Positions 1 through 52,421 of a DNA stretch of 52,421 bases are shown piece after piece; the stretch's first letter is position 1, and the number at the start of each line of letters is the position of its first letter. The position numbers were made by a program, and so were the translations under genes. A model generated the notes under the pieces. That model worked only from the letters and a program-made list of their open reading frames with translations. It did not search any database and was not told where the DNA came from. This DNA comes from Candidatus Iainarchaeum sp. (GTDB taxonomy: Archaea > Iainarchaeota > Iainarchaeia > Iainarchaeales > Iainarchaeaceae). The stretch lies in assembly GCA_043812975.1 (NCBI GenBank), contig JBDRLP010000001.1, forward strand, positions 1 through 52,421, in the 5' to 3' direction.

Positions 1-1631
1 GCTTTTGGTCTGCCTTCATCAATTGAATCAATTATGCAGTATCCTTTCTTTTCCAAGTATAAGTATTGGCCTTTTTTCAGGTTTTTCTTTTCAATAGCCC
101 CGACTTCTCTTTTCCCATCAGGCATTAATAATTCCAAATCCATTGTTTCGCGCAGCCATTGAACCACTTGTTTTCCTGTTGTGTCTTTACCAACAAATTG
201 GCCATTCAAAAGCAAACCTTTCTTATTCTCAACCCTGATATTTCCAATATTCCGAAGCCTGAATACAGGCTCTTTGATTTTTTTTATTTCAGATTCTGAA
301 ATCATAAACTCCTGAATTCCCTGTTCAAGAGAAAAACTCTCATTCTCTTTTTCAGCTTGAATTGCTTCCGGAATATGAACTTCTAATTTAATAGGGTCTA
401 TAATGTATGTTGTTCTTTCAGCTTCTTCCTGAATTAATTCTTTATTATATGCCCCGAGTTTTTCAATAGAAATATTTGCATCACTTGTTGTTAACCCAGA
501 ATCAGTAATAATTTTTTTAAGCGCCTCAGCTTTGAAACCACGCCTCCTCAGAGCTTTAATAGTTCCTAATTTTATGTCATCCCAGTCAGTATATTCACCA
601 TTTTCAATTCCTTCTTTAATTTTTGAAGTACTGAGAACCATTTCTCCGATTTTTAATCTGCCAAAATGAACTGCATGAGGATACTTCCATCCTAAATACT
701 TGTACAAAAATTCCTGTTTGGTTTGATTCTGTGAATGTTCCTGTCCTCGAAGAATAAATGTTATTCCCATTTCATGATCATCAATTCCGCTTTGGAACAT
801 ATAACTTGGCCATACGTGATAAATTTTTTTAACTCTTGGATTATCGGGGTTATCAACAATACGTGCCAGCCACCAGTCTCTTATACTGGGGTCGTTGTGC
901 CCCAAATTAGTTTTAATTCTTAAAATTGCTTGTCCTTCTTTTAGTTCGTTTGAAATCATTTTTTCAAATTCTTTCAGCTGAATTTCACTAGGCTGTTCCC
1001 TGTGCTCACAGGCTTTTTTTTGGGTTATAAGTTCTCTCCAGGATTCAGATTCACACTTGCATACATATGCATTTCCCTGTTCAATGAGTTTTCTCATGTA
1101 TGAATAATAAGTTTCCATCCTGTCTGAAGCAAAAAAAACTTTTTTAACTTTAATTCCCAACCATTCCAGGTCTTCGCGGAAAACTTTTTCAGGGTTATCA
1201 ATAGGCTTTTTTATCTTAGGGTCTGTATCTTCAAACCTCAGAATAAATTCTCCATTATACTTCTCAGCATAAGCATAGCTCAAATAAGCCGCTCTTGCGT
1301 TTCCCAAGTGAAATGGGCCGTTAGGGTTTGGAGCATATCTCGTAATTACTTTCTCGTTCTTAGCCCAATCCAGTTCAGGAAGGCCTTCTCTTTCAGGCTT
1401 TGGCTTTAATTCATAGCCTTCCTGAAAACCAGTGAATTCTTCTTCAATTTCCTTTAAGGGCATTGAATTAACTTTTTTGACAACTTCAATAACAATCGGC
1501 ATTAGTTCAGGCACCGGAGTATCCTTGTGCAGTGCCTTGAGTTTTCCAATAAGTGGCCCTATTTCAGATTTTCCTGCATGCTCAAAAGCATTCTTTACAG
1601 CGTATCTGTAGGCGTCTTCTTTAATGCTCAT
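1..1631 (-). CDS. gltX: Glutamyl-tRNA synthetase, archaeal type (3' end runs off the window)
   Basis: Not in the ORF track; translated by hand from ATG 1631: MSIKEDAYRYAVKNAFEHAGKS...RYAPNPNGPFHLGN...ILRFEDTDP...VLSTSKI. HIGH-like and archaeal KMSKS-equivalent motifs. TTTTAAG box about 25 nt upstream suggests a leaderless transcript. Confidence 0.95.
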   Translation of the reverse strand, partial: MSIKEDAYRYAVKNAFEHAGKSEIGPLIGKLKALHKDTPVPELMPIVIEVVKKVNSMPLKEIEEEFTGFQEGYELKPKPEREGLPELDWAKNEKVITRYAPNPNGPFHLGNARAAYLSYAYAEKYNGEFILRFEDTDPKIKKPIDNPEKVFREDLEWLGIKVKKVFFASDRMETYYSYMRKLIEQGNAYVCKCESESWRELITQKKACEHREQPSEIQLKEFEKMISNELKEGQAILRIKTNLGHNDPSIRDWWLARIVDNPDNPRVKKIYHVWPSYMFQSGIDDHEMGITFILRGQEHSQNQTKQEFLYKYLGWKYPHAVHFGRLKIGEMVLSTSKIKEGIENGEYTDWDDIKLGTIKALRRRGFKAEALKKIITDSGLTTSDANISIEKLGAYNKELIQEEAERTTYIIDPIKLEVHIPEAIQAEKENESFSLEQGIQEFMISESEIKKIKEPVFRLRNIGNIRVENKKGLLLNGQFVGKDTTGKQVVQWLRETMDLELLMPDGKREVGAIEKKNLKKGQYLYLEKKGYCIIDSIDEGRPK

Positions 1632-1672
1632 AAGAAATAGTTGTGTTTGCTAGAACTTAAAAATAGTGGTTT

Positions 1673-1855
1673 TCAGGCAGCTTTTTTCTTGTCTCTAATT
1701 CCGCCTGCAGCGCCGCCTCTTATTGCGGTTGTTTGGGATTCTGTGCTTTTATTGTCCTTACCAAATCTTCTTGCCCAACCTAAAAATCTTCTTACTTTAT
1801 GTGAGCCTTTAATCCTTTTCACTAAACTTGGTTTTCGTTCAACAGGTCTTGCCAT
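1673..1855 (-). CDS. Small basic hypothetical protein (about 60 aa)
   Basis: GAGGG SD 6 nt before ATG 1855 (alternative ATG 1861). Co-oriented and fills the trmB-gltX gap. Arg/Lys-rich; no family recognised. Confidence 0.55.
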   Translation of the reverse strand: MARPVERKPSLVKRIKGSHKVRRFLGWARRFGKDNKSTESQTTAIRGGAAGGIRDKKKAA

Positions 1856-1869
1856 AATCATCCCTCAAA

Positions 1870-2628
1870 TTAAATTTCTTTTCCCTTTTCCCAAGTATGG
1901 TCAAAGTGCTTTTTTAATGCATCGGCCATTGGTTTGTTTTCAGGCCAGATTGTGAAATGATATTCTGGTTTTTCTAATTGGAAATCACTCAAAGCCAGAA
2001 CAACTTTTTTTTCATCAATAATATAAGCATTCATTCCGTGATCAAAATCTCTCATACTAACCCCAGAATTTTTTAATTCATTCGCAAGTTTTTTTGTATC
2101 AGTATTAACCTTGCTTATTAGTTTTATTTCAACGTTTCTTCCATTGGCCTTTTTTATTGAATCTTTTATAAGGCCGTGTTCTTTTCCTAATGGAGCTAAT
2201 CCTATTACTGATTTATCTGCTGAATCAATCTGTTGGCCAAGAATTTTCATGAAATCGTTTTTGTCTTTTACTTTCATTACTTTTTCGTGTTTTCCGTTTG
2301 TTGAATCAAAAATAATTGTATCTTTTAATGAATTGGCTTCTGTTTCAAGTGTCTGTAATTCGGTTTTCTTTTCCTGGATAAGTGTGTTGAAAACGTTTTC
2401 AGGTTCAATAGCCATGTATCTTTTTGGTCTTCCGTGGATTTCAATAATGAGTGTTTTTTTTGTCAGTCTGTCAAGTACATCATAAACTCTTGTTTTTGGT
2501 ACTTGTGCAGTTCTTGATATTTCCGGAGCTTCAGCTTCCCTTAGTTTGAATAGTGCAGAAAGAGTTTTAGCCTCGTATTCAGTCAGACCTAATTTTTCCA
2601 AAAATATATTAATGTCATATTCGTGCAT
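1870..2628 (-). CDS. TrmB family transcriptional regulator
   Basis: N-terminal LGLTEYEAK...VPKTRVYDVLDRL winged HTH plus C-terminal effector/PLD-like domain. Confidence 0.9.
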   Translation of the reverse strand: MHEYDINIFLEKLGLTEYEAKTLSALFKLREAEAPEISRTAQVPKTRVYDVLDRLTKKTLIIEIHGRPKRYMAIEPENVFNTLIQEKKTELQTLETEANSLKDTIIFDSTNGKHEKVMKVKDKNDFMKILGQQIDSADKSVIGLAPLGKEHGLIKDSIKKANGRNVEIKLISKVNTDTKKLANELKNSGVSMRDFDHGMNAYIIDEKKVVLALSDFQLEKPEYHFTIWPENKPMADALKKHFDHTWEKGKEI

Positions 2629-2845
2629 CTAATCAACTCTGGATATTTTTCCCGAATTACTATATATTATACTAAAACTCATTATTAAATTTACTGTTTA
2701 CAGTTATTCAATTATTTTTGCGATTTTAGGTAGTGTTAAACATCAATATTATAGTGTATAGAGGGTAAAAATAGGTAGTTTTTTGGCAAAAAAGCCAAAA
2801 AAACACTATTAAATCGCTTTTTTTAGGTTTATTTGGTTAATTTAG

Positions 2846-3775
2846 TTATCTTCGGCTTCTTCCTCTGCTACTACCGCTGTCTCTTCTTTGGGAGTCTCTG
2901 CCAAAGCTTCTGAATGGTTTTTTTCTAAAACCCTTTTTTTCTTCTTCTCCTTCTTTCATTTTGTATTCGAAGTCTTCTGGGGTTTTTGAGAAATCATCAT
3001 CTGCCTTAATTTCTTCTCTTGCTTTGAGAATTTCTTTAGATAAAATCCAATAACCTAATGCTAGGCTCTTTTTTCCTTTATTGTTGATTGGAATTGCCAG
3101 ATCAATGTTTCTTAATGAATTATTAGTTGAAGCTAATGCAACTACAGGAACTCTTATTATTGAAGCTTCTTTAATAGCTTGTAAATCAGCTTCAGGATCT
3201 GTAACAACAACTACTTTAGGTTCAACAAAATGGTTACTTTCAGGATTTGTAAATGTCCCCGGAACAAATCTTCCGGTTACTGCGCTAGCTCCGATTGAAT
3301 CTGCAAATGCTTTTGCAGGAGTCTGTCCGTAAACTTTTCTTGAAACAACAACAACCTGATTTTTAGGAAAGCTTGCAATAAACTTTGAAGCATACCCAAG
3401 CCTCTGGTCAAGTGTCTGAACATCCAAAACATTCAAACCATCTTTTCTTACCTTATAAATATATTTTTTCATATCTCCTGACTTGAATTTTGTTCCAATA
3501 TGCGAACCGGTATTCAAATATTTTTCAGTATCTACAAGATTTGTTTGTTTGACTTCTTCTTCATCAGTTTTACTCTTTTTTTCATGCTTAATCTTTTCTT
3601 CTTTAACTTCATGCTTTTCTTTTTCATCTTTGGGATTTTCTTTTGTCGCAGCTTTCTCTTTTTTCTTTGCAGGTTCTTTCTCAGGCTTAGCTTTCACTTT
3701 ATCTTTTTCTAAAGTTTTTGCAGTTTCCTTTTTAGGCTCTGATTTTTTTCCAGCCTTTACTTCTTTTCCAGTCAT
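2846..3775 (-). CDS. rps2: 30S ribosomal protein uS2 with Lys/Glu-rich N- and C-terminal extensions
   Basis: YLNTGSHIGTK, GRFVPGTFTNP, VVTDPEAD motifs. Confidence 0.97.
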   Translation of the reverse strand: MTGKEVKAGKKSEPKKETAKTLEKDKVKAKPEKEPAKKKEKAATKENPKDEKEKHEVKEEKIKHEKKSKTDEEEVKQTNLVDTEKYLNTGSHIGTKFKSGDMKKYIYKVRKDGLNVLDVQTLDQRLGYASKFIASFPKNQVVVVSRKVYGQTPAKAFADSIGASAVTGRFVPGTFTNPESNHFVEPKVVVVTDPEADLQAIKEASIIRVPVVALASTNNSLRNIDLAIPINNKGKKSLALGYWILSKEILKAREEIKADDDFSKTPEDFEYKMKEGEEEKKGFRKKPFRSFGRDSQRRDSGSSRGRSRR

Positions 3776-3779
3776 ATTT

Positions 3780-3980
3780 TCACGTTTTGTAATTTAGTAT
3801 TGTATCCATGAAATCTACATGTGAGAAGATCATTCTTCTGCAACAATATTTTTTTACCCCTAAATCATCCATTACTTTTTCTGGGCTTTCTCCTTTCTCT
3901 ACTCTTTCCTTGAATTTTTCGTAGTGTTCTCCTACAATACTTCCACAACTAAAACATCTTACCGGTACGATCATTTTCAA
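3780..3980 (-). CDS. rpoN: RNA polymerase subunit Rpo10 (N)
   Basis: PVRCFSCG...YCCRRMI motif. Confidence 0.97.
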
Positions 3981-4439
3981 TCACCTCTTGCTTGCCTGTT
4001 TCTTTGCTCTTGCTTTAGGTCCTAATTGTTTTTTTGGTTCAACGCGTCTTGCGTCATCAACTAAAAGCATTCTATCGTATGCTAAAAACTTTTTCTTAAG
4101 CTTTTCATCGCCTCTTCTGAACTCCAAAATTGCTTTTGCAATTGCAGCTCTTGAAGCAACACTTTGCCCCATAAATCCTCCGCCTTTAACAGTTACTTCT
4201 ACATCAACTTCAGATGCAACTGATCCTGCTAATTCAAGCGGTTCTTTGATAAATTCCTGAACATAATCTGGGCTGATGCTGTCAATAAGTCTTTTGTTTA
4301 TTCTGACAGTTCCTTTTCCTTTTCTTATTACTGCATTTGCCGTAGCATTTTTTTTCTTTGCTTTTGAGGTTATTCCTTTTTTCTTCTTTTTCTTTTTTAC
4401 TACGTCAACTATTTTTTCTTCTTCGACCATTTTTACCAC
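3981..4439 (-). CDS. rps9: 30S ribosomal protein uS9
   Basis: VKGGGFMGQ, YDRMLLVDDARRVEPKK, KQASKR. Confidence 0.96.
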   Translation of the reverse strand: MVKMVEEEKIVDVVKKKKKKKGITSKAKKKNATANAVIRKGKGTVRINKRLIDSISPDYVQEFIKEPLELAGSVASEVDVEVTVKGGGFMGQSVASRAAIAKAILEFRRGDEKLKKKFLAYDRMLLVDDARRVEPKKQLGPKARAKKQASKR

Positions 4440-4855
4440 TTAGCCCCTAAGTTCTTGCTTAATTGTTCAACTGTTAAAAATCCTTTTTGTTTTTTATTAA
4501 TTGCAGTTTCTATTTTTTCAGTTTTTACTTTTTCAAATTCGTCAGGAATTCCAATATGAGCTCTGAAGTTCTTGAATGCTGTTTTTCCCTTAGCTTTTTT
4601 CCAAGGAACCATTCCCCTTACTGCTCTTTTCACAATTCTGTCAGGCATTCTTGAATACTTTGGACCCTTATGAGGGTTTCCTTTTTCTCCAAGTTCCCTT
4701 CTTGTTTTGTATTTTTCTAGAAGATTTTCTTTTGTACCTGTAAAAATCATTTTTTCAGCATTAATAATGTCAATTCTCTCTCCTTTAATCAGTCTTTTTG
4801 CTATTACGCTTGCTGCCCTTCCAACCACTAAATTTGATCCGTCTATGATGCTCAT
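4433..4855 (-). CDS. rpl13: 50S ribosomal protein uL13
   Basis: IIDGSNLVVGRAAS, PDRIVKRAVRGMVP. Confidence 0.96.
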   Translation of the reverse strand: MSIIDGSNLVVGRAASVIAKRLIKGERIDIINAEKMIFTGTKENLLEKYKTRRELGEKGNPHKGPKYSRMPDRIVKRAVRGMVPWKKAKGKTAFKNFRAHIGIPDEFEKVKTEKIETAINKKQKGFLTVEQLSKNLGAKW

Positions 4856-5217
4856 TGTACTATCACCATTTCTGATTCTTTCGGTTTTGCTTCAATTAAT
4901 TCAGTAAGTGAAAGAATTTTTCCTTTATGTGCTTCAATTTTTTTCCTTGCTTTTTCAGAATAATCAAGACATGCAACTTCTATTTTTGTGTTAATTTCCC
5001 CCATTGAAAGAACTTTCCCCGGTACAACAAATATCTTATCTTTTTGCTTTTTTGCTAATTTGTTAAGTTTATCAACATTAACTTTGGCTCTTATTCTGGC
5101 TGGTTTTGCCAGCCTTTCAGCTATGCTTTTCCAAACAGCCTTTTTGGTTTTCTTTCCCTGTTTTTCTAGGGAAACAATTAATTTTTTTGTTGATTTTTTT
5201 GCCATTGTTTTTCTCAT
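4852..5217 (-). CDS. rpl18e: 50S ribosomal protein eL18
   Basis: WKSIAERLAKP, VNVDKLN, VVPGKVLSMG. Start may be ATG 5205. Confidence 0.95.
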   Translation of the reverse strand: MRKTMAKKSTKKLIVSLEKQGKKTKKAVWKSIAERLAKPARIRAKVNVDKLNKLAKKQKDKIFVVPGKVLSMGEINTKIEVACLDYSEKARKKIEAHKGKILSLTELIEAKPKESEMVIVQ

Positions 5218-5236
5218 TTCAAACCACTTTTTTTAA

Positions 5237-5320
5237 TGCAGGAGGGCGGATTCGAACCGTCGAAGGCGCTGAGCCACAGGATCTTAAGTCCTGCCCCGTT
5301 GACCGCTTGGGTACTCCTGC
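5237..5320 (-). tRNA. tRNA-Leu(TAA), intronless, CCA not encoded
   Basis: GCAGGAG/CTCCTGC acceptor stem with discriminator A; CAGGA-CTTAAGA-TCCTG anticodon arm; long variable arm; GGTTCGAATCC T loop. Usual rpoD-rpl18e position. Confidence 0.97.
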
Positions 5321-5341
5321 AGTCAAATAAATTGGGGGTTA

Positions 5342-6028
5342 TCAGCTTAAAACCTTTAATTCTTCTCTGAAATCCTTAGATTTCTGTTTTAAGACCTCCG
5401 TTGCATTTATGAATAATTCTTTTGCTTCTATGTTGCCGAATGATTCGACAATAAATACGAATGTTGTAGGATCATACTCTAATTTTTGATCTTTTTCAAC
5501 AATAATGTCTCTTTGTTTTTCATCAAGAATCATTTCAATTACATCTGCTTTGTAACTTTTCTCTGTTCCTGAAATGATTGGTAATTCCTGATAAGAAGCT
5601 ATAGCGGGTTGCCATTTTGCGTGTTCTTTTCCCAAACCAACAAGAGCATCCATTTCAAGCTTTATTTTTTGTCCTTCAATAAGTTTTGTAATAGGGACAT
5701 TAAGCTCTGCAGGTTCTATTTTTGGATCAGTACTCTTAATGTCTTTGCTGTAAACTGTACAAGGCCCGTCTTTTTCAAGAACTAACTTTACTTTGTCTCC
5801 TTCTTTGTATTTTACTGAATCCATTTTAAGCGGGATAAGCGCGAGTCTGTGTGCCAGCATTTCATCAGTCATTGCTCCGTTATTCTGATAAAAGTGAACA
5901 TCCTCAACAGCTAATACAGGAATGCCTGCCATGATTTGTCTTCTCAAACCATTTACAAAAGCGTGGTTTGTTCCTTTTAAAAGCAATTTCAATGTTTTTC
6001 CTTTACTATCCAAAAGTTTTATATCCAA
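5342..6028 (-). CDS. rpoD: RNA polymerase subunit Rpo3 (D), short form
   Basis: NGLRRQIMAGIP, DEMLAHRLALIP, GKEHAKWQP. TTG start with GAGGTG SD. Confidence 0.96.
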   Translation of the reverse strand: MDIKLLDSKGKTLKLLLKGTNHAFVNGLRRQIMAGIPVLAVEDVHFYQNNGAMTDEMLAHRLALIPLKMDSVKYKEGDKVKLVLEKDGPCTVYSKDIKSTDPKIEPAELNVPITKLIEGQKIKLEMDALVGLGKEHAKWQPAIASYQELPIISGTEKSYKADVIEMILDEKQRDIIVEKDQKLEYDPTTFVFIVESFGNIEAKELFINATEVLKQKSKDFREELKVLS

Positions 6029-6040
6029 GTTTTAACACCT

Positions 6041-6424
6041 CTAGTCCTTTTTACTCCTATGTCTTTTCTTTCTTCTGCAGCCATCATGTGGGGTAGGGGT
6101 AACGTTTTCTATTGTTTTTATTCTAACGTTATTTCTTGTTAATGAAAGTATTGCTGCTTCAGCCCCTTGTCCAGGGTTCTTAGGCCGTATTCCTCCCTGG
6201 CCACGTACTTTTACGATTACTTCATCTATTCCTTTTTCTCTTGCTTTTTCTGCCACAATTTCTGCAACTTTCATTGCAGCATAAGGAGAACCTTCTTTGT
6301 GCTGTGCTTTTACAACCATTCCTCCTGAACATTTTGCAATTGTTTCAGAGCCTGTAATATCTGTTAACAAAATAATTGTGTTATTCCTTGAAGCATAAAT
6401 GTTGATTATTCCTGTTTTAGTCAT
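6041..6424 (-). CDS. rps11: 30S ribosomal protein uS11
   Basis: YASRNNTII, SGGMVVKA, SPYAAM, ENVTPTPHDG. Confidence 0.97.
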   Translation of the reverse strand: MTKTGIINIYASRNNTIILLTDITGSETIAKCSGGMVVKAQHKEGSPYAAMKVAEIVAEKAREKGIDEVIVKVRGQGGIRPKNPGQGAEAAILSLTRNNVRIKTIENVTPTPHDGCRRKKRHRSKKD

Positions 6425-7296
6425 TCTGCAGCCTCCGCTTCCACAGTTTCCCCCTTCGGGGACTTCGCGTCTGTGGGCTGCGATGCACCCTGCTTTGCAG
6501 GGGGCTGCTCTTCAGTTTTTTCTGAAGTTTCCTCTTTCTTAGTTTCTTTTACTTCTTTTTTCTCTTCAGCTTTAGGTTTTTCTGGTTTTACTTCTACCTT
6601 AGGTTCTTCTTTTTCTTTCTTAGCTTCCGGCTTTTCAGTTACTTTTTCCTTTTTCTCTTCAACCCCTTTACCCTTCCCTTCGGTCAGGGCACCTTTGGCG
6701 GGACTCCCTTTGGTCGCAGGGGCATCTTTCTTTTCGCCTGTTTGAGTTTCTGCATCTTTTCCTGCTGATTCCTCAAACTCTTTCTTTAAATCTTTCTTTG
6801 GTTTTTCATTTTCAATCTTTAATGGTTTTCTATGCCAGCCAAGTTCTGAAACCTCATCTATATGAACCAAATAACCTGGTGCTGAAATTCTTTTTCCTTT
6901 AAGTGAAATATGTCCGTGAACAATGAACTGCCTTGCCTGCTTTGAAGTATTTGCAAGACCTTTTCTCAGGATTATTGTTTGTAATCTTTTTTCAAGTAGT
7001 TCCTCAACTTTCAATCCTAAAACATCATCTAATATAGCGTCAGATTTTACAAGATTGATTTTTCTCAAACCACTCATTAGTTCTTTTTCTCTTACCATTC
7101 TTGTTTCAAGAGGTAATGCCAAAAGACTTCTAGCAATTCGTCTTTTATTCCTTAACCAGGTTGTGTGTTTTCTCAATTCTTTCTTGTTTTTCAAACCATA
7201 AAAATTAACGAGTTTTCTCTCTGATACAAGTAATTGTTTATCCCACTTTTTTCTTGGGGTGCTGTATTGTTTTCTTCTTTTTTTAGGATCGCCCAT
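6421..7296 (-). CDS. rps4: 30S ribosomal protein uS4 with about 120 aa Lys/Glu-rich C-terminal tail carrying two repeat insertions
   Basis: MGDPKKRRKQYSTPRKKW, LEKRLQT, ARQFIVHGHI. Confidence 0.97.
   Translation of the reverse strand: MGDPKKRRKQYSTPRKKWDKQLLVSERKLVNFYGLKNKKELRKHTTWLRNKRRIARSLLALPLETRMVREKELMSGLRKINLVKSDAILDDVLGLKVEELLEKRLQTIILRKGLANTSKQARQFIVHGHISLKGKRISAPGYLVHIDEVSELGWHRKPLKIENEKPKKDLKKEFEESAGKDAETQTGEKKDAPATKGSPAKGALTEGKGKGVEEKKEKVTEKPEAKKEKEEPKVEVKPEKPKAEEKKEVKETKKEETSEKTEEQPPAKQGASQPTDAKSPKGETVEAEAAE
6441..6508 (+). repeat. Palindromic element copy, in frame in the uS4 tail (encodes QPPAKQGASQPTDAKSPKGETV)
   Basis: CCACAG/CTGTGG stem with nested CCCC-TTC-GGGG hairpin, plus CCCTGC-TTT-GCAGGG. 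Confidence 0.85.
6676..6719 (+). repeat. Palindromic element copy, in frame in the uS4 tail (ATKGSPAKGALTEG)
   Basis: GGCGGGACTCCCTTTGGTCGC, near-identical to the copies at 21444 and 36326. Confidence 0.85.
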
Positions 7297-7302
7297 TTTT
7301 CA

Positions 7303-7923
7303 TCACTTTTTTTTGTCCTTTTGTGTATCCTTCTTTGTTACTCCTACAGTAGTACCTTTATTCCTGTGAGTAGACTTATTTCTCTGGCCTCTTACAGGAA
7401 GCTTCCAAGTATGCCTTAATCCTCTGTAAGACTTGATTTCCCCAAGCCTCTGAAGGTCAGTTCTCAGGCCAAATTCAAGTTCACCCATAATTCTGTGAGT
7501 GTCTTCTCCTGTTGTAAAATCATTTTGTCTGTTAAGGCTCCAAGCAGGAATATTAAATTTTGTTGGGTTAAGCACAATCTGTTCGAGCTTTTTTACTTGT
7601 TCTTCTTTAATCTTTCCCAGTTTTTCATTTCCTGAAATTCCGGTTTCTTTTTCAAACACAATAGTCATGTTCTTAGCCATTCTCAAGCCAATCCCTCTGA
7701 TTTTAGTCAAAGCTCTTACTATTGTTGAGCTTCCGTTTAAATCATTGTCAGCAACCCTGACTATAAGTTCAACCTCTTCTACTGGTTTTTGAAATTTCTT
7801 TTCTGCAACCGTTGCGTCGGTGGATGCCCTTTGGGCGGCGTCCGCCTTCGGTAGGACTGCCTTGTCCGTAGCTTTTGCTTCATTTTCGTTAGCTTTTTCT
7901 TGTTCTTTTTTTTCTTCAGTCAT
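7303..7923 (-). CDS. rps13: 30S ribosomal protein uS13 with N-terminal extension
   Basis: ALTKIRGIGLR, SYRGLRHTWKLPVRGQRNKS. Confidence 0.97.
   Translation of the reverse strand: MTEEKKEQEKANENEAKATDKAVLPKADAAQRASTDATVAEKKFQKPVEEVELIVRVADNDLNGSSTIVRALTKIRGIGLRMAKNMTIVFEKETGISGNEKLGKIKEEQVKKLEQIVLNPTKFNIPAWSLNRQNDFTTGEDTHRIMGELEFGLRTDLQRLGEIKSYRGLRHTWKLPVRGQRNKSTHRNKGTTVGVTKKDTQKDKKK
7807..7860 (+). repeat. Palindromic element copy, in frame in the uS13 N-terminus (AVLPKADAAQRASTDATV)
   Basis: ACCG-TTGCGT-CGGT plus GTCCGCC-TTC-GGTAGGAC; matches the copy at 13703. Confidence 0.88.
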
Positions 7924-7927
7924 TTTA

Positions 7928-8143
7928 TCACTCTATTTTTACCAGTTCTTCTTTTGTAATTTTTTTTGCATCAATGGTTTTTCCCGTAGGAAACAAATGT
8001 AAAATATTACATTTTCTCTTTTTCACTTTTGCTCCTTCAACCAAAACATAATTATCATCAACTTTTTTAATCACTACAACCTTTTTCCCGGCTTCTCTTC
8101 CGGCTGTTTTTACACAAATGCTTCCAATGATTATTGAACTCAT
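7928..8143 (-). CDS. rpl14e: 50S ribosomal protein eL14
   Basis: GSICVKTAGREAGKKVVVI, KRKCNILHLFPT. Confidence 0.93.
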   Translation of the reverse strand: MSSIIIGSICVKTAGREAGKKVVVIKKVDDNYVLVEGAKVKKRKCNILHLFPTGKTIDAKKITKEELVKIE

Positions 8144-8475
8144 TTAGATTCCTCTTTTATTTTTATGAATTTTTTAAGTTTAATTGGAACGTCTGTAATG
8201 TCTTTTTTTCCTGAGTCAACAAGAGCATAATTTTCCCAAACTTCTCTCCTAGTTTTGCTTCCAAGAATACCGCCAAAAATTACACTAGGCCTTCTCTTGC
8301 TTTTTGCAAGTTTTCTAACACTTGCTTTTGACTGATTTCCTGTTCCTGGTAATGGTTTTCCTGTAATGCAATCCCTAGCTTTTGAATTTTTTTTCCTGGT
8401 GTACTGGACAACTGTGTTTGCTCCAGGAGTTTTCCTGAACTTTTTTTTCTTAACTCTTGTTTGTCTATCAACCAT
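8140..8475 (-). CDS. rpl34e: 50S ribosomal protein eL34, Zn ligands largely lost
   Basis: FRKTPG, GKPLPG, SKRRPSVIFGG; conserved position next to rpl14e. Confidence 0.85.
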   Translation of the reverse strand: MVDRQTRVKKKKFRKTPGANTVVQYTRKKNSKARDCITGKPLPGTGNQSKASVRKLAKSKRRPSVIFGGILGSKTRREVWENYALVDSGKKDITDVPIKLKKFIKIKEESK

Positions 8476-8974
8476 TTAGTACACCAAAATTTTTCAATAA
8501 TTTTTCCCCGACATTCATTACTATTGTAATTCCAAGATAAACCAAAATATACCAGCCGTACCAGTTTGTTTGTTCATAAAAATCAATTCCCCATGTTCCT
8601 AAATTGAATAAGTCAAATCCGTTTGCAAGCCAAGGGATTGCAAATGGTAAGTCAATGATTGCGTCTCCATAGAAGAAACCTAATATTGCAAATGCCGGAA
8701 TAAAAATCACAACGGAATATTTCATTACTTTCATTGTGCCTCCCATCATTTCCTGCATGTGCTGCATCATTTCTTTTTCCAGTGCTTCCAGTTTGTTTCT
8801 GGATTTTTGATCTTCTTTTCCCATTAACTCCTTCATCTGTGATTGTTTTTCTTTTATTAATACCTGTTTCTTTTTCATTTCATCTCTGTTACCGAACTTT
8901 TTCTGAATTATCTGACTCAGAGTTACCAATACAAGTGATATCAATGCGATGTCAATCATGGTGCTAATAATCAT
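8468..8974 (-). CDS. DUF106 / EMC3-TMCO1 (Oxa1 superfamily) membrane protein
   Basis: TM, cytosolic coiled coil, TM, then WYGWYILV. Conserved location downstream of secY. Confidence 0.88.
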   Translation of the reverse strand: MIISTMIDIALISLVLVTLSQIIQKKFGNRDEMKKKQVLIKEKQSQMKELMGKEDQKSRNKLEALEKEMMQHMQEMMGGTMKVMKYSVVIFIPAFAILGFFYGDAIIDLPFAIPWLANGFDLFNLGTWGIDFYEQTNWYGWYILVYLGITIVMNVGEKLLKNFGVLNG

Positions 8975-8988
8975 AAATAAAACCTCTT

Positions 8989-9026
8989 AGAGAGAAAAAA
9001 GGGAGTATGAAGATTACATAATCTTC
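8989..9026 (-). terminator. Candidate terminator or hairpin after secY
   Basis: GAAGATTA-CA-TAATCTTC inverted repeat (9009-9026), followed on the minus strand by CTCCCTTTTTT. Confidence 0.4.
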
Positions 9027-9038
9027 CACCGATTCCTT

Positions 9039-10463
9039 TTAAAAGCTCCCTCCCTGTCCGAATATTCTTCCAAGCATTGGGTGCATTTCCATTAATTGTT
9101 CCTTAGCTAATTCCTCATACATCCTGTAAACTATTCCTACTGTTAGTAAAATTCCAGTTCCTGAACCTATTGCGCCTGTCAAATCAGCAAATCCTGCTAA
9201 TATTCCGACAAATGCAGATCCAAGGATTGTTATTGTTGGAATATACCTGTCCAAAACCTGTTTTATTACTCTTGGATCTCTTCTAAAACCAGGGATATAC
9301 ATTCCGGCTTTTTGTAACTGGTCAGCAACCTTATCAGGTCCCTGGCCTCCAATTTCAATCCAAAGTCTTCCGAATATTATACATCCAACTGTAAGAATAA
9401 TAAGGTATAATAGTGCGTGGATTATGCTTCCGCCCAAACCAATTATTTGTAAAGTCGTAATGCTTTGAATCATCTGGTCAAACACTAGCGGACTTAATCC
9501 CTCAAGCAGAACCTGAGAAAATAAACCATATGGCGGAATAACTATTTGTGCAATTCCGTTCAATATGTCTCCAAGTATTGGTACGCCTTTTGCTAATGCG
9601 GCCCATATGCTGAAGTTAGCAAATAATGCTACTGCTAATATTACTGGCATGTTGGAAACGTAAAGGAACTTCACAGGATATCTTCCGCCTGTTCCTCTTC
9701 TTCCCATGGTTATTGGTATATTGACATGTATGCCCTCTGCATAAACAACTACAAAGAAAACAATTAATGTAAAAATTATTGGAAGTAAAGCAACAATGAA
9801 TGCGCTTGCAATATTAGTTCCGATTTCTCTGAAGAACAAGAAGAACAATCCTGATCCTTCAGTTAGTGAAATGTTCATTGCTAAGTCTAATGGCGAGAAT
9901 AGTCTCCAGATTATTCCTCCTGCAACTCCCCCTGCAATAAATAATCCTACTCCAGAGCCGATTCCGTACTTTGAAACAACCTCATCGAGATATAGAAGAA
10001 CTATTGATCCTAAAGCAACCTGTACTATAACAAATACAAACATTCCTTCTGCCGGAGCCAAAAAACCTGTAAGAGTGTAAACAATTGCTTCAAAGAAACT
10101 CAAAATAATTGTTAATAACTTTTGAACACCACTGAACTTTGCTTTATCTTCTTGATTTGAAAGATCTAATTTTACAATGCCTCCTCCAATCAGCAATTGT
10201 AATACAATTGATGCAAGTACAATAGGGCCGATTCCTACTGTTATTAATGAACCAATTTGTGATGCAAGTATAACCTGTAACTGTTCTAACTGGCCAGCGC
10301 TTTGTGCATTTAAACCAATAACAGTGATGTTTCCCATTATGAAAAACACAAGCAGAACTATTCCTGTCCAAATAAGTCTTTTCTTTAACGGCTGTTTTTC
10401 TTCAGGCGCCTTTACTTCAGGCAATAAACTGTAAATAGGCTGTAAAACTTCAAATAAACCCAT
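9039..10463 (-). CDS. secY: Preprotein translocase SecY
   Basis: GIGPIVLASIVLQLL, SKYGIGSGVGLFIA, YPVKFLYVSNMPVIL, IPGFRRDP, GTGILLTV. Confidence 0.98.
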   Translation of the reverse strand: MGLFEVLQPIYSLLPEVKAPEEKQPLKKRLIWTGIVLLVFFIMGNITVIGLNAQSAGQLEQLQVILASQIGSLITVGIGPIVLASIVLQLLIGGGIVKLDLSNQEDKAKFSGVQKLLTIILSFFEAIVYTLTGFLAPAEGMFVFVIVQVALGSIVLLYLDEVVSKYGIGSGVGLFIAGGVAGGIIWRLFSPLDLAMNISLTEGSGLFFLFFREIGTNIASAFIVALLPIIFTLIVFFVVVYAEGIHVNIPITMGRRGTGGRYPVKFLYVSNMPVILAVALFANFSIWAALAKGVPILGDILNGIAQIVIPPYGLFSQVLLEGLSPLVFDQMIQSITTLQIIGLGGSIIHALLYLIILTVGCIIFGRLWIEIGGQGPDKVADQLQKAGMYIPGFRRDPRVIKQVLDRYIPTITILGSAFVGILAGFADLTGAIGSGTGILLTVGIVYRMYEELAKEQLMEMHPMLGRIFGQGGSF

Positions 10464-10945
10464 TAAGCGACCTCTTTTTCAGTTTCTTCCATTTCTTCAG
10501 CCTCAGTTTCTTTTGCTTCAAAAGGATCTTCTTCTGAAACACTTCCGCCTGCTTTTTGGATTTTTTCTTCTGCCATTTTGGAAGCATTTGCATTTTCAAT
10601 TTTTATTTTGTGTGCAATAATTCCGTTTCCAAGGACTTTTCCAAATCCAAGTGCTTTACCATCAATTACAATAATGCTGCCATCTTTCTTTATTTTTCCA
10701 TTAGCCAACCAGTTTTCAATATTATCATTGATATAAGCGAGGCTGATTGTATTTTCTTTTTTTCTTGGTTTTAATGTTCTCTTTACTCCAAAGTCAACGT
10801 AATGTTTGCTAAACTTATGTTTATGTGAACCGGCTTTTCCTACTCCGCCTCTTGAGCCTGCACCTCTTCTGTTTTTGGTGCCTCCGCCTCCGTGAGTTCT
10901 CTGGCCTCTTAATTTATTTTTCTTTCTTCTTCTTCGTACAACCAT
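10463..10945 (-). CDS. rpl15: 50S ribosomal protein uL15 with acidic tail
   Basis: RGQRTHGGG, RRGAGSRGGVGKAG, GKVLGNG. Confidence 0.96.
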   Translation of the reverse strand: MVVRRRRKKNKLRGQRTHGGGGTKNRRGAGSRGGVGKAGSHKHKFSKHYVDFGVKRTLKPRKKENTISLAYINDNIENWLANGKIKKDGSIIVIDGKALGFGKVLGNGIIAHKIKIENANASKMAEEKIQKAGGSVSEEDPFEAKETEAEEMEETEKEVA

Positions 10946-10953
10946 TTTTTCAC

Positions 10954-11415
10954 CTAGTTCATACTAATTATAAGTTTGTTAATTTCTTCTCCTCGATAGC
11001 CAAGTGCTCCACCTACTGTGAATGGCTTTTTTATACCTGCTCTCTTGTGTCCTTTTCTGGGAGGATGTAATCTTATCACAGGAACAATTCCTAAATCCTT
11101 AAGTTTTACTTTTCCTTCGATAACACTTTTAGCTAATTCTTCAAAGCTGTTAATTTTCTTTTCTTTTAAAAATTCAAGTATAATTTTCTTTTTGCCTTCT
11201 AATCTTCCTCTTTTTGCAAGAACCTTTGTAAGAGTTTCTTCGTTTATTTCCCCGAAAGCAACGTAATCTTTTATTTTTTCAACCATTTTTTTGGAAGGGT
11301 TATCATCTTTGACCAAAACCATGTGGTTTGGTCTGAACAATCTTAAATTTTCCATAGTGTATGTTAAACTAGGGTTAACGTTCACAGTTCCTCTTATTCT
11401 AATAACTGCTATCAT
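10954..11415 (-). CDS. rpl30: 50S ribosomal protein uL30
   Basis: IAVIRIRG, RLHPPRKG, GALGYRGEEINKLI. Confidence 0.96.
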   Translation of the reverse strand: MIAVIRIRGTVNVNPSLTYTMENLRLFRPNHMVLVKDDNPSKKMVEKIKDYVAFGEINEETLTKVLAKRGRLEGKKKIILEFLKEKKINSFEELAKSVIEGKVKLKDLGIVPVIRLHPPRKGHKRAGIKKPFTVGGALGYRGEEINKLIISMN

Positions 11416-11501
11416 CTTTTAGCCTCCAATTCAACAGTTGCGTCTGTTGGGTACGCATACGTCCACCCTATCTGCGATAGGGTATAAATATTCAAATTCA
11501 T
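11412..11501 (-). CDS. Bridge mini-ORF, 29 aa (MNLNIYTLSQIGWTYAYPTDATVELEAKR)
   Basis: ATG overlaps the uS5 stop (ATGA); its TGA overlaps the uL30 ATG. Translation is inferred, not shown. Confidence 0.5.
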   Translation of the reverse strand: MNLNIYTLSQIGWTYAYPTDATVELEAKR

Positions 11502-11517
11502 CTTTTAGCCTCCAATT
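11412..11517 (+). repeat. Junction element (11432-11497) flanked by a 20-bp direct repeat of the uS5/uL30 junction
   Basis: TCATCTTTTAGCCTCCAATT at 11412-11431 and 11498-11517. Hairpins CAACAG-TTGCGT-CTGTTG and ACCCTATC-TGC-GATAGGGT. Confidence 0.92.
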
Positions 11518-12211
11518 TAGTGCTAATGTCATCTGAAACTCTGACCCTGCTTGTTGCAGCCAAAGCATCAATTGCAGCCTGAACAAAGTCTAAAGTTGAA
11601 GCAGTGTTTCCTTCACTTTTACTCCAAACATCTCTGATTCCAGCAAACTCTAGAACTGCCTTAATGTTATCCCCCGCAACCAAACCAGTTCCTTTTGGAG
11701 CTGGTAAAAGTTTTACTCTTACAGAGGATGATTTCCCTATAACATTAAATGGGACTGAGTGACTTTCTTTACATCTGCACTCCCAGCTTCCGCATGCTTT
11801 TCTTACTTTTTTAATGTTTAATTTTGCGTTTCTTGTTGCCTTGTTTATTGCTGGAAACTTTTCCTTGTCCTTAGCTGTACCTAAACCAATGTAAGATTGC
11901 CCGTCCCCGATAAGAACTGCTGCTCTGAATGAAAAATTTCTTCCCTGTCTTGTTACTTTTGTAGTTTTCTTAAAGTCAACCATTTTGTCTTTCAAATCAG
12001 GTACTAAAACATCAACTATTTGAGGTTCCATTATTCTGAAACCTTTTTTAAAGAAATCATCAAGGTTTGTTATTTTGTCTGCTTTAACTAATTTTCCAGC
12101 TTCTGTTTTTGGAACCCAGTCTGAAACAACCTTTACCCTGTCTTCTTCTTTTCTTATAAGTCTTTCTTCTTCAGTTTGTACTCTTCTTGGTCTTCTGGCC
12201 ATTTTACTCAC
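11498..12211 (-). CDS. rps5: 30S ribosomal protein uS5
   Basis: WVPKTEAGKLV, CGSWECRC, RVKLLPAPKGTGLVAG. Confidence 0.97.
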   Translation of the reverse strand: MSKMARRPRRVQTEEERLIRKEEDRVKVVSDWVPKTEAGKLVKADKITNLDDFFKKGFRIMEPQIVDVLVPDLKDKMVDFKKTTKVTRQGRNFSFRAAVLIGDGQSYIGLGTAKDKEKFPAINKATRNAKLNIKKVRKACGSWECRCKESHSVPFNVIGKSSSVRVKLLPAPKGTGLVAGDNIKAVLEFAGIRDVWSKSEGNTASTLDFVQAAIDALAATSRVRVSDDISTKLEAKR

Positions 12212-12713
12212 CTAGCTCCTTATCAATATTATTTTTTGTTTCTTCAAAATTTTTCTCAACATCCTCGCTAATATGTTTTCCGCTAACTCTGCCTTTTTTC
12301 GGGAACACCGTTTCATCAGCAGGAATATTTAATCCAGCATCAATTGCTCCTTTTAATGCACCAAATATTCTTCCGCCGTGGACAGGGGTTACTAAACCTA
12401 AGTCCAGAACTGCTTCTCCAACCTTTTCCTTCATTGCTTTTTTTGCACAAACATAACCTGTCAAGTACGCTGCAGGAATGTTTCCAGTGTGGCCTTTCCA
12501 ACCGAACTTTTTCAATGAACTTGTTGTAAAGTGAGATCTAACAACGTCTCCTTCTATTTTGTAAGTAACAATTTCACAGATAGTTGAGTTGTTGCTTTTT
12601 CTTACAACTAATCGGTCCTTGTTTGATTTTAACAATCCAAGTCTTTTCTTGTAATTAGTTTTGGATTCTCTTCTTCTTCTGAACTTTACTTTATAAGTTG
12701 GGCCTGAACTCAT
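12204..12713 (-). CDS. rpl18: 50S ribosomal protein uL18
   Basis: GPTYKVKFRRRRESKTNYKKR, NIPAAYLTG, KGAIDAGLNIP. Confidence 0.97.
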   Translation of the reverse strand: MSSGPTYKVKFRRRRESKTNYKKRLGLLKSNKDRLVVRKSNNSTICEIVTYKIEGDVVRSHFTTSSLKKFGWKGHTGNIPAAYLTGYVCAKKAMKEKVGEAVLDLGLVTPVHGGRIFGALKGAIDAGLNIPADETVFPKKGRVSGKHISEDVEKNFEETKNNIDKELGE

Positions 12714-13150
12714 TTTTTAGCCTCCCCTACCATTGCTTGAACATACTTCTTTCCCTTGAAGTATCCTCCTTTAATCATCAAATAAATCTGTCTTGCTGGT
12801 TTTTTCAGTTTAACACCGCTTTCTTTCATTTCTTTCAGAACTCTTCTTTGAGCTCTGACATTCTTAATCCATTTTTCTTTCTTGTTGGATCTTGCGTTTT
12901 TCTTTCCTGTTCTTTTACCATGGCCTTTTTTTCTTCCTTTCTTTTTCTTTGCTTTTAAGACTCTGGCCTTTGATTTGCTCTGAAGATTATCCTTTCTTTT
13001 TTTGATAACTCCATCTTTGATAAGTATTCTGACATCCTCTTTTGTCATGGCTTCTTTAACTTTTTGTCCTTCGCTTGGACTGATGTATACTTTGGTTTTC
13101 CCAATCTTGAGGAGTGCTGCTGTGATTGTTTTTGCTTTTTTGTTATCCAT
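12710..13150 (-). CDS. rpl19e: 50S ribosomal protein eL19
   Basis: AMTKEDVRILIKDGVI, GHGKRTGKKNAR, KWIKNVRAQRR. Confidence 0.96.
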   Translation of the reverse strand: MDNKKAKTITAALLKIGKTKVYISPSEGQKVKEAMTKEDVRILIKDGVIKKRKDNLQSKSKARVLKAKKKKGRKKGHGKRTGKKNARSNKKEKWIKNVRAQRRVLKEMKESGVKLKKPARQIYLMIKGGYFKGKKYVQAMVGEAKK

Positions 13151-13265
13151 TAACGGACACCTCCGTTAGCGAGGTGTGCACCTCATTGCAAAACCTTCGG
13201 TTTTGCGATGCCCCGTATCCGAAGGATACAAGGTTGGTAGCACATACATAAAGTTTCAAATTCAT
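13143..13265 (-). CDS. Bridge mini-ORF, 40 aa (MNLKLYVCATNLVSFGYGASQNRRFCNEVHTSLTEVSVNG)
   Basis: ATG overlaps the eL32 stop; TAA overlaps the eL19 start (ATGGATAA). Confidence 0.45.
   Translation of the reverse strand: MNLKLYVCATNLVSFGYGASQNRRFCNEVHTSLTEVSVNG
13151..13261 (+). repeat. Junction element with SD-containing hairpins between eL32 and eL19
   Basis: CACCTCCG...GAGGTGTGCAC...GTAGCAC shared with the copies at 39044 and 40958. Nested GCAAAACC-TTC-GGTTTTGC and GTATCC-GAA-GGATAC hairpins. Confidence 0.85.
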
Positions 13266-13897
13266 GGGTTTAACACCTTGATTCCTTTTTCTATTGCCTT
13301 GTCAACTATTGCCAGTTTTTTCTTTCTTCCGAGTCCTGAAGCAACTCTTATTGCGTGTTTGTCAGGAACATTGTTTATTTCCTGGATTGTTTTAACATTA
13401 AATTCTCTATATCCGCTTGGGTGAATGTCCCTAATTTCTTTAGGCGTCCTGAAACCCTCTTTTGGGGTATAACCATCACACATTTCGTGCTTTACGTCAA
13501 TTCCTCTTGGGAATCTCCATTTGTTCCACTTCGGGTTACTTTTCTTTCTAAGGCTTCTTTTTCCAAACCTTCCTCTGAAAGTAGGAGTTCCCTGTTTCTG
13601 GTTAACTTTTCTTCTTGTTTTAGCAACCGCAGCGTCGGTTTTAATTTGAACCTTTCTGCTCTTTTTCACTTTCTTTGGTTTTGCTTCTTTTGAATCTTTA
13701 ACTACCGTTGCGTCGGTAGGGTGCGCGTCCGCCTTCGGCAGGACTGCTTTAACATCTTTTTTAGCATCAGTTTTTTTTGTTTTAGTTTTAGGTGCAGCTG
13801 CTTTAATTTTCTCTTTAACAGCAACCTTTGCTTTAGGTTTTTCTTTTACTGTTTCTGCTTTTTTAGTTTCTTTTTTTTCTGTTTTCTTTTTAACCAT
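13262..13897 (-). CDS. rpl32e: 50S ribosomal protein eL32 with about 95 aa Lys-rich N-terminal extension
   Basis: PTFRGR, KWRFPRGID, IRDIHPSGYRE. Confidence 0.95.
   Translation of the reverse strand: MVKKKTEKKETKKAETVKEKPKAKVAVKEKIKAAAPKTKTKKTDAKKDVKAVLPKADAHPTDATVVKDSKEAKPKKVKKSRKVQIKTDAAVAKTRRKVNQKQGTPTFRGRFGKRSLRKKSNPKWNKWRFPRGIDVKHEMCDGYTPKEGFRTPKEIRDIHPSGYREFNVKTIQEINNVPDKHAIRVASGLGRKKKLAIVDKAIEKGIKVLNP
13696..13753 (+). repeat. Palindromic element copy, in frame in eL32 (AVLPKADAHPTDATV), flanked by 7-bp direct repeats
   Basis: CTTTAAC at 13696-13702 and 13747-13753; insert plus one repeat is 51 nt (17 codons). CTACCG-TTGCGT-CGGTAG and GTCCGCC-TTC-GGCAGGAC hairpins. Confidence 0.9.
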
Positions 13898-13907
13898 TTC
13901 AATTCAC

Positions 13908-14447
13908 CTAAATTGTTTTCGCTTTCTCCGTAATGTAAATTCCGTCAGTGTAAACTCTAATATCTTTTCCTTTGATTTTTGTAGCTTGTTCCATGTTAGC
14001 TGCGGTCTGGCCAACGTGTTCTTTATTCTGTCCTGATACTGTAATGTCTTTTCCTTTTATCTCGACTTTTGTATTTCCAACAATCTTTGCTTTTCTTTGT
14101 TTTTTTCCGCCTGCAAGATTGTTTATTTCAATAATTCCGTTATTTACTTTTACTGTCATTGGGAAGTGACTGTAAACAACTTCTAATTTGTAAACAAAAT
14201 CTTCTTGTAATCCTTTCATAAGGTTTTTGACGTGAGATCCTATTGTTTTGCTTTCCGCCAGAACATTTTTTCTTTCGATTTTTATCCAGACTTCGATTTT
14301 TGAATCCGCTTTTTTAAGCAAAACTTCTGTTGATCTGAAGTGTCTTATGTTTTCTTTCCCGTTAGCACTTACTTTAATGTCGTTTCCATTAAGCTCTACT
14401 TGTATTCCTTCAGGAATTTCAATTGTTTCTACTAGTTTTTCTGCCAT
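13908..14447 (-). CDS. rpl6: 50S ribosomal protein uL6
   Basis: YSHFPM, VGQTAANMEQ, KDIRVYTDGIYI. Confidence 0.97.
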   Translation of the reverse strand: MAEKLVETIEIPEGIQVELNGNDIKVSANGKENIRHFRSTEVLLKKADSKIEVWIKIERKNVLAESKTIGSHVKNLMKGLQEDFVYKLEVVYSHFPMTVKVNNGIIEINNLAGGKKQRKAKIVGNTKVEIKGKDITVSGQNKEHVGQTAANMEQATKIKGKDIRVYTDGIYITEKAKTI

Positions 14448-14457
14448 TTTTAATCAC

Positions 14458-14850
14458 TTAGTAAACGTATGCTAACAGCCTTCCCCCGGTCTGCATTTCT
14501 TTTGCTTTGTTGTGTGTGGTTACGCCTTTTGGAGTTGAAACTATTAATGTTCCTATATCGTAGGAAGGCAAGTATCTTTTTTCGAACTTTTCATACTCTG
14601 TTTTTTTTACAGCATATCTTGGTTTAATTGCTCGGCATTCGTTTATTTTTCCGACTAATTCAACCTTGAAAAGACCTTCTCTTCCGTCATCAATAAACTC
14701 AAATGTTCCGATGTAACCTTTTTCCTGCAATATTTTCAGGATTTCTTTGAGTAGTTTTGACGCTGGCCTGATTACGCATTCTTTCTTTGATGCGTTCTCT
14801 GTATTTTTAAGGTTTATTAGTGCATCTGCTATAGGGTCGTTTCTACTCAT
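14458..14850 (-). CDS. rps8: 30S ribosomal protein uS8
   Basis: [28 protein letters not shown]. Confidence 0.97.
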
Positions 14851-14865
14851 CCAAAATCATCTCCT

Positions 14866-15024
14866 TTAATCATACTTCCTGAATCCTATTTTTTCTGCAT
14901 TTTCTTTGAAACATCTTCTGCAAAGTTGTAAATTATATTTTCTAATCACGCCTTTGTGTGAACCACATCTTTTGCATATTTGTGGCTGTACTTTCCATGG
15001 TTTTATTATTTTATTTTCACTCAT
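14866..15024 (-). CDS. rps14: 30S ribosomal protein uS14 (52 aa)
   Basis: Below the ORF track cutoff; manual translation [55 protein letters not shown] overlaps the uL5 stop. Confidence 0.95.
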
Positions 15025-15533
15025 TCTACTTCAACCCCGAACTTTTCCTTTACAAAATCTATTGCCTCGTTTTGATGAATCAAGTGTGAATGTAAAATCT
15101 TTGACTTGCCAATTTTTCTTCTTTTAATCCTGTAACCAGGTCTTTCCAAAGTAACCAATACATCAAACCCCTTGATTCCGAGCTTTGGATCATACTTTGC
15201 TTTTGGTAAATCAATATATTCTTTTACTCCAAATCCGAAATTTCCCTGTTTGTCAAAACTCTTTTTCTTTATCTTCTTATCTTTTGCAAGGAATGCTTCA
15301 GTAAGGAATATCTCTGCTTTGTTTCCTCTAAGTGTAACTTTTGTGCCGATAGTTAATCCTGGTCTTAAACCCCAGTCAGGTTGTTTAACCTTACACTTTG
15401 TTAGTGTTGGCTTTGCTCCTGTAACTTTTTCGAGAATAGTCGTAGCTTTCTTTAATTCTTCACCTTTCTGACCAACACCCATGTTGATTGTGACTTTCTC
15501 TACTTTGATTTTTTTCATTTTATTATCCGCCAT
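15021..15533 (-). CDS. rpl5: 50S ribosomal protein uL5
   Basis: [36 protein letters not shown]. Confidence 0.97.
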
Positions 15534-15680
15534 AATAATCACTCTGCTTCCACCGTTGCGTCACCCTTGCGGGTACTCCCTTCGGTCGCGGCGGAGTACG
15601 CGTCCATCTCGCCCGTTAGGGATGGACTCGGTAGGACTTGCTCATTTCGTTTGCATTTCACCATAATAATCACTCTGCTT
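15530..15680 (+). repeat. Composite junction element (15550-15660) flanked by a 20-bp direct repeat of the eS4/uL5 junction
   Basis: CCATAATAATCACTCTGCTT at 15530-15549 and 15661-15680; contains several family modules. Confidence 0.92.
15539..15664 (-). CDS. Bridge mini-ORF, 41 aa (MVKCKRNEQVLPSPSLTGEMDAYSAATEGSTRKGDATVEAE)
   Basis: Starts at the ATG of the upstream repeat copy and ends exactly at the duplicated eS4 stop. Confidence 0.5.
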   Translation of the reverse strand: MVKCKRNEQVLPSPSLTGEMDAYSAATEGSTRKGDATVEAE

Positions 15681-16398
15681 TAAGTACCTCTACTTCTGAT
15701 TTTGATTTTCCGACAACCATTACGTTTCTGGTTACTGTTTGGAATCCTGTTTCTTTATCTCCTAAACTTACAAATTTCTTTTTCTGCAGACTTCCCTTAT
15801 CAACACTTTCAACTGTGTTTGTTTCTCCAACGTGTGTTCCCCCGGTCAGGAATACTATGTATCCTTTTTCCATTGGATAAATTTCTTCAATCTTTACTTC
15901 TGGTAAGGAAACCTTGATTGAGTCATCCACATTTATTCTTTCTTTTTCAATTGCAATTGTGAAACCGTCATTTGTGGTTATCCATGTTTTGCCGCCTTTT
16001 ACTTTTCTTTTGTTGACTACTTTACTTATCTTGAAATCTTTTCCTTTTGCGTCAACTTCTTTCATAACAATTCTTCCTTTTTTGTCAAAAATTGCTCTGT
16101 ACTTTTTCTTTGCATCATCCATTGCAACAACATCAAATAATCCTACAGGAAACCGGTGGTTTTTTCTTACAGAACCATTAACTTTTACTTTTCCCTCTGA
16201 AATAATCTTCTTTGCTTCTTTCATGTTTCTTACTGCTTCAAGTAAGTGTTTTAAAATAAAAGCTAAAGGGACCGAGGTTTCTTTGGTGTGAGGTCCTGGC
16301 TTGCTTTGGATAGTGAATACGTTTTCTTTTCTCATAAAGTACCTTGCTTTAGGTGCTGATAAGCTCTTTTGTGATTTTGTTTCTCCTCTATTTGCCAT
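15670..16398 (-). CDS. rps4e: 30S ribosomal protein eS4
   Basis: KPGPHTKETSVPL, FPVGLFDVV, TGGTHVG. Confidence 0.97.
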   Translation of the reverse strand: MANRGETKSQKSLSAPKARYFMRKENVFTIQSKPGPHTKETSVPLAFILKHLLEAVRNMKEAKKIISEGKVKVNGSVRKNHRFPVGLFDVVAMDDAKKKYRAIFDKKGRIVMKEVDAKGKDFKISKVVNKRKVKGGKTWITTNDGFTIAIEKERINVDDSIKVSLPEVKIEEIYPMEKGYIVFLTGGTHVGETNTVESVDKGSLQKKKFVSLGDKETGFQTVTRNVMVVGKSKSEVEVLKAE

Positions 16399-16837
16399 CT
16401 TCTTTCACCTTCTCCTTTTTATTTGCTTTAACTTCTGTTTTTGCCCCTGCACCCTCACGGGTATTCCCTTTGGTCACAATTTTTTTACCTTTTAATCTTC
16501 TGTCATCTTTATCCTCAATATTTACAATCATCAAATTACTCGCTTTGAAAGGAATCTGAATTTCAGTGCCGTCTAATCTTTTTCTTGTTATTCCTTCAAT
16601 AAGCACCTGTCTTTTTTGTCTTAAAATTGCAGTAATATGCCCCTGCTTTCCGACAAACTTTTCATTCCCTCTCATTATCTTTACTGTGTCTCCTTTTCTT
16701 CCATCCAGACTTCTTTTTCCAATGCTTTCCTTCAATTCCTTGCTTAAGTGCATTGCGAATTCTTTTTGCTGTAAGTGTAATGGTTTGGTGTAATGCCATT
16801 TTCTCTGTTTTTTTGGTTTTGAACTTGTTAATGTCAT
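16388..16837 (-). CDS. rpl24: 50S ribosomal protein uL24
   Basis: SSKPKKQRK, RKGDTVKIMRG, PFKASNLMI. Confidence 0.96.
   Translation of the reverse strand: MTLTSSKPKKQRKWHYTKPLHLQQKEFAMHLSKELKESIGKRSLDGRKGDTVKIMRGNEKFVGKQGHITAILRQKRQVLIEGITRKRLDGTEIQIPFKASNLMIVNIEDKDDRRLKGKKIVTKGNTREGAGAKTEVKANKKEKVKEDGK
16444..16477 (+). repeat. Short palindromic element copy, in frame in the uL24 tail (VTKGNTREGAG)
   Basis: CCCCTGCACCCTCACGGGTATTCCCTTTGGTCAC is the 21444 copy lacking its middle hairpin. Confidence 0.8.
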
Positions 16838-16838
16838 T

Positions 16839-17240
16839 TTATGCAACTCCTGCGCTTATTCCTGCTATTTTTGGAAACCTTTCACCGACTTCCTTTGCAA
16901 CTACTCCTTTAACCTCTGATCCTTTTGGTAATCCTTTTTCATCAACCAAAACAACCGCATTGTCCTCAAACTTTACTCTTGTTCCATCAGGTCTTCGGTA
17001 TTCTTTTTTCTGCCTGATTATAACTGCTTTTTCAACTTTCTTTCTTATTTCAGGTTTTCCTTTCTTAACAACAACATTGCACATTTCCCCGACTCCGCCT
17101 CTTGGGTGTGTGCCTTTTCTTCCGTGATACTTGTAAACAGTAATTATCCTTACTTCTTTTGCACCTGAATTATCTGCACAAATACACCTGCTTCCAAAGC
17201 CCAATGCTCTAACCGGTGATGCGCTCATTGCTTTCATCAT
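16839..17240 (-). CDS. rpl14: 50S ribosomal protein uL14
   Basis: [27 protein letters not shown]. Confidence 0.97.
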
Positions 17241-17530
17241 TGTTCACCTTTCTTAACTATCTCTAAAACTACAAAACTTTTTGTTTTGGAAATTTTTCTT
17301 GTTTCCCCGATCTTTACCATATCTCCTTCATTAACTTCCATTCCTTCAGGGATATGTGCACTAATTTTGCTTTTTGATTTCTTGTATCTTTCGAACTTCC
17401 TAATGTACTGGGTTGTTTTTCTTTCAATTGTAACTGTTTTCGGTGCTTTTGCACTGACAACTTTACCGATAAAAATACTGCCTCTTACACTGTGGCCACT
17501 GCTTACTGGTTTTGTTTCTTTTTCACTCAT
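17237..17530 (-). CDS. rps17: 30S ribosomal protein uS17
   Basis: [33 protein letters not shown]. Confidence 0.96.
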
Positions 17531-17825
17531 TTTTCTTCCTCCAAAGTACTTTTACTCGTTGCTCTGGTTTATACAAAATCTTTTTTCCATCAACTTTTAC
17601 TTTTTCTTTTCCAAGTTTAAACTCAAATTCCGCTTCATTTTTTGGAACTATTTTTTCAATGCCTTTGCTTTCAATTACTAAAGTGTTCTTGGTCTCATCA
17701 ACAACTATTCCTTTCAGGTTTTCCCTGCTTGCATCACTACTTCTTGAAACTCTTGCTTCCAAGCCTATTAGCTCGTGGCCAAGGATATTTTCAGGCGTTA
17801 TGCAGTAATGTTCTGTTTTAAGCAT
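17523..17825 (-). CDS. rnp1: Ribonuclease P protein component 1 (Rpp29/Pop4)
   Basis: HELIGL, GIVVDETKNTL, VPKNEAEFEF; conserved position. Confidence 0.93.
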   Translation of the reverse strand: MLKTEHYCITPENILGHELIGLEARVSRSSDASRENLKGIVVDETKNTLVIESKGIEKIVPKNEAEFEFKLGKEKVKVDGKKILYKPEQRVKVLWRKKNE

Positions 17826-18120
17826 CGATTTGTTCCTCCTTGTATCCATCTTTCAATAAAATTTCCTTAACTTTCATCGAATGTTTTCCTTGTAATTCAA
17901 TTACGCTTTTTTTGACAGTTCCGCCGCAGGCAAGTTTCTTTTTCATTTCTTTTCCAAGCCTTTTTGCTTCCTTATCGTCTTCGAATCCTGAGACTATTGT
18001 AACTATTTTACCAAACCTTCTTGCTATTCCTCTTATCTTGATTTTTTGAGTTTCTTTTGTTATTTCCCCAAAATCAAGAAGGTCTTTTGGTAATCCGGTT
18101 ATCTTATCAATCTCAACCAT
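17818..18120 (-). CDS. sui1: Translation initiation factor aIF1 (SUI1)
   Basis: RRFGKIVTIVSG, KKKLACGGTVK, IELQGKH. Confidence 0.95.
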   Translation of the reverse strand: MVEIDKITGLPKDLLDFGEITKETQKIKIRGIARRFGKIVTIVSGFEDDKEAKRLGKEMKKKLACGGTVKKSVIELQGKHSMKVKEILLKDGYKEEQIDA

Positions 18121-18122
18121 TC

Positions 18123-18335
18123 TTACTTTTTCACCCCTATTTTTTTCTCTGCAACTATTGTCAAAATCCTTGCAATTTGTCTTCTGGTATTTTTTATTTT
18201 TGAAGGCTTTTCTGCCCTTGTTCCAGAAGCAACCATTGCTTTTTCTTTTGAAAGGTCATTCTTCAGGTCAACAAGCTTTCCTTCAAGCTCCTCAACTGAA
18301 TTATCCCTCAAAATTGCGAGTCTTTTTTTACCCAT
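18123..18335 (-). CDS. rpl29: 50S ribosomal protein uL29
   Basis: EKPSKIKNTRRQIARILT. Confidence 0.95.
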   Translation of the reverse strand: MGKKRLAILRDNSVEELEGKLVDLKNDLSKEKAMVASGTRAEKPSKIKNTRRQIARILTIVAEKKIGVKK

Positions 18336-18340
18336 AAAAA

Positions 18341-19198
18341 TCACTCTTTTTTATCCTCAGCTTTTTCTTCTTTAACTTCTTCCTTTTTTTCTTCAGGCTT
18401 CTCTTCCTTTGCTGGTTTTTCCGCTTTTTTCTCTTCTTTTTTAGGTTCTTTCTTTTCCTTAACTTCAGTTTTTTCTTTAGTTTCCTTTACTTTTTTCTTC
18501 TTTTCTTCTTCTTTTGAAATTTCTTTAGTTGCATCTTTTGTTTCTTTTTCAGTTTCCTCAGTTTTTTCTTTTTGTACTTCGGAAGCTTCTTCTTTTCCTT
18601 TAATATAATCTGTAATCTTTTCCTTATCCGGGAAAACCGTGTCAGGATGCACAATTTTAATTTTAATCCCGATTGCTCCTACTTTAGGGTAAGCATCTGC
18701 TTTACCATAATCAACAAGTCTTGCTTGCTCTCCGACTTTTTTCAAATAACCATAAGCAATTCTCTGTTTTCTTTTTCTTCCCGCTTTTCCAGCAATCTTT
18801 CCGCTTAAAATAATTTCTAACCCCTGCGCTCCGGCTTTTTTGGTTTCGTTTACTGATTTAAACACAATACTTCTCCATGAGAATCCTCTTTCAATAAGAG
18901 CTTTCATCTTGTTTGCAACAGCTTGTGCATCAAGTTCAGGATTTTCAATTTCTCTAATCTCTAATTGCGGGTTATCAATGCCAAATCTGCTTCCGATTGT
19001 TTCTGTTAATTGTGTAATGTTGGAACCGCTTTTTCCGATTGCAAGCCCTGGTCTTGTAACATTAACAACAATTCTTGTTACTAATGGGGTTTTCACAATC
19101 TCTGATTTTGTAAAGCCGGCCCTTTCAAGTTCTTTTGAAAGATAATCGTCCAGTTCAAGTTTTTTTAATCCCTGTTCAATGAAATATTTTTCTATCAT
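18341..19198 (-). CDS. rps3: 30S ribosomal protein uS3 with Lys/Glu-rich C-terminal tail
   Basis: KTPLVTRI, RPGLAIGKSG, ERGFSWR; start at 19198 overlaps TAATG. Confidence 0.97.
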   Translation of the reverse strand: MIEKYFIEQGLKKLELDDYLSKELERAGFTKSEIVKTPLVTRIVVNVTRPGLAIGKSGSNITQLTETIGSRFGIDNPQLEIREIENPELDAQAVANKMKALIERGFSWRSIVFKSVNETKKAGAQGLEIILSGKIAGKAGRKRKQRIAYGYLKKVGEQARLVDYGKADAYPKVGAIGIKIKIVHPDTVFPDKEKITDYIKGKEEASEVQKEKTEETEKETKDATKEISKEEEKKKKVKETKEKTEVKEKKEPKKEEKKAEKPAKEEKPEEKKEEVKEEKAEDKKE

Positions 19199-19394
19199 TA
19201 TTTGGCCTCCATCCACAGTTTCGGCTGTGGGCTACGATAACCCAAGCTCCTTTCAGTCGCATGGGTTTGGCTCACTCCGTTCGCTATAATCATTATTTGG
19301 CCTCCATCCACAGTTTCGGCTGTGGGGTGCACGTACCATCTTCGCTTGTGCTCGATGCTACTTAAAATATTAAAAATCATTATTTGGCCTCCAT
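19194..19394 (+). repeat. Two tandem junction elements between three copies of a 19-bp uL22/uS3 junction
   Basis: ATCATTATTTGGCCTCCAT at 19194-19212, 19289-19307 and 19376-19394. Both inserts begin CCACAGTTTCGGCTGTGGG. Confidence 0.93.
19198..19380 (-). CDS. Bridge mini-ORF, 60 aa (MIFNILSSIEHKRRWYVHPTAETV...KLWMEAK)
   Basis: ATG overlaps the uL22 TAA; reads through both inserts; its TAA overlaps the uS3 ATG. Confidence 0.5.
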   Translation of the reverse strand: MIFNILSSIEHKRRWYVHPTAETVDGGQIMIIANGVSQTHATERSLGYRSPQPKLWMEAK

Positions 19395-19850
19395 TACAAC
19401 TATTTCCAAGTGGGTTGATTTACTCTGCCTTCTTTTACCTGAAATTCTCCCCTGACTCTGGTATGAAGCCCTCTGGAAGCCTTGGGATGCGAACATGTGT
19501 GTTATCAAAAGATTTTCTGAATCAAGACCTTTGTAATCTGCATTAGCCTGTACTGATTCAAGTAACTCAACAAAAGCAGCTAAACATCTTTTTGGATATC
19601 TCCCTATTTTTGTGAATCCTTTTGAGTCTCCTTTTTTGTGTCCGATTTTTTTGTTATATTTTCTTAATGGTAAGAATTCTTCTTCGTTAATTATTCTCTG
19701 TAACCATGCTAATGATTTGTCAACCCTTTTTCCTTTAATATTGCTGATGATTTCCACACTATATTTTAACGAAACCGGCTTGTTTTTCATCATAGCCTGT
19801 GCGGTTTTTTTGGAATTGATTTTCTGCACTTGCATTGTTTTCTTTACCAT
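19380..19850 (-). CDS. rpl22: 50S ribosomal protein uL22
   Basis: GRYPKRC, NADYKGLD, THLEIVV. Confidence 0.96.
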   Translation of the reverse strand: MVKKTMQVQKINSKKTAQAMMKNKPVSLKYSVEIISNIKGKRVDKSLAWLQRIINEEEFLPLRKYNKKIGHKKGDSKGFTKIGRYPKRCLAAFVELLESVQANADYKGLDSENLLITHMFASQGFQRASYQSQGRISGKRRQSKSTHLEIVVMEAK

Positions 19851-19854
19851 TTCA

Positions 19855-20256
19855 TCATCTCGCTGTTATTGCAGTTGAACTTCTTGTTGCTCCTATTCCT
19901 GCTTTTCCATGTACCAATCTCTTTCTTGTAAGAACCAATTCTCCTAAATAATGACCCAGCATTTTTTCCTTAATTTCTACATTCACAAAATCTTTTCCAT
20001 TATGAACTGCAACTGTAATTCCAACCATTGAAGGAACAACAAGATTGTCTCTGTTGTGTGTCTTTACTGGTTTCGGGTATTTTCCTGCTGTCAGTGTTTC
20101 CTGTGCTTTTGTCACTTTTTTCAGGAAGTGTTCGTCAATTCCTTTTAACAATGATCTTTTTGCTCTTGAAGGGCATAATTCTGCGAACTGTACGATTGAT
20201 AGTTCTTTCAGTTCTTCTATTGTTTTTCCTCTGAATGTGAATTCTTGTTTAACCAT
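19855..20256 (-). CDS. rps19: 30S ribosomal protein uS19
   Basis: FTFRGKTIEEL, KTHNRD, MLGHYLGE, GATRSS. Confidence 0.97.
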   Translation of the reverse strand: MVKQEFTFRGKTIEELKELSIVQFAELCPSRAKRSLLKGIDEHFLKKVTKAQETLTAGKYPKPVKTHNRDNLVVPSMVGITVAVHNGKDFVNVEIKEKMLGHYLGELVLTRKRLVHGKAGIGATRSSTAITAR

Positions 20257-20268
20257 GATTTAACCCCT

Positions 20269-20988
20269 TTACTTTTTTCTCCTTCCTGTTCTTGATGATG
20301 CAATGTCTCCAACTTTTCTTCCCGGAGCAGCCCTTCTTGAAGTGGACTTTGATTTTCCAGGGTGATGGTTAGCTCCACCAAATGGATGGTCTTTAGCGTT
20401 CATTGCAATTCCTCTTACTGTTGGGTATTTCTTGTGCTTTGCTTTCATTGAATGATATTTATTTCCTGCCTTTACAAATGGCTTGTCTCTTCTTCCTCCG
20501 GAACCAGCACAACCAATTGTTGCTCTGTTCTGTGGATTTAATTCCATTGTTTTTCCTGAAGGCATTTTAACATAAACTGTTTTTTTATCTTTAGTAATTA
20601 TCAAAGCGTAAGTTCCCGAACTTCTTACAAGGCTTCCTCCATCCCCTGGGATTTTTTCAACATTAAATATTGGGCATCCTTCTACACAATTTCCAATTGG
20701 TTTAACGTTTCCTATTTGTAAATCAGCGTCTGCTCCGTACTCAACTTTCTGGCCTACAAACATACCCTCTGCTGCTACACTATGCTGTTGTGAACCATTA
20801 TCAAACTCTATTTTTGAGAGAACTGATGTTCTTGCAGGATCATGAATAAGTTCAACAACTTCTCCTTTCAAAGTTTTTTCTGTCATTTCTGTATAATCAA
20901 CATACTGTGCTGGAGCTATGCCTCTTTGTGTTGCCACGAATACCGGGCTTCCTTTTCCTCTTCTCTGGGTTTTTAGTCTCTTAGGCAT
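20269..20988 (-). CDS. rpl2: 50S ribosomal protein uL2
   Basis: QRRGKGSP, HDPART, VRGIAMNAKDHPFGG, PGRKVG. Confidence 0.97.
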   Translation of the reverse strand: MPKRLKTQRRGKGSPVFVATQRGIAPAQYVDYTEMTEKTLKGEVVELIHDPARTSVLSKIEFDNGSQQHSVAAEGMFVGQKVEYGADADLQIGNVKPIGNCVEGCPIFNVEKIPGDGGSLVRSSGTYALIITKDKKTVYVKMPSGKTMELNPQNRATIGCAGSGGRRDKPFVKAGNKYHSMKAKHKKYPTVRGIAMNAKDHPFGGANHHPGKSKSTSRRAAPGRKVGDIASSRTGRRKK

Positions 20989-20989
20989 T

Positions 20990-21067
20990 TTATCTAACTC
21001 CAACGCCGTTTGCGATCGGCGGTACCGCGCCCACCTTTGGTAGGGCAGATGTATTTTTTATAGCCAT
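20990..21067 (-). CDS. Bridge mini-ORF, 25 aa ([25 protein letters not shown])
   Basis: ATG overlaps the uL23 TAA; its own TAA lies 1 nt before the uL2 ATG. Confidence 0.5.
   Translation of the reverse strand: MAIKNTSALPKVGAVPPIANGVGVR
21001..21047 (+). repeat. Junction element between uL23 and uL2
   Basis: CGCCG-TTTGCGAT-CGGCG plus GCCCACC-TTT-GGTAGGGC; closely matches the copy at 34207. Confidence 0.85.
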
Positions 21068-21546
21068 TATATTACACCTAACTTTGTAGCTATATCATCA
21101 GCTTTATATTTTTTGTCAATTGTAACAATTGCTTTCTTTCTTGATTTCATATCCTTAATGATGTTAACTGCGTTGACCTTAACTTTGTAAAGTCCTTCTA
21201 TTGATTTTTTTATGCTGATTTTATTAGCTTTTTTATCAACAATAAATGTAAGTTTGTTTTCTGCTTCAATCATGTTAACTGCTTTTTCTGTAATTAAAGG
21301 ATACTTAATAATTGTCAAACCTTCAATTTCTGCTTCAATTTCTTCTAAAGTTTTTTTCCCTTTCTTAACTTCCTTTTTCTTTTCTTTCTTTTCCTCTTTT
21401 TTATAATCTTCTTTTTTTGCTTCGGCTTTATGTGTGTGCTTTTCCCCTGCACCCTTACGGGTACCTTCGGCGGGACTTCCTTTGGTCGCAGCTTTCTTAG
21501 CTTCCTTTTTTGTTTTTACTTTTTTTTCTGTTTTTTTCTTAGCCAT
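21067..21546 (-). CDS. rpl23: 50S ribosomal protein uL23 with Lys/Glu-rich N-terminal extension
   Basis: [30 protein letters not shown]. Confidence 0.96.
21444..21491 (+). repeat. Palindromic element copy, in frame in uL23 ([16 protein letters not shown])
   Basis: GCACCCTTACGGGTACCTTCGGCGGGACT identical to the copy at 36326. Confidence 0.92.
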
Positions 21547-21556
21547 TTCAATTCAC

Positions 21557-22459
21557 CTAAGCTTTTGCCTCACCCGAGCGTGCTCTTCCTCTGCGAGGAC
21601 CTAAGGGTCGGGAGGGAGCGTCCACCTTCGGTAGGACTTCCTTTTTTACTTCTTTCTTTTCACCAGCTAATTGTTTAATTGCATTCTCTGACCAGAGAGT
21701 TAATCTTCCCGGTAGAGTTCCTGGTGCTAAAAGATCAGCATTAATATTAACCGCACTTATAATGTCAACCCCTTCAAGGTTTCTTGCTGCTTTGTAAACA
21801 TTCTCTGGGTTTTCAACTACAATCAAAACACTTTTTCTTTTCTTGTATTTTCTTCCTCTCTTTTTTCCTTTTCCAGGTCTTAATTGTCTTTTACTCAAAG
21901 CCTTTTCTACATCCTGATAAACATCAATTGCTTTCAAAGCATCTCTAATATCTTTTGTTTTTGCAAGGGTTTCAAGCTTTGCTTCAACAACAATCGGAAA
22001 CTCTAATTTTTCTCCAAACTTGTGGCCTCTTTCTTTTACTAATTCTTTTTTTCCTGTTGCTGCGATTGCTGATTCAGTTGCCTGTCTTTTTTCTTTTTTA
22101 TTTATTTTTTCTTCCCATTCTTTGTTTGGCTTTGGAGGGTGTGCTTTTGGGCCTCCAACAACAGCCGGAATACTAGCAACGTGTCCTGAAAGGATTCCTC
22201 TTCTGTTTTTCAATCTTGGCTTTCTAGCATGGCCAACGTTAATTGTTCTGTGAATATTAGGTTTGTGCCTAGCTCCGATATATTCCGCAGTGTTTGCCCT
22301 TCCTGCTTCAGGTTTAGGGAAACTGTTTTGAACACCAGCAGACTGAATTGCCTGCACTGCTCTTTTAATAAGTGCTAGATTAATATCCGCAGAGAACTGC
22401 TTTGGTAAAGTAATATCAGGACCTTTTGTCCCATCCAAACCTAAAACACTAGCTTTCAT
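21557..22459 (-). CDS. rpl4: 50S ribosomal protein uL4
   Basis: VVGGPKAHPPK, KINKKEKR, RPGKGKKRGRKYK, LLAPGTLPGRLT. Confidence 0.97.
   Translation of the reverse strand: MKASVLGLDGTKGPDITLPKQFSADINLALIKRAVQAIQSAGVQNSFPKPEAGRANTAEYIGARHKPNIHRTINVGHARKPRLKNRRGILSGHVASIPAVVGGPKAHPPKPNKEWEEKINKKEKRQATESAIAATGKKELVKERGHKFGEKLEFPIVVEAKLETLAKTKDIRDALKAIDVYQDVEKALSKRQLRPGKGKKRGRKYKKRKSVLIVVENPENVYKAARNLEGVDIISAVNINADLLAPGTLPGRLTLWSENAIKQLAGEKKEVKKEVLPKVDAPSRPLGPRRGRARSGEAKA
21571..21638 (+). repeat. Palindromic element copy, in frame at the uL4 C-terminus (EVLPKVDAPSRPLGPRRGRARSG)
   Basis: GCGTCCACC-TTC-GGTAGGACT module plus CCTC-TGC-GAGG hairpin. Confidence 0.85.
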
Positions 22460-23634
22460 TTTTTAGCCTCCTTAGGTTCTTTCTTTACTTCTTTTTTCTC
22501 AGAATCTTTCTTTAGCTCTTCTTTTTTTGCCTCAGATTTGTCTTCTTTCTTTTCAGATTTAGGTTTTTCTTCCTTGTGTTCAGGCTTTTTTTCTTTCTTT
22601 GGTTCTTCCTTAGTTTCTGCTTTTTCTTCTGTTCCAAATGGTAATTGTAAATCAGTGTACTTTGCTAGATTAAGGTCGCCTTTTCTGATTGCATGTCTTA
22701 ATGCAATTGTTCTTTTTGCAGGCCCTGGAACTGAACCAACTACAACAATAAAATCACTTTTCAAAACTCCGTAGTTTGTTAATCCTTGTGGTGGGCTTAT
22801 TGTTTTTGGATCGTTTTCAACAAAAAGAATCCTCTTGTTGTATTCTGTTCTTGTATGATATCCCATTTGTCCTGGTCTTGGAACCGTCCACATTACTGTT
22901 GCTGGATGCCATGGTCCTATTGATCCAACAGCCCTGTGTTTTTTTGCTTTAGGCCTCTGGATTTTAATTCCGAATCTTTTTACTGGCCCCTGAAATCCTT
23001 TTCCTTTGTTTACTGCTTTAACATCAATAAATTCCTGTGCTTCAAAAACATCATTAATCCTGATTTCTTTTCCAAATTTTTCTTTTGCAAATGCTAATTG
23101 CTGTTCAACAGTTCCGTTAAGATTAAGTTCTGCAACATCTGCTTTCTTTTTTCCAATCCCTGTTTGGCTTGGTTGTAATTCTGATAAAAGTACGACTTTT
23201 ACTGTTTTTTCCTTGAATTTTTCAAGGTCTTCAAATTTAGAATAAGTTTTCGCTTCTTTCTTCTTTTTTCCTTGTTTTTTGAAAGCTTTTATTTTTTCTC
23301 TTAAATGCTTTCCTGGCTTGTCAATAGTAGCTTCTCCTAAAACTTTTAAGCCATCGATTGTTTTCTTGTAAGCCCTAGCTCCGATGATTTTGATTGGCGG
23401 ACATTCAATAATAGTAGCAGGAATTGCTGTATCAACCCCGAAATTTACGCTCTTTTCGTGTGAGTTCTTGCCAAAAATAGTGATCATTCCTGCTTTAAAT
23501 CCAAAGAAATTGATTGGTTTTGAGGATTCTGTTTCGATAGTTGGATAAGTAGAAAAATTAGCTAATTGCCTCTTAGCCCTCACCCTTGGGTAATAAGCTA
23601 AGCTTCCTGATCTGGGTTTATGTCCTCCGGCTAT
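22456..23634 (-). CDS. rpl3: 50S ribosomal protein uL3 (start codon problematic)
   Basis: HKPRSGSLAYYPRVRA lies upstream of the tracked GTG 23583; GFKAGM, KGKGFQGPVKRFG, PRPGQMGYHTRTE. Best in-frame start candidate is ATA 23634. Confidence 0.93.
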   Translation of the reverse strand: MAGGHKPRSGSLAYYPRVRAKRQLANFSTYPTIETESSKPINFFGFKAGMITIFGKNSHEKSVNFGVDTAIPATIIECPPIKIIGARAYKKTIDGLKVLGEATIDKPGKHLREKIKAFKKQGKKKKEAKTYSKFEDLEKFKEKTVKVVLLSELQPSQTGIGKKKADVAELNLNGTVEQQLAFAKEKFGKEIRINDVFEAQEFIDVKAVNKGKGFQGPVKRFGIKIQRPKAKKHRAVGSIGPWHPATVMWTVPRPGQMGYHTRTEYNKRILFVENDPKTISPPQGLTNYGVLKSDFIVVVGSVPGPAKRTIALRHAIRKGDLNLAKYTDLQLPFGTEEKAETKEEPKKEKKPEHKEEKPKSEKKEDKSEAKKEELKKDSEKKEVKKEPKEAKK

Positions 23635-23789
23635 TTTTGATCCATCCTAAAAACTATTTGGCGTTCTAATCCCTCTCACCAAAGGATTCCCCTGCTAAAT
23701 TCCGAAAAAAATAGACTTTTTCGGCATTTATATCCCAAAAAGATTTATTTGGAATACAGTGTGCACCAATCTAATAATCTGCATTGAAA

Positions 23790-23805
23790 GCCTTTAAAAA
23801 GGTAT
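23790..23805 (-). promoter_or_regulatory. Candidate TATA box for the uL3 operon
   Basis: TTTTTAAA at 23793-23800, about 160 nt upstream of rpl3. Confidence 0.45.
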
Positions 23806-23885
23806 TTGTCCGACTTTAATGCTCACTGCAGTAAACGTTTGCCCAGACTGGTTGTGTATTGGGTTGGCGTTTATCTGTATTGGTA

Positions 23886-23903
23886 TGTATTTATAGGTTT
23901 CTT
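23886..23903 (-). promoter_or_regulatory. Second candidate BRE/TATA
   Basis: AAGAAACC-TATAAATA on the minus strand. Confidence 0.4.
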
Positions 23904-23914
23904 AGAGATTAGAT

Positions 23915-25762
23915 TTATTCTCGTGAAACAAGAAATATTCCTATTAACAAAATAAGCAAAATTATCCCTAACAATAAACCATTATCGCTTAAGAATGAAA
24001 AACCAGTTGCCAAAAAACTATTATCCGGTTCTACTTGTTCGTTTCCGCCATCTATTGGAATGTGAACTTCAACTGTTTGAGGTTCTGGTCGGAAAGGTTC
24101 AGAAGCAACCTGAATAACATTAGTATACTTTTGTAAGTATTCTCTGTCATCAGCTTTAACATCAAAGAAGATTGTTCCGTCTTCATCCAAACCATTAATT
24201 GTTACAATTCTTTCACTTAATGTTTTTGGACTAATAGTAAATTCTTTTGGAGAAACTAAAACGTCATTAGAGTAAACTTTTACAGTAATAACTTCGTTGC
24301 TTGGATTATCTACTTCAAAACTCACAAAACCTGCTTTGCCCTTTACTTTAACCTCTGCAGGATTGTAAAGTTTAACCTGATCAAGTCCTGGTTCGTTTTC
24401 TAATCCATTAACTCTCACATAAAAAGTATCTGACGATAATGCGCAATTCATACCTGAATTAAAATGACCATTAATTGTAATGTAAGCACTTCCAGTACTG
24501 TCTTCCTCTGGGTCAGAACCATGAGCTCTTACTTTTATTGCAGTTGTCTGTCCTGAATAAACAGTGCTTAATTCTCTGTAAGCTTCGATTCCAAAATCAG
24601 GGCTGTAATCAACAGCTTCAATATTATCTATGTGGAAGTTTTCTGTTGAATAATTCCTGAAAGTAAAGTAAGCTGTTTTGTCATCATTTGCTTCAACGAC
24701 AAAGTTTTCTTCTCCGATTGAAAGAGAACTACAATTAGCTGTTGGAATCTGAGGTTCTTCATAATAAGTAACAATTGTTTCTGGCAATTCCTCTACATGA
24801 ACTGGAGTAGGAGTAACTTCTACCCATTCCTGTTGCGACTGAAAGGAGTCTCTTGCTACGTTGAAAGAAGTACTTCCCTGTGAATTACAATATGCTGTGC
24901 TTCCATTTACACAATCCTGTACGTAAGGTCGTACATTGCTTACTCCATTTACATTAACATAAAAGTCTCTTTCAAGATCAGAACCAGTACATCTGACTCC
25001 GTCTCTGAATGTTCCTGTAACATTAATAGTGGCCCTTCTTGCCTGACTTGTTACGTAAGGTTCAGCACTCAAATAAAACTCGATTCTTTCAGTTGAATTG
25101 CTTCTTACAACTCCGTCATGTCTTATGTTTGAAATATCAACATCAAAACCATCAACGTAAATGTAAACATTCTCCAAATCCATATCCATTGAGGAATAGT
25201 TGTTCACATAAAAAACAACGCTTCTTTCAGTTCCTGAATTGATAGTAACATTGTTCACATTCAAACTTGTTTCTCCGCAATCAGTTCTGACTGTAGGGTG
25301 ATAATTCTGTCCTGTTAGGGTAGCATTTCCAATGGCATAATTCCCCTGAGGCGCGTAATAAGTATCGTAAACCGTTGGAGGATAATAGTAAGCTCCGTAA
25401 TAACTTGGTGCGTAAGAATCAATCCATCCAGGGTAATAATTCCAATAATTGTTGTAATAGTAATAATCAGGTCCGTAGTAAGAGTAATAATTTGAATAAG
25501 GGTAATTTACAAAGCCGTCATCAAAAGTATACCATCCTGGTTCAAAGTAATGATAATCTCCGTAAGAGTAAACCCTGTACGGGTAATCAAAGTAGTACCA
25601 GCCGTCATAGTTGTATGAATAAGGTGTGGCTGAGTAATGGTAATTATTTCCTTTTGAAATTTCGAAATAAAAATTGTCGCTTTGATAGCTCAAGAAAAAC
25701 CCAGCACTTACAGTGCTTATCATGAATAGTAATGCTATTGCAAGTAATCCCCAAGCTTTCAA
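23915..25762 (-). CDS. Secreted, membrane-anchored surface protein: Tyr-rich N-terminal region, beta-rich repeated domains, C-terminal TM
   Basis: Signal peptide MKAWGLLAIALLFMISTVSA; Tyr/Asn/Pro-rich first 130 residues or so; C-terminal GLLLGIILLILLIGIFLV. Ig-like fold is inferred only. Confidence 0.8.
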   Translation of the reverse strand: MKAWGLLAIALLFMISTVSAGFFLSYQSDNFYFEISKGNNYHYSATPYSYNYDGWYYFDYPYRVYSYGDYHYFEPGWYTFDDGFVNYPYSNYYSYYGPDYYYYNNYWNYYPGWIDSYAPSYYGAYYYPPTVYDTYYAPQGNYAIGNATLTGQNYHPTVRTDCGETSLNVNNVTINSGTERSVVFYVNNYSSMDMDLENVYIYVDGFDVDISNIRHDGVVRSNSTERIEFYLSAEPYVTSQARRATINVTGTFRDGVRCTGSDLERDFYVNVNGVSNVRPYVQDCVNGSTAYCNSQGSTSFNVARDSFQSQQEWVEVTPTPVHVEELPETIVTYYEEPQIPTANCSSLSIGEENFVVEANDDKTAYFTFRNYSTENFHIDNIEAVDYSPDFGIEAYRELSTVYSGQTTAIKVRAHGSDPEEDSTGSAYITINGHFNSGMNCALSSDTFYVRVNGLENEPGLDQVKLYNPAEVKVKGKAGFVSFEVDNPSNEVITVKVYSNDVLVSPKEFTISPKTLSERIVTINGLDEDGTIFFDVKADDREYLQKYTNVIQVASEPFRPEPQTVEVHIPIDGGNEQVEPDNSFLATGFSFLSDNGLLLGIILLILLIGIFLVSRE

Positions 25763-25773
25763 GTTTTCAACCC

Positions 25774-26151
25774 CTAGCTAATCCATGAAGGATAATCGTA
25801 GTATCTGGTGTTGTAATTATATCCATTATTACTGGCGTAGTAGTAATAGTCTGGATAATAATCGTTGTAATAATTTGACCCGTAATAGTTCCCGTAATAG
25901 TTAGGGTAATAGTTGTTGTATCTCCCGTAATAGTCAGGAGCATATGACCAATAACTATCAGGGTAATATGAATTGTAATAGTAGCTGTCGTACTGGTATG
26001 GGGCTACATAGTAGTCCACGTAATAATCGTAATAATTTCCCGCATAAACTGTGTAGTGGTTTCTGTAAGCGCCATCATACACGTATGGGTAATAAGCACT
26101 TGCCTGTGCTGCAAAAAGAATTATTAATCCAAGAATCAACCATTGTTTCAA
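25774..26151 (-). CDS. Secreted Tyr-rich low-complexity protein (125 aa)
   Basis: Signal peptide MKQWLILGLIILFAAQASA; 44 Tyr in 106 mature residues; TTG start with GGGGG SD and upstream TTTATATA. Confidence 0.8.
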   Translation of the reverse strand: MKQWLILGLIILFAAQASAYYPYVYDGAYRNHYTVYAGNYYDYYVDYYVAPYQYDSYYYNSYYPDSYWSYAPDYYGRYNNYYPNYYGNYYGSNYYNDYYPDYYYYASNNGYNYNTRYYDYPSWIS

Positions 26152-26237
26152 AGTATATTCCCCCGGCTCTCAGAGCCTATACCTATTGCTGTTGAACACA
26201 TATATAAACCTTTTCCTTTGTTCACGGGATTAAGTTA

Positions 26238-27395
26238 TTAGTGATTTTTTTGCTTATTAGAACCTTTCCAATTAATCAAGGGTTTTAGCTGTTTTACTGT
26301 CTTTACAGAGTCCTTTTGAGCTTCCATTACTTCGTAAATATTCTTGTAAGCCATAGGAGATTCATCAAGAGTTCCCTCTTCCACAGTGCCACGAATCCCT
26401 TCCATGCTTTTCTCAAATTGAGCCATGGAAATGTTTTCTTTAGCTTCTGTTCTGCTCATTATTCTTCCGGCTCCGTGGGAAGAACTTTCCAAAAATTCCT
26501 TGTTCCCTTTCCCTTCAACCAAAAAAGAACCATCGCGCATATTAGCAGGAATAACTCCTCTTTCTCCTTTCTTTGCAGGAGTAGCTCCTTTTCTATGGAT
26601 AAATAAACCATTTTCTTCTATTGCATGATTGTGATTTTTATTAACCCATAATTCGTATTCAATTTTTTCTTCAAGAACATCTTCTATTGAACTTATCACT
26701 TTTCTAATAATTTCCATTCTGTTTAGTAAAGCAAACTCTAAACCAAAATCAAGAATATTCAGATACTTTTTCCCAACATCGCTGTCTTTATGAATCGGAA
26801 ATGTTTGTTCAAATTCTTTTTCTTGTCCTGCACTTGCTTTCATGTATCTTGTTGCTACTTTGAAACCAACTCCTCTGGAGCCGGAATGAACAACAATCCA
26901 GGGTTCTTCTTCAAAAAAACCTATTTCCACAAAATGATTCCCGTGTCCCAAAGAACCTAAATGCTTTATTCCTGTTGTTTCTAAAAATTGCAAAACATCT
27001 TTCTCATAAGGGCCTTCCTTAAATTTTTCTAATAATTTTTCATACTCTGCTTTTGTTTCTTCAGTAATATTCTTTACTTGATTCACATTTCCTTTTCCCA
27101 TTGGAATTTTCTCATTAACCTTGTCATAAATCTTTTCCTTTTTTTCTTTAATCTTTTCCAATAATCCTTTTCCTTTAATGTGCACTGCAGTCATTCCACA
27201 TCCAATATCAAAACCAACCCATGAAGGAACAACATAATCCTTAGTAACCAAAACAGAACCAATCGGAGCCACATACCCTACATGAGCATCCGGCATCAAA
27301 GCAGCTTTTTCAACAAATTCCTGTTCATAACAATGTTTGAATTGCTCTAAAGTAACTTCATCAGGATCGAGTGCGAAATTGTTTATTTTTTTCAT
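26238..27395 (-). CDS. rtcB: RtcB family RNA ligase, short form
   Basis: MPDAHVGY, VGFDIGCGM, GSLGHGNHFVE, VHSGSRG, NHNH, HRKGAT, SSSHGAGR. TTTTAAA about 25 nt upstream suggests a leaderless transcript. Confidence 0.95.
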   Translation of the reverse strand: MKKINNFALDPDEVTLEQFKHCYEQEFVEKAALMPDAHVGYVAPIGSVLVTKDYVVPSWVGFDIGCGMTAVHIKGKGLLEKIKEKKEKIYDKVNEKIPMGKGNVNQVKNITEETKAEYEKLLEKFKEGPYEKDVLQFLETTGIKHLGSLGHGNHFVEIGFFEEEPWIVVHSGSRGVGFKVATRYMKASAGQEKEFEQTFPIHKDSDVGKKYLNILDFGLEFALLNRMEIIRKVISSIEDVLEEKIEYELWVNKNHNHAIEENGLFIHRKGATPAKKGERGVIPANMRDGSFLVEGKGNKEFLESSSHGAGRIMSRTEAKENISMAQFEKSMEGIRGTVEEGTLDESPMAYKNIYEVMEAQKDSVKTVKQLKPLINWKGSNKQKNH

Positions 27396-27450
27396 AAGTA
27401 TAAAGTATTAGGTAAATTGTTTAAAACAAAAATTAGTTATGTAGAAGAAA

Positions 27451-27765
27451 TCAGTTCTTTTCTTTTAATTCGATTTCTAAATGTACATTTTCAGGAATTT
27501 CAACTCTCATAACTCTTCTGAGTGTTGTCTCATCTGCCTGAATATCTATAATTCTTTTGTGGATTCTCATTTGCCATTTTTCGTAAGATTCAGTTCCTCC
27601 GCCACAAGGACTTTTTCTTGTTGGTATTAACATTTTTTTTGTAGGTAAAGGTATTGTTCCTGAGTGTTTGGCACCTGTACGTTTAGCTACTTCTTGTATT
27701 TTACCGCAAATATCTTCCAATTCGGTGTAATCTCCAGAACTCAGTTTTAATCTTGCGGTCTGCAT
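27451..27765 (-). CDS. rps10: 30S ribosomal protein uS10
   Basis: IPLPTKK, RKSPCGGGTESYEKWQMRIHKRII. Confidence 0.97.
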   Translation of the reverse strand: MQTARLKLSSGDYTELEDICGKIQEVAKRTGAKHSGTIPLPTKKMLIPTRKSPCGGGTESYEKWQMRIHKRIIDIQADETTLRRVMRVEIPENVHLEIELKEKN

Positions 27766-27773
27766 TTTTCATC

Positions 27774-27808
27774 ACTAAAAAAAAGAATTTTTGGGGAAAA
27801 AACCCCAA
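27774..27808 (-). terminator. Candidate hairpin plus T-tract after tuf
   Basis: TTGGGG-N6-CCCCAA followed on the minus strand by a long T run. Confidence 0.45.
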
Positions 27809-27819
27809 TTGTTATTCAG

Positions 27820-29085
27820 TTACTTTGGAGTAACACTTAGAATTACTCCTGCTGCAACTGTCTGCCCCATGTCTCTGATTGCGAACCTTCCTAACTGCGG
27901 GAACTTCTTGTATTCTTCCACACATACAGGTTTCAAAGGAACAACCTTGATGATTGCTGCGTCCCCGGTTTTCAAAAACTTAGGGTTCTCTTCCTTAACT
28001 CCGCCTGTCTTAGGATCAAGTTTCTTCTGTATTTCAGTAATAGTACAGCTTAATTGTGCTGTGTGCATGTGGAACACCGGAGTGTAACCAACAGGAATTG
28101 CTGTTGGGTGTGATAGCACAACGATTTGTGCAGTAAACTCTTTTGCAACGGTTGGCGGGTTAGTAATATGACCTACAACGTCTCCTCTTGCGATGTCTTT
28201 CTTTTCAAGACCTCTGACGTTGAATCCAATGTTGTCTCCAGGAATTGCTTGTGGCAATTGCTCGTGGTGAGCTTCAACTGATTTAACTTCTCCAGTTTTG
28301 CCTGATGGCATTACAACAATTTTATCTCCTGGTTTTAGGATTCCTGTTTCAACTCTTCCAACAGGTACTGATCCAACTCCTTTGATGTTATAAACATCTT
28401 GGATTGGAAGCCTTAGTGGCTTGTCTGTTGGTAAAGATGGAGCTTTAAGATCATCTAATGTATCAACAAGTGTTTTGCCTTTATACCATGCCATTTTTCC
28501 TGTTGATTTTGCAACGTTTTCTCCTTCCCATGCTGAAATTGGTACATAATTAACCTGATCGTCTTTGTATCCAATTCCGGTCAAGAGCTTTTTCATCTCA
28601 TTCTGAACAGCTTTGAATTTAGCTTCATCGTATGAAACTTCATCCATTTTGTTTATTGCTACAACAAGTTGTTTCAAACCCATTACCTGAGCTAAAAATG
28701 CGTGTTCTTTTGTTTGTGGCTGTGGTCCTTCTTTACAAGCAACAACCAAAACACCAGCGTCAGCCTGTGAGGTTCCTGTAATCATGTTTTTTACAAAGTC
28801 TCTGTGGCCTGGTGCATCAATTATAGTAAATTGATTCTTTTGAGCAATGAATTTTTTATAAGCAACGTCAATGGTTACTCCTCTTTCTCTTTCTTCCTTG
28901 AGGTTATCCATTGCGTACGCAAATGCAAATGTTCCTTTTCCTCTTGCTTCAGCTTCCTGCTTGAGTTTTCTGTACTCCTGCTCTGGTAAAGCCCCGGTAT
29001 CATAAAGCAGTCTTCCGACTGTTGTTGACTTACCGTGGTCAACGTGTCCTATGAACACTAAATTAAGATGTGGTTTTTCTGCCAT
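27820..29085 (-). CDS. tuf: Elongation factor 1-alpha
   Basis: [39 protein letters not shown]. Confidence 0.98.
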
Positions 29086-29181
29086 TATAATTCCTCCTTA
29101 AATAATCTAAAAATCCTAAAAACGCGTCAAACCCGCTTTTAAATGCTAAATACTACTAATAAAAAACATTTATAAAACAAC

Positions 29182-29236
29182 CTTTTCTTTTCTCTTGGAC
29201 AGAGAAAAGAAAAGCTTGACCAAAATAAAAGAGAAC
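29182..29236 (+). repeat. AT-rich palindrome plus tail, second repeat family, copy 1
   Basis: CTTTTCTTTTCTCT-TGGAC-AGAGAAAAGAAAAG perfect 14-bp inverted repeat, then ACCAAAATAAAAGAGAAC; related to 45351. Confidence 0.7.
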
Positions 29237-29363
29237 CTATTCATGGTTATTTGGCTGTATTTTCCCTTATTCTCTTGCTATTAGCAATATAACCATTAGA
29301 GCAATAAATATTATAAATATGAGGCGTATTTTTGGTGTTGCTGTATTTTTAATTTCAGCAGAA

Positions 29364-32300
29364 TTAGTCCATGAAAAATGAAGCAGGTTTTACTTCAGGA
29401 TCCATTCCTTTTCTCTTTCTTATTTCTTCAATAGTTGATTTTTGTAACTCACGTGGCAGTAACTCGTATCCTGCGTATTCAGCAGTCCAAAGAGCTCTTC
29501 CTTGAGTAGCCCCCCTGATGTTGCTTGAGAATCCGATTAGTTCTTTTACTGGGGCTTTTCCGATTATAATACTAGAATCTCCTTCAGTCCTCATTTCATT
29601 AATTTGAGTCCTTCTGGAGCCTAGTTCATTACTTACTGCGCCCAGGTAAGTTTCTGGAACTGTAATTGTAAGTTTTTGTTTTGGCTCATACAACACAGCA
29701 TCTGCTGAAAGCATACAAGCATAGCATCCTCTTGTTACTGTTGGCAACATTTGCGCAGGTCCCCTGTGAATTGCATCTTCGTGTAATGTAGCGTCTTCAA
29801 TTACAACTTTTACTCCAAAGCATTTTTCTTTTGCTAATGGTCCCTGATCCATTACATCAGTAAAACCCTGAATAACCAATTCTCTGATTTCGTGTAAAGC
29901 TTCAATTCCTCTTGTTGCATCAACTAAAACACAGTTGTTGTGTACTGCCCAGATTTTTTTGGATTCTTCTCTTCCAAAACCCATTTCCTGGAACATTGTA
30001 ATCTTTTCTTTATCTTTTGGCTTAACTTTTCCATCAAAATGTGACTTGATAAGATTCTGTCTTGTTTCCTCATCAATTAATTCAACGTGCAATTTCAGCT
30101 TGTTGTGTTTGTTAGGGCTTTTTGCCTCAACTGTTGGTGAATCCTTTCCAATAGTTTCACGGTAAACAACAATTGGCTGTGAAACTGTAATTGGAATGTT
30201 GTGGTGTTTTTCAATTCTATATTGAGTAATTTCTAAGTGTAATTCCCCCATTCCTGAAAGTAAATGTTCGCCGGTCTCCTGATTGATTGTGGCTCTTATG
30301 TTAGGGTCTTCTTTGGTAATTTGTCTTATAGTTTCAATTAACTTTGGTAAATCTTTTGTGCTTTTTGCTTCAACTGAAATTGTTATTACTGGTTCTGCTT
30401 CACTCATAAAACTTTCGAATGGTTTTATTTCTTCTGAAGCAATTGTTTCTCCAGCATAAACTTCTTTCAAACCTACAAGTGCTACAATGTTTCCTGCAGG
30501 AACTTCATTAGCTTCAATAAAATCCGGGCCCATAAAAATCCCGACTTTCTGAATCTGGATTTCTTTTTTTCCGCCGACCAAATAAACTTTACTTCCTTTT
30601 TTTACTTTTCCTGAATAACATCTTCCTGTTGCAATATCTCCTGAATGTTTATCAACACTAACATCAGTAACCATCATTGAGAATGGACTATTTTCATTAC
30701 AAGTAATCATTCCTTTTCCCATTTCGCTTTCCTTTTCCCCTTTCCAGATTATAGGCATCCTGTATTTTTGTGCCTCAATAGGATTTGGCAAATGAGTAAT
30801 AACCATTTCAAGTACAGCGTCACTTAAATGACTTTTTTCAGCAAGTGATTTTTGATCTTCATTTTTTAAGTATTCGTAAACCTGTTTGAAATTAATTTTA
30901 GTAGCTTCCATTCTTGGAACTGATACTGCCCAGTTATTGTAAGCTGATCCAAAGCACACAGAACCATCCTGGACTTTTACAGTCCACTCGTTTTTGAATC
31001 CCAGAGGACAGTTTTTTGAAATTAAATTATTAACATTAGCAATAACTTTCACAAACTTTTCCTGCATCTGCTGTTCAGTAACCTGCAGTTCGTTAATAAG
31101 CCTGTCAACTTTGTTAATATACAAAACAGGTTTTACGTATTCTCTCAAAGCCTGCCTTATTACTGTTTCTGTCTGCGGCATTACTCCTTCAACAGCATCA
31201 ACAACTAACACAACTCCGTCAACAGCTCTCATTGCTCTGATTACATCCCCTCCAAAGTCAACATGCCCCGGAGTATCAATAAGGTTGATTAAGTGCTCTG
31301 TGTCTTTGTACTTGTGTAATAGTGAAATGTTTGCAGCATTAATTGTTATTCCTCTTTCCTGTTCCTGATCCTCAGAATCCATTACAAGTTGCTTTCCAGC
31401 TAACTCTGAACTCATTAATCCTGATGCAGAAATAAGGTTATCTGTCATCGTGGTGTTGTGAACAACTATTGTTTCTGCTACAAAATTTTTTGTTTCTGGA
31501 ACACTAAAATCATAAATTGTTTCCTCAAAACCATCTTTTATTCCAGAAACCTCGATAAAAGCTAATTGACTAACATCTATTGCGGAGTTAATCCCTTTTT
31601 CTTTTAGTTTTAAAACCATTTTTTGATAAGTGTTTCTTGTCGGTATATAAATTTCGTTTTCGTATTTGTAATAATGTTTGTCTATTTCATTTTTTGATAA
31701 TTGTTTTCCTTCCCTTGATTCTTTAAATCCATTCATGGGTATTAGATCACATACCTGGCTTCCAACAATGGTTTTTTCCAGTTCTTTTGCTTTTTTCATT
31801 TTTTCCGGCAAAAAGAAACCAATATTTTTAACAAAGTTTGAGAATGATTCCCCGCTGATGGATATTGTATTGTCTTTTTCCTTTATTGCTACACATCCGA
31901 ATCTGTTTAACAATAATGGCAGCTCATCAATCATTTGATTGCTGGCACTGCTAATTGTGATTGCTTTTCTGCCTGTTTCAACGCTTCCATCAGTATCGAA
32001 GTAGCCCTTTAAAAATTTGGTAACCAACTCAGATGGAGACTTTTGCAGGAATTTTGATATTTTTACGTTGTGTGATTTTTTCTTTAAAGGATAATCAAAC
32101 AGTGCTTTTAGAATGTTTGTTAATGTTTTACTCACGCCTATTTCCGGTGTTTTTCCTTCATAGTTTCTGTTGTGTGTTTTTAATCCAAATTCTTTGCATA
32201 TTCTTTTGAATTCTTTTCCGAGTAAAGGTTTCCCGACAACAAATTTGCTTTCAGTTCCGTCCCCTATCATTAATCCCGCTAAATAAAATAATTCTTTATA

Positions 32301-33086
32301 GTTTGGTTCCCATTTTAAGTAATCGCTTCTTCTTGTTGCAATTCCACCAATCCAATTAACAATCGCTTCTTCTTCAAACTCAAAGTAATTAGATATTCCG
32401 AATAAATCAGTTAGTTGATATTTCCCGTTCCAAATACAATGATAGAATGATTTTTCTTTTAGGTTAGTTTTAATGTTTTTATAAATTTTATCAATTCCTT
32501 CTTCTAAAATTTTGTTTTTTAAATTTTCAGAAGAGTCTTTTTTTAACTTTGCATAAAAATTGTTTTTTGAAAGTATTTTTAGTAATTCCAGTGAAACATC
32601 CATTTCAGCTATTGTTTTTGTTTCTCTTGCCGTAACAATTCTTTGTCCTTTTTGTATTTCCTCTGCTTTCAAATAAGATAATTCTTTTCCATCAAAAGTA
32701 AGGAACTTGTGTTCTGGTGTTGTGGAAATACTAGATCCGTTTCTTAGGGTAATTTCTTTTGTGTTTCCGCCCTTTAGTTTCCATGCATGGGAAATTTTTT
32801 TTGTGACTATTTTACCTGTTTTTGTATCTACAGAAAAAACTTTGATGTCTTTATTTAAAGCGTAAACAATTTCCGAATTGTTTTCTTTTACTTTTTCACC
32901 ATAAAGAGAAGAGTCATTAAATAATTCTCTTGCGGTTATAAAATTCCCGTTTTCTAATTGTATTCTAGTGTCCGGGGCAACACATTTACCATGGTCAATG
33001 TGGGCAACAATCCCGATGTTTCGGATGTTTTCTCTTTTGTTCATCAGCTGTGCAGCTAATTTTACAATATCTTCTTTTTTTACCAT
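29364..33086 (-). CDS. fusA: Elongation factor 2 precursor with intein (mature protein 730 aa)
   Basis: AHIDHGK|TTMTDNL, ERGITI, DTPGHVDF, NKVDR; diphthamide site DAIHRG. Confidence 0.97.
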   Translation of the reverse strand: MVKKEDIVKLAAQLMNKRENIRNIGIVAHIDHGKCVAPDTRIQLENGNFITARELFNDSSLYGEKVKENNSEIVYALNKDIKVFSVDTKTGKIVTKKISHAWKLKGGNTKEITLRNGSSISTTPEHKFLTFDGKELSYLKAEEIQKGQRIVTARETKTIAEMDVSLELLKILSKNNFYAKLKKDSSENLKNKILEEGIDKIYKNIKTNLKEKSFYHCIWNGKYQLTDLFGISNYFEFEEEAIVNWIGGIATRRSDYLKWEPNYKELFYLAGLMIGDGTESKFVVGKPLLGKEFKRICKEFGLKTHNRNYEGKTPEIGVSKTLTNILKALFDYPLKKKSHNVKISKFLQKSPSELVTKFLKGYFDTDGSVETGRKAITISSASNQMIDELPLLLNRFGCVAIKEKDNTISISGESFSNFVKNIGFFLPEKMKKAKELEKTIVGSQVCDLIPMNGFKESREGKQLSKNEIDKHYYKYENEIYIPTRNTYQKMVLKLKEKGINSAIDVSQLAFIEVSGIKDGFEETIYDFSVPETKNFVAETIVVHNTTMTDNLISASGLMSSELAGKQLVMDSEDQEQERGITINAANISLLHKYKDTEHLINLIDTPGHVDFGGDVIRAMRAVDGVVLVVDAVEGVMPQTETVIRQALREYVKPVLYINKVDRLINELQVTEQQMQEKFVKVIANVNNLISKNCPLGFKNEWTVKVQDGSVCFGSAYNNWAVSVPRMEATKINFKQVYEYLKNEDQKSLAEKSHLSDAVLEMVITHLPNPIEAQKYRMPIIWKGEKESEMGKGMITCNENSPFSMMVTDVSVDKHSGDIATGRCYSGKVKKGSKVYLVGGKKEIQIQKVGIFMGPDFIEANEVPAGNIVALVGLKEVYAGETIASEEIKPFESFMSEAEPVITISVEAKSTKDLPKLIETIRQITKEDPNIRATINQETGEHLLSGMGELHLEITQYRIEKHHNIPITVSQPIVVYRETIGKDSPTVEAKSPNKHNKLKLHVELIDEETRQNLIKSHFDGKVKPKDKEKITMFQEMGFGREESKKIWAVHNNCVLVDATRGIEALHEIRELVIQGFTDVMDQGPLAKEKCFGVKVVIEDATLHEDAIHRGPAQMLPTVTRGCYACMLSADAVLYEPKQKLTITVPETYLGAVSNELGSRRTQINEMRTEGDSSIIIGKAPVKELIGFSSNIRGATQGRALWTAEYAGYELLPRELQKSTIEEIRKRKGMDPEVKPASFFMD
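31455..32984 (-). mobile_element. Intein (510 aa) with LAGLIDADG homing endonuclease, in the EF-2 P-loop
   Basis: Begins CVAPDT after GK; ends NFVAETIVVHN before T; TTPEHKF block B; LAGLMIGDG and FLKGYFDTDGS endonuclease motifs. Confidence 0.96.
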
Positions 33087-33102
33087 GTTGAATCAAACCT
33101 AG

Positions 33103-33726
33103 TTATCTGGATGCTTTAGCAATTCTCTCTACTTCATCTCTTCTTCTTACGCCAAAGCTTGCATTATCTTCATTTGCTGCTGCTATAAGCTCGTTAGCAA
33201 GCGCTTCTGAAGCATCAACTTTGTTTTTGAATGAACTTGAAAAAGTTGCTAAAGCTAAATTTTTTAGAGCTTCGTCCACTTTTTTTAGGGGTGCAACATC
33301 AACAGAAATCGTATAAGAAACCCCGCCTTTTTTTAGTCTTGTAGTGTCTTCTCTTGGGCCCGTGTTCTGAATTGCTTCAATCAATACTTGAATCGGGTTT
33401 TTTCCTGTTTTCTTTTCAACTAATTCAAAAGCATCCTCTACAATGTGCATTACGTGGATTTTTTTCCCGCATACATATCTTCCTCTTACATATTTTCCAG
33501 ACAATTTTCTTTTTCCCTGTCCTGACCTCATCAGCTTGTTGATGAGTCTTTCAACAATGTTTACTTTTGCTTTATCAAATCTTTTTCTTGTTCCTTTCCC
33601 GAAAGTGTGCGGAATTTTTTTTGATTCAAGACTTACAGTGTTCATTAAACTTGGGTCATTAATCCTGACTTCTGCAGAATCCCATTTTCCGAAAATAAGC
33701 ATTTTTGTATCTTTAATTTCTGTCAA
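33103..33726 (-). CDS. rps7: 30S ribosomal protein uS7
   Basis: IVERLINKLM, NPIQVLIEAI, GPREDTTR, RDEVERIAKASR; TTG start. Confidence 0.96.
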   Translation of the reverse strand: MTEIKDTKMLIFGKWDSAEVRINDPSLMNTVSLESKKIPHTFGKGTRKRFDKAKVNIVERLINKLMRSGQGKRKLSGKYVRGRYVCGKKIHVMHIVEDAFELVEKKTGKNPIQVLIEAIQNTGPREDTTRLKKGGVSYTISVDVAPLKKVDEALKNLALATFSSSFKNKVDASEALANELIAAANEDNASFGVRRRDEVERIAKASR

Positions 33727-33731
33727 TTCAA

Positions 33732-34169
33732 TTACCTCTTAATCTTCTCTTTCTTTCCTGTTCTAAGCATTTCCATTGAAATTCCATTAACATGAGTAAC
33801 TCTATATTTTACTCCCCAAAGGTCTCCTTTTGGGCCTCCCTGAGCTCCTCCGATTCCTTCAATAGTAACCTCGTCGTGTTCATCAATAAATTTAATTGCT
33901 CCGTCCTTTGGCGCTAAAGCAGTTACTTGTTTTCCATTTTTGATTAACTGTACTCTTACACATTTTCTGATTCCTGAGTTTGGTTGTTTTGCAGTTACTC
34001 CTCTTTTTTCAATTACAATCCCTCTTGCCTGAGGCGCAGCTTCAAGTAAGTCTTCTTTTTTATCCATTCCCATTTTCATCTTTATTTTTCTCTGGTGCTT
34101 TCTATCCTTTTTTCTCCATTTTCTCCTCTTTTTTTCGAGGGATTTTGCTGCAAATTCTCCTTCTGCCAT
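33732..34169 (-). CDS. rps12: 30S ribosomal protein uS12
   Basis: [35 protein letters not shown]. Confidence 0.97.
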
Positions 34170-34186
34170 AAACATCAACCTTTTTT

Positions 34187-34342
34187 TTATCTGATTCTTA
34201 CTTCTTCAACGCCGCTTGCGATCGGCACCCTTACGGGCACATGCGGTACCGCGTCCACCTCACTTTGTTCGGTAGGACTTAGTTCCTTGTTCGCAAACTT
34301 TTTCTAATAATTCTTTTCATCACCTAATTCTTACTTCTTCAA
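34187..34342 (+). repeat. Composite junction element (34207-34294) between nusA and rps12, with a duplicated NusA C-terminus
   Basis: ATTCTTACTTCTTCAA at 34194-34209 and 34327-34342; modules shared with 21001 and 21444. Confidence 0.88.
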
Positions 34343-34733
34343 TATTATAATTTCTTTTTGCTAATTCTTTTATCTTGTTCAATCTCCCTAAATTTTGTAA
34401 TATTACACTTTTGTTTGCATTATCTGTTTTTACTATTGCAATATTTCTTTTATTCATTTTTTTTATTTTTACCCCTTCAACACTCGCCTTGTAAAAGGCT
34501 TTGCTGAAGAACTCTTTCGGATTGGAAGAATACTCATAAAGCTCAATATTTTTTCCAAGTTGTTTTTTTACTTTTTCTATTGTGGAACCATTCTTTCCGA
34601 TTGCCTTTCTCATACCTTCATTAGGAACAAGATACACAATCGTATTTTCTTCCACGAAGCAGTCTTTAGCGCTTACTTTTGCTATTGAATCCAATGCATT
34701 GATGAGTCTTATTTCGTCAAATCCGATTTTCAA
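34320..34733 (-). CDS. nusA: Transcription elongation factor NusA, archaeal KH type
   Basis: KAIGKNGS, IELYEYS; conserved position between rpl30e and rps12. Confidence 0.93.
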   Translation of the reverse strand: MKIGFDEIRLINALDSIAKVSAKDCFVEENTIVYLVPNEGMRKAIGKNGSTIEKVKKQLGKNIELYEYSSNPKEFFSKAFYKASVEGVKIKKMNKRNIAIVKTDNANKSVILQNLGRLNKIKELAKRNYNIEEVRIR

Positions 34734-34739
34734 ATAATA

Positions 34740-35048
34740 TCACTGTTTTGCTATCTCAAGTACTTTGCTCTTACCCTGATCTTGTATGACCATAGTACTG
34801 ATTGTGAATGGTTTTCCGCAAACACCGCCCAATTCAAGGCCGCTTCCATCAAAAATGTAATGGGGTGTATTGCCAATTTCAGCAAAAGAAACGAGTTTTT
34901 CCTTTACTAGTTTTGGAGCATTGTTTGCTATAATAATTAACCTTCCAGAACCGTTTTTAAGGCTTTTCTCTGAGTTTTTTGTGCCAAAAATTACTTTTCC
35001 CGTGTCTACTGCACGCCTTATTTCTTTTAAAACATCAACTTTAGCCAT
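34740..35048 (-). CDS. rpl30e: 50S ribosomal protein eL30
   Basis: AVDTGKVIFG, IIIANN, LELGGVCGKPF. Confidence 0.96.
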   Translation of the reverse strand: MAKVDVLKEIRRAVDTGKVIFGTKNSEKSLKNGSGRLIIIANNAPKLVKEKLVSFAEIGNTPHYIFDGSGLELGGVCGKPFTISTMVIQDQGKSKVLEIAKQ

Positions 35049-35063
35049 TTGCTTTCATTCTCC

Positions 35064-36425
35064 TTATTTTTTCATTACAAGAGTTACCCTGCCTGTTCCA
35101 ACCTTAATAGGCTGACCAACTATAATGTTTTCAACAACACCTTCAAGAGTTTCTATTTCTCCCTTGAATGCTGCGTCTAACAAGTGTTTTACTGTTTCCT
35201 CAAATGCTGCTCTTGCGAAAGGACTTGCTTTTCCTCTTGTGATTCCTGTTCTTACAATTCCTCTGATTTCTCCGTCAAAGCACATTGAATCAGCTAATAG
35301 CATTATATGTCTTATGTCAACTGCAATACTATTATCCTTCAGAACTCCAGATAATTCATTTACAATCGCCATTCTTCCTGCTTCAATTCCCAATACTTTG
35401 CTGATTTCTTTAATGTCATTAGTGGTTGTTTTTGAACCATTAATTTCCGGCAGTTTCACAATTGCTTTTAAGTTAGTGCCTCTGGTTTTAATGACTTTCT
35501 CGTTGTTCTCATCTATAAGAATAACTTTTTCAATTCCTCTGATTCCCTGAATCCTTGTTGATTTCAGTTTGTTCATGGTTCTTCTGATTTTTAAAAGTGC
35601 TTCATTTTTGAAAATAAAATCAAGCAAATACTTGTCTTTTCTTTTCCCCTCCATCTTTATGTGCTTATTGATTTTTGCAACAAGCTCATCAATATCAACA
35701 TTTCTTGATTCGATTGCTTCCTTATCAAGTTCAATTGTAACTTTTCCCTTGAATAAATCTTCATGAATTTTAATAACATCATCAATTCTTACATCAATTA
35801 ATGTTTTTGCAAAAGCATCAAGTTTTTTCTCATCTTTATTTAATTCTTCATCATCGATGTAAATTGTCATTATAGGATATTTAGCTTTTAATCTCCCGTC
35901 AACAATTTCTTCAACCCTCTGGATTCCTGATCCAACACTTACTTCTGCAGAACCCGCATAGTGTTTTGTTCTAAGTGTCAATTGTGTTCCTGGTTCCCCA
36001 AGACTTTGTGCAGTAATAATTCCTACTGCTTCTCCAGGTTCAACCATGCTTTTTTCATATCTTTCTTTAACTTGTGAAAATAGTTTTTCTTTTTCCTTGT
36101 CATTAATTTTTAATTCATTAGCGACTGTTTCAAAATCCATTAATACTTTTTTAGGAATTCCTTCTGTTTCAAAAAGATCTCCTTGTACAAATACTCTTTC
36201 AACTTCCACTACTTCTTTTTTGGTTGTTTTTTTTGGTTTCTTAACTGTTTTAGTGGTTTTTTTAGCTGTGGGTTTTGCCTTTTCACTCTTATCTTTGGTT
36301 GTGGTCTTTTTCATAGTTTTCTTAACCCCAGCACCCTTACGGGTACCTTCGGCGGGACTCCTTTTGGTCGCTGCTTTTTTTGTTTCTTTCTTTTCTTTTT
36401 TCTTGGTTTCTTTTTTTGCAACCAT
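35064..36425 (-). CDS. rpoA2: RNA polymerase subunit Rpo1C (A'') with Lys/Thr-rich N-terminal extension
   Basis: [38 protein letters not shown]. Confidence 0.97.
36326..36372 (+). repeat. Palindromic element copy, in frame in Rpo1C ([16 protein letters not shown])
   Basis: Near-identical to the copy at 21444. Confidence 0.92.
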
Positions 36426-36430
36426 AAAAA

Positions 36431-39043
36431 TCACTTACTCCTCATTTTTTCGAGTTCCCTCTGAACTGAAATGCTTCTTCCCTTGAATGTTTTCTCCGGG
36501 AATATTCCGTCTTCACCATACTTGTACTGTATAATGTTCTTGTTAGCCGTCCTTACAGTTGAATCATTGTTAACAACAAGATCTTTCAGACTGTTTGCAA
36601 GTCTTCTGTATAAGTAACCAGAAACTTTTGTGGATACTCCTGTGTCTACTTCTCCTTGTCTTCCGCCCATTGCGTGGTAAAAGAATTCAAAGCTTGTCAT
36701 TCCTTCCATAAAGTTGTGGTAAATAAATCCGCCTGCGTCAATTCCTACATCGTTCTTATGGTTTAAAGCAATTAATCTGTTGGCGAATCCTCTTTTTGGT
36801 CTTCCTTCTCTTACAGAAGCCTGTCCCCACATTCCTGAGAGGTTTACAAGGTTGATTATGTTTCCTCTGGAACCTGAAAGTATCATCACATTGCTATCGT
36901 ACTCTGGTTCATCTATCAGGACACTGTCAACAATTTCTTTTTTGATTTGTTTTTCAAGTTTCCCTTTTGCTTCAGAAGCAGTTCTCATCATGCTAACTTC
37001 GAAACTCTCTTTTAGTGTTCTTCCCGGGATAAGTTCTAATGTTCCTTTTTCGTATTTCTTCACGTGTTCTTTTGCAATTTCAGCCATTTCTTCAACAGCT
37101 TTTTCTCTGATTTTCAGAACCTTTTGAGTTGGCTTGTATTCTTCTAAACTATTTGTCATTCCAACTTCAGTTATTAAAGTTGCAACCATTTTTGAAAGTG
37201 AATCATAAAAGTTTGTGATTACTTCAGGAGGATAATCCCTTGCTAAAGCATCAACAAGTTTTCCTCTTCCTTCTCCAAGGCTCATTGAGTCAATTACTCC
37301 TGATTTCAAAATGCCGTTTTCAATCTTAACAATAAGATCGTTCTTGTAAAGGTCCTTCAGCAAAGGGTGATTCTTATCAAGATCAGTTATAATTCCCATG
37401 AACTTGCTTTTGTATTCCATGTTAAGGTTTTTTGGAAGTAACTGTGAGAAAATAAGTTTTCCTGAATACTTGTCCTTACCAACATCCGGTTTTGGAATAT
37501 CCTTTAAGCCCATAATCTGGAAAAATCTGAATGCCCTGTCTTTATTGAAAACGGTTTGTTTCATTGTTAAAATGAAACTTGCTGAAACACCATCCTCATC
37601 CAGGATAATTACTGGTCCACCGTGTCTTGGTGAAATAATTTGTTTTTGTACAATCATTAGTTCTATTGCTTCTGAAATTCCTTCAGGAGTCTGTGGAACG
37701 TGCATGTTCATTTCGTCTCCATCAAAGTCTGCGTTGTATGGTTTACAAACAATAGGGTTCATCCTGAAAGTCTTGTCATCCATTATTCTTGCCCTGTGTG
37801 CCATCATTGATAATCTGTGCAGTGAAGGCTGCCTGTTAAACAAAACAATATCTCCGTTTCTGAGTTTTCTGTCTAACCTGTAACCAACATCAAGTTCTTC
37901 ATTAATCAGATCTATGTTTGTTTCAGCAACTTTTCTTCTCATCCCATCAGGTCTTGAAACATAAATTGCTCTTCCATCTTTAATCATTTTTTTAGCTTCA
38001 ACAATGTTGTTTTTTGTTACAATTTCAGGAACTGTCATTGTTTCTGCAATTTCGCTTGGAACACCAAGTTCGTTAATTGAAAGCATTGGGTCAGGAGTAA
38101 TAATAGACCTAGCCGCAAAATTAACTCTTTTTCCTGTTAAATTATATCTGAATCTTCCTTTCTTTCCCTGTAACCTTTGAACAAGTGTTCTTAGTGCACG
38201 TCCTGATCTGTGCTTTGCCGGCGGAACTCCCGCAGTGTTGTTATTGAAATAAGTTGTAACATGGTATTGTAACAAATCCCAAAGATCCTCAATAATAAGC
38301 TGAGGCGCTCCCGCATCAATGTTATCTTTTAATCTTATATTGATTCTGATAATATCTACAAGTTTGTGTGTTAAATCATCTTCACTTTTGATTCCTGATT
38401 CAAGTGTAATGCTTGGTCTCAAGTTTATTGGCGGAACCTGCAGAACAGTCATGATGAACCATTCAGGTCTTAAATCATTAAAGCCGTAACCAAAGAATTC
38501 AACATCTTTATCAGGAATTTTTTCCATCCATTCTCTGATTTCAGTAGGGTATATTCTATCTTTTTCCAAGTAAAAGTTGGTTGGTTTATCAAGGGTCACC
38601 AAGCCTCTTTCAACATTACAATGAGGGCACTTTTTTACCTTCTTGGTTCTTGTCAGGATTTTTTTCCCAATATCCATTGAGTCATCATCTATAAATGGCC
38701 TTAATTGTTCAAGTTTTTCTTCAGGAATAACTATTCTTCCACAATTCTGGCAGCTTGCCTGCATTAATATTTCCAGTTTTTTTCCAAATTCACTGTGAAT
38801 AATTGGTCTTACAACTTCTATGTGTCCAAAGTGACCTGGGCATTTTTTCATTGTGTTTCCGCAGGTCTTACATCTCAAACCTGGGTTTATAACACCTAAA
38901 TGATTATCCATTAATCCGCCTTCCATTGGGAAGCCATCTTTGTCATAAGTTTCAGGGCTTTTGATGTCTATTGCTGACATTTTCCTGATCATTTCAGGGC
39001 TCATAATGCTAAATTCAATTGATTTGATTCTTTTTGTCATCAT
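36431..39043 (-). CDS. rpoA1: RNA polymerase subunit Rpo1N (A')
   Basis: [25 protein letters not shown] catalytic motif. Confidence 0.98.
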
Positions 39044-39129
39044 TACGCGGTCACCTCCGCGTGTGAGGTGTGCACTTCGCTTGGGCTCAGTAGCACTGGC
39101 TCACATCCGTTCGCAAAATCATTTTTCAT
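39043..39129 (-). CDS. Bridge mini-ORF, 28 aa (MKNDFANGCEPVLLSPSEVHTSHAEVTA)
   Basis: ATG 4 nt after the rpoB' stop, with GGTG SD; its TAA overlaps the rpoA' ATG. Confidence 0.5.
   Translation of the reverse strand: MKNDFANGCEPVLLSPSEVHTSHAEVTA
39044..39115 (+). repeat. Junction element with SD-containing hairpins between rpoB' and rpoA'
   Basis: CACCTCCG..GAGGTGTGCAC..GTAGCAC plus CTCACATCCGTTCGC module. Confidence 0.85.
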
Positions 39130-39133
39130 ACAA

Positions 39134-40957
39134 TCACACCTTGTCATCCAATATAAGTTTTGGGTATACTCCCAGTGCTTTTAATTCATCTAATAATAAT
39201 TTGAAACCGTAACTCATCTCAACAGGATAAATCTTAGAATCATTTACTTCAAGAACTCTTTTTGTTTTTCTTAACTGATCCTCAAATCCAATTACTCCTG
39301 CGGTTTCTGAAACCCACATTGTTACTTTGTCAGAATCATCAATGAACTTTTCCTGCAATAACATTGCAGCTCCATGTCCTACTAATGTTTCACCTTCCAT
39401 CTCTCCAAACCTTAATCCGCCTTCTTTTTCTTTTCCTTCAGTTGGTTGTCTGGTTAATATCTGTACCGGGCCTCTTGCTCTTCCCTGTATTTTGTGTGCA
39501 GTCATGTGGAATAGTCTCCTGTATGAAACCATTCCTGTAAAAATTTCTCCGTGCATTCTTTGTCCGGTTGTTCCGTCGTAGAAAACTTCTTTTCCGTTTT
39601 TCTTGAATCCTGAGGTCTCAAGCATTTTTTCAATTTCATCCTCATTAACTCCTCCAAATGGAGTTCCGTCTATTTGTTTTCCTTTTATTGCTGCTGCTTT
39701 TCCGGCAAGCATTTCTAGTAAGTGTCCAATAGTCATCCTTGATGGGATTGAGTGAGGGTTCAAAATTAAATCAGGTTTAATTCCGTCTGGAGTAAATGGC
39801 ATGTCTTCCTCAGGAACAATTAATCCAACAACCCCTTTCTGGCCGTGTCTTGAACTGAACTTATCTCCTAATGCAGGAATCCTTTCACTTCTGATTTTAA
39901 TTTTAACAAGTTTATTTCCTGAGTCAGCTTCTGTAACAAATATTTTTTCAACATGACCTGCTTTTCCTTTTCTGATTGTAATGCTTGCTTCTCTTCTTTT
40001 TTCCTGAACAACACCAAATTCGTTAATCTCTTCTAAGAATCTTGGTGGTGAGGTTTTTCCTATAATAACATCACTTTCGGTTACGTAAGATTCAAGCTGG
40101 ATTAAACCATCTTCTCCAAGTTTTTTGTAATAATCCTCTCCTAAGTGTCCTACGGTGTCCTCAGGGGGTATTTCAAACTTGTCAATCTGTCCACCAGGAT
40201 ATCTGTTTTCTGAACTTTCGTAAGTTCTGTAGTAACTGCTTCTTCCCAGACCTCTGTCGATAGCTCCTTTGTTTAGGATAACAGCATCCAGAATATTGAA
40301 TCCATAGTACGGCATTATCGCTACTACGAAATTCTGGATTTGTGGTCTTTCATTCAAACCAATCATATCCATTGTTTTTGTTTTTACAAGTGACTTTTGC
40401 GGGTAATGAAGTAAATATCCTTCTGTATCTGTTCTTAATTTGTAATTGGCTGCACCAAATCCCTGGGCTTGTTTAAACATTTTTGCACCGTGTAATGCTT
40501 TTCCAGCCATGTTGTGTTCCAAGTATGGAATCATTGAACTCACAATACTCAGAATTACAGCTCCGTCAATTTCCAAATGAGTGTGTTCTTTAGTTAACTG
40601 ATCTTCAGTTGCAGCAATTAGTGCGTTTTCTTCTTCCTCTGAATCAAGGTATTCTATGTAACCTTGTTCAACGACATCATTCCAAATAAGCTTCCTTTCA
40701 TGGACCTGTTTAACAATGTCCTCTGTGATTGTTGGTTTTCCGTTTTCAACAACAAGCAGTGGCCTTTGTACACGTCCGGCATCTGTGTTGATGTAAACTT
40801 CATTGGTGTCTTCGTGGAATGCAACATTAACCTGTTCTGAAATTTTTGATTCTCTTCTTCTTGCAATTATTTCTTTTGTAAGTTTTATAGGGTCAGGGTG
40901 GAATCCGATTAGTCTTCCGTTAATGTAAACTTTTGCTTTTTTTGCTTCGCTAACCAT
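39134..40957 (-). CDS. rpoB1: RNA polymerase subunit Rpo2C (B')
   Basis: GDKFSSRHGQKG, PSRMTIG, GGLRFGEME; start at ATG 40957. Confidence 0.97.
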   Translation of the reverse strand: MVSEAKKAKVYINGRLIGFHPDPIKLTKEIIARRRESKISEQVNVAFHEDTNEVYINTDAGRVQRPLLVVENGKPTITEDIVKQVHERKLIWNDVVEQGYIEYLDSEEEENALIAATEDQLTKEHTHLEIDGAVILSIVSSMIPYLEHNMAGKALHGAKMFKQAQGFGAANYKLRTDTEGYLLHYPQKSLVKTKTMDMIGLNERPQIQNFVVAIMPYYGFNILDAVILNKGAIDRGLGRSSYYRTYESSENRYPGGQIDKFEIPPEDTVGHLGEDYYKKLGEDGLIQLESYVTESDVIIGKTSPPRFLEEINEFGVVQEKRREASITIRKGKAGHVEKIFVTEADSGNKLVKIKIRSERIPALGDKFSSRHGQKGVVGLIVPEEDMPFTPDGIKPDLILNPHSIPSRMTIGHLLEMLAGKAAAIKGKQIDGTPFGGVNEDEIEKMLETSGFKKNGKEVFYDGTTGQRMHGEIFTGMVSYRRLFHMTAHKIQGRARGPVQILTRQPTEGKEKEGGLRFGEMEGETLVGHGAAMLLQEKFIDDSDKVTMWVSETAGVIGFEDQLRKTKRVLEVNDSKIYPVEMSYGFKLLLDELKALGVYPKLILDDKV

Positions 40958-41015
40958 ATGCGGAGACCTCCGCATTCAGAGGTGTGCACCTGCGGTAGCA
41001 CCTATTAAAATTCAT
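40950..41015 (-). CDS. Bridge mini-ORF, 21 aa (MNFNRCYRRCTPLNAEVSAYG)
   Basis: ATG overlaps the rpoB'' stop; TAG overlaps the rpoB' start (ATGGTTAG). Confidence 0.45.
   Translation of the reverse strand: MNFNRCYRRCTPLNAEVSAYG
40958..41000 (+). repeat. Junction element with SD-containing hairpins between rpoB'' and rpoB'
   Basis: ATGCGGAG-AC-CTCCGCAT and GAGGTGTGCACC..GTAGCAC. Confidence 0.85.
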
Positions 41016-42478
41016 TTAAGTTTCACTCCCATGTCGTTCAATAATTTTTCAACTGGGTCTTCTTCAGTTTCAGTTGTTACTTCTGCAAGCATTGCCAAAT
41101 TTTTTACCAAACCACATTGTGGTCCGTCAGGAGTTTCTACAGGGCATAGTCTTCCCCAGTGGGTTCCGTGAACGTCCCTTGCTTCATAAAGTTCTCTGTT
41201 TTTGTCAAGCGGGCTCTTAACTTTTCTCAGGTCAGTTAATGGAGATAAATAATTAACTCTGTCCATGAACTTTGAAACCCCAGTAGCCCTGCCAATCCAG
41301 TTTCCTGTACTCATAGCAAACCTGATTCTTTCTGATACTGCGCCCGGCCTTACAATAGTTGAAATGTTAAGTTTTCTTCTTCTTGTAACAGTTCTGTCAA
41401 TCTGGAATTTCAAATCTTTAATGAAATATTTGAACGAGTACCTGAATAAGTGTTCCATTAATTTTCCTGACAATTCCAGTCTTTTGTTAGCATAATGGTC
41501 CTTATCATCTTCTTCCCTTAAATCATAAGCTCTTTCAATTGCCTTAGTTGCCATCATAACCAAGTAATATGCTTTAGCAAGCCTGTCTTTTGAATCCTGT
41601 CCAATGTGCGGTAACAGGAAAGCATCTATTACTTCCTGTGCTCTTCTAAGCCTGTACTCTTCCACCTGCCCTGGTGCGACAAATTTCCCGATTTTGTCAA
41701 GAGCTTCTTTTTCAGATTTTACTAATAAATTTTCATTATTAATCAGAACATCATTTTGTACTTCCATTTCATCAACAAAAGCATCCTTAATTGACTGTGA
41801 TGTTTTGATTCCGAGTGCTTTCAGTAAAACAAATAGTTTTAATTTTCTTGGTGAAGCCGGGAAGGTAACATGCAGGAGTCCATCTGGGCTTCTTAAGATT
41901 CTTACTCTTCCTTTGAAAGCGCCTTTAGTTGAGATAACTTCTGCAACAATTTTATCTGTCTGTTCTGAAACAATAACTCTGTCAGAAGCTAAAACTTCCT
42001 GAGTCATCAAAGCTTTTTCAGAACCATTTACAATGAAGTAACCTCCAAAGTCCATTGGGTCTTCTTTTAATTCAATTAGTTCTTCTTTGGTTTTTCCGTT
42101 CAACCAGCAAAGATGACTTTTAAGCATTACGGGTAATTCGCCGATGTAAGTATCTTTCCGATCATGCTCAACATCTCTTCTCAGAAGTTTCATGGTTAAG
42201 TTAATAGGGCTTGAGTAGGTTCTGTTTCTCAGCCTTGCTTCTATTGGGTAGAATTCGTTTCTGGGTGAACCGTCAGCTTCAACAATTCTTGGTTTTAAAA
42301 TACTAATCTTGTCAAACTCAACTTTTACTTCCTCAATCTTAGGAACAACTTCTTTGTTTTCAGCAACAATTTCCGGAAGTTTCTTTTTAACAAACTGGTT
42401 GAAAGAATCAATTTCCATCTGGGCAATATTTCTGTCTCTGAAATAAGAATTGATTAGGGTCCAGCCGTTAATAGCCAT
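41012..42478 (-). CDS. rpoB2: RNA polymerase subunit Rpo2N (B'')
   Basis: IDSFNQFV, EARLRNRTYS, GYFIVNGSEK, HWGRLCPVETP; start at ATG 42478 with GAGGTG SD. Confidence 0.97.
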   Translation of the reverse strand: MAINGWTLINSYFRDRNIAQMEIDSFNQFVKKKLPEIVAENKEVVPKIEEVKVEFDKISILKPRIVEADGSPRNEFYPIEARLRNRTYSSPINLTMKLLRRDVEHDRKDTYIGELPVMLKSHLCWLNGKTKEELIELKEDPMDFGGYFIVNGSEKALMTQEVLASDRVIVSEQTDKIVAEVISTKGAFKGRVRILRSPDGLLHVTFPASPRKLKLFVLLKALGIKTSQSIKDAFVDEMEVQNDVLINNENLLVKSEKEALDKIGKFVAPGQVEEYRLRRAQEVIDAFLLPHIGQDSKDRLAKAYYLVMMATKAIERAYDLREEDDKDHYANKRLELSGKLMEHLFRYSFKYFIKDLKFQIDRTVTRRRKLNISTIVRPGAVSERIRFAMSTGNWIGRATGVSKFMDRVNYLSPLTDLRKVKSPLDKNRELYEARDVHGTHWGRLCPVETPDGPQCGLVKNLAMLAEVTTETEEDPVEKLLNDMGVKLK

Positions 42479-42600
42479 TAAACAACCACCTCGCCGTTTT
42501 CCCACTTCGTGGACTTCGCGACCGGCGGCACCGAAGCACACTGCTTCGCAGTGGGCGTGCTCGCTTCGCTCGCAAAATAATTGCCGATTATACAACCACC
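42477..42600 (+). repeat. Junction element (42492-42573) between rpoH and rpoB'', flanked by a 14-bp near-perfect duplication
   Basis: ATTA(A/T)ACAACCACC at 42477-42490 and 42587-42600. Hairpins CCAC-TTC-GTGG and CACTGC-TTC-GCAGTG; CTCGCTTCGCTCGC module. Confidence 0.88.
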
Positions 42601-42830
42601 CTGTAGTAAACGCTTATGCCTGCGGTTTGGCTTGATCTTGTTATTTTAATGAAGTCTCCTTTTTTACCGCCAATTTCTTCTACTGCGGGATCGTCTTTCA
42701 GAAGTTGCGGGAATTGGTCAGCAGTAGAACCGAATTTTTTAAGTATTTCTTCAACTTTTTCCTCAGGCACGATTTCGTGTTTAGGAACTAAAAAATGATT
42801 GCCAACTTTCTCCAAACCAGACTTTTCCAA
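42588..42830 (-). CDS. rpoH: RNA polymerase subunit Rpo5 (H); start uncertain (TTG 42830 or 42815)
   Basis: HFLVPKHEI, QFPQLLKDDP, KITRSSQTAGISVYYRVV. Confidence 0.94.
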   Translation of the reverse strand: MEKSGLEKVGNHFLVPKHEIVPEEKVEEILKKFGSTADQFPQLLKDDPAVEEIGGKKGDFIKITRSSQTAGISVYYRVVV

Positions 42831-43055
42831 ACCCAAATGAACCAAACTCCAAACTAATTCCTCTTCTAAGCGGGCAAAAACACGTGTATCGGGATAAAAC
42901 ACGCAAAAATCATGAAAATTTAAGCTGCCAAACACCTAGAAAAATCGATAAACCCAAAGATTACTACTAATCTATCATAGAAAGGAATTTAAAGCTTACA
43001 TTAAAAATGAGGAAATCGGGATAACTTTTAATAAAGTATGCTATATTTTTGATGC

Positions 43056-44135
43056 ATGGTTCTAGAAGGATTTGCAGGAGGGACTTATTTTGGCTCCAGT
43101 GTTATCCAATACGCTATGTTTGCAGGTATAGTATTAGGAGCTACAATTCTGACTAAAATCCTTTATTTTTTTATTAAAAAGTACGGTACTATTTTAACAT
43201 CCAAAACCAAGAACGAATTTGATGACCTTATTATTGAGGCTATTGACAAGCCAATGACGTTTATTGGTTTTATTATTGGTTTGGGTGTTGGTTATCAGTT
43301 CTTAACTCCTGATGCTCCTTTTATTGTTGATAATTTTTCCAAGGCAATAGAAGCCCTATTAATCCTTGATTTAATCTGGCTTGCTTTGAAACTGATTGAT
43401 GGTTTTATTGCACATATAGTAATTCCGCTTTCATCAAAAACAGAATCAAAGTTAGATGATCAGTTAATCCCGATTTTAAAGAAAATCGCAAAAGCATCAG
43501 TTGTCTTAATGGGCGGAGTAATAATTCTTTCAAATTTCGGCATAGATGTTCTGCCATTAATCGCTGGTTTAGGTATTGGTGGATTAGCTGTTGCTTTTGC
43601 TGCTCAGAAAACAGTGGAAGATATGTTCGGCGGGATAAGCATTTTTACTTCAAAACATTTCGTTGTTGGAGACGCGGTAAAAATTGGTTCTGTTGAGGGA
43701 ACTGTTGAAGCAGTCGGAATCAGAAACACAAGAATCACCGATTGGGACGGAAGAGCAAACATAATGCCTAACTCTAAAGTTGTTGGAGATAACGTCCTGA
43801 ACATTTCTTCAGAACCAACAAAAAGAGTTTCAATGACTTTAGGATTAACTTATGGTACTTCTTATGCAAAAATGCAGGAAGCAATGAAAATCCTGAAAGA
43901 TATTGTGAACAAGCACAAGGACTGTGAAAAAGACCCAAGAGCAATTTTCAAAGAATATGCTGATTCTTCTCTGAATCTATGGTTTGTTTATTTCATAAAA
44001 AACAAGGACAGAAAATTTGATGTTATAAGCGAAATAAACATGGAAATCAAAAAGCAGTTTGAGAAAGCAGGGCTGAACTTCGCATTCCCATCACAATCAG
44101 TGTATGTTGAAACAATGCCTAAAGTAAAAAAATAA
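43056..44135 (+). CDS. mscS: Small-conductance mechanosensitive channel MscS family
   Basis: GLGIGGLAVAFAAQKTVEDMFGG, VGDAVKIG, VEAVGIRNTRI, FAFPSQSV. Confidence 0.94.
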   Translation: MVLEGFAGGTYFGSSVIQYAMFAGIVLGATILTKILYFFIKKYGTILTSKTKNEFDDLIIEAIDKPMTFIGFIIGLGVGYQFLTPDAPFIVDNFSKAIEALLILDLIWLALKLIDGFIAHIVIPLSSKTESKLDDQLIPILKKIAKASVVLMGGVIILSNFGIDVLPLIAGLGIGGLAVAFAAQKTVEDMFGGISIFTSKHFVVGDAVKIGSVEGTVEAVGIRNTRITDWDGRANIMPNSKVVGDNVLNISSEPTKRVSMTLGLTYGTSYAKMQEAMKILKDIVNKHKDCEKDPRAIFKEYADSSLNLWFVYFIKNKDRKFDVISEINMEIKKQFEKAGLNFAFPSQSVYVETMPKVKK

Positions 44136-44151
44136 TAGTAAAAACTTTAAT

Positions 44152-44182
44152 TACTCAAATTTGGTATGCAACCCATTTTTAA
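44152..44182 (+). promoter_or_regulatory. Candidate operator plus TATA for the riboflavin operon
   Basis: Near-palindrome TACTCAAATTTGGTA (44152-44166) just upstream of TTTTTAAG, about 25 nt before ATG 44205. Confidence 0.45.
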
Positions 44183-44204
44183 GTAATTCTCATAAAATTC
44201 TTGT

Positions 44205-44852
44205 ATGAAGGAAGAAAACTTTGCCTTAGCTTTATTGCTCGCGAAAAAAACGGATTTATTCAATACTGCGTTTGTTTCTACTTCTTCTCTTGCAGAACTA
44301 ACTGGGTTTTCACAGCAATCAATTTCCAGAAAACTAAGAGAACTTGAAAATGCTGGGCTGATAGAAAGGAAGGTTTCCAATTCAGGCATAGAAGTTTCAT
44401 TCACTGAAAAAGGAAGAAAAGAATTAGAATCATTTTACTTGGAACTTAAAGAACTTTTTTCAAAAAAAAGTAATTCACTAAAAGGAAAAATAGTACAAGG
44501 AATCGGAGAAGGGTCTTATTACACTTCGCTTCCGCAGTACAAAAAAAAGTTTAAGGAACTTTTTGGTTTTGAACCATTTCCCGGAACACTTAACCTCATG
44601 GTTGATATTGAAAAAAAGAAATCTTTCTTTTCAGGAAAACCAAAAATAATTGCAGAATTCAAAACCAAATCAAGAAGCTTTGGAGGCATTGATTGTTGGC
44701 CATGTAAACTTAACAAAAAAGCAGAAGCAATAATAGTTCTTCCTCACAGAACAAATCACCCAGAAACTATTGTGGAATTAGTTGCACCTTATAATTTAAG
44801 AAAAAAACTAAACCTGAAAGACGGTTCAACAGTAGAGGTGAGCTTAGAATGA
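44205..44852 (+). CDS. ribK: HTH plus CTP-dependent riboflavin kinase (RbkR-like)
   Basis: N-terminal wHTH SQQSISRKLRELE; GIGEGSYY, FEPFPGTLN, PHRTNH, VELVAP. Confidence 0.93.
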   Translation: MKEENFALALLLAKKTDLFNTAFVSTSSLAELTGFSQQSISRKLRELENAGLIERKVSNSGIEVSFTEKGRKELESFYLELKELFSKKSNSLKGKIVQGIGEGSYYTSLPQYKKKFKELFGFEPFPGTLNLMVDIEKKKSFFSGKPKIIAEFKTKSRSFGGIDCWPCKLNKKAEAIIVLPHRTNHPETIVELVAPYNLRKKLNLKDGSTVEVSLE

Positions 44853-45343
44853 CTAGTGAAATAATGAAAACCAAAATAGCAGTTGTAGATACAATGTTCG
44901 CGCGTGGTGACCTGGGAAAAATAGCTATTGAAATAATGGAAAAAAATGCAAAAGAAAACAATTGGGAAATTGAAATAATGAGAAAAACAGCCCCCGGAGT
45001 GAAAGATATTCCTGTTGCATTGTTACAGTTGCTTGAACAAGGTTGTCAGGCAGGAATTGTTCTTGGAATGCCTGGTTCTGCTAAAGTTGACAAGACCTGT
45101 GCACATGAAGCCTCGCTAGGAATTCAGGAAGTACAGTTAATGACTCGTAAAACAGTGCTTGAAGTTTTTGTGCATGAAGATGAAGGTAAAGATGATGCTG
45201 AACTTGCAGAGGTAATGCATAATCGAGCTTCCAAACATGCATTGAACTTGTTGTGGATGATTTTCAAGCCGGAAGAACTTGAAAAACGTGCTGGTTCTGG
45301 TGAAAGGCAAGGCAGAGAAAACGCTAAATCAGTGGGGCTGTAA
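44849..45343 (+). CDS. ribC: Archaeal riboflavin synthase
   Basis: IAVVDTMFAR, TAPGVKDIPVA, LGMPG, VFVHEDE. Confidence 0.94.
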   Translation: MTSEIMKTKIAVVDTMFARGDLGKIAIEIMEKNAKENNWEIEIMRKTAPGVKDIPVALLQLLEQGCQAGIVLGMPGSAKVDKTCAHEASLGIQEVQLMTRKTVLEVFVHEDEGKDDAELAEVMHNRASKHALNLLWMIFKPEELEKRAGSGERQGRENAKSVGL

Positions 45344-45350
45344 AAACCCC

Positions 45351-45404
45351 TTTTTCTTTCTCTTTGAAAGAGAAAGAAAAATCGGTACCAAAAAGAAAGA
45401 GAAC
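45351..45404 (+). repeat. AT-rich palindrome plus tail, second repeat family, copy 2
   Basis: TTTTTCTTTCTCTTT-G-AAAGAGAAAGAAAAA perfect 15-bp inverted repeat, then ACCAAAAAGAAAGAGAAC. Confidence 0.7.
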
Positions 45405-45438
45405 AAAAAAAGAAAAAAGAGAATGAGGAGTTGTAAAA

Positions 45439-45831
45439 ATGAACATTGGAATTGTAGTAGCTGACTTTCATAAAGAGCTTTCAGAAGAAATGTTAAATCA
45501 TGCGAAAAGAACTGCTAAAGAAAATAATTTAAATATAGTTGAGATTGTGAAAGTTACTGGTGCTTATGATGTTCCTTTGCCTTTACAAAGAATGCTTGCA
45601 AATCCAGCCATTAACGGAGCAGTGGTTTTAGGGGCTGTTGTTCAGGGCGAAACAAGTCATGATGAAGTAGTTGCCTTTACTTCTGCTGAAAAAATAACAG
45701 AACTTTCTTTGAAATATGATAAACCTGTTGGATATGGTATTTCAGGCCCAAGAATGACCCTAGAACAGGCCAATGCCAGAGCCCAAGAATTTTCTGTAAG
45801 AGCAGTTGAGGCAGTTGCAAGAGTTCTTTGA
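45439..45831 (+). CDS. ribH: 6,7-dimethyl-8-ribityllumazine synthase
   Basis: IGIVVADFH, VTGAYDVP, LGAVVQGETSH, KPVGYGI. Confidence 0.95.
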   Translation: MNIGIVVADFHKELSEEMLNHAKRTAKENNLNIVEIVKVTGAYDVPLPLQRMLANPAINGAVVLGAVVQGETSHDEVVAFTSAEKITELSLKYDKPVGYGISGPRMTLEQANARAQEFSVRAVEAVARVL

Positions 45832-45837
45832 TGTCTT

Positions 45838-46473
45838 ATGAATCCGAATAAATTAATTTCTGAAATTACTTTGCTGAAAAATAATTCTATTGGTGAAAAA
45901 GTTAATTCCCGTTATTCTGAGTTTCAGGAATTTAAAAACAAAAGTGAAGAAGATTGGTTTTCTGAATTGTGCTTTTGTCTTCTTACTGCTAATACCAGTG
46001 CTGAGATGGGAATCAGAATTCAGAATGCTTTGGGTTTTGATGGTTTTTACAACTTGCCTGAAAAAAAGTTAGTGCAAAAATTGAAAGAACTGAAGTATCG
46101 TTTTTACAATAGAAGGGCCGGGTTTATTTGTGAGGCAAGAAAATATTTTGGGATTAAGGAAAAATTAAATGAATTTGAAAATGATCGTTTTGCCAGAGAA
46201 TATTTAGCTGAAAATATTAAAGGTTTTGGTTTCAAAGAAGCATCTCATTTTTTAAGAAATACAGGGAGCACTAATGTAGCAATTTTGGATAAGCACGTCA
46301 TTAATGTTTTGGATGAAAATTCCATTATATCAGAAAAACCAAAAATCATGAATAAAAAAAATTATTTAAAAATAGAAAACAAATTAGATTCTTTTGCAAA
46401 AAAAGTTAATCTGAACCATTCAAAACTGGATTTGTATTTGTGGTATATGAAAACAGGTAAAGTATTGAAGTAA
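45838..46473 (+). CDS. ogg: 8-oxoguanine DNA glycosylase/AP lyase (Ogg2 type)
   Basis: ELCFCLLTAN, IKGFGFKEASHFLRN, AILDKHV, LDLYLWY. Confidence 0.94.
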   Translation: MNPNKLISEITLLKNNSIGEKVNSRYSEFQEFKNKSEEDWFSELCFCLLTANTSAEMGIRIQNALGFDGFYNLPEKKLVQKLKELKYRFYNRRAGFICEARKYFGIKEKLNEFENDRFAREYLAENIKGFGFKEASHFLRNTGSTNVAILDKHVINVLDENSIISEKPKIMNKKNYLKIENKLDSFAKKVNLNHSKLDLYLWYMKTGKVLK

Positions 46474-46480
46474 TTGAGAT

Positions 46481-46711
46481 TTATTGACACCCAATTCCTG
46501 CTACACATGAATTAGTTTTTGAGTTCCAGTAACAATTTATTGGTTCAAAGTGATATTCAGCATTATAAGAATTTTCTGAACAAGTATTGATATTAAATTG
46601 AGAGCAATACTCATATGCATCTTCAACACCGCAACCATCAGGAGTTACACTTTTTTCTATACATCCACTAATTATTATTGTTAAAAAAATTATGAGAATC
46701 ATTAATTTCAT
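46481..46711 (-). CDS. Small Cys-rich lipoprotein-like secreted protein (76 aa)
   Basis: Hydrophobic leader ending ISGC (lipobox-like); six further Cys. Confidence 0.7.
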   Translation of the reverse strand: MKLMILIIFLTIIISGCIEKSVTPDGCGVEDAYEYCSQFNINTCSENSYNAEYHFEPINCYWNSKTNSCVAGIGCQ

Positions 46712-46761
46712 ATTTTATAATTAGTTTTAACTATTATTAATTAGTTTGTTTTTTGTTAGTT

Positions 46762-47493
46762 TTATTTTCCCTTTAATCTTCTTGATTCTATAAAGTATTC
46801 CCATGCGTTGTTAAAATCTTTTTCCTGAACTTCAGGCCAGTATTTAGGAATATGATAATACTCTGAGTAAGTGCTCTGCCATAAAAGAAAACCGCTTTTT
46901 GCCTCCCTTCGTGCTTCTTCTTCTCCTGTTCTTATCACAAAATCACATTCGTTTTTCACACCTAAGTGTTTTGAAATATCTTTCTCATTCAAACCGAATA
47001 AAAGATTCTTCACTCTGTTCATTGGACTGCTTACTGATTTTAGAATTTCTGACTGTCCAGTATAACCAATTAATATGTTCAGCATTTTGTTTCCGTAATA
47101 TTTTGTTTCACTTTTCAGTTCTTTACATACAGCTATAATGTTTCTTGGAACGTTTTCTGTACTGGTTGAAATAAGATTAACATTCACTTTATTGTCGTGT
47201 ATTGCTTTGGATCCTATTAATTCAGATAGTCCTTTGTAATATATTTCATATAAATTTGAGAGTTCTTTTGGGTTTCTTTTGAAGTTTTCTTCGCTTAAAC
47301 CATAAACGCTTATTTCGTTTATTGCTGGGTTTTTGATTGCCCAATTGACAAACAATTCCATTGATTTAGCTCCCTTTTTGTGCCCCTTGCTTGGGAGTAA
47401 ACCATTTTTATTTGCCCATCGCCTGTTGCCGTCAGGAATAACCCCGACATGATAACCAGAACTTTGCATGTTTATATTAGTGAATATAACCAT
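46762..47493 (-). CDS. uppS: cis-prenyltransferase (UppS family); start 47493 or 47469
   Basis: HVGVIPDGNRRWA, LSEENFKR, DFVIRTG, SGFLLWQSTYSE. Confidence 0.92.
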   Translation of the reverse strand: MVIFTNINMQSSGYHVGVIPDGNRRWANKNGLLPSKGHKKGAKSMELFVNWAIKNPAINEISVYGLSEENFKRNPKELSNLYEIYYKGLSELIGSKAIHDNKVNVNLISTSTENVPRNIIAVCKELKSETKYYGNKMLNILIGYTGQSEILKSVSSPMNRVKNLLFGLNEKDISKHLGVKNECDFVIRTGEEEARREAKSGFLLWQSTYSEYYHIPKYWPEVQEKDFNNAWEYFIESRRLKGK

Positions 47494-47504
47494 TAAAAAG
47501 AAAA

Positions 47505-48674
47505 CTACCAACCATAGGATTTGGCTTGAGAGTATGCCAATGCTTTCATTGCAGGTATAAAATTTTTGGTTAGAATATTGGGTTTTTTCAGTATTATTTT
47601 TAGTCCGAATTTGATTTTTGCGATTGAATCAAATTCATCAAAGTTCCTTGGGAATTCTTTTGCGATAATATTAAGTTCCTCATCAGTAAAACCATAAATT
47701 GCTTTTTTTCCTTTCACGAGTTTTTCATAAGCAGGAAATTCATTTTTCCACCTGCTCTGGTAATTTGAAAACATTTCTTTTGAAAAATCATTTTTATCAA
47801 CAGCTTCCTTTGCAACTTTAGCAGCCATCTGACCGCTTTTCAAACCTAAGTGAGAACCTCCTTCAAACAATGGGCTTGTGAAACCCGCGGCATCTCCTAT
47901 TAACATTAATCCTTCGCTGTAAGTATTTTTTACAGGCCCTGAAGCAGGAATCAAACCACCAAAAGTTTTTATCTTAACTTTTTTATCCCACTTCATTATC
48001 TTAACAAATTCTTCATTGTATTCTCTTGCTTTGTTTCTTTCAGTTGTAACCAAACCTACATTAGCTCGTGTTCTGCTTTTTGGAATCATCCAAAGATAAC
48101 CTTCAGGCGCTAACTTTGGCCAGAGGTAAAAATCTAAATAACCATCTCTCGGAATATCTTTCAGTTCATACTGTATCCCAATAACAGATTCAAACCTTTC
48201 ATTTAATTTTAGCAACCTTGATGTTACTGAAGCAACTCCGGAGGCATCAATAACAATTTTTGAACTAATGTTTCCTTTGCTGGTTTGCAGTTCCCACAAA
48301 TTATTTTTTCTTTCCATGTTTTGAAGTTTTGTTCCGAGTTTTATTTCTGCTCCTTTATTTTTTGCTTCTTCACTTAACCATTGTTCAAACTTTTCCTTTT
48401 CAAGGACATACCCTTCTTCGTTAAAAACAGAATTTGTTCCATCAGGAAAAATAATCCTTACTCCTTTTACGTGTTCAGATATAACACTTTCAGGAAGTTT
48501 AATTCCTATATTTTCTACCGCGTATTTACTCAGGCATTCCCCGCAATGTACTGGTTCACCTATAACTTCATGTTCTTCAATTACAAGAGTTTTCAGTTTG
48601 TTCCTTGCGCAGTGTATTGCTGCTGATCCTCCTGCAGGACCCGCCCCAATAATCACAATATCATAAATACTCAT
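47505..48674 (-). CDS. Geranylgeranyl reductase family flavoprotein
   Basis: IGAGPAGG, PVHCGECLS, YLWMIPK, LIGDAAGFTSPLFEGG. Confidence 0.92.
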   Translation of the reverse strand: MSIYDIVIIGAGPAGGSAAIHCARNKLKTLVIEEHEVIGEPVHCGECLSKYAVENIGIKLPESVISEHVKGVRIIFPDGTNSVFNEEGYVLEKEKFEQWLSEEAKNKGAEIKLGTKLQNMERKNNLWELQTSKGNISSKIVIDASGVASVTSRLLKLNERFESVIGIQYELKDIPRDGYLDFYLWPKLAPEGYLWMIPKSRTRANVGLVTTERNKAREYNEEFVKIMKWDKKVKIKTFGGLIPASGPVKNTYSEGLMLIGDAAGFTSPLFEGGSHLGLKSGQMAAKVAKEAVDKNDFSKEMFSNYQSRWKNEFPAYEKLVKGKKAIYGFTDEELNIIAKEFPRNFDEFDSIAKIKFGLKIILKKPNILTKNFIPAMKALAYSQAKSYGW

Positions 48675-48783
48675 GTTTTTCACTCTAATAAGGTAGAAAT
48701 TAATACTTATAAATCATAGTGGGGGTTAATCGGCGTTCTATAAGTTTTAAAATCTTGAAAGATGATAAAGTATAAGTGTTAAT

Positions 48784-49677
48784 ATGGAATTACCAAAAGT
48801 AAGCCCCAAAGTAAAGGCAATTAAAGCAAAATTGGCTTCTGCAAAACTACTCGGGATAGTTGTAAAAAACTCTTTACAATTCAAACTCAGAAGAAAAGCT
48901 CTACGACGTTTTAAAGCAACAGAATTTGACACTATTGTTGTCGATATGGATGGTACGCTTTACAAGAGCGATGCAAACCTGGAAGCCTTGAAAGTTGTTT
49001 ATCCTGAATCTGAAAATGGGTTAGTAAAAGGCGAGGAACTTTACGATTCTATTCTTTCAAAAATAGCTTCCGGAACGTATAGTGTTGAACAAGCTATTGT
49101 TGAGGGAAATAAACTTTTGATGAAAAAAAACATGAAAAAGAAGGATTTTTCAAAAGTACTTGATAAAATAAAGTCCGGGATAAGAAAACCTTTGGTGAGG
49201 TCTCTTAAGAAAATGAAAAAATCAGGAAAAACAATTGTGTTAGCAACACTTTCATCAAAAGAATTCGGCGAACTTCTGAATTCTTATCTGAAAAAAGAAT
49301 TTGATTTTTCTTTTGATTTAATTGTAGGCACACAACTTAAGTATGATGTTCAGGGAAAAATTATCGGAGTTAAAAGCATGGTAAGTACAAAAGACACAGT
49401 ATACAAAAAAATCTATGTTAAATCAAAACTCTCAGCTATTCGTGCTGCTCTAGAAGAACAAGGAAAAGAACTGAATTTAAAAAAATCAATCCTTATTACT
49501 GACAGTTATTCTGATATTGACCTTGCAAAAATGTTTGTAACTGTTTTAATACAACCAACAAGATCAACCACTCCGCAAAAAGTTTCCCAAAGATTAAAAT
49601 TAGCTGATTATATTTTCCCTGAAAAATATTTGCAGACTAATTTAGAATCACTTATTCTAGGTCCAGAAATAGAGTAA
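48784..49677 (+). CDS. HAD superfamily hydrolase (SerB-like) with basic N-terminal extension
   Basis: Motif I DMDGT; LATLSS; KLSA; ITDSYSD. Confidence 0.82.
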   Translation: MELPKVSPKVKAIKAKLASAKLLGIVVKNSLQFKLRRKALRRFKATEFDTIVVDMDGTLYKSDANLEALKVVYPESENGLVKGEELYDSILSKIASGTYSVEQAIVEGNKLLMKKNMKKKDFSKVLDKIKSGIRKPLVRSLKKMKKSGKTIVLATLSSKEFGELLNSYLKKEFDFSFDLIVGTQLKYDVQGKIIGVKSMVSTKDTVYKKIYVKSKLSAIRAALEEQGKELNLKKSILITDSYSDIDLAKMFVTVLIQPTRSTTPQKVSQRLKLADYIFPEKYLQTNLESLILGPEIE

Positions 49678-49679
49678 CT

Positions 49680-49856
49680 AAAATTCAATTTTTTCCAGTT
49701 CTACACCGGCTTCTTTCAGCACCACAGTTGCCCCCTTCGGGGATCCCTGTGGGACGGCTGTGGGGTGCGCGTACCATCTTCGTCACGCCTAGTAGGCGGG
49801 ACTCGATGCTACTCAAAATTCAATTTTTTCCAGTTCTACACCGGCTTCTTTCAGCA
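49680..49856 (+). repeat. Palindromic element (49722-49814) flanked by a perfect 42-bp duplication of the dCMP deaminase 3' end
   Basis: AAAATTCAATTTTTTCCAGTTCTACACCGGCTTCTTTCAGCA at 49680-49721 and 49815-49856; core matches 19308-19375. Confidence 0.93.
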
Positions 49857-50814
49857 TTTTAAGTGCGGTTTCTCCAAGAGGATATTCTGCATTGTAAATA
49901 ACTTTTTTGATTCCGGAATTTATAATCATTTTACTGCAGGTTAAGCACGGACTGAAAGTAGTGTAAATAATTGAACCATTAATCGAAGTTCCGTGATAAG
50001 CTGACTGTACTATTGCATTTTCTTCAGCATGGCTGCACAAACATTCATCTAGTTTTGTTCCTCCTTTTGAAAAGGAATTACACCTAGCACAGCCTCCTTC
50101 ATTACAATTTTTTACTCCTCTTGGAGTTCCATTATACCCTGTGGAAATTATTCTCTTATCCTTAACAATAACCGCTGCAACTTTTCTTTTTACACAGTTG
50201 CTTCTCATTGCTACTTCTTTTGCAATGTTCATGAAGTATTCATTCCATGTAGGTCTTTTGAAATCCATCGGTGTTTGTAATAGCAGCGTATCCACTTTTT
50301 CAAACAATTCAGCCATAGATTCGTTATTTTCGATGGCATGTTCTGCCATTTCTGCACACTTGTTCAGTTGTTGTGCACTTTTGTTATCTGAGCCGGACTC
50401 TTTTTCCTCAAGAGCCTTAAATTCTTCCAATGTTTTAGGGTCACCTTCTCTTTTTCTTTCAAGAATCCTTTCAAATCTTTTTTCTTCAGGAGCCACAATA
50501 TTCCACAAATGGAAAGTTCCTAACTCTTGAAAAGCCTTAATTTCATCAGGATTCCTAAGGGAGTCAATAACATAATTCTTGTCTCTTTCAAGGTTATCAA
50601 TAAGAATTTTTGAAAGCACGGCATTGCCCTGTTTTTCTCTTAGTTCATTACCTTTAGCTATCATGTTTTCCCGTGTTTCAGGGATTCCTTCCTTTTTCAG
50701 CACTTCTCTAAGAACATCGGATAATGATTTGTAGTAGAAGCTTTTGCTCTTTAAGTAATCACAAACAGTGCTTTTTCCCGAACAGTATTTTCCAGTCAGA
50801 CCAATTAGAATCAT
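49813..50814 (-). CDS. P-loop nucleoside monophosphate / dephospho-CoA kinase-like domain fused to dCMP deaminase
   Basis: IGLTGKYCSGKST and DSLRNPDE; then RPTWNEYFM, STGYNGTP, HAEENA, PCLTC. Start 50814 with GGGG SD (track start 50856). Confidence 0.9.
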   Translation of the reverse strand: MILIGLTGKYCSGKSTVCDYLKSKSFYYKSLSDVLREVLKKEGIPETRENMIAKGNELREKQGNAVLSKILIDNLERDKNYVIDSLRNPDEIKAFQELGTFHLWNIVAPEEKRFERILERKREGDPKTLEEFKALEEKESGSDNKSAQQLNKCAEMAEHAIENNESMAELFEKVDTLLLQTPMDFKRPTWNEYFMNIAKEVAMRSNCVKRKVAAVIVKDKRIISTGYNGTPRGVKNCNEGGCARCNSFSKGGTKLDECLCSHAEENAIVQSAYHGTSINGSIIYTTFSPCLTCSKMIINSGIKKVIYNAEYPLGETALKMLKEAGVELEKIEF

Positions 50815-50852
50815 TTTTAACCCCAAGAATGAGTGTTTGGAAGGTTTTATAT

Positions 50853-51650
50853 TCAATTAGCCTTTTGCTCTGAAACAACAGGCTTTTGGTAAAAATGCAG
50901 GTACACGAGCACAATTCCAATTCCTATTATAATCGCCTGAATTCCAATTGTTTCAAATGTAGGATATAATCCCAAATCCTTGATTTTTGGAACTATTGCA
51001 AAAGTAGTTTCTGACAAAACCCCTGCTTCCTGTAATTCGTGGATTCCTTTTCCTGCAAACTTCAATGAAAGTAAAAACAGGATTGTACTTGTTATTCCAA
51101 ACACAATATTTATCGGTAATTTCTTTTCAATTTTTATAATCAAATAAAACAATATTGCCAGAACTAAAAATCCAAGAACAATTCCTATGATTATTCCGGT
51201 CATGTCTGTTGTACCTACAGTTAATGCCTTGAAGAACAATACTGTTTCAAACCCTTCTCTGTATACTGCAAAGAACGATACAATGCCTAATGCGAAAGTG
51301 TTTTTGCTTGTTAATGCATCGTCAACTTTTCTTTTAATGAATTTTGCCCATTTTTGTGCCCGCATTTTTCCAAGGAACCAGTTGGTTACATAAAGCATAA
51401 CTGCAGCGGCAAGAAGCATTGTGATTCCTTCGAGTAATTCAGTCTGTGTTTCTGTCGCTATAAAAATTTGATCTAGCAAAAAAGCAGTTGCAAAACTTGC
51501 TAATATTGCAAGCCCAGTCCAGAGATAAACAGTATTAATTTTATCTTTGTGTTTTGTGGTTACAAGGTATGCAATTATTGCGGCTATGATTAGAATAGCC
51601 TCAAGGCCTTCCCGAACTATAATTGTAAATGCATCTAAAAATTCAGGCAT
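50853..51650 (-). CDS. FTR1/EfeU iron permease
   Basis: Two REGxE motifs (VREGLEA, YREGFET); multiple TM segments. Confidence 0.93.
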   Translation of the reverse strand: MPEFLDAFTIIVREGLEAILIIAAIIAYLVTTKHKDKINTVYLWTGLAILASFATAFLLDQIFIATETQTELLEGITMLLAAAVMLYVTNWFLGKMRAQKWAKFIKRKVDDALTSKNTFALGIVSFFAVYREGFETVLFFKALTVGTTDMTGIIIGIVLGFLVLAILFYLIIKIEKKLPINIVFGITSTILFLLSLKFAGKGIHELQEAGVLSETTFAIVPKIKDLGLYPTFETIGIQAIIIGIGIVLVYLHFYQKPVVSEQKAN

Positions 51651-51725
51651 TTGCTCACCGAAACAAATGTGTAAGGGAGTGCTTTAAAAATATTAACAAG
51701 TGTTAATTTTATTGTTAATTCGGTT

Positions 51726-52421
51726 CTAATTTTCCAAGATAGTTATTCCTTCTTTTGTAATTGTATAAGGAGTCATTCCTTTTTTGTGAGAACTGCTTCT
51801 AAGTTTAAGTATCTCGATTGCATTTTCTCTTTGCCCATCTTTTTTTATGTTATAAAGAACAATAACCCCGTCAGCTAAAAATTCTTCAACCCCTGTTCTG
51901 CTGTACACTTTCGGATCCTGTTCGGTTTCCGTGATTACATAAGAAGTACAATTTAACTTTTCCATTGATTCGAATAGTTCCCTAATGTATTTTCTATAAC
52001 TATCTTCTTCGTTAAAAGCAATTGACAATGCAGATAAACTATCTACTACAATTTTGTCTGGCAAGAATGGCAATTCAATTTTTTTCATATCAATTTTCAA
52101 TTCACCTTTTCTATCCATTAATACTTGTTCTACTGATCTAGAAATATCGACAGGGTCAATTTTTATTATTGCAAACAGTCCCTTTTTCTCAAGTGCATTT
52201 AAATCCCAACCGAAGTTTTTTTTCATATGCAACTTTATTTTTTCTGGTTCCTCTTCAAATGAAAGATAAATTCCTTTTTCCCCTCTATTGATTGCAGAAT
52301 GATAAATTGACTGAATTGAAAAAGTTGTTTTTCCTGTTCCTGCTCCGCCGGAAATGAGTATGCTTGAATTTTTTTCAAGTCCTCCATCACTTATTAATTT
52401 ATCAAATTCTTTGATTCCTGT
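51726..52421 (-). CDS. KaiC/RecA-like ATPase (5' end outside the window)
   Basis: Frame open to the window edge: TGIKEFDKLI..SGGAGTGKTT..LSFEE..IVVDSLS..EEFLADGVIVL..EILKLR. Confidence 0.92.
   Translation of the reverse strand, partial: TGIKEFDKLISDGGLEKNSSILISGGAGTGKTTFSIQSIYHSAINRGEKGIYLSFEEEPEKIKLHMKKNFGWDLNALEKKGLFAIIKIDPVDISRSVEQVLMDRKGELKIDMKKIELPFLPDKIVVDSLSALSIAFNEEDSYRKYIRELFESMEKLNCTSYVITETEQDPKVYSRTGVEEFLADGVIVLYNIKKDGQRENAIEILKLRSSSHKKGMTPYTITKEGITILEN

Follow-up and report, generated by a model that had tools for sequence, protein, structure and literature searches.

A 52,421-nt stretch of DNA from a marine DPANN archaeon of the Iainarchaeia (the whole stretch being referred to here as the window) carries a family of GC-rich hairpin sequences that are very probably small non-autonomous insertion elements, spreading by copy-and-paste and transparent to translation. 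Nineteen insertion loci were found between positions 6436 and 49812, all on the minus strand, within and between ribosomal-protein and RNA-polymerase genes. Empty sites occur at ten of these places in collinear relatives (86-89% nucleotide identity), which identifies the inserts in the window as insertions, and copies at operon junctions lie between target-site duplications (18-44 nt), by which a stop codon, a Shine-Dalgarno sequence and a start codon are restored. Together with the absence of transposase, reverse transcriptase or Cas1 domains from the non-ribosomal ORFs of the window, these data support the proposal, made in a preliminary description of this DNA, of a non-autonomous family with no mobilising enzyme encoded in the window.

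Scanning for 30-nt windows of at least 63% GC yielded 28 islands against a background of 29-40% GC. One is a tRNA-Leu and about seven are ordinary conserved coding segments (e.g., L15, L14, S12 and a FAD-binding motif); the others group into the 19 loci, bearing out the earlier count of about 19 copies within 52 kb. All loci are assembled from common hairpin modules, and each of the five modules described earlier was found: HP2 (formerly module a), HP1 (b), ACCC-GYAA-GGGT (c), GCGACC-GAA-GGGAG (d) and the GTGCAC/GTGCTAC box (e). In the canonical core, HP1, GTCC(T)ACC-GAA-GGTGGAC, is followed by a GCGYACC linker and by HP2, whose 6-bp stem covaries and whose loop is (A/C)CGCAA. Elements measure about 45-115 nt. 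Read in the mRNA sense, they start at or overlapping (A)TGA, continue with an AT-rich leader (often ATTTKAAWA, sometimes with a GCGAACGRAGTGAGCMA box) and one or more GC-rich hairpin modules, and end exactly at the last paired base of HP2. Length and sequence vary more in the 5' leader than at the 3' end, and singlet copies lack terminal inverted repeats. Newer modules nest within the loops of older hairpins; the nesting noted earlier was seen in the covariance-model alignment at 6441, 15550, 34237 and 49722.

Inserts within coding regions are listed first (L001, L005, L008, L297, L298 and NZBD01 denote relatives; D7 and D9, direct-repeat families).

6436..6515, minus strand: S4 C-terminal tail insert A (model hit 6441-6503; L001 gaps of 26 and 19 nt), HP2 (CCACAG..CTGTGG) with CCCC-GAA-GGGG nested in its loop, then a CCCTGC-AAA-GCAGGG hairpin; translation QPPAKQGASQPTDAKSPKGETVE.
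6663..6756, minus strand: S4 C-terminal tail insert B (66-nt L001 gap; D7), family-2 modules (GCGACC-AAA-GGGAGTCCCGCC-AAA-GGT...); translation ATKGSPAKGALTEGKGKG.
7806..7857, minus strand: S13 N-terminal insert (model hit, 31.1 bits), HP1, an extra hairpin and HP2; translation AVLPKADAAQRASTDATV, a peptide shared with the closest S13 homologue (P0001) alone and missing from 14 others.
13702..13748, minus strand: L32e N-terminal HP1+HP2 core (model seed, 71.3 bits; net 39-nt L001 gap), in frame as AVLPKADAHPTDATV, with a possible flanking 7-8-nt repeat, GTTAAAG.
16440..16480, minus strand: L24 C-terminal family-2 insert (D7), translation VTKGNTREGAGA; L001 has a different element (HP1+HP2) at the same place.
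21440..21495, minus strand: L23 N-terminal family-2 insert (D7 and D9), translated into 16 residues and 88-91% identical to the RpoA'' copy.
21565..21641, minus strand: L4 C-terminal insert (model hit, 27.8 bits), HP1 plus GCTCCCTCCCGA.. hairpins, translation EVLPKVDAPSRPLGPRRGRARSGE; this subfamily is also present at L147.
36324..36368, minus strand: RpoA'' N-terminal family-2 insert of 45 nt (45-nt in-frame L005 gap; D7), translated into 16 residues.

The remaining inserts lie at operon junctions or, in the last case, behind a gene.

11432..11497, minus strand: S5/L30 junction insert, 66 nt (empty site in L001), with perfect 20-nt duplications, AATTGGAGGCTAAAAGATGA, at 11498-11517 and 11412-11431; bridging mini-ORF MNLNIYTLSQIGWTYAYPTDATVELEAKR.
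13152..13254, minus strand: L32e/L19e junction insert of the type with its own Shine-Dalgarno sequence (103-nt L001 gap), in the order ATTTGAA.. GTGCTACC.. two long hairpins .. GAGGTGCACACCTC .. GGAGGTG .. ATG; 40-codon mini-ORF across the junction, folding z-score -4.6.
15550..15660, minus strand: S4e/L5 junction insert, 111 nt (empty site in L001), extra modules nested in the loops of both HP1 and HP2; 20-nt duplications, AAGCAGAGTGATTATTATGG, at 15661-15680 and 15530-15549; bridging mini-ORF ending ..VLPSPS..ATEGSTRKGDATVEAE.
19213..19288, minus strand: L22/S3 junction insert B, 76 nt (uninterrupted single junction in NZBD01), GCGAACGGAGTGAGCCA box, hairpin and an HP2 copy in a different reading frame.
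19308..19375, minus strand: L22/S3 junction insert A, 68 nt (uninterrupted single junction in NZBD01), leader TTTTAATATTTTAAG, module GTAGCATCGAG..CGAAGATGGTAC and HP2; the 19-nt duplication ATGGAGGCCAAATAATGAT occurs three times at this junction (19376-19394, 19289-19307, 19194-19212), and A and B share a 60-codon ORF opened by the duplicated S3 start and closed by the duplicated L22 stop.
20995..21066, minus strand: L23/L2 junction insert (model hit, 38 bits), variant HP1 (GCCCTACC-AAA-GGTGGGC), GCGGTACC and HP2 (CGCCG-ATCGCAAA-CGGCG); decayed duplication of about 17 nt at 21067-21084 and 20990-21006; bridging mini-ORF of 25 residues.
34209..34319, minus strand: NusA/S12 junction insert, 111 nt (empty site in L005), expanded HP1 loop and ACCC-GTAA-GGGT nested in HP2; flanking target duplicated over 22 nt (34320-34341 and 34187-34208), with TGA closing the upstream copy and TAA the downstream one; no bridging ORF.
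39046..39133, minus strand: RpoB'/RpoA' junction insert, own Shine-Dalgarno type (the L008 junction is only 17 nt here), GCGAACGGATGTGAGCCA box, GTGCTAC, GTGCACACCTC, GGAGGTG; bridging mini-ORF MKNDFANGCEPVLLSPSEVHTSHAEVTA.
40960..41011, minus strand: RpoB''/RpoB' junction insert, own Shine-Dalgarno type, ATTTTAATAGGTGCTACC GCAGGTGCACACCTC .. GGAGGTC; 21-codon mini-ORF across the junction.
42480..42587, minus strand: RpoH/RpoB'' junction insert, about 105 nt, nested C-GAA-G hairpins; its open frame, which begins at a TTG overlapping the RpoH stop codon, is that of RpoB''.
49722..49812, minus strand: kinase/dCMP-deaminase insert, 91 nt, past the gene's stop, GTAGCATCGAG.. module and HP2 with a hairpin nested in it; flanking target duplicated over 44 nt (49813-49856 and 49678-49721), with TGA closing the upstream copy and TAG the downstream one.

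Comparison with relatives, all data being from metagenome assemblies, placed individual events. Against L001 (88.8% nucleotide identity, 16.9 kb), clean insertions stand out at S5/L30, S4e/L5, L32e/L19e, the L32e N-terminus and the S4 C-terminus; against L005 (86%), at NusA/S12 and the RpoA'' N-terminus; and against NZBD01, the two at L22/S3. The relatives have insertions of their own, L001 at the L24 C-terminus, L005 in RtcB (51 nt, in frame), and L008, L297 and L298 at RpoB''/RpoB', where their duplication-flanked elements are independent. Repeated hits at the same junctions could be old insertions homogenised by gene conversion rather than repeated transposition. Older common copies (S13, S2 N-terminus) are decaying.

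The duplications are 18, 18, 19, 19, 20, 20, 21, 22 and 44 nt long; one is the 3' end of a tRNA. Duplication scores of 12-32 were obtained for 9 of 25 model hits, most of them exceeding 13, the 99th percentile for 300 random positions, among which 18 was the highest score. A clear duplication is present in only about half of the loci: junction inserts with their own Shine-Dalgarno sequence and most coding inserts have none, or one of at most 7-8 nt. With the upstream duplicate the upstream gene keeps or receives a stop codon, and with the downstream duplicate the next gene keeps its Shine-Dalgarno sequence and start codon. The preliminary description had overlooked these duplications.

The reading frame is likewise preserved. 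Net lengths of the coding inserts (39, 45, 51 and 195 nt) are all multiples of 3, and the inserts are placed in Lys-rich protein tails. At junctions, 9 of the 11 inserts contain a mini-ORF linking the upstream stop to the downstream start, versus about 3 expected from shuffles, an excess that is modest because GC-rich sequence is poor in stop codons. As predicted from sequence, each mini-ORF would span the interval from a duplicated start, overlapping the upstream stop, to a duplicated native stop. Mini-ORF ends copy the C-terminus of the upstream protein (LEAKR, MEAK, AE), and a 52-aa mini-ORF at the L298 junction was called independently. HP1 and HP2 share one frame (VLPK[VA]DA..PT[DA]ATV) in all but one of about 11 translated copies. 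Since the element is open in one frame, it is read within a disordered Lys-rich tail in some copies and as a mini-ORF in others. That junction copies are translatable as fixed-frame bridging mini-ORFs had also escaped the earlier description.

A covariance model built on HP1+HP2 has 12 hits in the window at E<=1.5. Every one falls on the minus strand, which is the gene strand, and the plus strand has none, in agreement with the single orientation reported before; the plus-strand genes at 43-46.5 kb and 48.8-49.7 kb, said to be free of copies, contain no island and no hit. Outside the window, about 11 copies are co-directional with the adjacent gene or tRNA and two are opposed. Archaeal two-hairpin copies score 29-73 bits, as compared with at most 27.3 bits in 732 kb of GC-rich bacterial DNA preselected for an HP1-like 18-mer; the covariance scan proposed earlier thus distinguishes the family from GC-rich controls, and the family is not a composition effect. 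Paired cells make up 97% of the alignment and 13 of 13 pairs have changed on both sides, in an alignment itself fitted to the model; HP2 stems differ (CCACAG, CTACCG, CAACAG, AAACCG) around an unchanged loop. Minimum-free-energy z-scores (+0.3 to -4.6) and the number of perfect GC-rich hairpins (20, versus 11.3 +/- 3.3 in shuffles) are weak measures, and the case therefore rests on the sequence family, covariation and comparative indels rather than on folding energy. A point missing from the preliminary description is that nearest-neighbour folding gives no advantage to the mRNA-sense strand, where G.U pairs (7) are in no excess over A.C (5).

Several Iainarchaeia MAGs and marine metagenomes contain copies of the family, adjoining tRNAs and diverse housekeeping genes (PolD, ArgRS, eRF1, RNase P p30 and NMNAT among them). 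The HP1 20-mer was found at about 19 AT-rich metagenome loci, HP1 being identical across distant contexts, and elements are also present in relatives with 43-51% GC. Viral contigs lack the family, and no Rfam family matches the elements. The family is confined to a clade of Iainarchaeia from marine and aquatic settings.

Among known systems, the closest analogies are with Rickettsia palindromic elements (RPE) for insertion into coding sequence, with MIRU for behaviour at junctions and with mitochondrial GC clusters for composition. RPE are short non-autonomous palindromic repeats, intergenic or in frame within housekeeping genes (PMC2229807, PMC10969869). As judged from descriptions, the likeness lies in the coexistence of intergenic and in-frame copies and in an added peptide that the protein tolerates, the in-frame hosts here being S4, S13, L4, L23, L24, L32e, RpoA'' and, in a relative, RtcB; RPE and the M. 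jannaschii coding repeat, both named as comparators before, are apt for these copies. However, RPE are single long stem-loops of 105-146 bp with terminal inverted repeats, whereas the elements described here (45-115 nt) consist of independent local hairpins without such repeats and show long variable duplications and a strict orientation along the genes.

MIRU reportedly insert at operon start codons, with a coupled ORF and in tandems (attributed to Supply et al., 1997). Such insertion, an internal ORF translationally coupled to the downstream gene and the occurrence of tandems are documented (PMC12548453). The bridging mini-ORFs and two junctions with tandem double insertions are the counterparts here; in contrast, MIRU are bacterial, are not made of GC-rich hairpin modules and have not been reported inside conserved coding sequences. 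To our knowledge, an 18-44-nt target duplication re-creating stop, Shine-Dalgarno and start is not a described MIRU feature either.

Mitochondrial GC clusters and double-hairpin elements (yeast GC42, Allomyces DHE, sponge RHE; PMC4478555, PMC2800124) are likewise GC-rich hairpin modules in AT-rich genomes, sporadic between close strains, merged and shuffled, with stems under selection and no known enzyme of their own. They differ in their organelle hosts, in flanking repeats of 2-3 nt (AG or ACT) and in having no described fixed reading frame or operon-junction logic, and the elements here extend to relatives at 43-51% GC. Yersinia YPAL/RU-2 lacks the usual terminal inverted repeats, has duplications of 3-26 bp and targets sites at or near dyad symmetries (PMC2229807). 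By description, this recalls the insertion of new modules into existing hairpin loops, but YPAL is 168 bp, bacterial and mostly intergenic.

Insertion would proceed by the filling in of a staggered or gapped break, the HP2 hairpin defining one end and microhomology at TGA the other, presumably with no element-encoded enzyme. What is copied could be DNA, by template switching where a fork has stalled, or RNA, by reverse transcription for which a nick in the target DNA serves as primer, as in LINE/SINE elements; we lean slightly toward DNA. SINE-like retroposition, in which element RNA, perhaps from operon transcripts, would be reverse-transcribed at a target nick, with priming at or beside HP2 and a variable second-strand nick offset generating variable duplications, seems unlikely. 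It would suit the long variable duplications (18-44 nt), the precise 3' end at a hairpin with conserved loop and covarying stem, the more variable 5' leader, the missing terminal inverted repeats, the enrichment in highly transcribed operons and beside tRNAs, and the L167 5' junction, exactly at a tRNA mature 3' end. Against it, no reverse transcriptase was seen at the loci examined, which cover a small share of the genomes, there is no A-rich tail, and sense-strand G.U pairs are not in excess. We know of no LINE- or SINE-type retroposon in prokaryotes. For the GC clusters of yeast mitochondria, too, a route through RNA has been put forward (PMC4478555).

Mechanisms of the REP/RAYT, IS200/IS605 and classical MITE kinds are disfavoured by duplications this long and variable and by the missing terminal inverted repeats. 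There is only a slim chance that the hairpins are REP/REPIN-like or IS200/IS605-derived, with an HUH tyrosine transposase (RAYT/TnpA) acting in trans to move them as single-stranded DNA. The short GC-rich hairpins with C-GAA-G and GNRA-type loops, the strong one-strand bias, GTAGC preceding some copies and the occurrence of singlets with occasional inverted doublets (the tRNA-adjacent L167 and L175 elements have an inverted HP2-like 5' hairpin, as in a REPIN) are in keeping with it. But HUH Y1 transposition leaves no target-site duplication, as opposed to the 18-44 nt seen at ten insertions; REP are extragenic and free of duplications, and the elements here, tested for both features, show neither (7 of the 19 window loci are intragenic), so that the REP/REPIN comparison made earlier fits poorly. 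Nor is any tetranucleotide, apart from TGA, conserved 5' of the insertion points. Classical MITEs, which derive by deletion from a DDE-transposase insertion sequence and are mobilised in trans, deserve slightly less credence still: the elements are short, non-coding, multicopy and duplication-flanked, yet singlets have no terminal inverted repeats, and duplication length, fixed within each insertion-sequence family, here varies from 18 to 44 nt. Among archaea, Sulfolobus, Halobacterium and Haloquadratum have MITEs (PMC10969869); Yersinia YPAL, whose duplications also vary in length (3-26 bp), offers a precedent of unknown mechanism (PMC2229807). Finally, vertically inherited RNA structures (intercistronic mRNA stabilisers, processing sites or ribosomal-protein autoregulatory leaders) are the least probable source, since the position at junctions of highly expressed operons, the stem covariation, the constancy of HP1 in distant contexts and CACCTC..GGAGGTG arrangements that could mask the Shine-Dalgarno sequence in some junction inserts are outweighed by presence/absence differences between 86-89% identical genomes, flanking duplications, the same modules in coding tails, in RtcB and after tRNAs or unrelated genes, the decay of older copies and the lack of an Rfam match. 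As the primary explanation this reading is contradicted, though individual copies may possibly have been recruited to a function secondarily.

Altogether, the data favor insertion elements transparent to translation, tolerated because the ribosome can read them and because stop and start signals are duplicated at the insertion site. Only insertions leaving translation and translational coupling intact would survive, and such a filter would explain why copies share one orientation and one frame and why the duplications are long.

The window carries an archaeal supercluster of genes for ribosomal proteins, SecY, RNA polymerase and elongation factors, nearly all on the minus strand and of 29-40% GC; beyond 43 kb, both strands carry genes for riboflavin, lipid and other housekeeping functions. 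The nearest homologues of its S13 and RpoA'' proteins belong to 'Candidatus Diapherotrites' / Iainarchaeum MAGs, mostly marine. Scanning with a 30-nt window identified 28 islands of at least 63% GC. With one tRNA-Leu and a handful of ordinary conserved coding segments set aside, the remaining islands resolved into 19 loci between positions 6436 and 49812, in line with the roughly 19 palindromic repeat copies announced in the preliminary description, all five of whose module types were recovered. On the mRNA strand, the best-defined unit consists of a first hairpin, HP1 (GTCC(T)ACC-GAA-GGTGGAC), a GCGYACC linker and a second hairpin, HP2, with a 6-bp stem and an (A/C)CGCAA loop. A further module, GTAGCATCGAG, was recognized beside HP1+HP2 and family 2, and hairpin loops hold nested modules. 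Direct-repeat detection returned the D7 repeats of family 2 (five copies of 33 nt), a similarity over 102 nt between the N-termini of L23 and RpoA'', and a perfect 38-nt repeat upstream of S3.

A covariance model of the 43-nt HP1+HP2 core matched the window 12 times, always on the minus strand and never on the plus strand, as expected from the single orientation claimed initially. When 732 kb of natural GC-rich bacterial DNA, preselected for an HP1-like 18-mer, were scanned as a control, the best score was 27.3 bits, compared with 29-73 bits for archaeal copies that have both hairpins; GC-rich DNA does not match equally well. The alignment of all matches, itself fitted to the model, has 97% of its cells paired, and each of the 13 pairs shows changes on both sides. 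Raw seeds include the HP2 stems CCACAG/CTGTGG, CTACCG/CGGTAG, CAACAG/CTGTTG and AAACCG/CGGTTT around a constant loop. Orientation agrees with transcription in all 12 model matches of the window and in about 11 of 13 copies elsewhere. A GTAGC-HP1-GCGAA variant opposed to the neighbouring genes, found at two loci (L152, 75-110; L154, 1322-1369), provides the only clear exceptions. An orientation test based on islands and loop motifs at all loci was discarded in favour of the model matches because ordinary coding segments contaminated it. Both the thermodynamic folding z-scores and the number of perfect hairpins in the window (20, against 11.3 +/- 3.3 in block shuffles) were weakly significant, and we therefore lean on neither. 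Searches of Rfam 15, at the gathering threshold and at E<=5, gave no match on the elements, only the tRNA-Leu passing.

Comparison with relatives exposed the corresponding empty sites. A contig of Iainarchaeum ARS1427 (NZBD01000004, loci L001 and L041) is collinear with positions 1-21000 of the window and 88.8% identical in nucleotide sequence across the 16.9 kb aligned; proteins are 88-97% identical. The extra segments of the window are clean and coincide with the GC islands. The comparison, extended to the related locus L005, concerns window loci outside 20995-21641 (L2-L23-L4 region).

Extra sequence in the window relative to related loci
S5/L30 junction: +86 nt relative to L001
S4e/L5 junction: +131 nt relative to L001
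L32e/L19e junction: +103 nt relative to L001
L32e N-terminus: +39 nt relative to L001
S4 C-terminal tail: net +195 nt relative to L001
L22/S3 junction: two tandem extra segments relative to the NZBD01000004 contig
NusA/S12 junction: +134 nt relative to L005 (86% identity)
RpoA'' N-terminus: +45 nt relative to L005

Turnover is rapid between genomes that are 86-89% identical. The copy at the N-terminus of S13 is common only to the closest relative and missing from 14 other S13 homologues, and the L24 C-terminus carries a canonical HP1+HP2 in L001 and a different module in the window. In L005, RtcB has a 51-nt in-frame insert (9802-9852) away from its termini; a separate element, a mini-ORF of 29-32 aa homologous to this insert, lies at the S12/S7 junction of the related loci L297 and L298. 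The RpoB''/RpoB' junction holds different elements in four lineages, two of them in tandem in L298.

Elements at the RpoB''/RpoB' junction
Window: 40960-41011
L008 (related locus): 1478-1549
L297: about 5270-5353
L298: 5267-5495

The L24 C-terminus and the L32e N-terminus were each hit more than once. Either such sites attract insertions as hot spots, or gene conversion has remodelled old insertions there, a process that could account for part of the recurrence. The N-terminal tail of S2 (window 3632-3668) contains a decayed, AT-enriched family-2 copy, GCTGCGACAAAAGAAAATCCC, translated KAATKENP; a GC-rich form, GCTGCGACCAAAGGGAGTCCC, occupies apparently the same place in the related locus L299 (10426-10457). 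This pair suggests that, as copies age, they decay into the kind of Lys/Glu-rich tail that characterizes these ribosomal proteins. All element data come from metagenome assemblies; an assembly artefact was rejected, as independent assemblies repeatedly show this architecture.

Direct repeats of host sequence, 18-44 nt in length, flank ten insertions, and the duplicated sequence is single-copy in the relative wherever a relative is available.

Target-site duplications
S5/L30: 20 nt
S4e/L5: 20 nt
L22/S3: 19 nt, present three times around the two inserts
NusA/S12: 22 nt
Kinase/dCMP-deaminase stop: 44 nt
L008 RpoB''/B': 19 nt
L130 (element-bearing locus): 18 nt
L141 (element-bearing locus): 18 nt
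L167 (element-bearing locus): 21 nt, identical to the tRNA 3' end
L298, two inserts: about 20 and 27 nt

On a duplication score whose 99th percentile at 300 random positions is 13, those of the tabulated duplications that were scored reached 12-32; about half of the loci have no clear duplication. The 3' end of the element is the last paired base of HP2, which abuts the duplication directly (offset 0 in most cases). At the other side, the junction falls directly past a stop codon or ATGA overlap in at least 7 of 10 operon-junction and gene-end insertions, and, in L167, directly past the discriminator base of the tRNA. Four sites (NusA/S12, the dCMP-deaminase site, L008 and L298) have an upstream duplicate ending in TGA and a downstream original ending in TAA or TAG, a difference which suggests that (A)TGA either is part of the element's 5' end or marks a microhomology junction. 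Terminal inverted repeats are lacking: the elements open with an AT-rich leader (5') and close with HP2 (3'), ends that are not complementary, and they fold as two or more independent local hairpins. An inverted HP2-like hairpin was seen at the 5' end of two tRNA-adjacent copies only. Altogether, the elements are insertions with variable host duplication and one end set by a hairpin. Before insertion at window 49675-49721, the HAD-hydrolase and kinase/dCMP-deaminase genes converged stop to stop (TAA abutting CTA, plus strand), an arrangement that may explain the unusual length of the 44-nt duplication.

The elements preserve reading frames and translational coupling. Annotated coding sequences contain seven of the 19 window loci. 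The coding inserts occupy Lys-rich, non-conserved ends of S4, S13, L4, L23, L24, L32e and RpoA''. Compared to empty sites, coding inserts add a net 39, 45, 51 or 195 nt, all multiples of three, and elements inside S4, S13, L32e, RpoA'' and RtcB are translated in frame. Their interpretation as spliced inserts (BHB introns) was rejected because each is open and a multiple of 3 nt. At junctions between operon genes, an open frame bridges the insert in 9 of 11 cases, against about 3 expected from dinucleotide shuffles. Its start codon, mostly one duplicated by the insertion, overlaps the upstream stop in most cases and otherwise lies within 12 nt of it; the frame then runs through the hairpins to a stop codon that overlaps or adjoins the downstream start. 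At junctions flanked by duplications, the stop used is the duplicated native stop and the mini-ORF ends with a copy of the last residues of the upstream protein (..LEAKR, ..MEAK, ..AE); thus, the phase of insert plus duplication always restores the native stop. The ORF at L22/S3 has 60 codons, one of 52 aa was called independently at the L298 junction, and MNLNIYTLSQIGWTYAYPTDATVELEAKR exemplifies the peptides encoded. HP1 and HP2 are read in one frame, VLPK[VA]DA..PT[DA]ATV, in about 10 of 11 translated copies, the exception being HP2 of L22/S3 insert B (PQPKLW); family-2 modules always have one and the same peptide reading.

A second type of junction insert (L32e/L19e, RpoB''/B' and RpoB'/A') has no duplication and supplies a GGAGGTG Shine-Dalgarno sequence of its own, with CACCTC ahead of it. 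Copies at 13155-13184, 39046-39075 and 40960-40999 (minus strand) read (GAGGTG)CACACCTC, followed 5-7 nt on by GGAGGTG. With this layout of anti-Shine-Dalgarno and Shine-Dalgarno segments, the ribosome-binding sites of L19e, RpoA' and RpoB' could be masked or unmasked.

How do these elements relate to known kinds? The duplications and the lack of terminal inverted repeats exclude, on the features tested, both mobilization by HUH enzymes (RAYT or IS200/IS605) and ordinary MITEs derived from DDE transposases. REP/REPIN sequences, one of the comparators proposed initially, fail on two counts: they are extragenic and insert without target duplication, whereas seven window loci and the copy in RtcB of L005 are intragenic and ten insertions carry 18-44 nt duplications. 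Classical MITEs have terminal inverted repeats and a target duplication of fixed length; here, lengths are 18, 18, 19, 19, 20, 20, 21, 22 and 44 nt. Their variable duplications and defined 3' end are shared by the elements with non-LTR (SINE-like) retroposons. No A-rich 3' tail is present. The comparison to Rickettsia palindromic elements (RPEs) holds in part: like them, the elements fuse in frame into conserved protein genes (PMC2229807, PMC10969869), but RPEs form one 105-146 bp stem-loop with terminal inverted repeats. Variable duplications also occur in YPAL (3-26 bp; PMC2229807), and modular GC hairpins that merge and shuffle are common to mitochondrial GC clusters and double-hairpin elements (PMC4478555). 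At start/stop junctions, where 9 of 11 inserts carry a coupled ORF, the elements behave like mycobacterial MIRUs, whose insertion at a start codon yields a coupled internal ORF (PMC12548453). Traits of RPEs, MIRUs, mitochondrial GC clusters and YPAL come together in the family, which by defining features is a member of none. Sequence homology to MIRUs is not to be expected across domains of life. We rate the family as a small non-autonomous palindromic insertion element whose insertion signature is unusual and whose logic of harmlessness is clear. Literature searches turned up no account of elements like these from DPANN or Iainarchaeota; a 2024 review of prokaryotic MITEs places archaeal ones only in Sulfolobus, Halobacterium, Haloquadratum and Desulfurococcus (PMC10969869).

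Selection would filter the insertions, retaining those that leave stop, Shine-Dalgarno and start signals intact and let ribosomes pass. Junction duplications would then measure at least 18 nt because they must span both signals, and the uniform orientation and frame would result from the same filter. As to chemistry, a staggered or gapped break would be filled in, with HP2 setting one end of the insertion and TGA microhomology the other. Copying may run through DNA, by template switching at forks that stall on hairpins, or through RNA, by reverse transcription that starts from a nick in the target. On the strand of action, counts are 7 G.U versus 5 A.C, RNA and DNA folds of the two element strands are equal, and GC skew in the window tracks gene orientation. 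The 52-kb window encodes no reverse transcriptase, transposase, Cas1 or RAYT (Y1 HUH) protein, upholding the view that no mobilizing enzyme is present there; domain annotation of about 250 kb of related loci, from incomplete genomes, revealed no reverse transcriptase either. Within the window, a nuclease domain occurs only in an intein of EF-2 (29364-33086, minus strand), as a LAGLIDADG homing endonuclease. This intein, 510 residues long and a 1530-nt insertion relative to L005, is missing in L005, L008 and L298 and present in L297. Intron-encoded endonucleases have been proposed as helpers of yeast GC clusters (PMC4478555), and by analogy the intein endonuclease is a candidate helper, only a lead.

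We consider it improbable, though worth stating, that the family represents a new kind of mobile unit in prokaryotes, one that ties its insertion to gene expression itself and is copied in by way of an RNA or R-loop intermediate. If so, joining would occur at the 3' end of an RNA or ORF, exactly past the stop codon or tRNA discriminator base, and the element would supply its own (A)TGA stop/start overlap. Orientation, frame and preference for highly expressed operons would be properties of the mechanism and not of selection alone. In effect, such an element would install itself as a cassette for translational coupling, and it would be a source of the Lys-rich tails that DPANN ribosomal proteins carry.

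Of 48 loci recovered from metagenomes with the HP1 20-mer, about 19 are AT-rich archaeal contigs, where elements neighbour PolD, ArgRS, eRF1, RNase P p30, the QPRTase/NMNAT junction, S15 and tRNAs. Viral contigs gave no match to the HP1 18-mer or 20-mer and only noise with a 15-base HP2 pattern. A scan of genome contigs with GTCCTNCCGAAGGNNGAC proved too loose, nearly all of the 120 loci returned being chance matches in GC-rich bacteria; the only real match was Iainarchaeum ARS1427 (NZBD01). A protein search with a concatenated 64-aa query of element peptides yielded no candidate. Eight metagenome loci of 37-46% GC (L153, L156, L162, L164, L170, L172, L176 and L139) contain the exact HP1 20-mer alone, following a long T-rich tract and adjoining a second hairpin (GAGAGGGTGACAACCCTTCAC or similar), with no ORF start downstream. 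About 100 nt upstream lies an inverted HP1-like palindrome, GTCCTACC-KSC-GGTAGGAC, in all four loci with enough upstream sequence; it has one arm mismatch in L153 and L162.

Two adjoining window ORFs of 615 and 125 aa (23915-26151, minus strand) have signal-peptide-like N-termini and segments extremely rich in Tyr and Asn, and neither has a Pfam match. Relatives carry other surface-type proteins at a nearby position between EF-2 and EF-1alpha (Big_2 in L005, Big_7/PKD in L298).

These results indicate that not even the ribosomal-protein and RNA-polymerase operons, the best conserved and most compact part of a reduced DPANN genome, escape invasion by selfish DNA. The invasion is survived by re-creation of the stop, Shine-Dalgarno and start signals and by an element that can be translated in one frame. 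Duplications so long and variable, with no terminal inverted repeats, speak for an insertion mechanism not described for archaea. For annotation, the elements give rise to spurious start codons and mini-ORFs. They explain concretely how lineage-specific extensions at the N- and C-termini of universal proteins arise, which affects the use of such insertions as phylogenetic markers. They also break the assumption that the concatenated marker genes of DPANN MAGs evolve by substitution only.

Follow-up and report, generated by a model that had tools for sequence, protein, structure and literature searches.

Very small GC-rich modules in frame within ribosomal-protein and RNA-polymerase genes of Candidatus Iainarchaeum sp.: a probable case of recent expansion

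The data presented here make it likely that a self-copying family of very small, GC-rich, noncoding modules has recently expanded in a 52,421-nt stretch of DNA (the window), the ribosomal-protein, RNA-polymerase and elongation-factor region of Candidatus Iainarchaeum sp. Judged from its sequence, the host is a small-celled, AT-rich archaeon within the DPANN (Diapherotrites/Iainarchaeota group); the database matches of its uL23 and RpoA'' proteins carry the names "archaeon" or Candidatus Diapherotrites. Eight peptides derived from these modules lie in uS4 (two), uS13, eL32, uL24, uL23, uL4 and RpoA'', all in minus-strand open reading frames, and translation of these frames recovered, each in its place, all eight in-frame insertions that a first-pass annotation had listed. 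A ninth coding copy, in uS2, is decayed. The coding features are as follows.

21444-21489, minus strand: long A-type form within the uL23 N-terminal tail, in frame; 15-16-residue peptide
36326-36371, minus strand: long A-type form within the RpoA'' (Rpo1C) N-terminal tail, in frame; 15-16-residue peptide
6663-6717, minus strand: composite A-type, uS4 C-terminal tail; peptide ATKGSPAKGALTEGKGKG, first annotated as ATKGSPAKGA at 6676
16444-16477, minus strand: A-type (H1 plus ACCC-GTGA-GGGT hairpin), uL24 C-terminal tail; VTKGNTREGAG
3632-3649, minus strand: decayed A-type, uS2 N-terminal tail; GCGACAAAAGAAAATCCC, (A)ATKENP; repeat family D14
7806-7857, minus strand: B-type (B5 hairpin, middle part, B3 hairpin), uS13 N-terminal tail; peptide VLPKADAAQRASTDATV
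13702-13744 (region 13696-13753), minus strand: B-type, eL32 N-terminal tail; peptide VLPKADAHPTDATV
21568-21637, minus strand: B5 hairpin and more GC-rich hairpins, uL4 tail, last 23 codons; VLPKVDAPSRPLGPRRGRARSGE
6441-6477, minus strand: B3/C-type hairpin CCACAG...CTGTGG whose loop holds a truncated A-like insert, at the end of the uS4 tail; PTDAKSPKGETV
6486-6504, minus strand: separate hairpin CCCTGC-AAA-GCAGGG, end of the uS4 tail, beyond the first-pass list

As had been claimed for these Lys/Glu-rich regions, all of the copies sit in N- or C-terminal tails, outside the Pfam domain envelopes. In the AlphaFold model of uL23, residues 1-61 have a pLDDT of <50 and no secondary structure, and this tail, in which the element occupies residues 19-34, is predicted to be disordered. 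Coding copies measure 24-70 nt, and those between genes reach ~115 nt.

The copies had been attributed to one and the same element. They do form one recent repeat family, but not one element, since at least four small modules nest and recombine:

module A: CGACCRAAGGRAGTCCC-loop-GGGG
module B5: GTCCTRCC-GAA-GGYGGAC
module B3: CYACMG-ACGCAA-CKGTRG
GNRA hairpin module: ACCC-GNRA-GGGT

These modules are found in one another's loops, in the relative L007 as well as in the window, and the long A form consists of an H1 core, a GCC-GAA-GGT hairpin, an ACCC-GTAA-GGGT hairpin and GCAGGGG. A repeat search joined positions 6687, 15559, 16447, 21459 and 36341 at 67-91% identity (family D7), as well as the uL23 and RpoA'' copies at 79% identity over 102 nt, flanks included (family D9). 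Element DNA recurs at 88-100% identity where shuffled sequences predict 0-0.13 matches: the 17-mer GACCRAAGGRAGTCCCG, when up to 3 mismatches are allowed, has five matches, each of them on the minus strand (0.13 in shuffles), GTCCTRCCGAAGGYGGACGC has four (0.00 expected) and CCGACGCAACGGT has five (0.07 expected). Hairpin-preserving substitutions, the check proposed with the first-pass annotation, are evident across copies. The B5 stems pair in 94.6% of cells, with three pairs changed on both sides, and the B3 stems in 94.4%, with pair 3:18 occurring as AU, UA and CG; control alignments slid out of register pair in 17-54%. Copies of the B and C types fold at z = -2.6 to -3.0 relative to shuffles (-3.0 for the uS4 hairpin at 6441-6477), and A-type copies fold no better than shuffles in standard energy models (z ~0). 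As A-type inserts also lack a target duplication, the term "palindromic" fits the B and C modules only.

Beyond the features first listed, about 10 intergenic clusters are built from the same modules as the coding copies. They include the following.

15530-15680, minus strand: composite at the uS4e/uL5 junction, B-type enclosing a hairpin and an A-type copy (15550-15637)
11412-11517, minus strand: insert at the uS5/uL30 junction, ending in the B3 hairpin CAACAG-ACGCAA-CTGTTG
19194-19394, minus strand: tandem pair of inserts at the uL22/uS3 junction, both ending in CCACAG-CCGAAA-CTGTGG; repeat family D11
20997-21051, minus strand: B-type at the uL23/uL2 junction with the B5 hairpin GCCCTACC-AAA-GGTGGGC, its stem showing the compensatory change U:A to C:G
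34194-34342, minus strand: insert at the NusA/uS12 junction, with a B5 hairpin whose loop is enlarged and a nested GNRA hairpin
49706-49810, minus strand: cluster where two genes converge, made of CCACAG...CTGTGG hairpins nested in one another and akin to 19298-19346 and 6441-6477
39041-39136, minus strand: insert at the RpoB'/RpoA' junction with GTGCTAC...GTGCAC and CACCTC/GGAGGTG hairpins
13153-13262 and 40960-41011: inserts similar to that at 39041-39136
42498-42577: another GC-rich hairpin cluster

Four intergenic inserts are bounded by target duplications of 16-20 nt. The uS4e-uL5 composite lies between two copies of a 20-nt stretch of the junction, AAGCAGAGTGATTATTATGG (15530-15549 and 15661-15680), and two relatives compared have a single junction and no insert. 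The uS5-uL30 insert is flanked by the 20-nt duplication AATTGGAGGCTAAAAGATGA; the uL22-uS3 region holds three copies of the junction ATGGAGGCCAAATAATGAT, where the relative L005 has no spacer; and the NusA-uS12 insert lies within a duplicated junction, TTGAAGAAGTAAGAAT (16 nt exact, ~20 nt with mismatches), and is absent in L130 and L131/L132. In addition, relatives have short plain spacers in place of the inserts at 39041-39136 and 13153-13262, and the eL32-eL19 insert is absent in L127. Elsewhere, the duplication amounts to 7 nt at one coding insert and 0-1 nt at A-type inserts. To our knowledge, 16-20 nt exceeds the target duplication of any ordinary transposon; these long duplications were seen at tight gene junctions only and may reflect which events survive more than the mechanism.

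These inserts bear on the idea that the copies arose without transposition, by ectopic recombination or gene conversion between Lys/Glu tails of similar DNA sequence, which would keep the frame automatically. The single frame of all archaeal coding copies, the similarity of the uL23 and RpoA'' copies beyond their borders, the left flank AAAGCT identical in several copies and the lack of target duplication at A-type inserts would all fit such exchange. However, the modules also lie in intergenic junctions and in other modules' loops, where there is no tail homology, the intergenic inserts carry target duplications, and unrelated bacterial genomes share the A core, for the most part in DNA that looks noncoding. 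Furthermore, poly-purine Lys codons give similar flanks by composition alone. We therefore regard this explanation as quite improbable.

Alignments with orthologues from relatives with 83-91% nucleotide identity to the window (88-91% for L127) support recent in-frame insertion of a single repeat family. Close relatives have empty sites, or another module at the same site; with the foreign codons, the noncoding copies and the covariation, this shows that the peptides are not ancient motifs common to all orthologues. L127 has neither of the uS4 elements, and it also lacks the eL32 element and the inserts at uS4e-uL5 and uS5-uL30; over the stretch common to both it carries 2 elements, compared with at least 10 in the window. 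The relative P6-4 (L010) has copies of its own in uL3, uS4 and uS2 (one each) and eL32 (two); it lacks the uS5-uL30 insert and the uS4 elements at 6441-6504, and its independent uS4 A copy lies 27 nt further 3' than the window's composite. In uL23, the closest relative, L005, has just a 27-nt A form near the position of the window element, and L001 has a 24-nt insert, GCGACCAAAGGAAGTCCCGGAGGG, that is absent in L002-L004 (flanks ~93% identical). The RpoA'' site is empty in L130 and L131 (AAAGCAG^AAAAG), and most RpoA'' orthologues have no element. The uL24 element is a clean 33-nt insertion relative to L005; at roughly that position, L127 has a B-type element. L005 also lacks the uL4 element, with a plain K/E/A tail and a protein 15 residues shorter (285 versus 300 amino acids). 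The uS13 element is present with substitutions in L127 and absent in P6-4.

The direct repeat GTTAAAG (13696-13702 and 13747-13753) borders the eL32 element on both sides, the empty L127 site has a single ATTAAAG, and P6-4 has another B variant. This site is thus filled in the window and P6-4 and empty in L127, although L127 is nearer to the window by nucleotide identity, a pattern that fits either precise loss or separate insertions. The uS2 copy is decaying towards AT, and the uS2 tail of P6-4 has an intact AATKGSPEGE. Between one and three of the eight coding copies are shared with the 83-91% relatives, the uL23 and eL32 sites being tentative orthologues. The few shared copies, the uS2 decay and the eL32 pattern indicate that turnover is fast, not slow, and so lend no support to the earlier suggestion that essential genes shelter the element from deletion. 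Its companion proposal, that disordered tails act as landing pads, fares better in part: the same tail positions are hit by different modules across relatives (A versus B in uL24, B variants in eL32), but survivorship, by which tolerated insertions alone are left to be seen, explains this equally well, and per base the insertions are denser in intergenic junctions than in protein tails.

All module matches lie on the coding (sense) strand, in the direction of transcription; since the window has nearly all its genes on a single strand, alignment with transcription cannot be told apart from alignment with replication. The sense orientation, together with the stem covariation, would suit hairpins kept for a role in the mRNA, as a stabilizer, processing site, ribosome pause or protein-binding site, the peptides being a side effect of regulatory parts. 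Several stem positions are G-U in the sense RNA alone (for example, GUACCC/GGGUGC), and some intergenic inserts pair the Shine-Dalgarno sequence of the next gene (GGAGGTG) with CACCTC. Furthermore, the copies are concentrated in the translation and transcription operons of the window, with none in its 43-48.6 kb metabolic-gene stretch. However, EF-1a, EF-2 and uS10, also highly expressed, have no copies, and the uS2 copy has decayed. Stem mismatches that are A-C in the sense strand (G-U in the antisense) are about as many, so the sense RNA is not clearly the folded strand. Moreover, no individual copy can be required, as presence varies among the 83-91% relatives and different modules occupy the same site. 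An mRNA role is thus unlikely, though it deserves some weight.

The coding copies are foreign to their genes in composition. Element DNA has ~65% GC, compared with 35%, and a GC3 of 58%, compared with 27% in the host; CCC accounts for 7 of 14 Pro codons (2% in the host), ACC for 10 of 14 Thr codons (13%) and CGN for 6 of 10 Arg codons (4%). The long A form has two open sense frames, the GTAA loop closing the third with its TAA, and all archaeal coding A copies, in the window and in relatives, are in the frame GCG ACC AAA GGN AGT CCC, which upholds the earlier claim of a constant frame for this type. The constancy is partly due to A-type insertion 3' of a G, which in these A-rich tails falls on codon position 1 65% of the time; as (0.65)^10 is ~1%, this phase is insufficient for at least 10 A-type events in one frame, and peptide selection or copying between tails may also contribute.

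That the peptides are themselves the selected unit, as short linear motifs or modification or binding sites (TKGSP, LPKADA) gained repeatedly, is nevertheless hardly credible. The frame is always the same, the hydrophilic peptides suit disordered tails, and related peptides occur in the tails of many Diapherotrites orthologues, but the DNA is 88-100% identical, synonymous sites included, and uses codons that the host avoids. Moreover, noncoding copies exist, substitutions preserve the stems and not the residues, the motifs are missing in close relatives, and the uS2 copy has drifted to AATKENP. It is likewise very unlikely that the mature proteins lack the peptides because the inserts are removed, either as mini-introns (cut by the archaeal splicing endonuclease, with RtcB joining the ends) or through bypass in translation. 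The window does hold an RtcB gene (26238-27395), the elements are compact structured RNAs, and bypass of GC-rich elements in translation is known in yeast mitochondria. However, no bulge-helix-bulge arrangement is visible in the predicted folds, and all coding copies have a length of 3n and lack stops in the frame of the host, even though one frame of the long A form has a TAA; removal would lift this constraint. From the lengths and the lack of stops, we infer that the inserts are translated.

In the most likely account, an enzyme whose gene lies elsewhere in the genome would make the new copies in trans. As the 52,421-nt window encodes no transposase, reverse transcriptase or HUH enzyme, we infer this mobilizing activity. 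Copying would recognize a single strand, be it in DNA hairpins or in an RNA intermediate, which could account for why orientation is strict, loops are preferred and target duplications vary. Survival would then be limited to harmless sites. Between genes, an insert may be tolerated when the stop/Shine-Dalgarno/start junction is duplicated; in disordered Lys/Glu tails, it may be tolerated when 3n long and stop-free, and would simply be translated into a short Ala/Thr/Lys/Gly/Ser/Pro-rich peptide.

As a side observation, the A core is also found in repeats of many bacterial phyla, mostly in noncoding-looking DNA. These bacterial copies are embedded in tandem heptamer arrays (gaacgac, gaatgaa), and at several proteobacterial loci the A core adjoins typical GTAGG...CCTAC REP hairpins.

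Several known systems resemble the window elements. The cyanobacterial SDR1-8 are reportedly 21-27 nt long and restricted to one cyanobacterial subgroup; they are said to be self-nesting hairpins with compensatory changes, recently mobile to judge from filled and empty sites, with no encoded enzyme and often within tandem heptamer arrays. By this description, the basic A form (24-27 nt) is similar in size, the window elements share the compensatory changes, nesting, filled and empty sites and absence of an encoded enzyme, and the bacterial A-core copies share the heptamer setting. In contrast, the window elements are in an archaeon and in frame in ribosomal-protein genes, and we know of no description of such in-frame colonization as an SDR feature.

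In Rickettsia, the palindromic elements (RPEs) are short nonautonomous hairpin repeats found in frame in unrelated protein genes, to which they add a conserved peptide (Ogata et al. 2000, cited through PMC10969869). According to the same source, they are ~150 bp long, form ten families and are confined to Rickettsia, and about half of the copies lie inside open reading frames, tolerated where compatible with the protein fold (PMC10969869). The likeness drawn in the first-pass annotation is apt for behavior (short nonautonomous hairpin repeats, in-frame insertion, an added peptide) but not for membership: the window elements are 24-70 nt long, archaeal and made of at least four interchangeable, nesting modules, and their coding copies lie in terminal disordered tails only, of ribosomal proteins and an RNA-polymerase subunit.

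REP/REPIN sequences are extragenic, GC-rich imperfect palindromes of 20-40 nt, mobilized in trans by RAYT (IS200/IS605-like Y1) transposases through a strand-specific single-strand mechanism with no target duplication (PMC3116915). The A type likewise has no target duplication, and the window elements would also be mobilized in trans; however, the window elements have no conserved 5' GTAG head and also lie inside genes, the B-type and intergenic inserts have 7-20 nt duplications, and no RAYT gene is present in the window. MITEs of archaea and bacteria usually measure 50-500 bp, with terminal inverted repeats from a parent IS (PMC10969869). The window elements are similarly nonautonomous and multicopy, with some target duplications and possible in-frame fusions, but their inverted repeats are internal stems and there is no known parent IS. 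In yeast mitochondria, GC clusters are GC-rich hairpins that spread in an AT-rich organelle genome. The Volvox palindromes are of this kind as well (PMC2670323). Both share spacer sites, occasional in-frame coding copies and nesting with the window elements, but they are organellar, with unrelated sequences and hosts.

In summary, by analogy the window elements appear to work like RPEs and SDRs, yet they are archaeal, far smaller than RPEs and modular. Through them, the same short foreign peptides have seemingly been added to the most conserved proteins of the cell.

Short GC-rich repeat modules, here called A, B5, B3 and the GNRA hairpin, have inserted peptides into the tails of ribosomal proteins and of an RNA polymerase subunit in this archaeon. 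The first-pass annotation had listed eight such in-frame insertions, in uS4 (two), uS13, eL32, uL24, uL23, uL4 and RpoA'', and translation of the minus-strand ORFs located every one of the quoted peptides where it had been reported. In-frame copies thus number eight in seven proteins, plus one decayed copy; the latter and an additional hairpin were absent from that list:

3632-3649, minus strand: decayed A copy in the uS2 tail, reading AATKENP
6486-6504, minus strand: extra hairpin in uS4

The peptide-coding islands have a GC content of 60-66% against a background of 36%. A repeat search of the window joined positions 6687, 15559, 16447, 21459 and 36341 in one family (D7), and the window contains five matches to the A-core 17-mer (0.13 expected), four to the B5 20-mer (0 expected) and five to the B3 13-mer (0.07 expected), all on the coding strand, in a window where nearly all genes lie on one strand. 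The copies fall outside the Pfam domains of their host proteins. In the AlphaFold model of uL23, residues 1 to 61 have pLDDT values below 50, so that the element (residues 19 to 34) is located in predicted disorder, and the confident core starts at residue 67. Coding copies are 34-70 nt long, the basic A form being 24-27 nt, and all are multiples of three and free of stop codons, which argues against their removal from mRNA.

The genes concerned belong to an archaeal information-processing run, nearly all on the minus strand, in a window with an overall GC content of 36%:

about 2.8-23.6 kb, mostly minus strand: spc/S10-like ribosomal-protein clusters, uS2 to uL3
further genes, mostly minus strand: uS10, EF-1a, EF-2; uS7, uS12, NusA, eL30
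RNA polymerase genes, mostly minus strand: RpoA'', RpoA', RpoB', RpoB'', RpoH

The best homologues of uL23 and RpoA'' come from uncultured archaea, several labeled Candidatus Diapherotrites. No database entry matches the uL23 product as delimited here, and it is through such homologues that the host was placed in the Iainarchaeota group of the DPANN archaea. Many of its ribosomal proteins have a long tail rich in Lys and Glu at the N or C terminus, and the same holds for its relatives. The EF-2 gene (29364-33086, minus strand) encodes 1,240 amino acids versus 730 in two relatives (L130 and L132); the extra ~510 amino acids come after the GTP-binding motif (GKCV...), include the LAGLIDADG-like motif LAGLMIGDG and, judged from sequence, look like an intein that is missing from the sister genomes. 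Two adjacent ORFs (23915-25762 and 25774-26151, minus strand) have signal-peptide-like N termini and extreme Tyr/Asn-rich low complexity (YYYNNYW...), and no repeat elements were found in or near them.

For a comparison of filled and empty sites, four related DNA sets were recovered:

CEPX01 assembly GCA_001048895.1, 88-91% nucleotide identity: L127, corresponding to window 5116-18188, and L131, the RNA polymerase region, compared over about 36.2-36.5 kb
ENA contig with identical RpoA'' protein: L130, the RNA polymerase region, compared over window positions of about 34.1-36.5 kb
MAG "archaeon P6-4," GCA_024653905.1, 82-91% nucleotide identity: L005, L010, L026 and L132, covering most of window 1-23808 and the RNA polymerase region
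more distant uL23 loci: L001-L007, uL23 region only

An assembly artifact was considered and ruled out, as the elements recur across independent NCBI, ENA, JGI and Logan assemblies. The states of the eight sites are as follows:

uL24: a clean 33-nt A insert in the window; empty site in L005; a B-type element at roughly this position in L127
uS4 (two elements): both missing from L127; an independent A copy across a conserved 27-nt segment in P6-4
uS13: element present in the window and L127, missing from P6-4
eL32: element between two GTTAAAG copies in the window; empty site with one ATTAAAG in L127; another B variant at the same site, plus an A copy upstream, in P6-4
uL4: GC-rich tail element missing from L005, in which uL4 has 285 instead of 300 amino acids (15 residues fewer)
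RpoA'': empty site AAAGCAG^AAAAG in L130 and L131
uL23: none, one or two copies at differing tail positions in relatives

The first-pass annotation would have been wrong had these peptides been ancient motifs shared by all orthologues; the empty sites identify them instead as recent insertions. The RpoA'' motif is lacking in most of about 30 orthologues, a few of which have copies of their own elsewhere in the tail, and a 24-nt insert in uL23 of L001 is missing from L002-L004, although the flanks are about 93% identical. P6-4 in turn has copies where the window has none, such as TKATKGS in uL3. In the stretch common to the window and L127, at least 10 elements are present in the window versus two in L127, and the window genome therefore appears to have gone through a recent burst. 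It is of note that eL32 also contains a native coding segment, CCGACGCTGCGGT (13626-13638, minus strand; KTDAAVA), which is two bases off the B3 module, is kept in L127 and P6-4 and is missing from the more distant L002; this segment may be an old, fixed B3 copy or a coincidence.

Together, the in-frame copies and the empty sites support the proposal that a single family resembling the Rickettsia palindromic elements (RPEs) has inserted in frame into these tails. Two further suggestions, that disordered tails act as landing pads and that essential genes shelter the element from deletion, fared less well. The former is plausible because tail sites are hit repeatedly, but it is inseparable from survivorship. 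The latter is not supported, as the copies turn over rapidly and can decay or be lost.

What is copied is the sequence and not the peptide. GC3 is 58% inside the elements versus 27% in host genes, and the codon choice is foreign to the host: CCC is used for 7 of 14 element prolines (2% in the host), ACC for 10 of 14 threonines (13%) and CGN for 6 of 10 arginines (4%). The uL23 and RpoA'' copies show few differences over 46 nt; among them are two synonymous substitutions in Ala codons (GCT/GCA upstream and GCA/GCT downstream), which together keep the pairing, CUGC/GCAG versus CAGC/GCUG. The same modules also occur in noncoding DNA between genes, where any test for an open coding frame is limited by the rarity of stop codons in GC-rich sequence.

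A small number of short modules, given below on the sense strand, make up the elements in mosaic fashion, and longer copies are formed by one module inserted into the loop of another:

A module: CGACCRAAGGRAGTCCC-loop-GGGG, reading (A)TKGSPxG in the host frame
B5 module: GTCCTRCC-GAA-GGYGGAC, reading VLPKADA
B3 (or C) module: CYACMG-ACGCAA-CKGTRG, reading PTDATV
GNRA hairpin: ACCC-GNRA-GGGT, reading TRKG or TREG, with loops GTAA, GTGA and GCAA

The basic A form of 24-27 nt is seen in L001, L007, L026 and the uL23 copy of L005. The long form in uL23 and RpoA'' has two hairpins within the CCC...GGGG loop of this basic form. A is nested in a B3 loop at 15550-15637 of the window and in L007 and L041, a truncated A-like piece is nested in the hairpin at 6441-6477, and a GNRA hairpin is nested in 34201-34272 (compare 20997-21051). 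The B and C copies fold better than shuffled sequences (z = -2.6 to -3.0). The B5 and B3 stems, 18 nt each, covary: 94.6% of the cells pair in B5, with three pairs changed on both sides (U:A to C:G, C:G to G:C, A:U and G:C), and 94.4% pair in B3, where one position is seen as AU, UA and CG, whereas slid controls gave only 17-54% pairing. Wobble pairs that are possible only in the sense strand and those possible only in the antisense strand occur at similar frequencies and so favor neither strand as the folded one. The A core does not form a simple palindrome and did not fold better than shuffled sequences with standard energy models (z of about 0); our preferred reading, C-GA-CC-RAA-GG-RA-G, would be a short hairpin that contains two G-A pairs in tandem. 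Domain IV of the SRP RNA and CR-I of RNase P were considered as A-core templates and dropped, the resemblance by eye being partial and purine driven. With Rfam 15, the window gave only a tRNA-Leu at the gathering score, and no family covered an element in any of 18 related loci; when the threshold was relaxed for two element regions, the matches stayed at chance level.

Four intergenic inserts are bounded by a duplicated gene junction that is present as a single copy in relatives:

uS4e-uL5 junction: duplicated AAGCAGAGTGATTATTATGG, 20 nt
uS5-uL30 junction: duplicated AATTGGAGGCTAAAAGATGA, 20 nt
uL22-uS3 junction: ATGGAGGCCAAATAATGAT in three copies with two tandem inserts, 19-20 nt
NusA-uS12 junction: duplicated TTGAAGAAGTAAGAAT, 16 nt exact, about 20 nt with mismatches

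The upstream stop codon is retained in the duplication, as are the Shine-Dalgarno sequence and start codon downstream. In eL32 the duplication measures 7 nt; for A-type inserts, which sit 3' of a G (ATTG^, GCTG^, GCAG^, ACG^), it is 0-1 nt. Both the variation in duplication length and the invariant orientation suggest a strand-specific process, which would copy the element to new sites via single-strand DNA hairpins or an RNA intermediate, and selection might then keep only those junction insertions in which the signals had by chance been duplicated. No candidate mobilizing enzyme, including a RAYT (Y1 transposase), is encoded in the 52-kb window, and a search of viral contigs for exact A or B cores gave no match and thus no sign of a viral vector.

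The first-pass annotation had also stated that each subtype always uses the same frame. This holds for all archaeal coding A copies, which represent at least ten separate events, and the B copies (about five events) are likewise all in one frame. In the Lys/Glu-rich tails, 65% of the G residues are at codon position 1, so that most insertions 3' of a G would fall into a single phase. Frame constancy is accounted for only in part by this effect, since (0.65)^10 is about 1%. In a bacterial N-terminal tail (locus L110), the A core apparently occurs in another frame, reading RPKGVPS.

Three intergenic inserts on the minus strand (13153-13262, 39041-39136 and 40960-41011) share GTGCTAC...GTGCACACCTC...CGGAGGTG, and their CACCTC resembles the 16S anti-Shine-Dalgarno sequence and pairs, in predicted folds, with the GGAGGTG Shine-Dalgarno sequence of the next gene. 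Relatives have short plain spacers at the first two positions, with a plain AGGTGA Shine-Dalgarno sequence at 13153-13262, and at 40960-41011 P6-4 has a B-type element instead. Given this pairing and the plain spacers, the inserts may impose Shine-Dalgarno masking on eL19, RpoA' and RpoB'. In the RpoB''-RpoB' spacer, P6-4 (L132 1505-1556) has GTCCTACCGAAGGTGGAC and the window (40960-41011) GTGCTACCGCAGGTGCAC, with one stem pair flipped from C:G to G:C; the pair represents either a single copy altered by compensatory changes or two subfamily members that inserted separately. Several intergenic inserts have AT-rich 5' ends, and TTTATA-like boxes, ATTTGAATATTTATACCC and ATTTGAAACTTTATGTATG, are located in the 5' parts of inserts at about 11480-11497 and 13235-13255 (minus strand). 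These are putative archaeal promoter boxes, which could split operons.

The A core is also present far beyond this group. When the A-core 17-mer was scanned against GTDB with one genome per species (596 Gb), more than 119 stretches matched among the matches listed; chance alone predicts hundreds of matches in a set of this size, and the count by itself therefore means little. The flanks are more informative: among the matches listed, the preceding base is C in 96 of 122 (p about 1e-28), position -2 is occupied by a purine in 95 of 122, and GGG follows after 3-16 nt in 56 of 122, as in the archaeal architecture. Examples of this architecture include GTCCC-GTA-GGGAC and CCC-GAGCGAAGCCGA-GGGG. 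Carriers are found among Omnitrophota (>12 loci), Planctomycetota, Acidobacteriota, Saprospiraceae and other Bacteroidota, Chloroflexota, Proteobacteria (Rhodocyclales, Xanthomonadales, Burkholderiales) and Patescibacteria (Saccharibacteria, Peribacteria), and archaeal carriers are a Bathyarchaeia MAG and DPANN relatives. Xanthomonas translucens DSM 18974 and Prolixibacter denitrificans are tractable organisms among the carriers. Several genomes have multiple copies, with at least seven loci on one Acidobacteriaceae chromosome. The bacterial copies are mostly noncoding-looking. In the matching loci L008-L126, the core [G/A]CGACCRAAGGRAGTCCCG is often inside tandem heptamer arrays, with units such as gaacgac (Omnitrophota) and gaatgaa or tgtgctga (Saprospiraceae), and it also occupies the loops of REP-like hairpins (Acidobacteria gtcatcctgagcgaag..., Xanthomonas ctctccc...gggagag). 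The bacterial A-core loci showed no B5, B3 or GNRA module. What is shared is a core of 17-19 nt with the same architecture in repeats of many bacterial and archaeal groups; this sharing could reflect inheritance from a common ancestor, transfer, or independent evolution toward the target site of one shared enzyme. That the A module ([G/A]CGACCRAAGGRAGTCCC-loop-GGG) is a pan-prokaryotic ultrasmall mobile element or the recognition site of a widely shared enzyme is a tentative idea that we consider rather unlikely.

Among known systems, RPEs (RPE-1 to RPE-10) are nonautonomous hairpin repeats of about 100-150 bp that are inserted in frame and add a family-specific peptide (PMC10969869). The elements described here likewise insert in frame into unrelated ORFs with a family-specific peptide; however, their coding copies are only 34-70 nt long (24-27 nt for basic A), and the host is a DPANN archaeon. 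For cyanobacteria, a 2008 paper by Elhai et al., cited in PMC3116915, is reported to describe small dispersed repeats (SDR1-8) of 21-27 nt, confined to Nostocales, that form hairpins with compensatory changes and are nested. The A inserts are of similar size (24-27 nt), the B5 and B3 stems covary, the A fold being without energy-model support, and copies are nested in other copies. The behavior is that of the RPE phenomenon, and the size, nesting and lack of an encoded enzyme come closest to the SDRs. The elements nevertheless probably belong to neither family; their length and archaeal host set them apart from the RPEs. Unlike REP/REPIN-RAYT elements with their 5' GTAG head, the modules begin with CGACC, (A/C)AGTCC or C(C/T)AC, and none of the catalogued B5, B3 and A-core copies starts with GTAG. 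They also differ from MITEs in that the target duplication is not fixed (0-1 nt for the A type, 7 nt in eL32 and 16-20 nt at the four junctions) and no parent IS is known for them. Terminal inverted repeats may likewise be lacking: the inverted repeats form internal stems, and the composite ends (AGTCC... and ...CNGTDG) are not mutually complementary. Literature searches with the element sequences and peptide strings returned unrelated primer matches only, and no description of these elements came from topic searches, which covered repeats of DPANN or Diapherotrites and archaeal palindromic elements inserted in frame.

These findings extend the Rickettsia phenomenon to the Archaea and to a size class of 24-50 nt, at the lower end of what has so far been termed mobile DNA. 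If the A module moves between domains or has a conserved mobilizing machinery, no smaller cross-domain mobile element would be known, and it could write peptides into universal proteins; the cross-domain sharing, if real, points to an unrecognized and very widespread mobilizing activity. Intergenic copies split tightly coupled gene junctions and add new Shine-Dalgarno hairpins, and operon expression may therefore be rewired. Insertions in universal proteins serve as phylogenetic markers for DPANN archaea (bioRxiv 10.64898/2026.06.17.729505), and recurrent repeat-derived insertions at hotspots would mislead such phylogenies; gene callers and alignment trimming will also handle the element segments inconsistently. 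No proteins are known to be more conserved than ribosomal proteins and RNA polymerase. In this archaeon, the disordered tails of these proteins undergo rapid turnover, which is caused by the continual insertion of tiny repeat elements.

Follow-up and report, generated by a model that had tools for sequence, protein, structure and literature searches.

Palindromic repeats named MJRE1-3 were reportedly found in Methanocaldococcus jannaschii by Suyama, Lathe and Bork in 2005; they are said to be mostly extragenic, with a few coding copies that keep the reading frame, and to be old and diverged, with neither recent insertions nor target duplications in evidence. To our knowledge, no target-primed retroposition system of the SINE/LINE type is known in archaea. 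In the compact genome of Rickettsia, the small palindromic elements called RPE have spread both between genes and in frame into conserved protein genes, which are not destroyed by them (PMC2229807, PMC10969869); each RPE forms one stem-loop, 105-146 bp long and bearing terminal inverted repeats, and the target duplication of RPEs is uncertain (PMC2229807). The YPAL (RU-2) elements of Yersinia are non-classical miniature elements with duplications of 3-26 bp that have been recently mobile, as judged by filled versus empty sites, and that can be co-translated (PMC2229807). In the REP/BIME-RAYT and IS200/IS605 systems, palindromes in folded single-stranded DNA are read by HUH (Y1) transposases (PMC3733652, PMC2817692), and the casposase, an archaeal integrase that prefers tRNA 3' ends, generates 15 bp duplications (off-target, 4, 16 and 22 bp) (PMC5137440).

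The DNA analyzed here (the window, 52,421 nucleotides) is an entire AT-rich contig from a relative of Iainarchaeum (Diapherotrites), a DPANN archaeon, that carries on its minus strand the archaeal rpoH-B''-B'-A'-A'' genes, the genes for EF-2 and EF-1a, and ribosomal-protein operons. The closest genomes are those of Candidatus Diapherotrites/Iainarchaeum, and the comparison material consisted of the window contig and about 300 kb of loci from relatives. The hairpins that a first-pass annotation had described in this region belong as modules to about 19 composite elements, 45-120 nt each, dispersed over the 52 kb (Table 1). All the hairpin sequences listed in that annotation are found at their plus-strand coordinates: the module (a) stems CAACAG/CTGTTG at 11432, CTACCG/CGGTAG at 13702, CCACAG/CTGTGG at 6441 and 19213, and CGCCG/CGGCG at 21004 and 42492; the module (b) stems GTCCACC..GGTAGGAC at 21620, GTCCGCC..GGCAGGAC at 13727 and GCCCACC..GGTAGGGC at 21029; and the nested hairpins TCCCCCTTCGGGGA at 6449 and TCCCACTTCGTGGA at 42500. 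However, the genes and the elements themselves are on the minus strand, and one more element (49722-49814) falls outside the span that had been assigned to the hairpins.

Table 1. Elements in the window, with their modules, flanking duplications and state in the loci of relatives (L numbers); positions are those of the plus strand.
Element	Coordinates	Strand	Modules, duplication and frame	Relatives
S4 C-terminal tail element	6437..6515	-	CCCTGC-AAA-GCAGGG hairpin; (a) 6441-6476, mini-hairpin nested in loop; translated in frame (..QPTDAKSPKGETVEAEAAE, then stop)	Absent in L001, L108; in L107 with uncompensated changes
D7-family GC-rich module cluster in S4 tail	6665..6730	-	Peptide APATKGSPAKGALTEGKG	Absent in L001, L107, L108
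Old in-frame element, S13 N-terminal extension	7800..7875	-	(b) 7838-7857 with A.C mismatch; (a) 7806-7823 with one mismatch	L001 orthologue differs, substitutions uncompensated; L107, different module at same spot
S5-L30 junction	11412..11517	-	66-nt element 11432-11497; (a) 11432-11449; perfect 20-bp duplication AATTGGAGGCTAAAAGATGA (11412-11431, 11498-11517) with Shine-Dalgarno site and start codon; small reading frame spans element	L001, L108 sites empty
L32e-L19e junction, type 2 element	13152..13263	-	Alternative terminal hairpins ACACCTC/GAGGTGT (anti-SD:SD) or ACGGA-GGTG-TCCGT (SD in loop)	Empty site in L001, L108
L32e N-terminal region, in-frame 51-nt (17-codon) insertion	13696..13753	-	CA + (b) 13725-13744 + (a) 13702-13719; duplication (G)TTAAAG, 6-7 bp	Insertion not in L001
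S4e-L5 junction	15530..15680	-	111-nt composite element 15550-15660; perfect 20-bp duplications AAGCAGAGTGATTATTATGG; element end is loop and 3' arm of (a) only; small reading frame	L001 site empty
L24 C-terminal tail, D7-type module	16435..16475	-	ACCC-GTGA-GGGT hairpin	L003, different (b)+(a) element at same place
L22-S3 junction, two tandem elements	19194..19394	-	19212-19288 and 19308-19374 (family D11), separated and flanked by three (A)TGGAGGCCAAATAATGAT(T) copies; (a) 19213-19230, 19308-19325	L003, one target copy, no element
L23-L2 junction	20979..21067	-	(b) variant GCCCTACCAAAGGTGGGCGC 21027-21046; (a) CGCCG-ATCGCAAA-CGGCG 21004-21021; flanking duplication diverged	
L23 N-terminal extension, D7-type module (families D7 and D9)	21436..21495	-	ACCC-GTAA-GGGT hairpin	
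L4 C-terminal tail, in frame	21560..21645	-	(b) 21618-21637, then (c), CCCGA..TCGGG with nested insert	
NusA-S12 junction	34194..34342	-	117-nt element 34210-34326; perfect 16-bp duplications TTGAAGAAGTAAGAAT; (b) with loop insert 34251-34278; CCC-GTAA-GGG hairpin; (a) variant	L102 site empty
RpoA'' N-terminal extension, D7-type module	36322..36377	-	33-nt core 88% identical to 6.7 kb D7 copy	L102, ~87 nt missing
rpoB'-rpoA' junction, type-2 element	39042..39128	-	Alternative hairpins CACCTC/GAGGTG or ACGCGG-AGGTGA-CCGCGT	L102 site empty
rpoB''-rpoB' junction, type-2 element	40955..41015	-	..GTGCACACCTCTGAATGCGGAGGTCTCCGCATATG	Module recurs at NusA-S12 in L103; (b)+(a) element instead in L102
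rpoH-rpoB'' junction	42477..42600	-	96-nt element 42491-42586; GCGAAGC-type mini-hairpins; (a) with nested hairpin 42492-42527; 14-bp duplication diverged, GGTGGTTGT(A/T)TAAT	
Kinase/dCMP-deaminase gene 3' end	49680..49856	-	93-nt element 49722-49814; perfect 42-bp duplications on both sides, made up of the last codons of the gene; 5' hairpin and (a) in common with 19.3 kb element	

Read on the gene-sense strand, an element starts with a variable AT-rich leader that is followed by at least one GC-rich hairpin, typically with a C-GAA-G or GNRA loop (GTAA, GCAA or GTGA on the sense strand). On the same strand, module (b), for which a 20-mer pattern gave three matches compared to 0.00 expected, reads GTCC-T-NCC-GAA-GGN-GGAC, and the 3'-terminal hairpin is either (a), CNACNG-NCGCAA-CNGTNG, or (c); in the "type 2" elements, the terminal hairpin has its own Shine-Dalgarno (SD) site, with an anti-SD upstream. 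The bulged A in module (b), which becomes a T when read on the sense strand, was originally thought to be invariant; it is constant in the window but missing in more distant relatives such as L103 (GTCCAACC-GAA-GGTTGGAC) and L106 (GTCCCGTC-GAA-GACGGGAC). The 3' hairpin abuts the target directly in most of the dated copies and otherwise lies 1-7 bases away. In all dated copies, the 3' end of the element coincides with that of hairpin (a), and the leaders vary. Each element consists of a series of 5-8 bp hairpins and lacks terminal pairing: in the eight delimited elements, no terminal inverted repeats were detected (best match 3-4 vs a shuffled mean of 3.4-4.8). The gene-sense strand carries all 12 model matches in the window, along with the matches at E <0.1 in relatives' operons with known gene strand, and every copy located between same-strand genes is sense to those genes. 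Some hairpins are chimeric or nested, for example, the half-(a) at 15550, the 3' half of (b) joined to a different stem at 11.4 kb, and the (a) loops holding a mini-hairpin at 6441, 42492 and 49722.

Six insertions in the window are flanked by perfect target duplications, of 16, 18, 20, 20, 20 and 42 bp, and one coding insertion has a duplication of only 6-7 bp; there are 7 close direct repeats of 16 bp or more, with 0.03 expected. In the relatives, exact duplications of 10-11, 14, 15 and 18 bp and a diverged one of about 23 bp were identified. Overall, the length varies from ~7 to 42 bp, and the flanks are different at every site. Comparison with relatives' loci that are 85-92% identical to the window at the DNA level reveals empty sites at no fewer than nine positions (S5-L30, S4e-L5, L32e-L19e, the S4 tail, L22-S3, the L32e N-terminus, B'-A', NusA-S12 and the A'' N-terminus); at element-free junctions, the relatives' genes are tight or overlapping, and a given junction may hold different elements in different relatives. 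Empty sites could in principle represent precise deletions between direct repeats, which requires repeated loss in several relatives. The surviving insertions are found in places that can be tolerated in this compact genome, at gene junctions, at tRNA 3' ends and in disordered lysine/glutamate-rich protein tails; in L058, the duplicated sequence corresponds precisely to the final 15 nt of a tRNA-Val gene. Taken together with the pairing statistics below, these findings make it very likely that the hairpins are modules of small (~45-120 nt) non-autonomous mobile elements of an Iainarchaeum-like DPANN archaeon that need the fold to propagate.

Most of the duplications include an SD site and a start codon, so that the element is spanned by a small reading frame. 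Such a frame, starting at the duplicated ATG and extending across the element, was detected in seven of the eight junction elements tested, with a shuffled probability of 0.2-0.4 each, and inspection of the sequence of the eighth shows an open frame as well. In-frame copies reside in S4, S13, L32e, L24, L23, L4 and RpoA'', and those within lysine/glutamate-rich tails keep the frame. The coding copies are all read in one frame, which is also the frame in which the small junction frames containing (b) read this module, and the CNACNG-type (a) stems vary at third codon positions of P-T-x-A-T-V; hence the possibility that the hairpins are incidental to conserved peptide modules of lysine/glutamate-rich ribosomal-protein tails. 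We regard this as hardly credible. Numerous copies lie between genes, beside tRNA genes or in 3' regions; no Pfam domain spans the in-frame copies; and duplications together with empty sites indicate insertion of DNA rather than descent of a protein domain. Moreover, the compensated stem changes in (b) swap residues (V to A; V,D to A,G), and peptide conservation is therefore not their explanation.

That structure, beyond sequence, is maintained among the copies, as originally proposed, is borne out by pairing statistics for 13 independent units of two hairpins each, taken from the window and from relatives. Standard Watson-Crick pairs account for 98.8% of the stem cells in these units compared to 75.4% in shuffles; nine of the 13 pairs vary on both sides (35 cells), and none on a single side. 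For these independent copies, the score for covariation is 0.598, a value that none of the 500 shuffles reached; shuffles give 0.147, and slid partners score at most 0.091. In the 45 distinct copies retrieved by a covariance-model search, 96.8% of cells are paired, with double changes in 96 cells and about 6 G.U cells; one-sided or G.T states are absent in the 169 cells of the independent copies and rare in the 462 cells of the covariance-model set. The module order, (b) then (a) or (c), the loops and the linkers are retained across genomes of 35-51% GC, and the folding energies do not differ between the strands.

Pairing this close to purely Watson-Crick, in both the 169 and the 462 cells, is also what one might see if the fold were not under selection and the covariation were a by-product of a DNA-level process that makes perfect palindromes, such as snap-back synthesis, template switching or mismatch correction in a folded single strand; the chimeric and nested hairpins are suggestive of template switching at stems. 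However, correction of residents would keep orthologous copies paired, whereas these decay: in the S13 N-terminal (window vs L001) and S4 C-terminal (window vs L107) orthologues, six stem substitutions were found, and none of these is compensated. The conserved loops and linkers and the fixed module order, too, argue for a recognized, inherited element, and we consider the by-product scenario quite improbable. Within the window, the copy at 7838-7857 has a mismatch that is uncompensated. Given that resident shared copies decay without compensation, the fold appears to matter for propagation and not for a local host function. Of the two mechanisms initially proposed, recognition of the fold is favored insofar as the fold is required for propagation, and ongoing intra-strand correction is disfavored for resident copies, in view of the same six substitutions. 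The duplications and empty sites indicate that the modules were recently mobile and are not fixed conserved hairpins. Templated copying of the arms during the transposition step itself would fit, because G.T pairs are nearly absent.

A host role has to be considered as well, namely, that the hairpins are cis-acting mRNA structures between cistrons that function as processing sites, in protection from 5'-to-3' exonucleases or in translational coupling. The uniform sense orientation of the copies relative to genes, the location of (a) 0-7 nt upstream of the SD at junctions, the mutually exclusive anti-SD:SD and SD-in-loop hairpins of type 2, and the GNRA loops on the sense strand (GTAA, GCAA, GTGA) are all compatible with such a role. 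Nevertheless, it seems unlikely: relatives whose DNA is 85-92% identical have no element at the same junctions, the perfect target duplications are signs of recent insertion, pairs are lost without compensation in resident orthologous copies, G.U pairs are nearly absent, an uncommon state for RNA helices under selection, and a search of Rfam found no family matching the hairpins. A conserved cis-regulatory RNA of ribosomal-protein operons does not fit either, since close relatives are free of the elements and resident orthologues decay. With respect to the mobile-element explanation, the exclusive sense orientation and the position just upstream of the SD count against it in that they could reflect host function, as does the resemblance of type-2 modules to purposeful translational devices.

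Compared to the described systems, the elements are similar to RPE in being both intergenic and inserted in frame into conserved protein genes, with an open-frame design that keeps the frame; they differ in consisting of short independent hairpins rather than a single long stem-loop with terminal inverted repeats, in their ~7-42 bp duplications and in the archaeal host. Unlike the MJREs, the insertions are datable against relatives, and the modular anatomy and polarity are defined. Variable duplications, filled and empty sites and co-translation are shared with YPAL, which, however, is a single 168-bp bacterial unit with internal inverted repeats that targets dyad symmetry and lacks strict sense orientation, and for which no SD/start-codon duplication is reported. 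Short GC-rich imperfect palindromes, mosaics, strand specificity and structure-kept stems resemble REP/BIME and IS200/IS605, but those are extragenic, lack target duplications and lie beside a fixed tetra- or pentanucleotide, an insertion mode that is at odds with the long duplications, variable flanks and common coding copies observed here. In those families, a conserved GTAG or CGTC tag marks the foot of the palindrome (PMC3733652); here, the antisense of (b), GCGTCCACCTTCGGTAGGAC, includes both words, neither as a terminal tag, and GTAG is the end of only 2 of the 9 (a) stems. The long duplications, and in particular the 15-bp duplication at the tRNA-Val end in L058, are reminiscent of the casposase; however, the latter is ruler-like, with duplications of 14-15 bp, and depends on ends that stem from terminal inverted repeats. 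Integration of the casposon/Cas1 type does not account for elements without terminal inverted repeats, with ~7-42 bp duplications and with no Cas1 in the examined loci. SINE/LINE target-primed retroposition is similar in outcome only (non-autonomy, a defined and structured 3' end, and 5' ends and duplication lengths that vary), and the present elements lack a 3' A-tail or simple repeat. As with classical MITEs, which are deletion derivatives of insertion sequences, they are small, multicopy, devoid of transposase coding and flanked by target duplications, although of variable length, but the terminal inverted repeats that MITEs share with a parent insertion sequence are missing from the eight delimited elements. 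Archaeal bulge-helix-bulge introns, whose two boundaries pair into a 4-bp helix between 3-nt bulges, do not match because, by inspection, the insertion boundaries are direct repeats and not complementary.

The insertion is polar, without terminal inverted repeats and with target duplication, which implies that staggered breaks would be made in the target and then filled in. The duplication would retain the stop codon, the SD and the start codon, and a small frame or in-frame read-through would then keep translation going, as suggested by open frames being far more common than in shuffles. Hairpins are intact among transposed copies and decayed in resident ones; under the mobile-element explanation, the Watson-Crick covariation is due to the fact that a copy can spread only if its hairpins are intact. 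A putative mobilizing machinery most probably reads the fold while the intermediate is single-stranded. The mobilizing activity itself is hypothetical, given that no genes for a transposase, reverse transcriptase, Cas1 or HUH nuclease were detected in the window or in the ~300 kb of related loci. Elements of this kind, similar to RPE, MJRE and YPAL, are already known, and the present family is new within it: its members have been recently copied into the ribosomal-protein and RNA-polymerase operons, where they are often translated within host proteins.

The window, which comprises a complete contig of 52,421 bases, has a G+C content of 36%, with minus-strand genes over about 1 to 43 kb, and Pfam analysis identifies in it an archaeal housekeeping block; the nearest proteins and loci come from 'Candidatus Diapherotrites' and Iainarchaeum genomes, which belong to the DPANN archaea. 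A phage or prophage origin was rejected, given that a 20 kb megablast against phage records gave no match and that the genes have archaeal housekeeping functions. About 19 clusters of hairpin modules stand out as G+C-rich islands. When the sense strand is read together with the flanks, several of these clusters are found to be flanked by long direct repeats of the target (see the table), and diverged flanking repeats persist at the rpoH/B'' and L23/L2 junctions; in total, 7 close direct repeats of 16 bp or more were observed versus 0.03 expected. In Iainarchaeum ARS1427 (loci L001 and L003), which is syntenic with the window at 87-92% DNA identity, the target is single and the element is absent at S5/L30, S4e/L5, L32e/L19e, the S4 tail and L22/S3. 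A 17-codon in-frame insertion in L32e, composed of hairpins (b) and (a), is likewise absent from ARS1427, and the window copy is flanked by a (G)TTAAAG duplication. The genome P6-4 (loci L102 and L108) is empty at B'/A', NusA/S12, the N-terminus of A'', S5/L30 and L32e/L19e. Different elements also occupy the same site: at B''/B', the window carries a type-2 element (a hairpin with its own Shine-Dalgarno sequence, SD, and an upstream anti-SD) versus (b)+(a) in L102; at the N-terminus of S13, the window and L001 both carry (b)+(a), the related locus L107 has a 'D7' module, and L108 nothing recognisable; and at the C-terminus of L24, the window and L003 carry different modules. Taken together, the flanking duplications, the empty sites and the different elements found at a given site in relatives show that the hairpin clusters are recent, recurrent insertions of mobile DNA.

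Features of the window and of related loci, with coordinates where available
Feature	Location	Details
Target duplication	S5/L30 junction	20 bp, perfect
Target duplication	S4e/L5 junction	20 bp, perfect
Target duplications	L22/S3 junction, around two tandem elements	20 and 18 bp, perfect
Target duplication	NusA/S12 junction	16 bp, perfect
Target duplication	3' end of kinase/deaminase gene	42 bp, perfect
Tandem element pair, L22/S3	19194-19326	
Type-2 elements	13.2, 39.1 and 41.0 kb	also several in locus L103
Hairpin GTATCC-TTC-GGATAC (sense), 13.2 kb element	13215-13229	
Element beginning precisely at 3' end of tRNA-Val	locus L058, 1204-1411	15-bp duplication, the final 15 nt of tRNA-Val
Element beginning precisely at 3' end of tRNA-Arg	locus L012, 1484-1678	
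Lys/Glu-rich extensions	3575-3700, 6509-6680, 13755-13905, 18344-18580, 21361-21443, 22496-22630, 36357-36417	
rpo block	window	Pfam: rpoH, split rpoB''/B', rpoA'/A'', L30e, NusA, S12, S7
EF block	window	Pfam: EF-2 carrying LAGLIDADG intein, EF-1a, S10, RtcB
Ribosomal cluster	window	Pfam: L3-L4-L23-L2-S19-L22-S3 ... SecY ... S13-S4-S11
tRNA-Leu	window	one
EF-2 intein	29364-33086 (-)	LAGLIDADG homing-endonuclease domain, about residues 51-544
AT-rich hairpin, 278-nt EF-2/EF-1a spacer	29182-29214	perfect, 14 bp: CTTTTCTTTTCTCT-gtcca-AGAGAAAAGAAAAG
Open reading frame between RtcB/S10 and L3	23915-25762 (-)	615 aa; no Pfam or PHROG match

The first-pass annotation held that the fold of these hairpins, beyond their sequence, is conserved through compensatory changes, and all the hairpins that it listed were recovered in place. 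Because the genes are encoded on the minus strand, the modules are described on that strand as sense: (b) reads GTCC-T-NCC-GAA-GGN-GGAC-GC, (a) reads CNACNG-NCGCAA-CNGTNG or CGCCG-ATCGCAAA-CGGCG, and the nested mini-hairpin reads TCC(C/A)C-GAA-G(G/T)GGG; the (b) pattern was observed 3 times versus 0 expected. Covariation was assessed in an alignment seeded on the (b) pattern, the second helix not being chosen for pairing; it comprises 13 independent units of two hairpins each, either (b)+(a) or (b)+(c), which come from the window and from seven further genomes. In the stated structure, standard pairs fill 98.8% of the cells versus 75.4% in shuffles, and two-sided changes affect 9 of the 13 pairs (35 cells), with no changes that are one-sided only. 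The covariation score is 0.598 versus 0.147 in shuffled alignments (0 of 500 reach it), and slid partners score at most 0.091. A covariance model built from this alignment yielded 51 matches, 45 of them distinct, in 315 kb; pairing among these copies is 96.8%, double changes occupy 96 cells, and G.U pairs only about six. Because copies share ancestry, cell counts of this kind, in the alignment too, exceed the number of events; the (a)/(c) stems include at least 8 that are distinct and fully paired. Conservation of the fold beyond the sequence is thus borne out far beyond chance; the bulged base that had been described as constant is so within the window but not in more distant relatives. The compensated changes in (b) replace amino acids (V/A; V,D to A,G), so that conservation of the peptide is not the cause of the covariation.

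In independent insertions, the stems are intact and Watson-Crick paired. Resident copies, that is, orthologous insertions staying in place, could be compared with orthologues in two cases (the S13 N-terminus, window versus L001, and the S4 C-terminus, window versus L107), and these pairs differ by six stem substitutions in total, none of which is compensated; the (b)-stem substitutions in the S13 copy are synonymous. Given that the transposed copies are paired whereas the resident ones are decaying, the fold is kept in the lineage that goes on transposing and not at the site of residence. Of the two mechanisms proposed earlier, recognition of the fold is the favoured one, in that propagation would require the fold, and ongoing intra-strand correction of resident copies is disfavoured. 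That G.T pairs are nearly absent, that the sense strand shows C-GAA-G and GNA/GNRA loops and that the two strands have equal folding energies all fit a folded single-stranded DNA intermediate or templated copying of the arms during transposition; an RNA intermediate is a possible alternative. The attempt to choose the folding strand by energy failed, the summed minimum free energies of sense and antisense being practically equal; loop-type counts lean mildly to the sense strand (GAA loops, 11 versus 5). An Rfam search of the window returned only the tRNA, whether run with gathering thresholds or with E values as high as 5, and identity with a known RNA family was rejected on these grounds.

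The delimited elements contain no terminal inverted repeats. On the 3' side, they terminate in hairpin (a); in the dated copies of the window it directly adjoins the downstream copy of the duplication, and in two relatives a gap of up to 7 bases separates the two. The 5' part consists of an AT-rich leader that varies, frequently (T)GAATTT.., and longer elements carry a GCGAAGC-like mini-hairpin. No consistent motif, as junction microhomology or target consensus, was detected at the 3' junction; at the 5' junction, TGA/ATTT recurs, which is suggestive but ambiguous. The modules recombine and nest: the same 18-nt mini-hairpin lies in the loops of the (a) hairpins at 6441 and 42492, which are different variants, the element at 15.6 kb contains only the loop and 3' arm of (a), and the one at 11.4 kb retains the 3' half of (b). 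In type-2 elements, for which a clear duplication was not seen, the element's own GGAGGTG can pair with the upstream CACCTC or sit in a small hairpin loop. The loop polarity of the hairpin in the 13.2 kb element is opposite to that of its neighbour, GCAAAACC-GAA-GGTTTTGC, and single modules can therefore occur either way round within an element. The tandem pair at L22/S3 can be read as two elements, each ending in an identical (a), or as a second 57-nt insertion duplicating 38 bp ((a) and the SD-ATG segment), and the data fit both readings. A bulge-helix-bulge intron was rejected because the boundaries are direct repeats and not complementary.

All 12 hits of the model in the window lie on the gene-sense strand, and so do the hits with E <0.1 in relatives' operons with known gene strand; divergent and convergent contexts (L012, L042, L060 and 49.7 kb) do not separate transcription-linked from replication-linked orientation. 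Duplications at operon junctions extend from a few bases upstream of the SD to 1-4 bases beyond the start codon, so that the stop codon of the upstream gene is preserved, as are the SD and ATG of the downstream gene. In 7 of the 8 junction elements tested, the duplicated ATG opens a small reading frame through the element that closes no more than about 13 bases from the true start; for the eighth, the start coordinate was mis-set in the test, and the frame is open on direct reading. The chance of an open frame in shuffled junction elements is 0.2-0.4 each. Start codons duplicated in frame (for example, with the 87-nt period at L22/S3) could create N-terminal extensions. The in-gene copies lie in Lys/Glu-rich terminal extensions of S4, S13, L32e, L24, L23, L4 and RpoA'', always in one frame, with ..VLPK(A/V)DA..PTDATV.. 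among the peptides. Long, low-complexity extensions of this composition, seen as T/C-rich repeats on the plus strand, are present in many ribosomal proteins and RpoA'', and in-frame hairpin modules accumulate in them. The 5' junction shows hints of a preference for RNA-gene ends; the two elements located at tRNA genes have a common first hairpin, CGTTTGCG..CGCAAACG-like.

The target duplications vary in length (7-42 bp), the 3' hairpin end is fixed, the 5' ends are variable, the orientation is sense, and insertions survive only at junctions, RNA-gene ends and disordered tails. A plausible mechanism would involve staggered breaks followed by fill-in and polar copying anchored at the 3' hairpin, with selection retaining those insertions in which the duplication covers overlapping stop, SD and start signals and the frame is open. 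Such selection would explain why the junction duplications cluster at 14-20 bp; outside this cluster are a coding insertion (6-7 bp) and a promoter-proximal one (10-11 bp). Genes for transposase, reverse transcriptase, Cas1 or HUH proteins were not seen in the window or the related loci compared.

The elements resemble the RPEs of Rickettsia and the archaeal MJRE of M. jannaschii, small palindromic repeats that also occur in frame within genes (PMC2229807, PMC10969869). The YPAL/RU-2 repeats of Yersinia make duplications of 3-26 bp (PMC2229807). The REP/RAYT and IS200/IS605 systems recognise hairpins formed by single-stranded DNA and leave no duplication (PMC3733652), whereas duplications are present here. 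Casposases leave duplications of 15 bp, or now and then of an off-target size, at the ends of tRNAs, of which the tRNA-Val case is reminiscent, but they require terminal inverted repeats (PMC5137440), which the elements described here lack; on the same count, they fail as classical MITEs. None of RPE, MJRE, YPAL/RU-2, REP/RAYT, IS200/IS605 or casposases fits all the features, and literature searches turned up no account of such elements for Iainarchaeota or DPANN. We rate the kind of element as already known and this family as a new variant of such palindromic repeats. It is conceivable, if rather doubtful, that the elements constitute a mobile-element class not described before in prokaryotes: non-autonomous, devoid of terminal inverted repeats, anchored at a 3' hairpin with polar copying (by a target-primed retroposon-like process or by an integrase reading a folded single strand), sense-only, with staggered duplications of 7-42 bp, and evolved to do no harm in a minimal genome by means of the duplicated stop, SD and start, a single open frame and, in type 2, a portable SD/anti-SD coupling cassette.

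The exact 20-mer of (b) occurs in Iainarchaeum ARS1427, I. andersonii and several further archaeal genomes, where flanking duplications are also found, and in more distant relatives with 46-51% G+C the arrangement (b)-linker-(a) recurs, the stems showing many additional compensated changes. A metagenome-wide scan for the (b)+(a) core gave 5 true hits, all from genomes already compared, and a genome scan for (b) gave mostly chance hits in high-GC bacteria, archaeal clusters excepted; the comparison covers a single contig plus about 300 kb of sequence from relatives. Among public reads, matches came only from DNA runs of groundwater and biofilm, at a low share and with no RNA runs among them; the contigs obtained were fragmentary and contained no joints of use. 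Outside DPANN, the (b) 20-mer GTCCTACCGAAGGTGGACGC was found in Candidatus Methanolliviera (L030, L032, L039, L051) and a Halobacteriota genome (L022, L063), always preceded by T-rich sequence ending in TTTTTACA or GATAA, followed by a second hairpin, AGGGT..ACCCT, and adjoining gene 3' ends; in L051, the hairpin is abutted by three tandem 23-nt repeats. These copies may represent a related element family common to several archaeal phyla.

The intein of EF-2 is absent from L102 and L103 (730 aa) and present in the related loci L104 and L105 (1242 aa); in L105, RpoB'' also bears an intein (1490 aa). The AT-rich hairpin between EF-2 and EF-1a bears no relation to the GC-rich modules; it may act as a terminator or as a site of processing, and the corresponding position in L102 holds a similar, imperfect hairpin.

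Among cellular genomes, those of DPANN archaea rank with the smallest and most compact. About 3% of a contig that encodes core ribosomal proteins and RNA polymerase consists of recently inserted selfish hairpin elements, some of which are translated as segments of ribosomal proteins or of an RNA polymerase subunit, so that compact genomes still acquire sequence and new protein tails. For annotation, the elements yield false upstream starts and spurious small reading frames, and lineage-specific 'extensions' of universal phylogenetic marker proteins come from them. Both the SD/anti-SD cassette and the C-GAA-G hairpins, which are very stable, could be used as portable expression-control parts in archaea. 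The elements also provide a natural experiment on 'compensatory' change in palindromic repeats, with hairpins persisting in the lineage that transposes and disappearing from copies that stay in place. The combination of a fixed 3' hairpin, no terminal inverted repeats, long variable duplications that copy the SD and start, and strict sense orientation is explained by no characterised archaeal transposition enzyme and is thus a lead to a new mechanism. Should the elements indeed form a novel class, the same 20-nt hairpin in Methanoliparia and Halobacteriota would point to exchange between DPANN and other archaea.

Follow-up and report, generated by a model that had tools for sequence, protein, structure and literature searches.

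Hairpin-rich repeats at coupled gene junctions of an iainarchaeal genome are bridged by open reading frames above chance

GC-rich stem-loops of the REP/BIME class occur in bacterial operons, where they are co-transcribed, and they are extragenic and untranslated. RAYT transposases presumably mobilise REPs, with no duplication of the target, and the hallmark of the REP/RAYT system is a palindrome of 35 bp with a GTAG/CGTC head. In mitochondria, yeast GC clusters are an example of mobile GC clusters. MIRUs were reportedly described by Supply et al. in 1997, and termination-reinitiation at overlapping native gene pairs is said to have been studied by Huber et al. in 2019 and 2023. MIRUs are described as mobile; they enter operons at start codons, and the ORF inside them is coupled to the downstream gene at -4 nt (PMC12548453, PMC3184786). 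Rickettsia palindromic elements (RPEs) are palindromic repeats located in frame in protein genes, where they are tolerated as extra peptide segments (PMC3184786), and mobile GC clusters or hairpin-forming repeats are found in AT-rich mitochondrial genomes (PMC2800124). An untranslated spacer of approximately 20 nt almost abolishes termination-reinitiation in Haloferax and E. coli reporters (PMC10666635), and polarity in archaea was attributed to FttA (PMC12548453).

The window analysed here is a stretch of 52,421 nt from a genome of the Iainarchaeota (Diapherotrites, DPANN) with a GC content of 36%. The gene names at its junctions were verified by Pfam, and the true downstream starts were set by homology. 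In the ribosomal-protein and RNA-polymerase operons of the window and its relatives (L numbers), 259 of 377 junctions overlap or have a gap of at most 15 nt. The ancestral junctions, with a stop/start spacing of -4, -1 or 0-5 nt, are of the classic type. Nine intercistronic junctions within operons carry a repeat element in the window (J1 to J9, Table 1), as do at least 12 in the relatives.

These elements belong to a modular repeat family, with members of about 40-220 nt, which recently spread through ribosomal-protein and RNA-polymerase operons. They are GC-rich strings of hairpins forming islands in an AT-rich genome, with minimum free energies of -18 to -48 kcal/mol, and hairpins are nested within the loops of other hairpins. 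The 3’ hairpin end is precise while the 5’ end is variable, and the terminal stem shows covariation at three of six pairs. Many copies carry a 5’ motif ATG(R)(W)TTTGA, which recurs across unrelated junctions and in several genomes (J1, J2, J7, L027, L004, L007, L032 and L035); the same motif, as the 13-mer ATGAATTTGAAAC, is also present in L030. A subfamily, type A, has its own 3’ end with Shine-Dalgarno (SD), stop and start (GGAGGTG..TAATG), and the 3’ end CGCGGAGGTGACCGCGTA(A)TG is identical in J6, L027 and L032. The 45 module matches are all found on the same strand of the DNA, including those where the local genes run on the other strand, which suggests a property at the DNA or replication level. 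Rfam covariance models gave no match to any insert at the gathering threshold or at E<=5.

Table 1. Repeat copies, junction duplications and mini-ORFs in the window, and bridged inserts in related genomes
Feature	Position	Strand	Remarks
J1 uS5/uL30	11412-11517	-	Junction duplication, 20/20 nt
J1 duplication copy 1	11498-11517	-	Upstream copy
J1 insert	11432-11497	-	66 nt, between duplication copies
J1 duplication copy 2 (AATTGGAGGCTAAAAGATGA)	11412-11431	-	Downstream copy
J1 mini-ORF	11412-11501	-	29 aa; duplicated ATG to duplicated TGA overlapping uL30 ATG (ATGA)
J2 eL32/eL19, type-A element (GTGCTACC...GGTGCACACCTC...AACGGAGGTGTCCGTTAATGG)	13143-13265	-	Own Shine-Dalgarno-like GGAGGTG
J2 mini-ORF	13143-13265	-	40 aa; starts at ATGA overlapping eL32 stop; TAA 5 nt into eL19
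J3 eS4/uL5	15530-15680	-	20/20-nt duplication, copies 15661-15680 and 15530-15549
J3 insert	15550-15660	-	111 nt, between duplication copies
J3 mini-ORF	15539-15664	-	41 aa; ends on duplicated eS4 TGA, 5 nt before uL5 ATG (15533)
J4 uL22/uS3	19194-19394	-	19-nt target three times: 19376-19394, 19289-19307, 19194-19212
J4 mini-ORF	19198-19380	-	60 aa; single ORF across both inserts, middle ATG in frame
J5 uL23/uL2	20990-21067	-	~70-nt insert; junction duplication degenerate
J5 mini-ORF	20990-21067	-	25 aa; ATG overlapping uL23 TAA to TAA 1 nt before uL2 ATG (20988)
J6 rpoB'/rpoA', type-A element ending ...CGCGGAGGTGACCGCGTAATG	39043-39129	-	28-aa mini-ORF, TAA overlapping rpoA' ATG
J7 rpoB''/rpoB', short type-A element	40950-41015	-	21-aa mini-ORF from ATGA overlap
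J8 rpoH/rpoB''	42477-42600	-	14-nt duplication (one mismatch), 42587-42600 and 42477-42490; 96-nt insert
J9 nusA/uS12	34191-34342	-	19-nt duplication (18/19), 34324-34342 and 34191-34209; 114-nt insert
Tenth copy, outside the nine junctions	49680-49855	-	94-nt insert 49721-49814, directly 3’ of the stop of a dCMP-deaminase-like gene
uS4 C-terminal Lys/Glu-rich tail copies (~6457-6510, ~6691-6756)	6419-6740	-	In frame, stop-free
uS13 N-terminal extension copy (AVLPKADA...STDATV)	7797-7881	-	Common to L001
eL32 N-terminal extension copy	13692-13759	-	39-nt insertion relative to L001
uL24 C-terminal tail copy	16447-16479	-	Different module pair at the same site in L001
uL23 N-terminus (45 nt) and uL4 C-terminus (51 nt) copies	21431-21646	-	Multiples of 3, both absent in L001
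rpoA'' N-terminal extension copy	36316-36379	-	Same module as uL23 copy
L030 array, roughly 385 nt	3616-4062 (L030)	antisense to host genes	137-codon ORF
L004 independent bridged inserts			uS19/uL22, L34e junction, uS13/uS4
L006 independent bridged inserts			B''/B', B'/A'
L007 and L035 independent bridged inserts			uS12/uS7
L027 independent bridged insert			uL23/uL2
L030 independent bridged insert			B''/B'
L034 independent bridged insert			nusA/uS12
L035 independent bridged insert			B''/B'

The view of an earlier note on this DNA that the elements are inserted repeats was confirmed by comparison with sister genomes (87-95% identical DNA), which have no inserts at J1-J5 and J7 and only a single copy of the sequence that is duplicated in the window. 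In L001, L002 and L008, with eS4 88-92% identical, J1-J5 are empty and each duplicated target is single-copy, and thus the window copies are recent, lineage-specific repeat insertions. Specifically, the J1 insert is absent in L001 and L008, where a single ATGA junction exists, the J2 site of L001 has a spacer of 9 nt only, and the inserts of J3, J4 and J5 are absent in L001 and L002. The J7 site in L005 (95.5% identical) contains a 24-nt AT-rich spacer ending with TAA, while the J6 element is present in this strain with one substitution. At J8, stop and start are adjacent in the relatives L033 and L007. The genomes L032 and L033 are 99.9% identical except for a type-A insert of 216-222 nt at rpoH/B'', which in L032 is bridged by a 76-codon ORF.

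The length of the target duplication varies between 3 and 41 nt across the copies (7, 14, 19, 20, 20, 19, ~27 and 41 nt are listed for the window and relatives). Junction duplications, as proposed earlier, were found at J1, J3, J4, J8 and J9, and a further duplication at the tenth copy, while J5 has a degenerate one, J2 no clear one, and J6 and J7 little or none. At J4, two different inserts of 68 and 76 nt (J4a and J4b), sharing the terminal hairpin CCACAGCCGAAACTGTGG, part the three target copies.

All seven mini-ORFs listed in the earlier note translate without interruption and have the coordinates and lengths given there. They start at an ATG which overlaps the upstream stop or lies at most 6 nt past it, and the first base of their stop is located at -8 to +5 of the downstream start codon. 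For example, the J4 ORF ends at a TAA overlapping the uS3 ATG at 19198, and that of J7 at a TAG lying 5 nt inside rpoB', whose true ATG is at 40957. In each of the seven bridges the ATG frame is the sole stop-free frame, the other two having 2-6 stops. The rule proposed earlier, by which the frame lands on the duplicated stop wherever a duplication exists except at nusA, is not universal: a clear or complete duplication is lacking at J2, J5, J6 and J7, and J4a reaches the duplicated ATG.

Junction inserts are bridged by an open frame above chance, in line with what was suggested before. Under strict criteria 7 of the 9 window junctions and 15 of 23 in the clade are bridged, while the full set of 1-2 nt deletions made in these sequences gives expected values of 0.67 and 2.64, respectively. 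The strict stop/start limits were tuned on the window’s own junctions and the relatives serve as replication set, with 8 of 14 bridged against 2.0 expected. With lenient criteria 18 of 23 clade junctions are bridged versus 6.8 in dinucleotide shuffles with random phase (P ~1e-8; window alone, P ~2e-3), and phase-only randomisation of the window alone is marginal (P ~0.04-0.11). Frameshifted versions are bridged in about 12% of cases, a control level which varies between approximately 10 and 40% with the criteria. Most element-free AT-rich long spacers are unbridged; the 5 of 28 with a bridge comprise four gaps of at most 49 nt and a single ORF of 71 aa. In the junction counts, members of the same subfamily are only partly independent of each other, and since type A seems to come with a start and an SD-stop-start end of its own, a part of the bridging would be inherited design rather than case-by-case filtering.

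The other copies behave differently. J8 has ATC at 42586-42588 instead of an ATG at its 5’ end, as was already noted, and the ATC frame has no stop up to the duplicated TAA, which overlaps the rpoB'' ATG at 42478; a second open frame, from TTG 42595, is in phase with rpoB''. A decayed ATG does not follow from this, since the duplication possibly just stops short of the G in ATG. J9 is indeed unbridged. In correction of the earlier description as frameshifted, the duplication lies inside the 3’ end of nusA and contains no uS12 start, and a 13-codon ORF (34279-34320) stops early, with stops in all three frames. The uS12 gene retains its own spacer and SD, and in relatives nusA and uS12 are separated by 20-50 nt without overlap (L006 and L007) or by 5 nt (L032). 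The tenth copy is flanked by a perfect 41-nt duplication of the last 13 codons of the dCMP-deaminase-like gene, has no co-directional downstream gene and also carries stops in all three frames. These two copies without a coupled partner serve as an internal control. In the relatives, the B''/B' junction of L007 has an element and is not bridged.

The modules are also found in frame inside protein genes. The window-specific indels in ribosomal-protein tails (39, 45, 51 and 66 nt) are all stop-free multiples of 3. The uS4 tail copies are absent in L001, and the uS4 indels sum to multiples of 3. The uS13 copy is older, because it is common to L001. Reuse of the in-protein frames (PTDATV, VLPK, GTRKG), suggested earlier for the junction peptides, applies to J1, J3, J4a and J5 only. 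The same 38 nt give PTAETV in the J4a frame and PQPKLW in the J4b frame, and translation of the type-A module yields EVHTS (J2, J6) or RCTPL (J7, L027, L032). Further, mini-ORF peptides at the same junction are unrelated between genomes. With one and the same module read in more than one frame, it is the open frame that is conserved, and not its peptide. Probably, the peptide sequence is irrelevant and translation as such is retained.

Based on the sequence statistics, we think it likely that the surviving junction inserts are those which keep ribosomes translating across the junction. Insertion at a junction duplicates 3-41 nt, typically comprising the last codons, stop, SD and start of a tightly coupled pair, so that the upstream copy retains the native stop and a start codon with SD, and the downstream copy a stop together with the native SD and start. 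Provided that the combined length of insert and duplication is right modulo 3 and the frame is stop-free, a mini-cistron would result. Ribosomes ending the upstream gene could re-initiate on it, read through the hairpins, stop at or near the true start and re-initiate there a second time. Translation of the bridge would preserve termination-reinitiation and melt hairpins that otherwise occlude the downstream SD, and it probably avoids untranslated RNA, which invites polarity. Elements in essential operons would survive only in frame and stop-free within disordered Lys/Glu-rich protein tails, as bridged mini-cistrons at coupled junctions, or at sites without dependent downstream translation. 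The effect of a spacer of ~20 nt (PMC10666635) makes such a selective filter plausible. Against ribosome hand-over, the downstream genes keep their SD, and independent initiation might therefore suffice; J8, moreover, has no canonical start.

It is possible, albeit not favored by us, that the elements evolved as translatable cassettes following the MIRU model, with an own start, in type A also an own SD and overlapping stop/start, and a preference for start codons, in which case bridging would be built in and not due to selection after insertion. The recurrence of the 5’ motif and the identical 3’ ends described above agree with this, as does the polymorphic and presumably young L032 insert, which already is a perfect 76-codon bridge. 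However, in J1, J3, J4b, L007, L035 and L032 B'/A' the terminating stop originates from the duplicated target, and therefore the phase results from the combined length of insert and duplication and is not heritable. A cassette is also at odds with the use of the same module in different frames, with the stops in unconstrained copies, and with the L030 array, which bridges in the opposite orientation. Such a design is compatible with selection for continued translation across the junction, and the two do not exclude each other. Much less probable is that the mini-ORFs are functional small-protein genes, e.g. for ribosome- or polymerase-associated microproteins or for the PTDATV, VLPK or GTRKG peptides. 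Gene callers annotate such ORFs in relatives, and four junctions share the in-protein frames, but the called ORFs have no precomputed Pfam family, sister genomes manage without them, and the frame switches and unrelated peptides described above contradict the earlier idea of de novo microprotein genes.

The hairpins, strong despite the AT-rich genome, the covarying stem and the restriction of module matches to one strand could point to a cis-acting role of the RNA or DNA structure, e.g. as mRNA stabiliser, processing site, protein-binding hairpin or replication-related palindrome, with open frames incidental to GC-richness. We consider this improbable, since GC-richness does not explain the phase when the two other frames contain stops and frameshifted versions are seldom bridged, and no Rfam family was matched; structure and translated bridge are, however, not mutually exclusive. 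Intron-like RNA excision between the direct repeats would permit exact restoration of the junction and make the reading frames immaterial. It is very improbable, because neither the multiples of 3 and lack of stops of all in-protein copies nor the phase constraint of the junction copies would be needed, no Rfam intron family was matched, and the flanks, being direct repeats and not complementary, have no evident bulge-helix-bulge pairing. GC-rich sequence has few stops and the window offers nine junctions only, and yet chance or an assembly artefact can practically be dismissed: the J6 insert recurs in the independent assembly L005, filled and empty sites differ between independent assemblies, shuffles and frameshift controls oppose chance, and several other genomes replicate the pattern.

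The earlier note recognised no described system of this kind, but mycobacterial MIRUs are described alike in PMC12548453 and PMC3184786. According to these, MIRUs are short (40-100 bp) dispersed repeats of polycistronic operons. Their sites are filled in some related genomes and empty in others, insertion is at start codons, the ends of the internal ORF overlap the flanking stop and start so that translation stays coupled, and GC-rich internal inverted repeats and occasional tandem units are present. The archaeal inserts share the intercistronic location, the bridging ORF and the filled and empty sites. The coupled-bridge idea is thus already known from MIRUs, and by analogy the archaeal family appears to be their counterpart. 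Membership in the mycobacterial family proper is implausible, as the host is a DPANN archaeon; there is no evident sequence kinship, the two being set apart by description and not base by base. The target duplications have 3-41 nt, while tetranucleotide repeats are typical of MIRUs. The archaeal elements also differ by modular hairpins nested in loops, in-frame modules within protein genes, the antisense bridge of L030 and their nature as GC-rich islands in an AT-rich genome. In short, the archaeal family differs from MIRUs by the unrelated host, the long variable duplications and the in-frame copies inside proteins.

Like RPEs, the archaeal in-protein copies, located in Lys/Glu-rich tails of uS4, uS13, eL32, uL23, uL4, uL24 and rpoA'', are in frame and non-disruptive. 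Intercistronic bridging is not described for RPEs, however, and host, sequence and size (RPE ~105-146 bp) differ (PMC3184786). REP/BIME elements resemble the archaeal ones as GC-rich stem-loops transcribed within operons, but the latter are predicted to be translated and have long flanking duplications. With these duplications and open frames, and with GTAG heading no more than two modules (J4a and that at 49.7 kb), they are not REP/RAYT members. They are not MITEs either: the insert ends, e.g. ATTTGAAT... and ...CAACTGTTG, are not complementary to each other, the duplication length is variable (3-41 nt), and no parent IS was seen within the window. Mitochondrial GC clusters likewise are GC-rich hairpins which spread in an AT-rich, gene-dense genome, some within coding regions, but they are organellar and a role in translational coupling is not described for them. 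In comparison to the native pairs of Huber et al., the mini-ORFs recreate two termination-reinitiation junctions in series, a relay via an inserted mini-cistron that is not known to have been studied in archaea.

More speculatively, and rather doubtful in our opinion, the inserts could represent an undescribed archaeal mobile element adapted to translation by a 5’ end with its own ATG and, for one subfamily, by the SD-stop-start 3’ end, which would parasitise termination-reinitiation inside essential operons and move by an unusual mechanism. Clues to such movement are the precise 3’ hairpin end, the variable 5’ end, the duplications of 3-41 nt, the nested hairpins and the one-strand matches; the movement may be target-primed or specific for one replication strand, by a process which is so far not known from archaea. 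The ORF of the L030 array begins at the duplicated start and ends with a TGA that overlaps the true ATG, and the other frames of the array contain 5 and 8 stops.

The window has a GC content of 36% and carries on its minus strand, with gene names assigned by Pfam, the archaeal cluster rpoH-B''-B'-A'-A''-eL30-nusA-uS12-uS7-EF2-EF1a-uS10 and a long uL3...uL15-SecY ribosomal-protein cluster. A scan for GC-rich islands (>=57% GC in 40 nt) recovered all element-bearing gene junctions described in the earlier note (J1 to J9); further such islands lie within protein tails, and another is at 49.7 kb. The seven mini-ORFs proposed there, which lead as bridges from the upstream stop to the downstream start, all translate without interruption at the coordinates given in the note. 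With the downstream starts set by homology, they begin at -3 to +6 nt relative to the last base of the upstream stop, and the first base of their stop codons lies at -8 to +5 of the downstream start; the remaining two frames of each contain 2-6 stops. One of the predicted bridge peptides is MNLNIYTLSQIGWTYAYPTDATVELEAKR. The exceptions to bridging in the window are J8, which has no ATG, and J9.

That the elements are insertions was revealed by comparison with the closest relatives. The loci L001 and L008 belong to Ca. Iainarchaeum ARS1427 (eS4 92% identical), and the eS4 of L002 is 88% identical; in alignment the three loci show 86-91% DNA identity to the window. The alignments are interrupted exactly at J1-J5 (the L002 contig spans J3-J5 only), where adjacent alignment blocks show an overlap equal in length to the duplicated target. 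Therefore, these relatives have a single target copy and no insert, and their insert-free junctions are of the classic coupled type. In L005, a JGI contig with 95.5% DNA identity, the J6 insert is present with one substitution and the J7 insert is absent.

At J7, the AT-rich leader resembles the ancestral spacer of L005, and the idea that such a leader is a constant part of the insert does not hold generally. In genomes with an overall identity of 95.5%, leader and spacer differ at about 6 of 20 positions. One of the changes, TAA->TGA, makes the ATGA start of the J7 mini-ORF; the changes may be compensatory, following insertion.

Elements, duplications and other features in the window and in related loci (L numbers). 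For J1-J7 the position is the downstream start.
Feature	Position	Strand	Flanking direct duplication	Remark
J1, uS5/uL30	11415	-	exact, 20 nt	insert-free relatives: ATGA
J2, eL32/eL19	13150	-		
J3, eS4/uL5	15533	-	exact, 20 nt	insert-free relatives: TGA+5 nt
J4, uL22/uS3	19198	-	exact, 19 nt, in three copies separated by two different inserts	insert-free relatives: TAAATG or TAATG
J5, uL23/uL2	20988	-		insert-free relatives: TAA+1-2 nt
J6, rpoB'/rpoA'	39043	-		
J7, rpoB''/rpoB'	40957	-		
J7 leader	40976-41015			L005 spacer: 540-575
J8, rpoH/rpoB''		-	14 nt, one mismatch	
J9, nusA/uS12		-	19 nt, one mismatch	
49.7-kb copy			perfect, 41 nt	
Conserved hairpin module	19308-19375; 49721-49814	-		also L004, L007, L030, L032
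L004 uS19/uL22				bridged, two units, 65 codons
L004 L34e junction				bridged, 40 codons
L004 uS13/uS4				bridged, 14 codons
L006 B''/B'				bridged, 37 codons
L006 B'/A'				bridged, 69 codons, called gene
L007 uS12/uS7				bridged, 32 codons, ends on duplicated stop
L027 uL23/uL2				bridged, 43 codons; type-A element of J2/J6/J7 at another junction
L030 B''/B'				bridged, 31 codons
L034 nusA/uS12				bridged, 67 codons
L035 B''/B'				bridged, 24 codons
L032 B'/A'				frame reaches duplicated stop
L035 uS12/uS7				frame reaches duplicated stop
71-aa ORF, L030	11828-12043			between rpoB' and rpoA'
Lys/Glu-rich extensions	6400-7900; 13700-13900; 18340-18600; 21370-21640; 22460-22630; 36220-36420	-		host in-frame GC-rich modules
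uL24 tail module	16447-16479			GTREG-type; L001 (9940-9982): VLPK+PTAATV-type
EF-2	29364-33086	-		1240 aa
615-aa ORF	23915-25762	-		
125-aa ORF	25774-26151	-		
Region upstream of uL3	23808-23888			L001 (899-2845): ~1.9 kb longer
tRNA-Leu	5236-5321			

The frequency of bridging was determined for the window and about 30 related loci. Among 377 junctions between adjacent conserved genes assessed in the window and 30-odd related loci, 259 overlap or are at most 15 nt apart. The element test set comprised 23 junctions, counted without redundancy, whose gap is 35 nt or longer and contains a GC-rich island at least 12 points above the locus GC. Strict bridging required an ATG positioned -4 to +8 relative to the upstream stop, together with a stop whose first base falls at -9 to +6 of the downstream start. 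It was found at 7 of the 9 window junctions and at 15/23 overall, when 0.67 and 2.64, respectively, were expected from a frameshift control in which these sequences had 1 or 2 nt deleted at every interior position. These cut-offs were tuned on the window's own cases, and the result replicates in the relatives (8/14 vs 2.0 expected). The strict test is given as expected counts, since the Poisson-binomial P is degenerate (some null probabilities are zero). Lenient bridging reached 18/23, where dinucleotide shuffles placed at random phase predict 6.8 (P ~1e-8); for the window alone the figures are 7/9 observed and 3.2 predicted (P ~2e-3). Against the chance level of near one third set in the earlier note, the observed 7/9 gives P = 0.008; with phase alone randomised, the most conservative control, the window by itself gives a marginal result (P ~0.04-0.11).

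Spacers without an element and copies outside coupled junctions served as internal controls. Five of 28 long spacers without a GC-rich element are bridged, four with gaps of at most 49 nt and one by a 71-aa ORF in L030. This ORF is hydrophobic, not GC-rich, and opens with the 13-mer ATGAATTTGAAAC, as does the J2 mini-ORF. Both window copies without a tightly coupled dependent gene, J9 and the 49.7-kb copy, have stops in all three frames. The latter follows a gene whose neighbour is convergent; it is homologous to J4a, one of the two inserts in J4, and a nested hairpin adds TAG and TGA to the frame that is open in J4a. The J9 duplication leaves out the uS12 start, and the nusA/uS12 spacer in relatives measures 20-50 nt (L006, L007) or only 5 nt (L032).

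Independent cases were found in the relatives (see the table), the unbridged B''/B' junction of L007, which contains an element plus ~140 nt of AT-rich sequence, being an exception. Over 21.6 kb, L032 and L033 share 99.9% identity outside a 216-222-nt insert at rpoH/B''. This polymorphic insert is of type A, the subfamily with its own Shine-Dalgarno sequence (SD) and stop/start 3' end; it is accompanied by a 7-nt duplication (ATGKTTA) and contains a 76-codon ORF that starts in a TAATG overlap and terminates at a TAA located 5 nt inside rpoB''. In L030, a ~385-nt module array lies between two minus-strand genes, antisense to both, and is flanked by a ~27-nt duplication of the downstream gene start and its first nine codons. 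On the gene strand, the array nonetheless forms a 137-codon ORF, which opens at the duplicated ATG and closes with a TGA that overlaps the true ATG; the other two frames have 5 and 8 stops.

We propose that the duplication places a stop, an SD and a start at either side of the insert, and that an insert in the correct phase and free of stops would act as a relay cistron. In Haloferax and E. coli reporters, a stop-start spacing of ~20 nt nearly abolishes termination-reinitiation (PMC10666635); thus, an untranslated hairpin cluster of 60-220 nt should uncouple the downstream gene. Translating the insert would melt hairpins that adjoin or, in type A, contain the SD, and would keep the RNA covered, so that polarity, in archaea attributed to FttA (PMC12548453), is avoided. 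The pattern could arise from filtering after insertion, from an element that is pre-adapted by its own ATG and SD-stop-start end, or from both. The interpretation is supported in part: as judged from the statistics and the comparison of loci, the putative selective filter for a translated bridge, proposed in the earlier note, is well supported.

Its further suggestion that the bridges are de novo microprotein genes is not supported. The same modules are read in different frames: an identical 38-nt stretch of J4a and J4b, the second insert in J4, is translated in two frames, and the type-A core reads ...EVHTS... in J2/J6 vs ...RCTPL... in J7/L027/L032. Moreover, bridges at the same junction are unrelated between genomes. 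Reuse of the frames of the in-protein copies (PTDATV, VLPK, GTRKG) was confirmed for J1, J3, J4a and J5 and fails as a general rule. A class of spurious 'hypothetical protein' annotations that Iainarchaeota MAGs show between rpo and r-protein genes is explained by the bridges.

The in-protein copies, too, are specific to the lineage. They are indels measuring 39, 45, 51 and 66 nt, each length divisible by three, and every one sits in a Lys/Glu-rich r-protein tail. Such long N- or C-terminal extensions with low-complexity AAAGAA repeats occur in many ribosomal proteins and in rpoA''. In the C-terminal tail of uL24, different modules occupy the same site in the window and in L001, which suggests a hot spot of repeated module gain or replacement.

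The same modules recur from copy to copy: an AT-rich stretch at the 5' end, in many cases ATG(R)(W)TTTGA; TGCGAACGGAGTGAGC; GTCCTRCCGAAGGYGGAC; ATCGAG...CGAAGAT; and a terminal hairpin CNACNG-[AC]CG[CA]AA-CNGTNG adjoining the downstream duplication. Type-A elements have the layout GTGCTACC-(variable hairpins)-GGTGCACACCTC-N-CGGAGGTGNCCG-(T)AATG, the 3' end of which provides a perfect SD and an overlapping stop/start. The inserts fold into strings of hairpins (MFE -18 to -48 kcal/mol; z-scores -0.4 to -4.1). The stems of the terminal hairpin vary among copies yet stay complementary, with double changes at 3/6 pairs in sequences pre-selected for pairing. A 2x3 GA/GAA internal loop is present in the hairpin module NNATCGAG-(loop or hairpin)-CGAAGATNN, which is conserved, recalls a kink-turn without fitting one and is possibly a protein-binding motif. 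For ATCGAG...CGAAGAT, a kink-turn was rejected because the Watson-Crick register leaves a non-canonical 2x3 GA/GAA internal loop. All 45 module regex matches, from the window as well as its relatives, fall on the operon strand, including those of the L030 array among opposite-strand genes; the orientation may follow the chromosome or replication strand and not gene direction.

Several known systems were considered. Casposon duplications measure 14-15 bp. A casposon, a bulge-helix-bulge intron, a CRISPR-like mini-array, an integron attC and a C/D-box sRNA were all rejected from sequence, either because the flanks are direct and not complementary, because the duplications vary in length, because the translated frame is constrained, or because boxes are missing. 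Rfam searches of the inserts at gathering and permissive thresholds gave no match. When viral contigs were scanned twice for motifs, the only match was a chance one inside a phage-like protein (L037), and the VLPK module had none, so nothing points to a viral origin. Ordinary IS/MITE transposition would not be expected to leave the precise 3' hairpin end, variable 5' end, 3-41-nt duplications, loop-nested hairpins and complete strand bias seen here. Rickettsia palindromic elements are similar to the in-protein copies, and mitochondrial GC clusters to the GC-rich hairpins within an AT-rich genome. No description of such an element was found in the literature on DPANN, Iainarchaeota or other archaea. 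The claim that no system of this kind had been described is incorrect. Mycobacterial MIRUs are described as mobile 40-100-bp units which insert at start codons within operons, whose internal ORF is coupled to the downstream gene at -4 nt and whose sites are filled in some species and empty in others (PMC12548453, PMC3184786). The archaeal element is MIRU-like in its working and is not a member of the MIRU family.

The MIRU principle is thereby extended from mycobacteria to archaea, and selfish repeats can colonise gene-dense reduced genomes while leaving operons unbroken. For translational coupling in an uncultured DPANN lineage, the inserts amount to a natural experiment: the most essential operons have received dozens of them independently, and these appear to persist almost only where a ribosome relay is possible, which would imply strong selection on termination-reinitiation or continuous ribosome coverage. 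J1, J3 and J4 are ready-made cassettes for relay-reinitiation reporters.

The nearest public relatives are annotated as Candidatus Iainarchaeum or Diapherotrites, the latter a DPANN group. EF-2 owes its length to an intein with a LAGLIDADG domain (Pfam Intein_splicing and LAGLIDADG_3), and inteins are also present in relatives in rpoB'' (L006, L030, L034), rpoA' (L034) and apparently uS12 (L006). Between RtcB and the uL3 operon sit two ORFs of 615 and 125 aa, neither with a Pfam match. Upstream of uL3, the sister genome L001 contains additional sequence absent from the window. The only match in a tRNA/tmRNA scan of the window was a tRNA-Leu.
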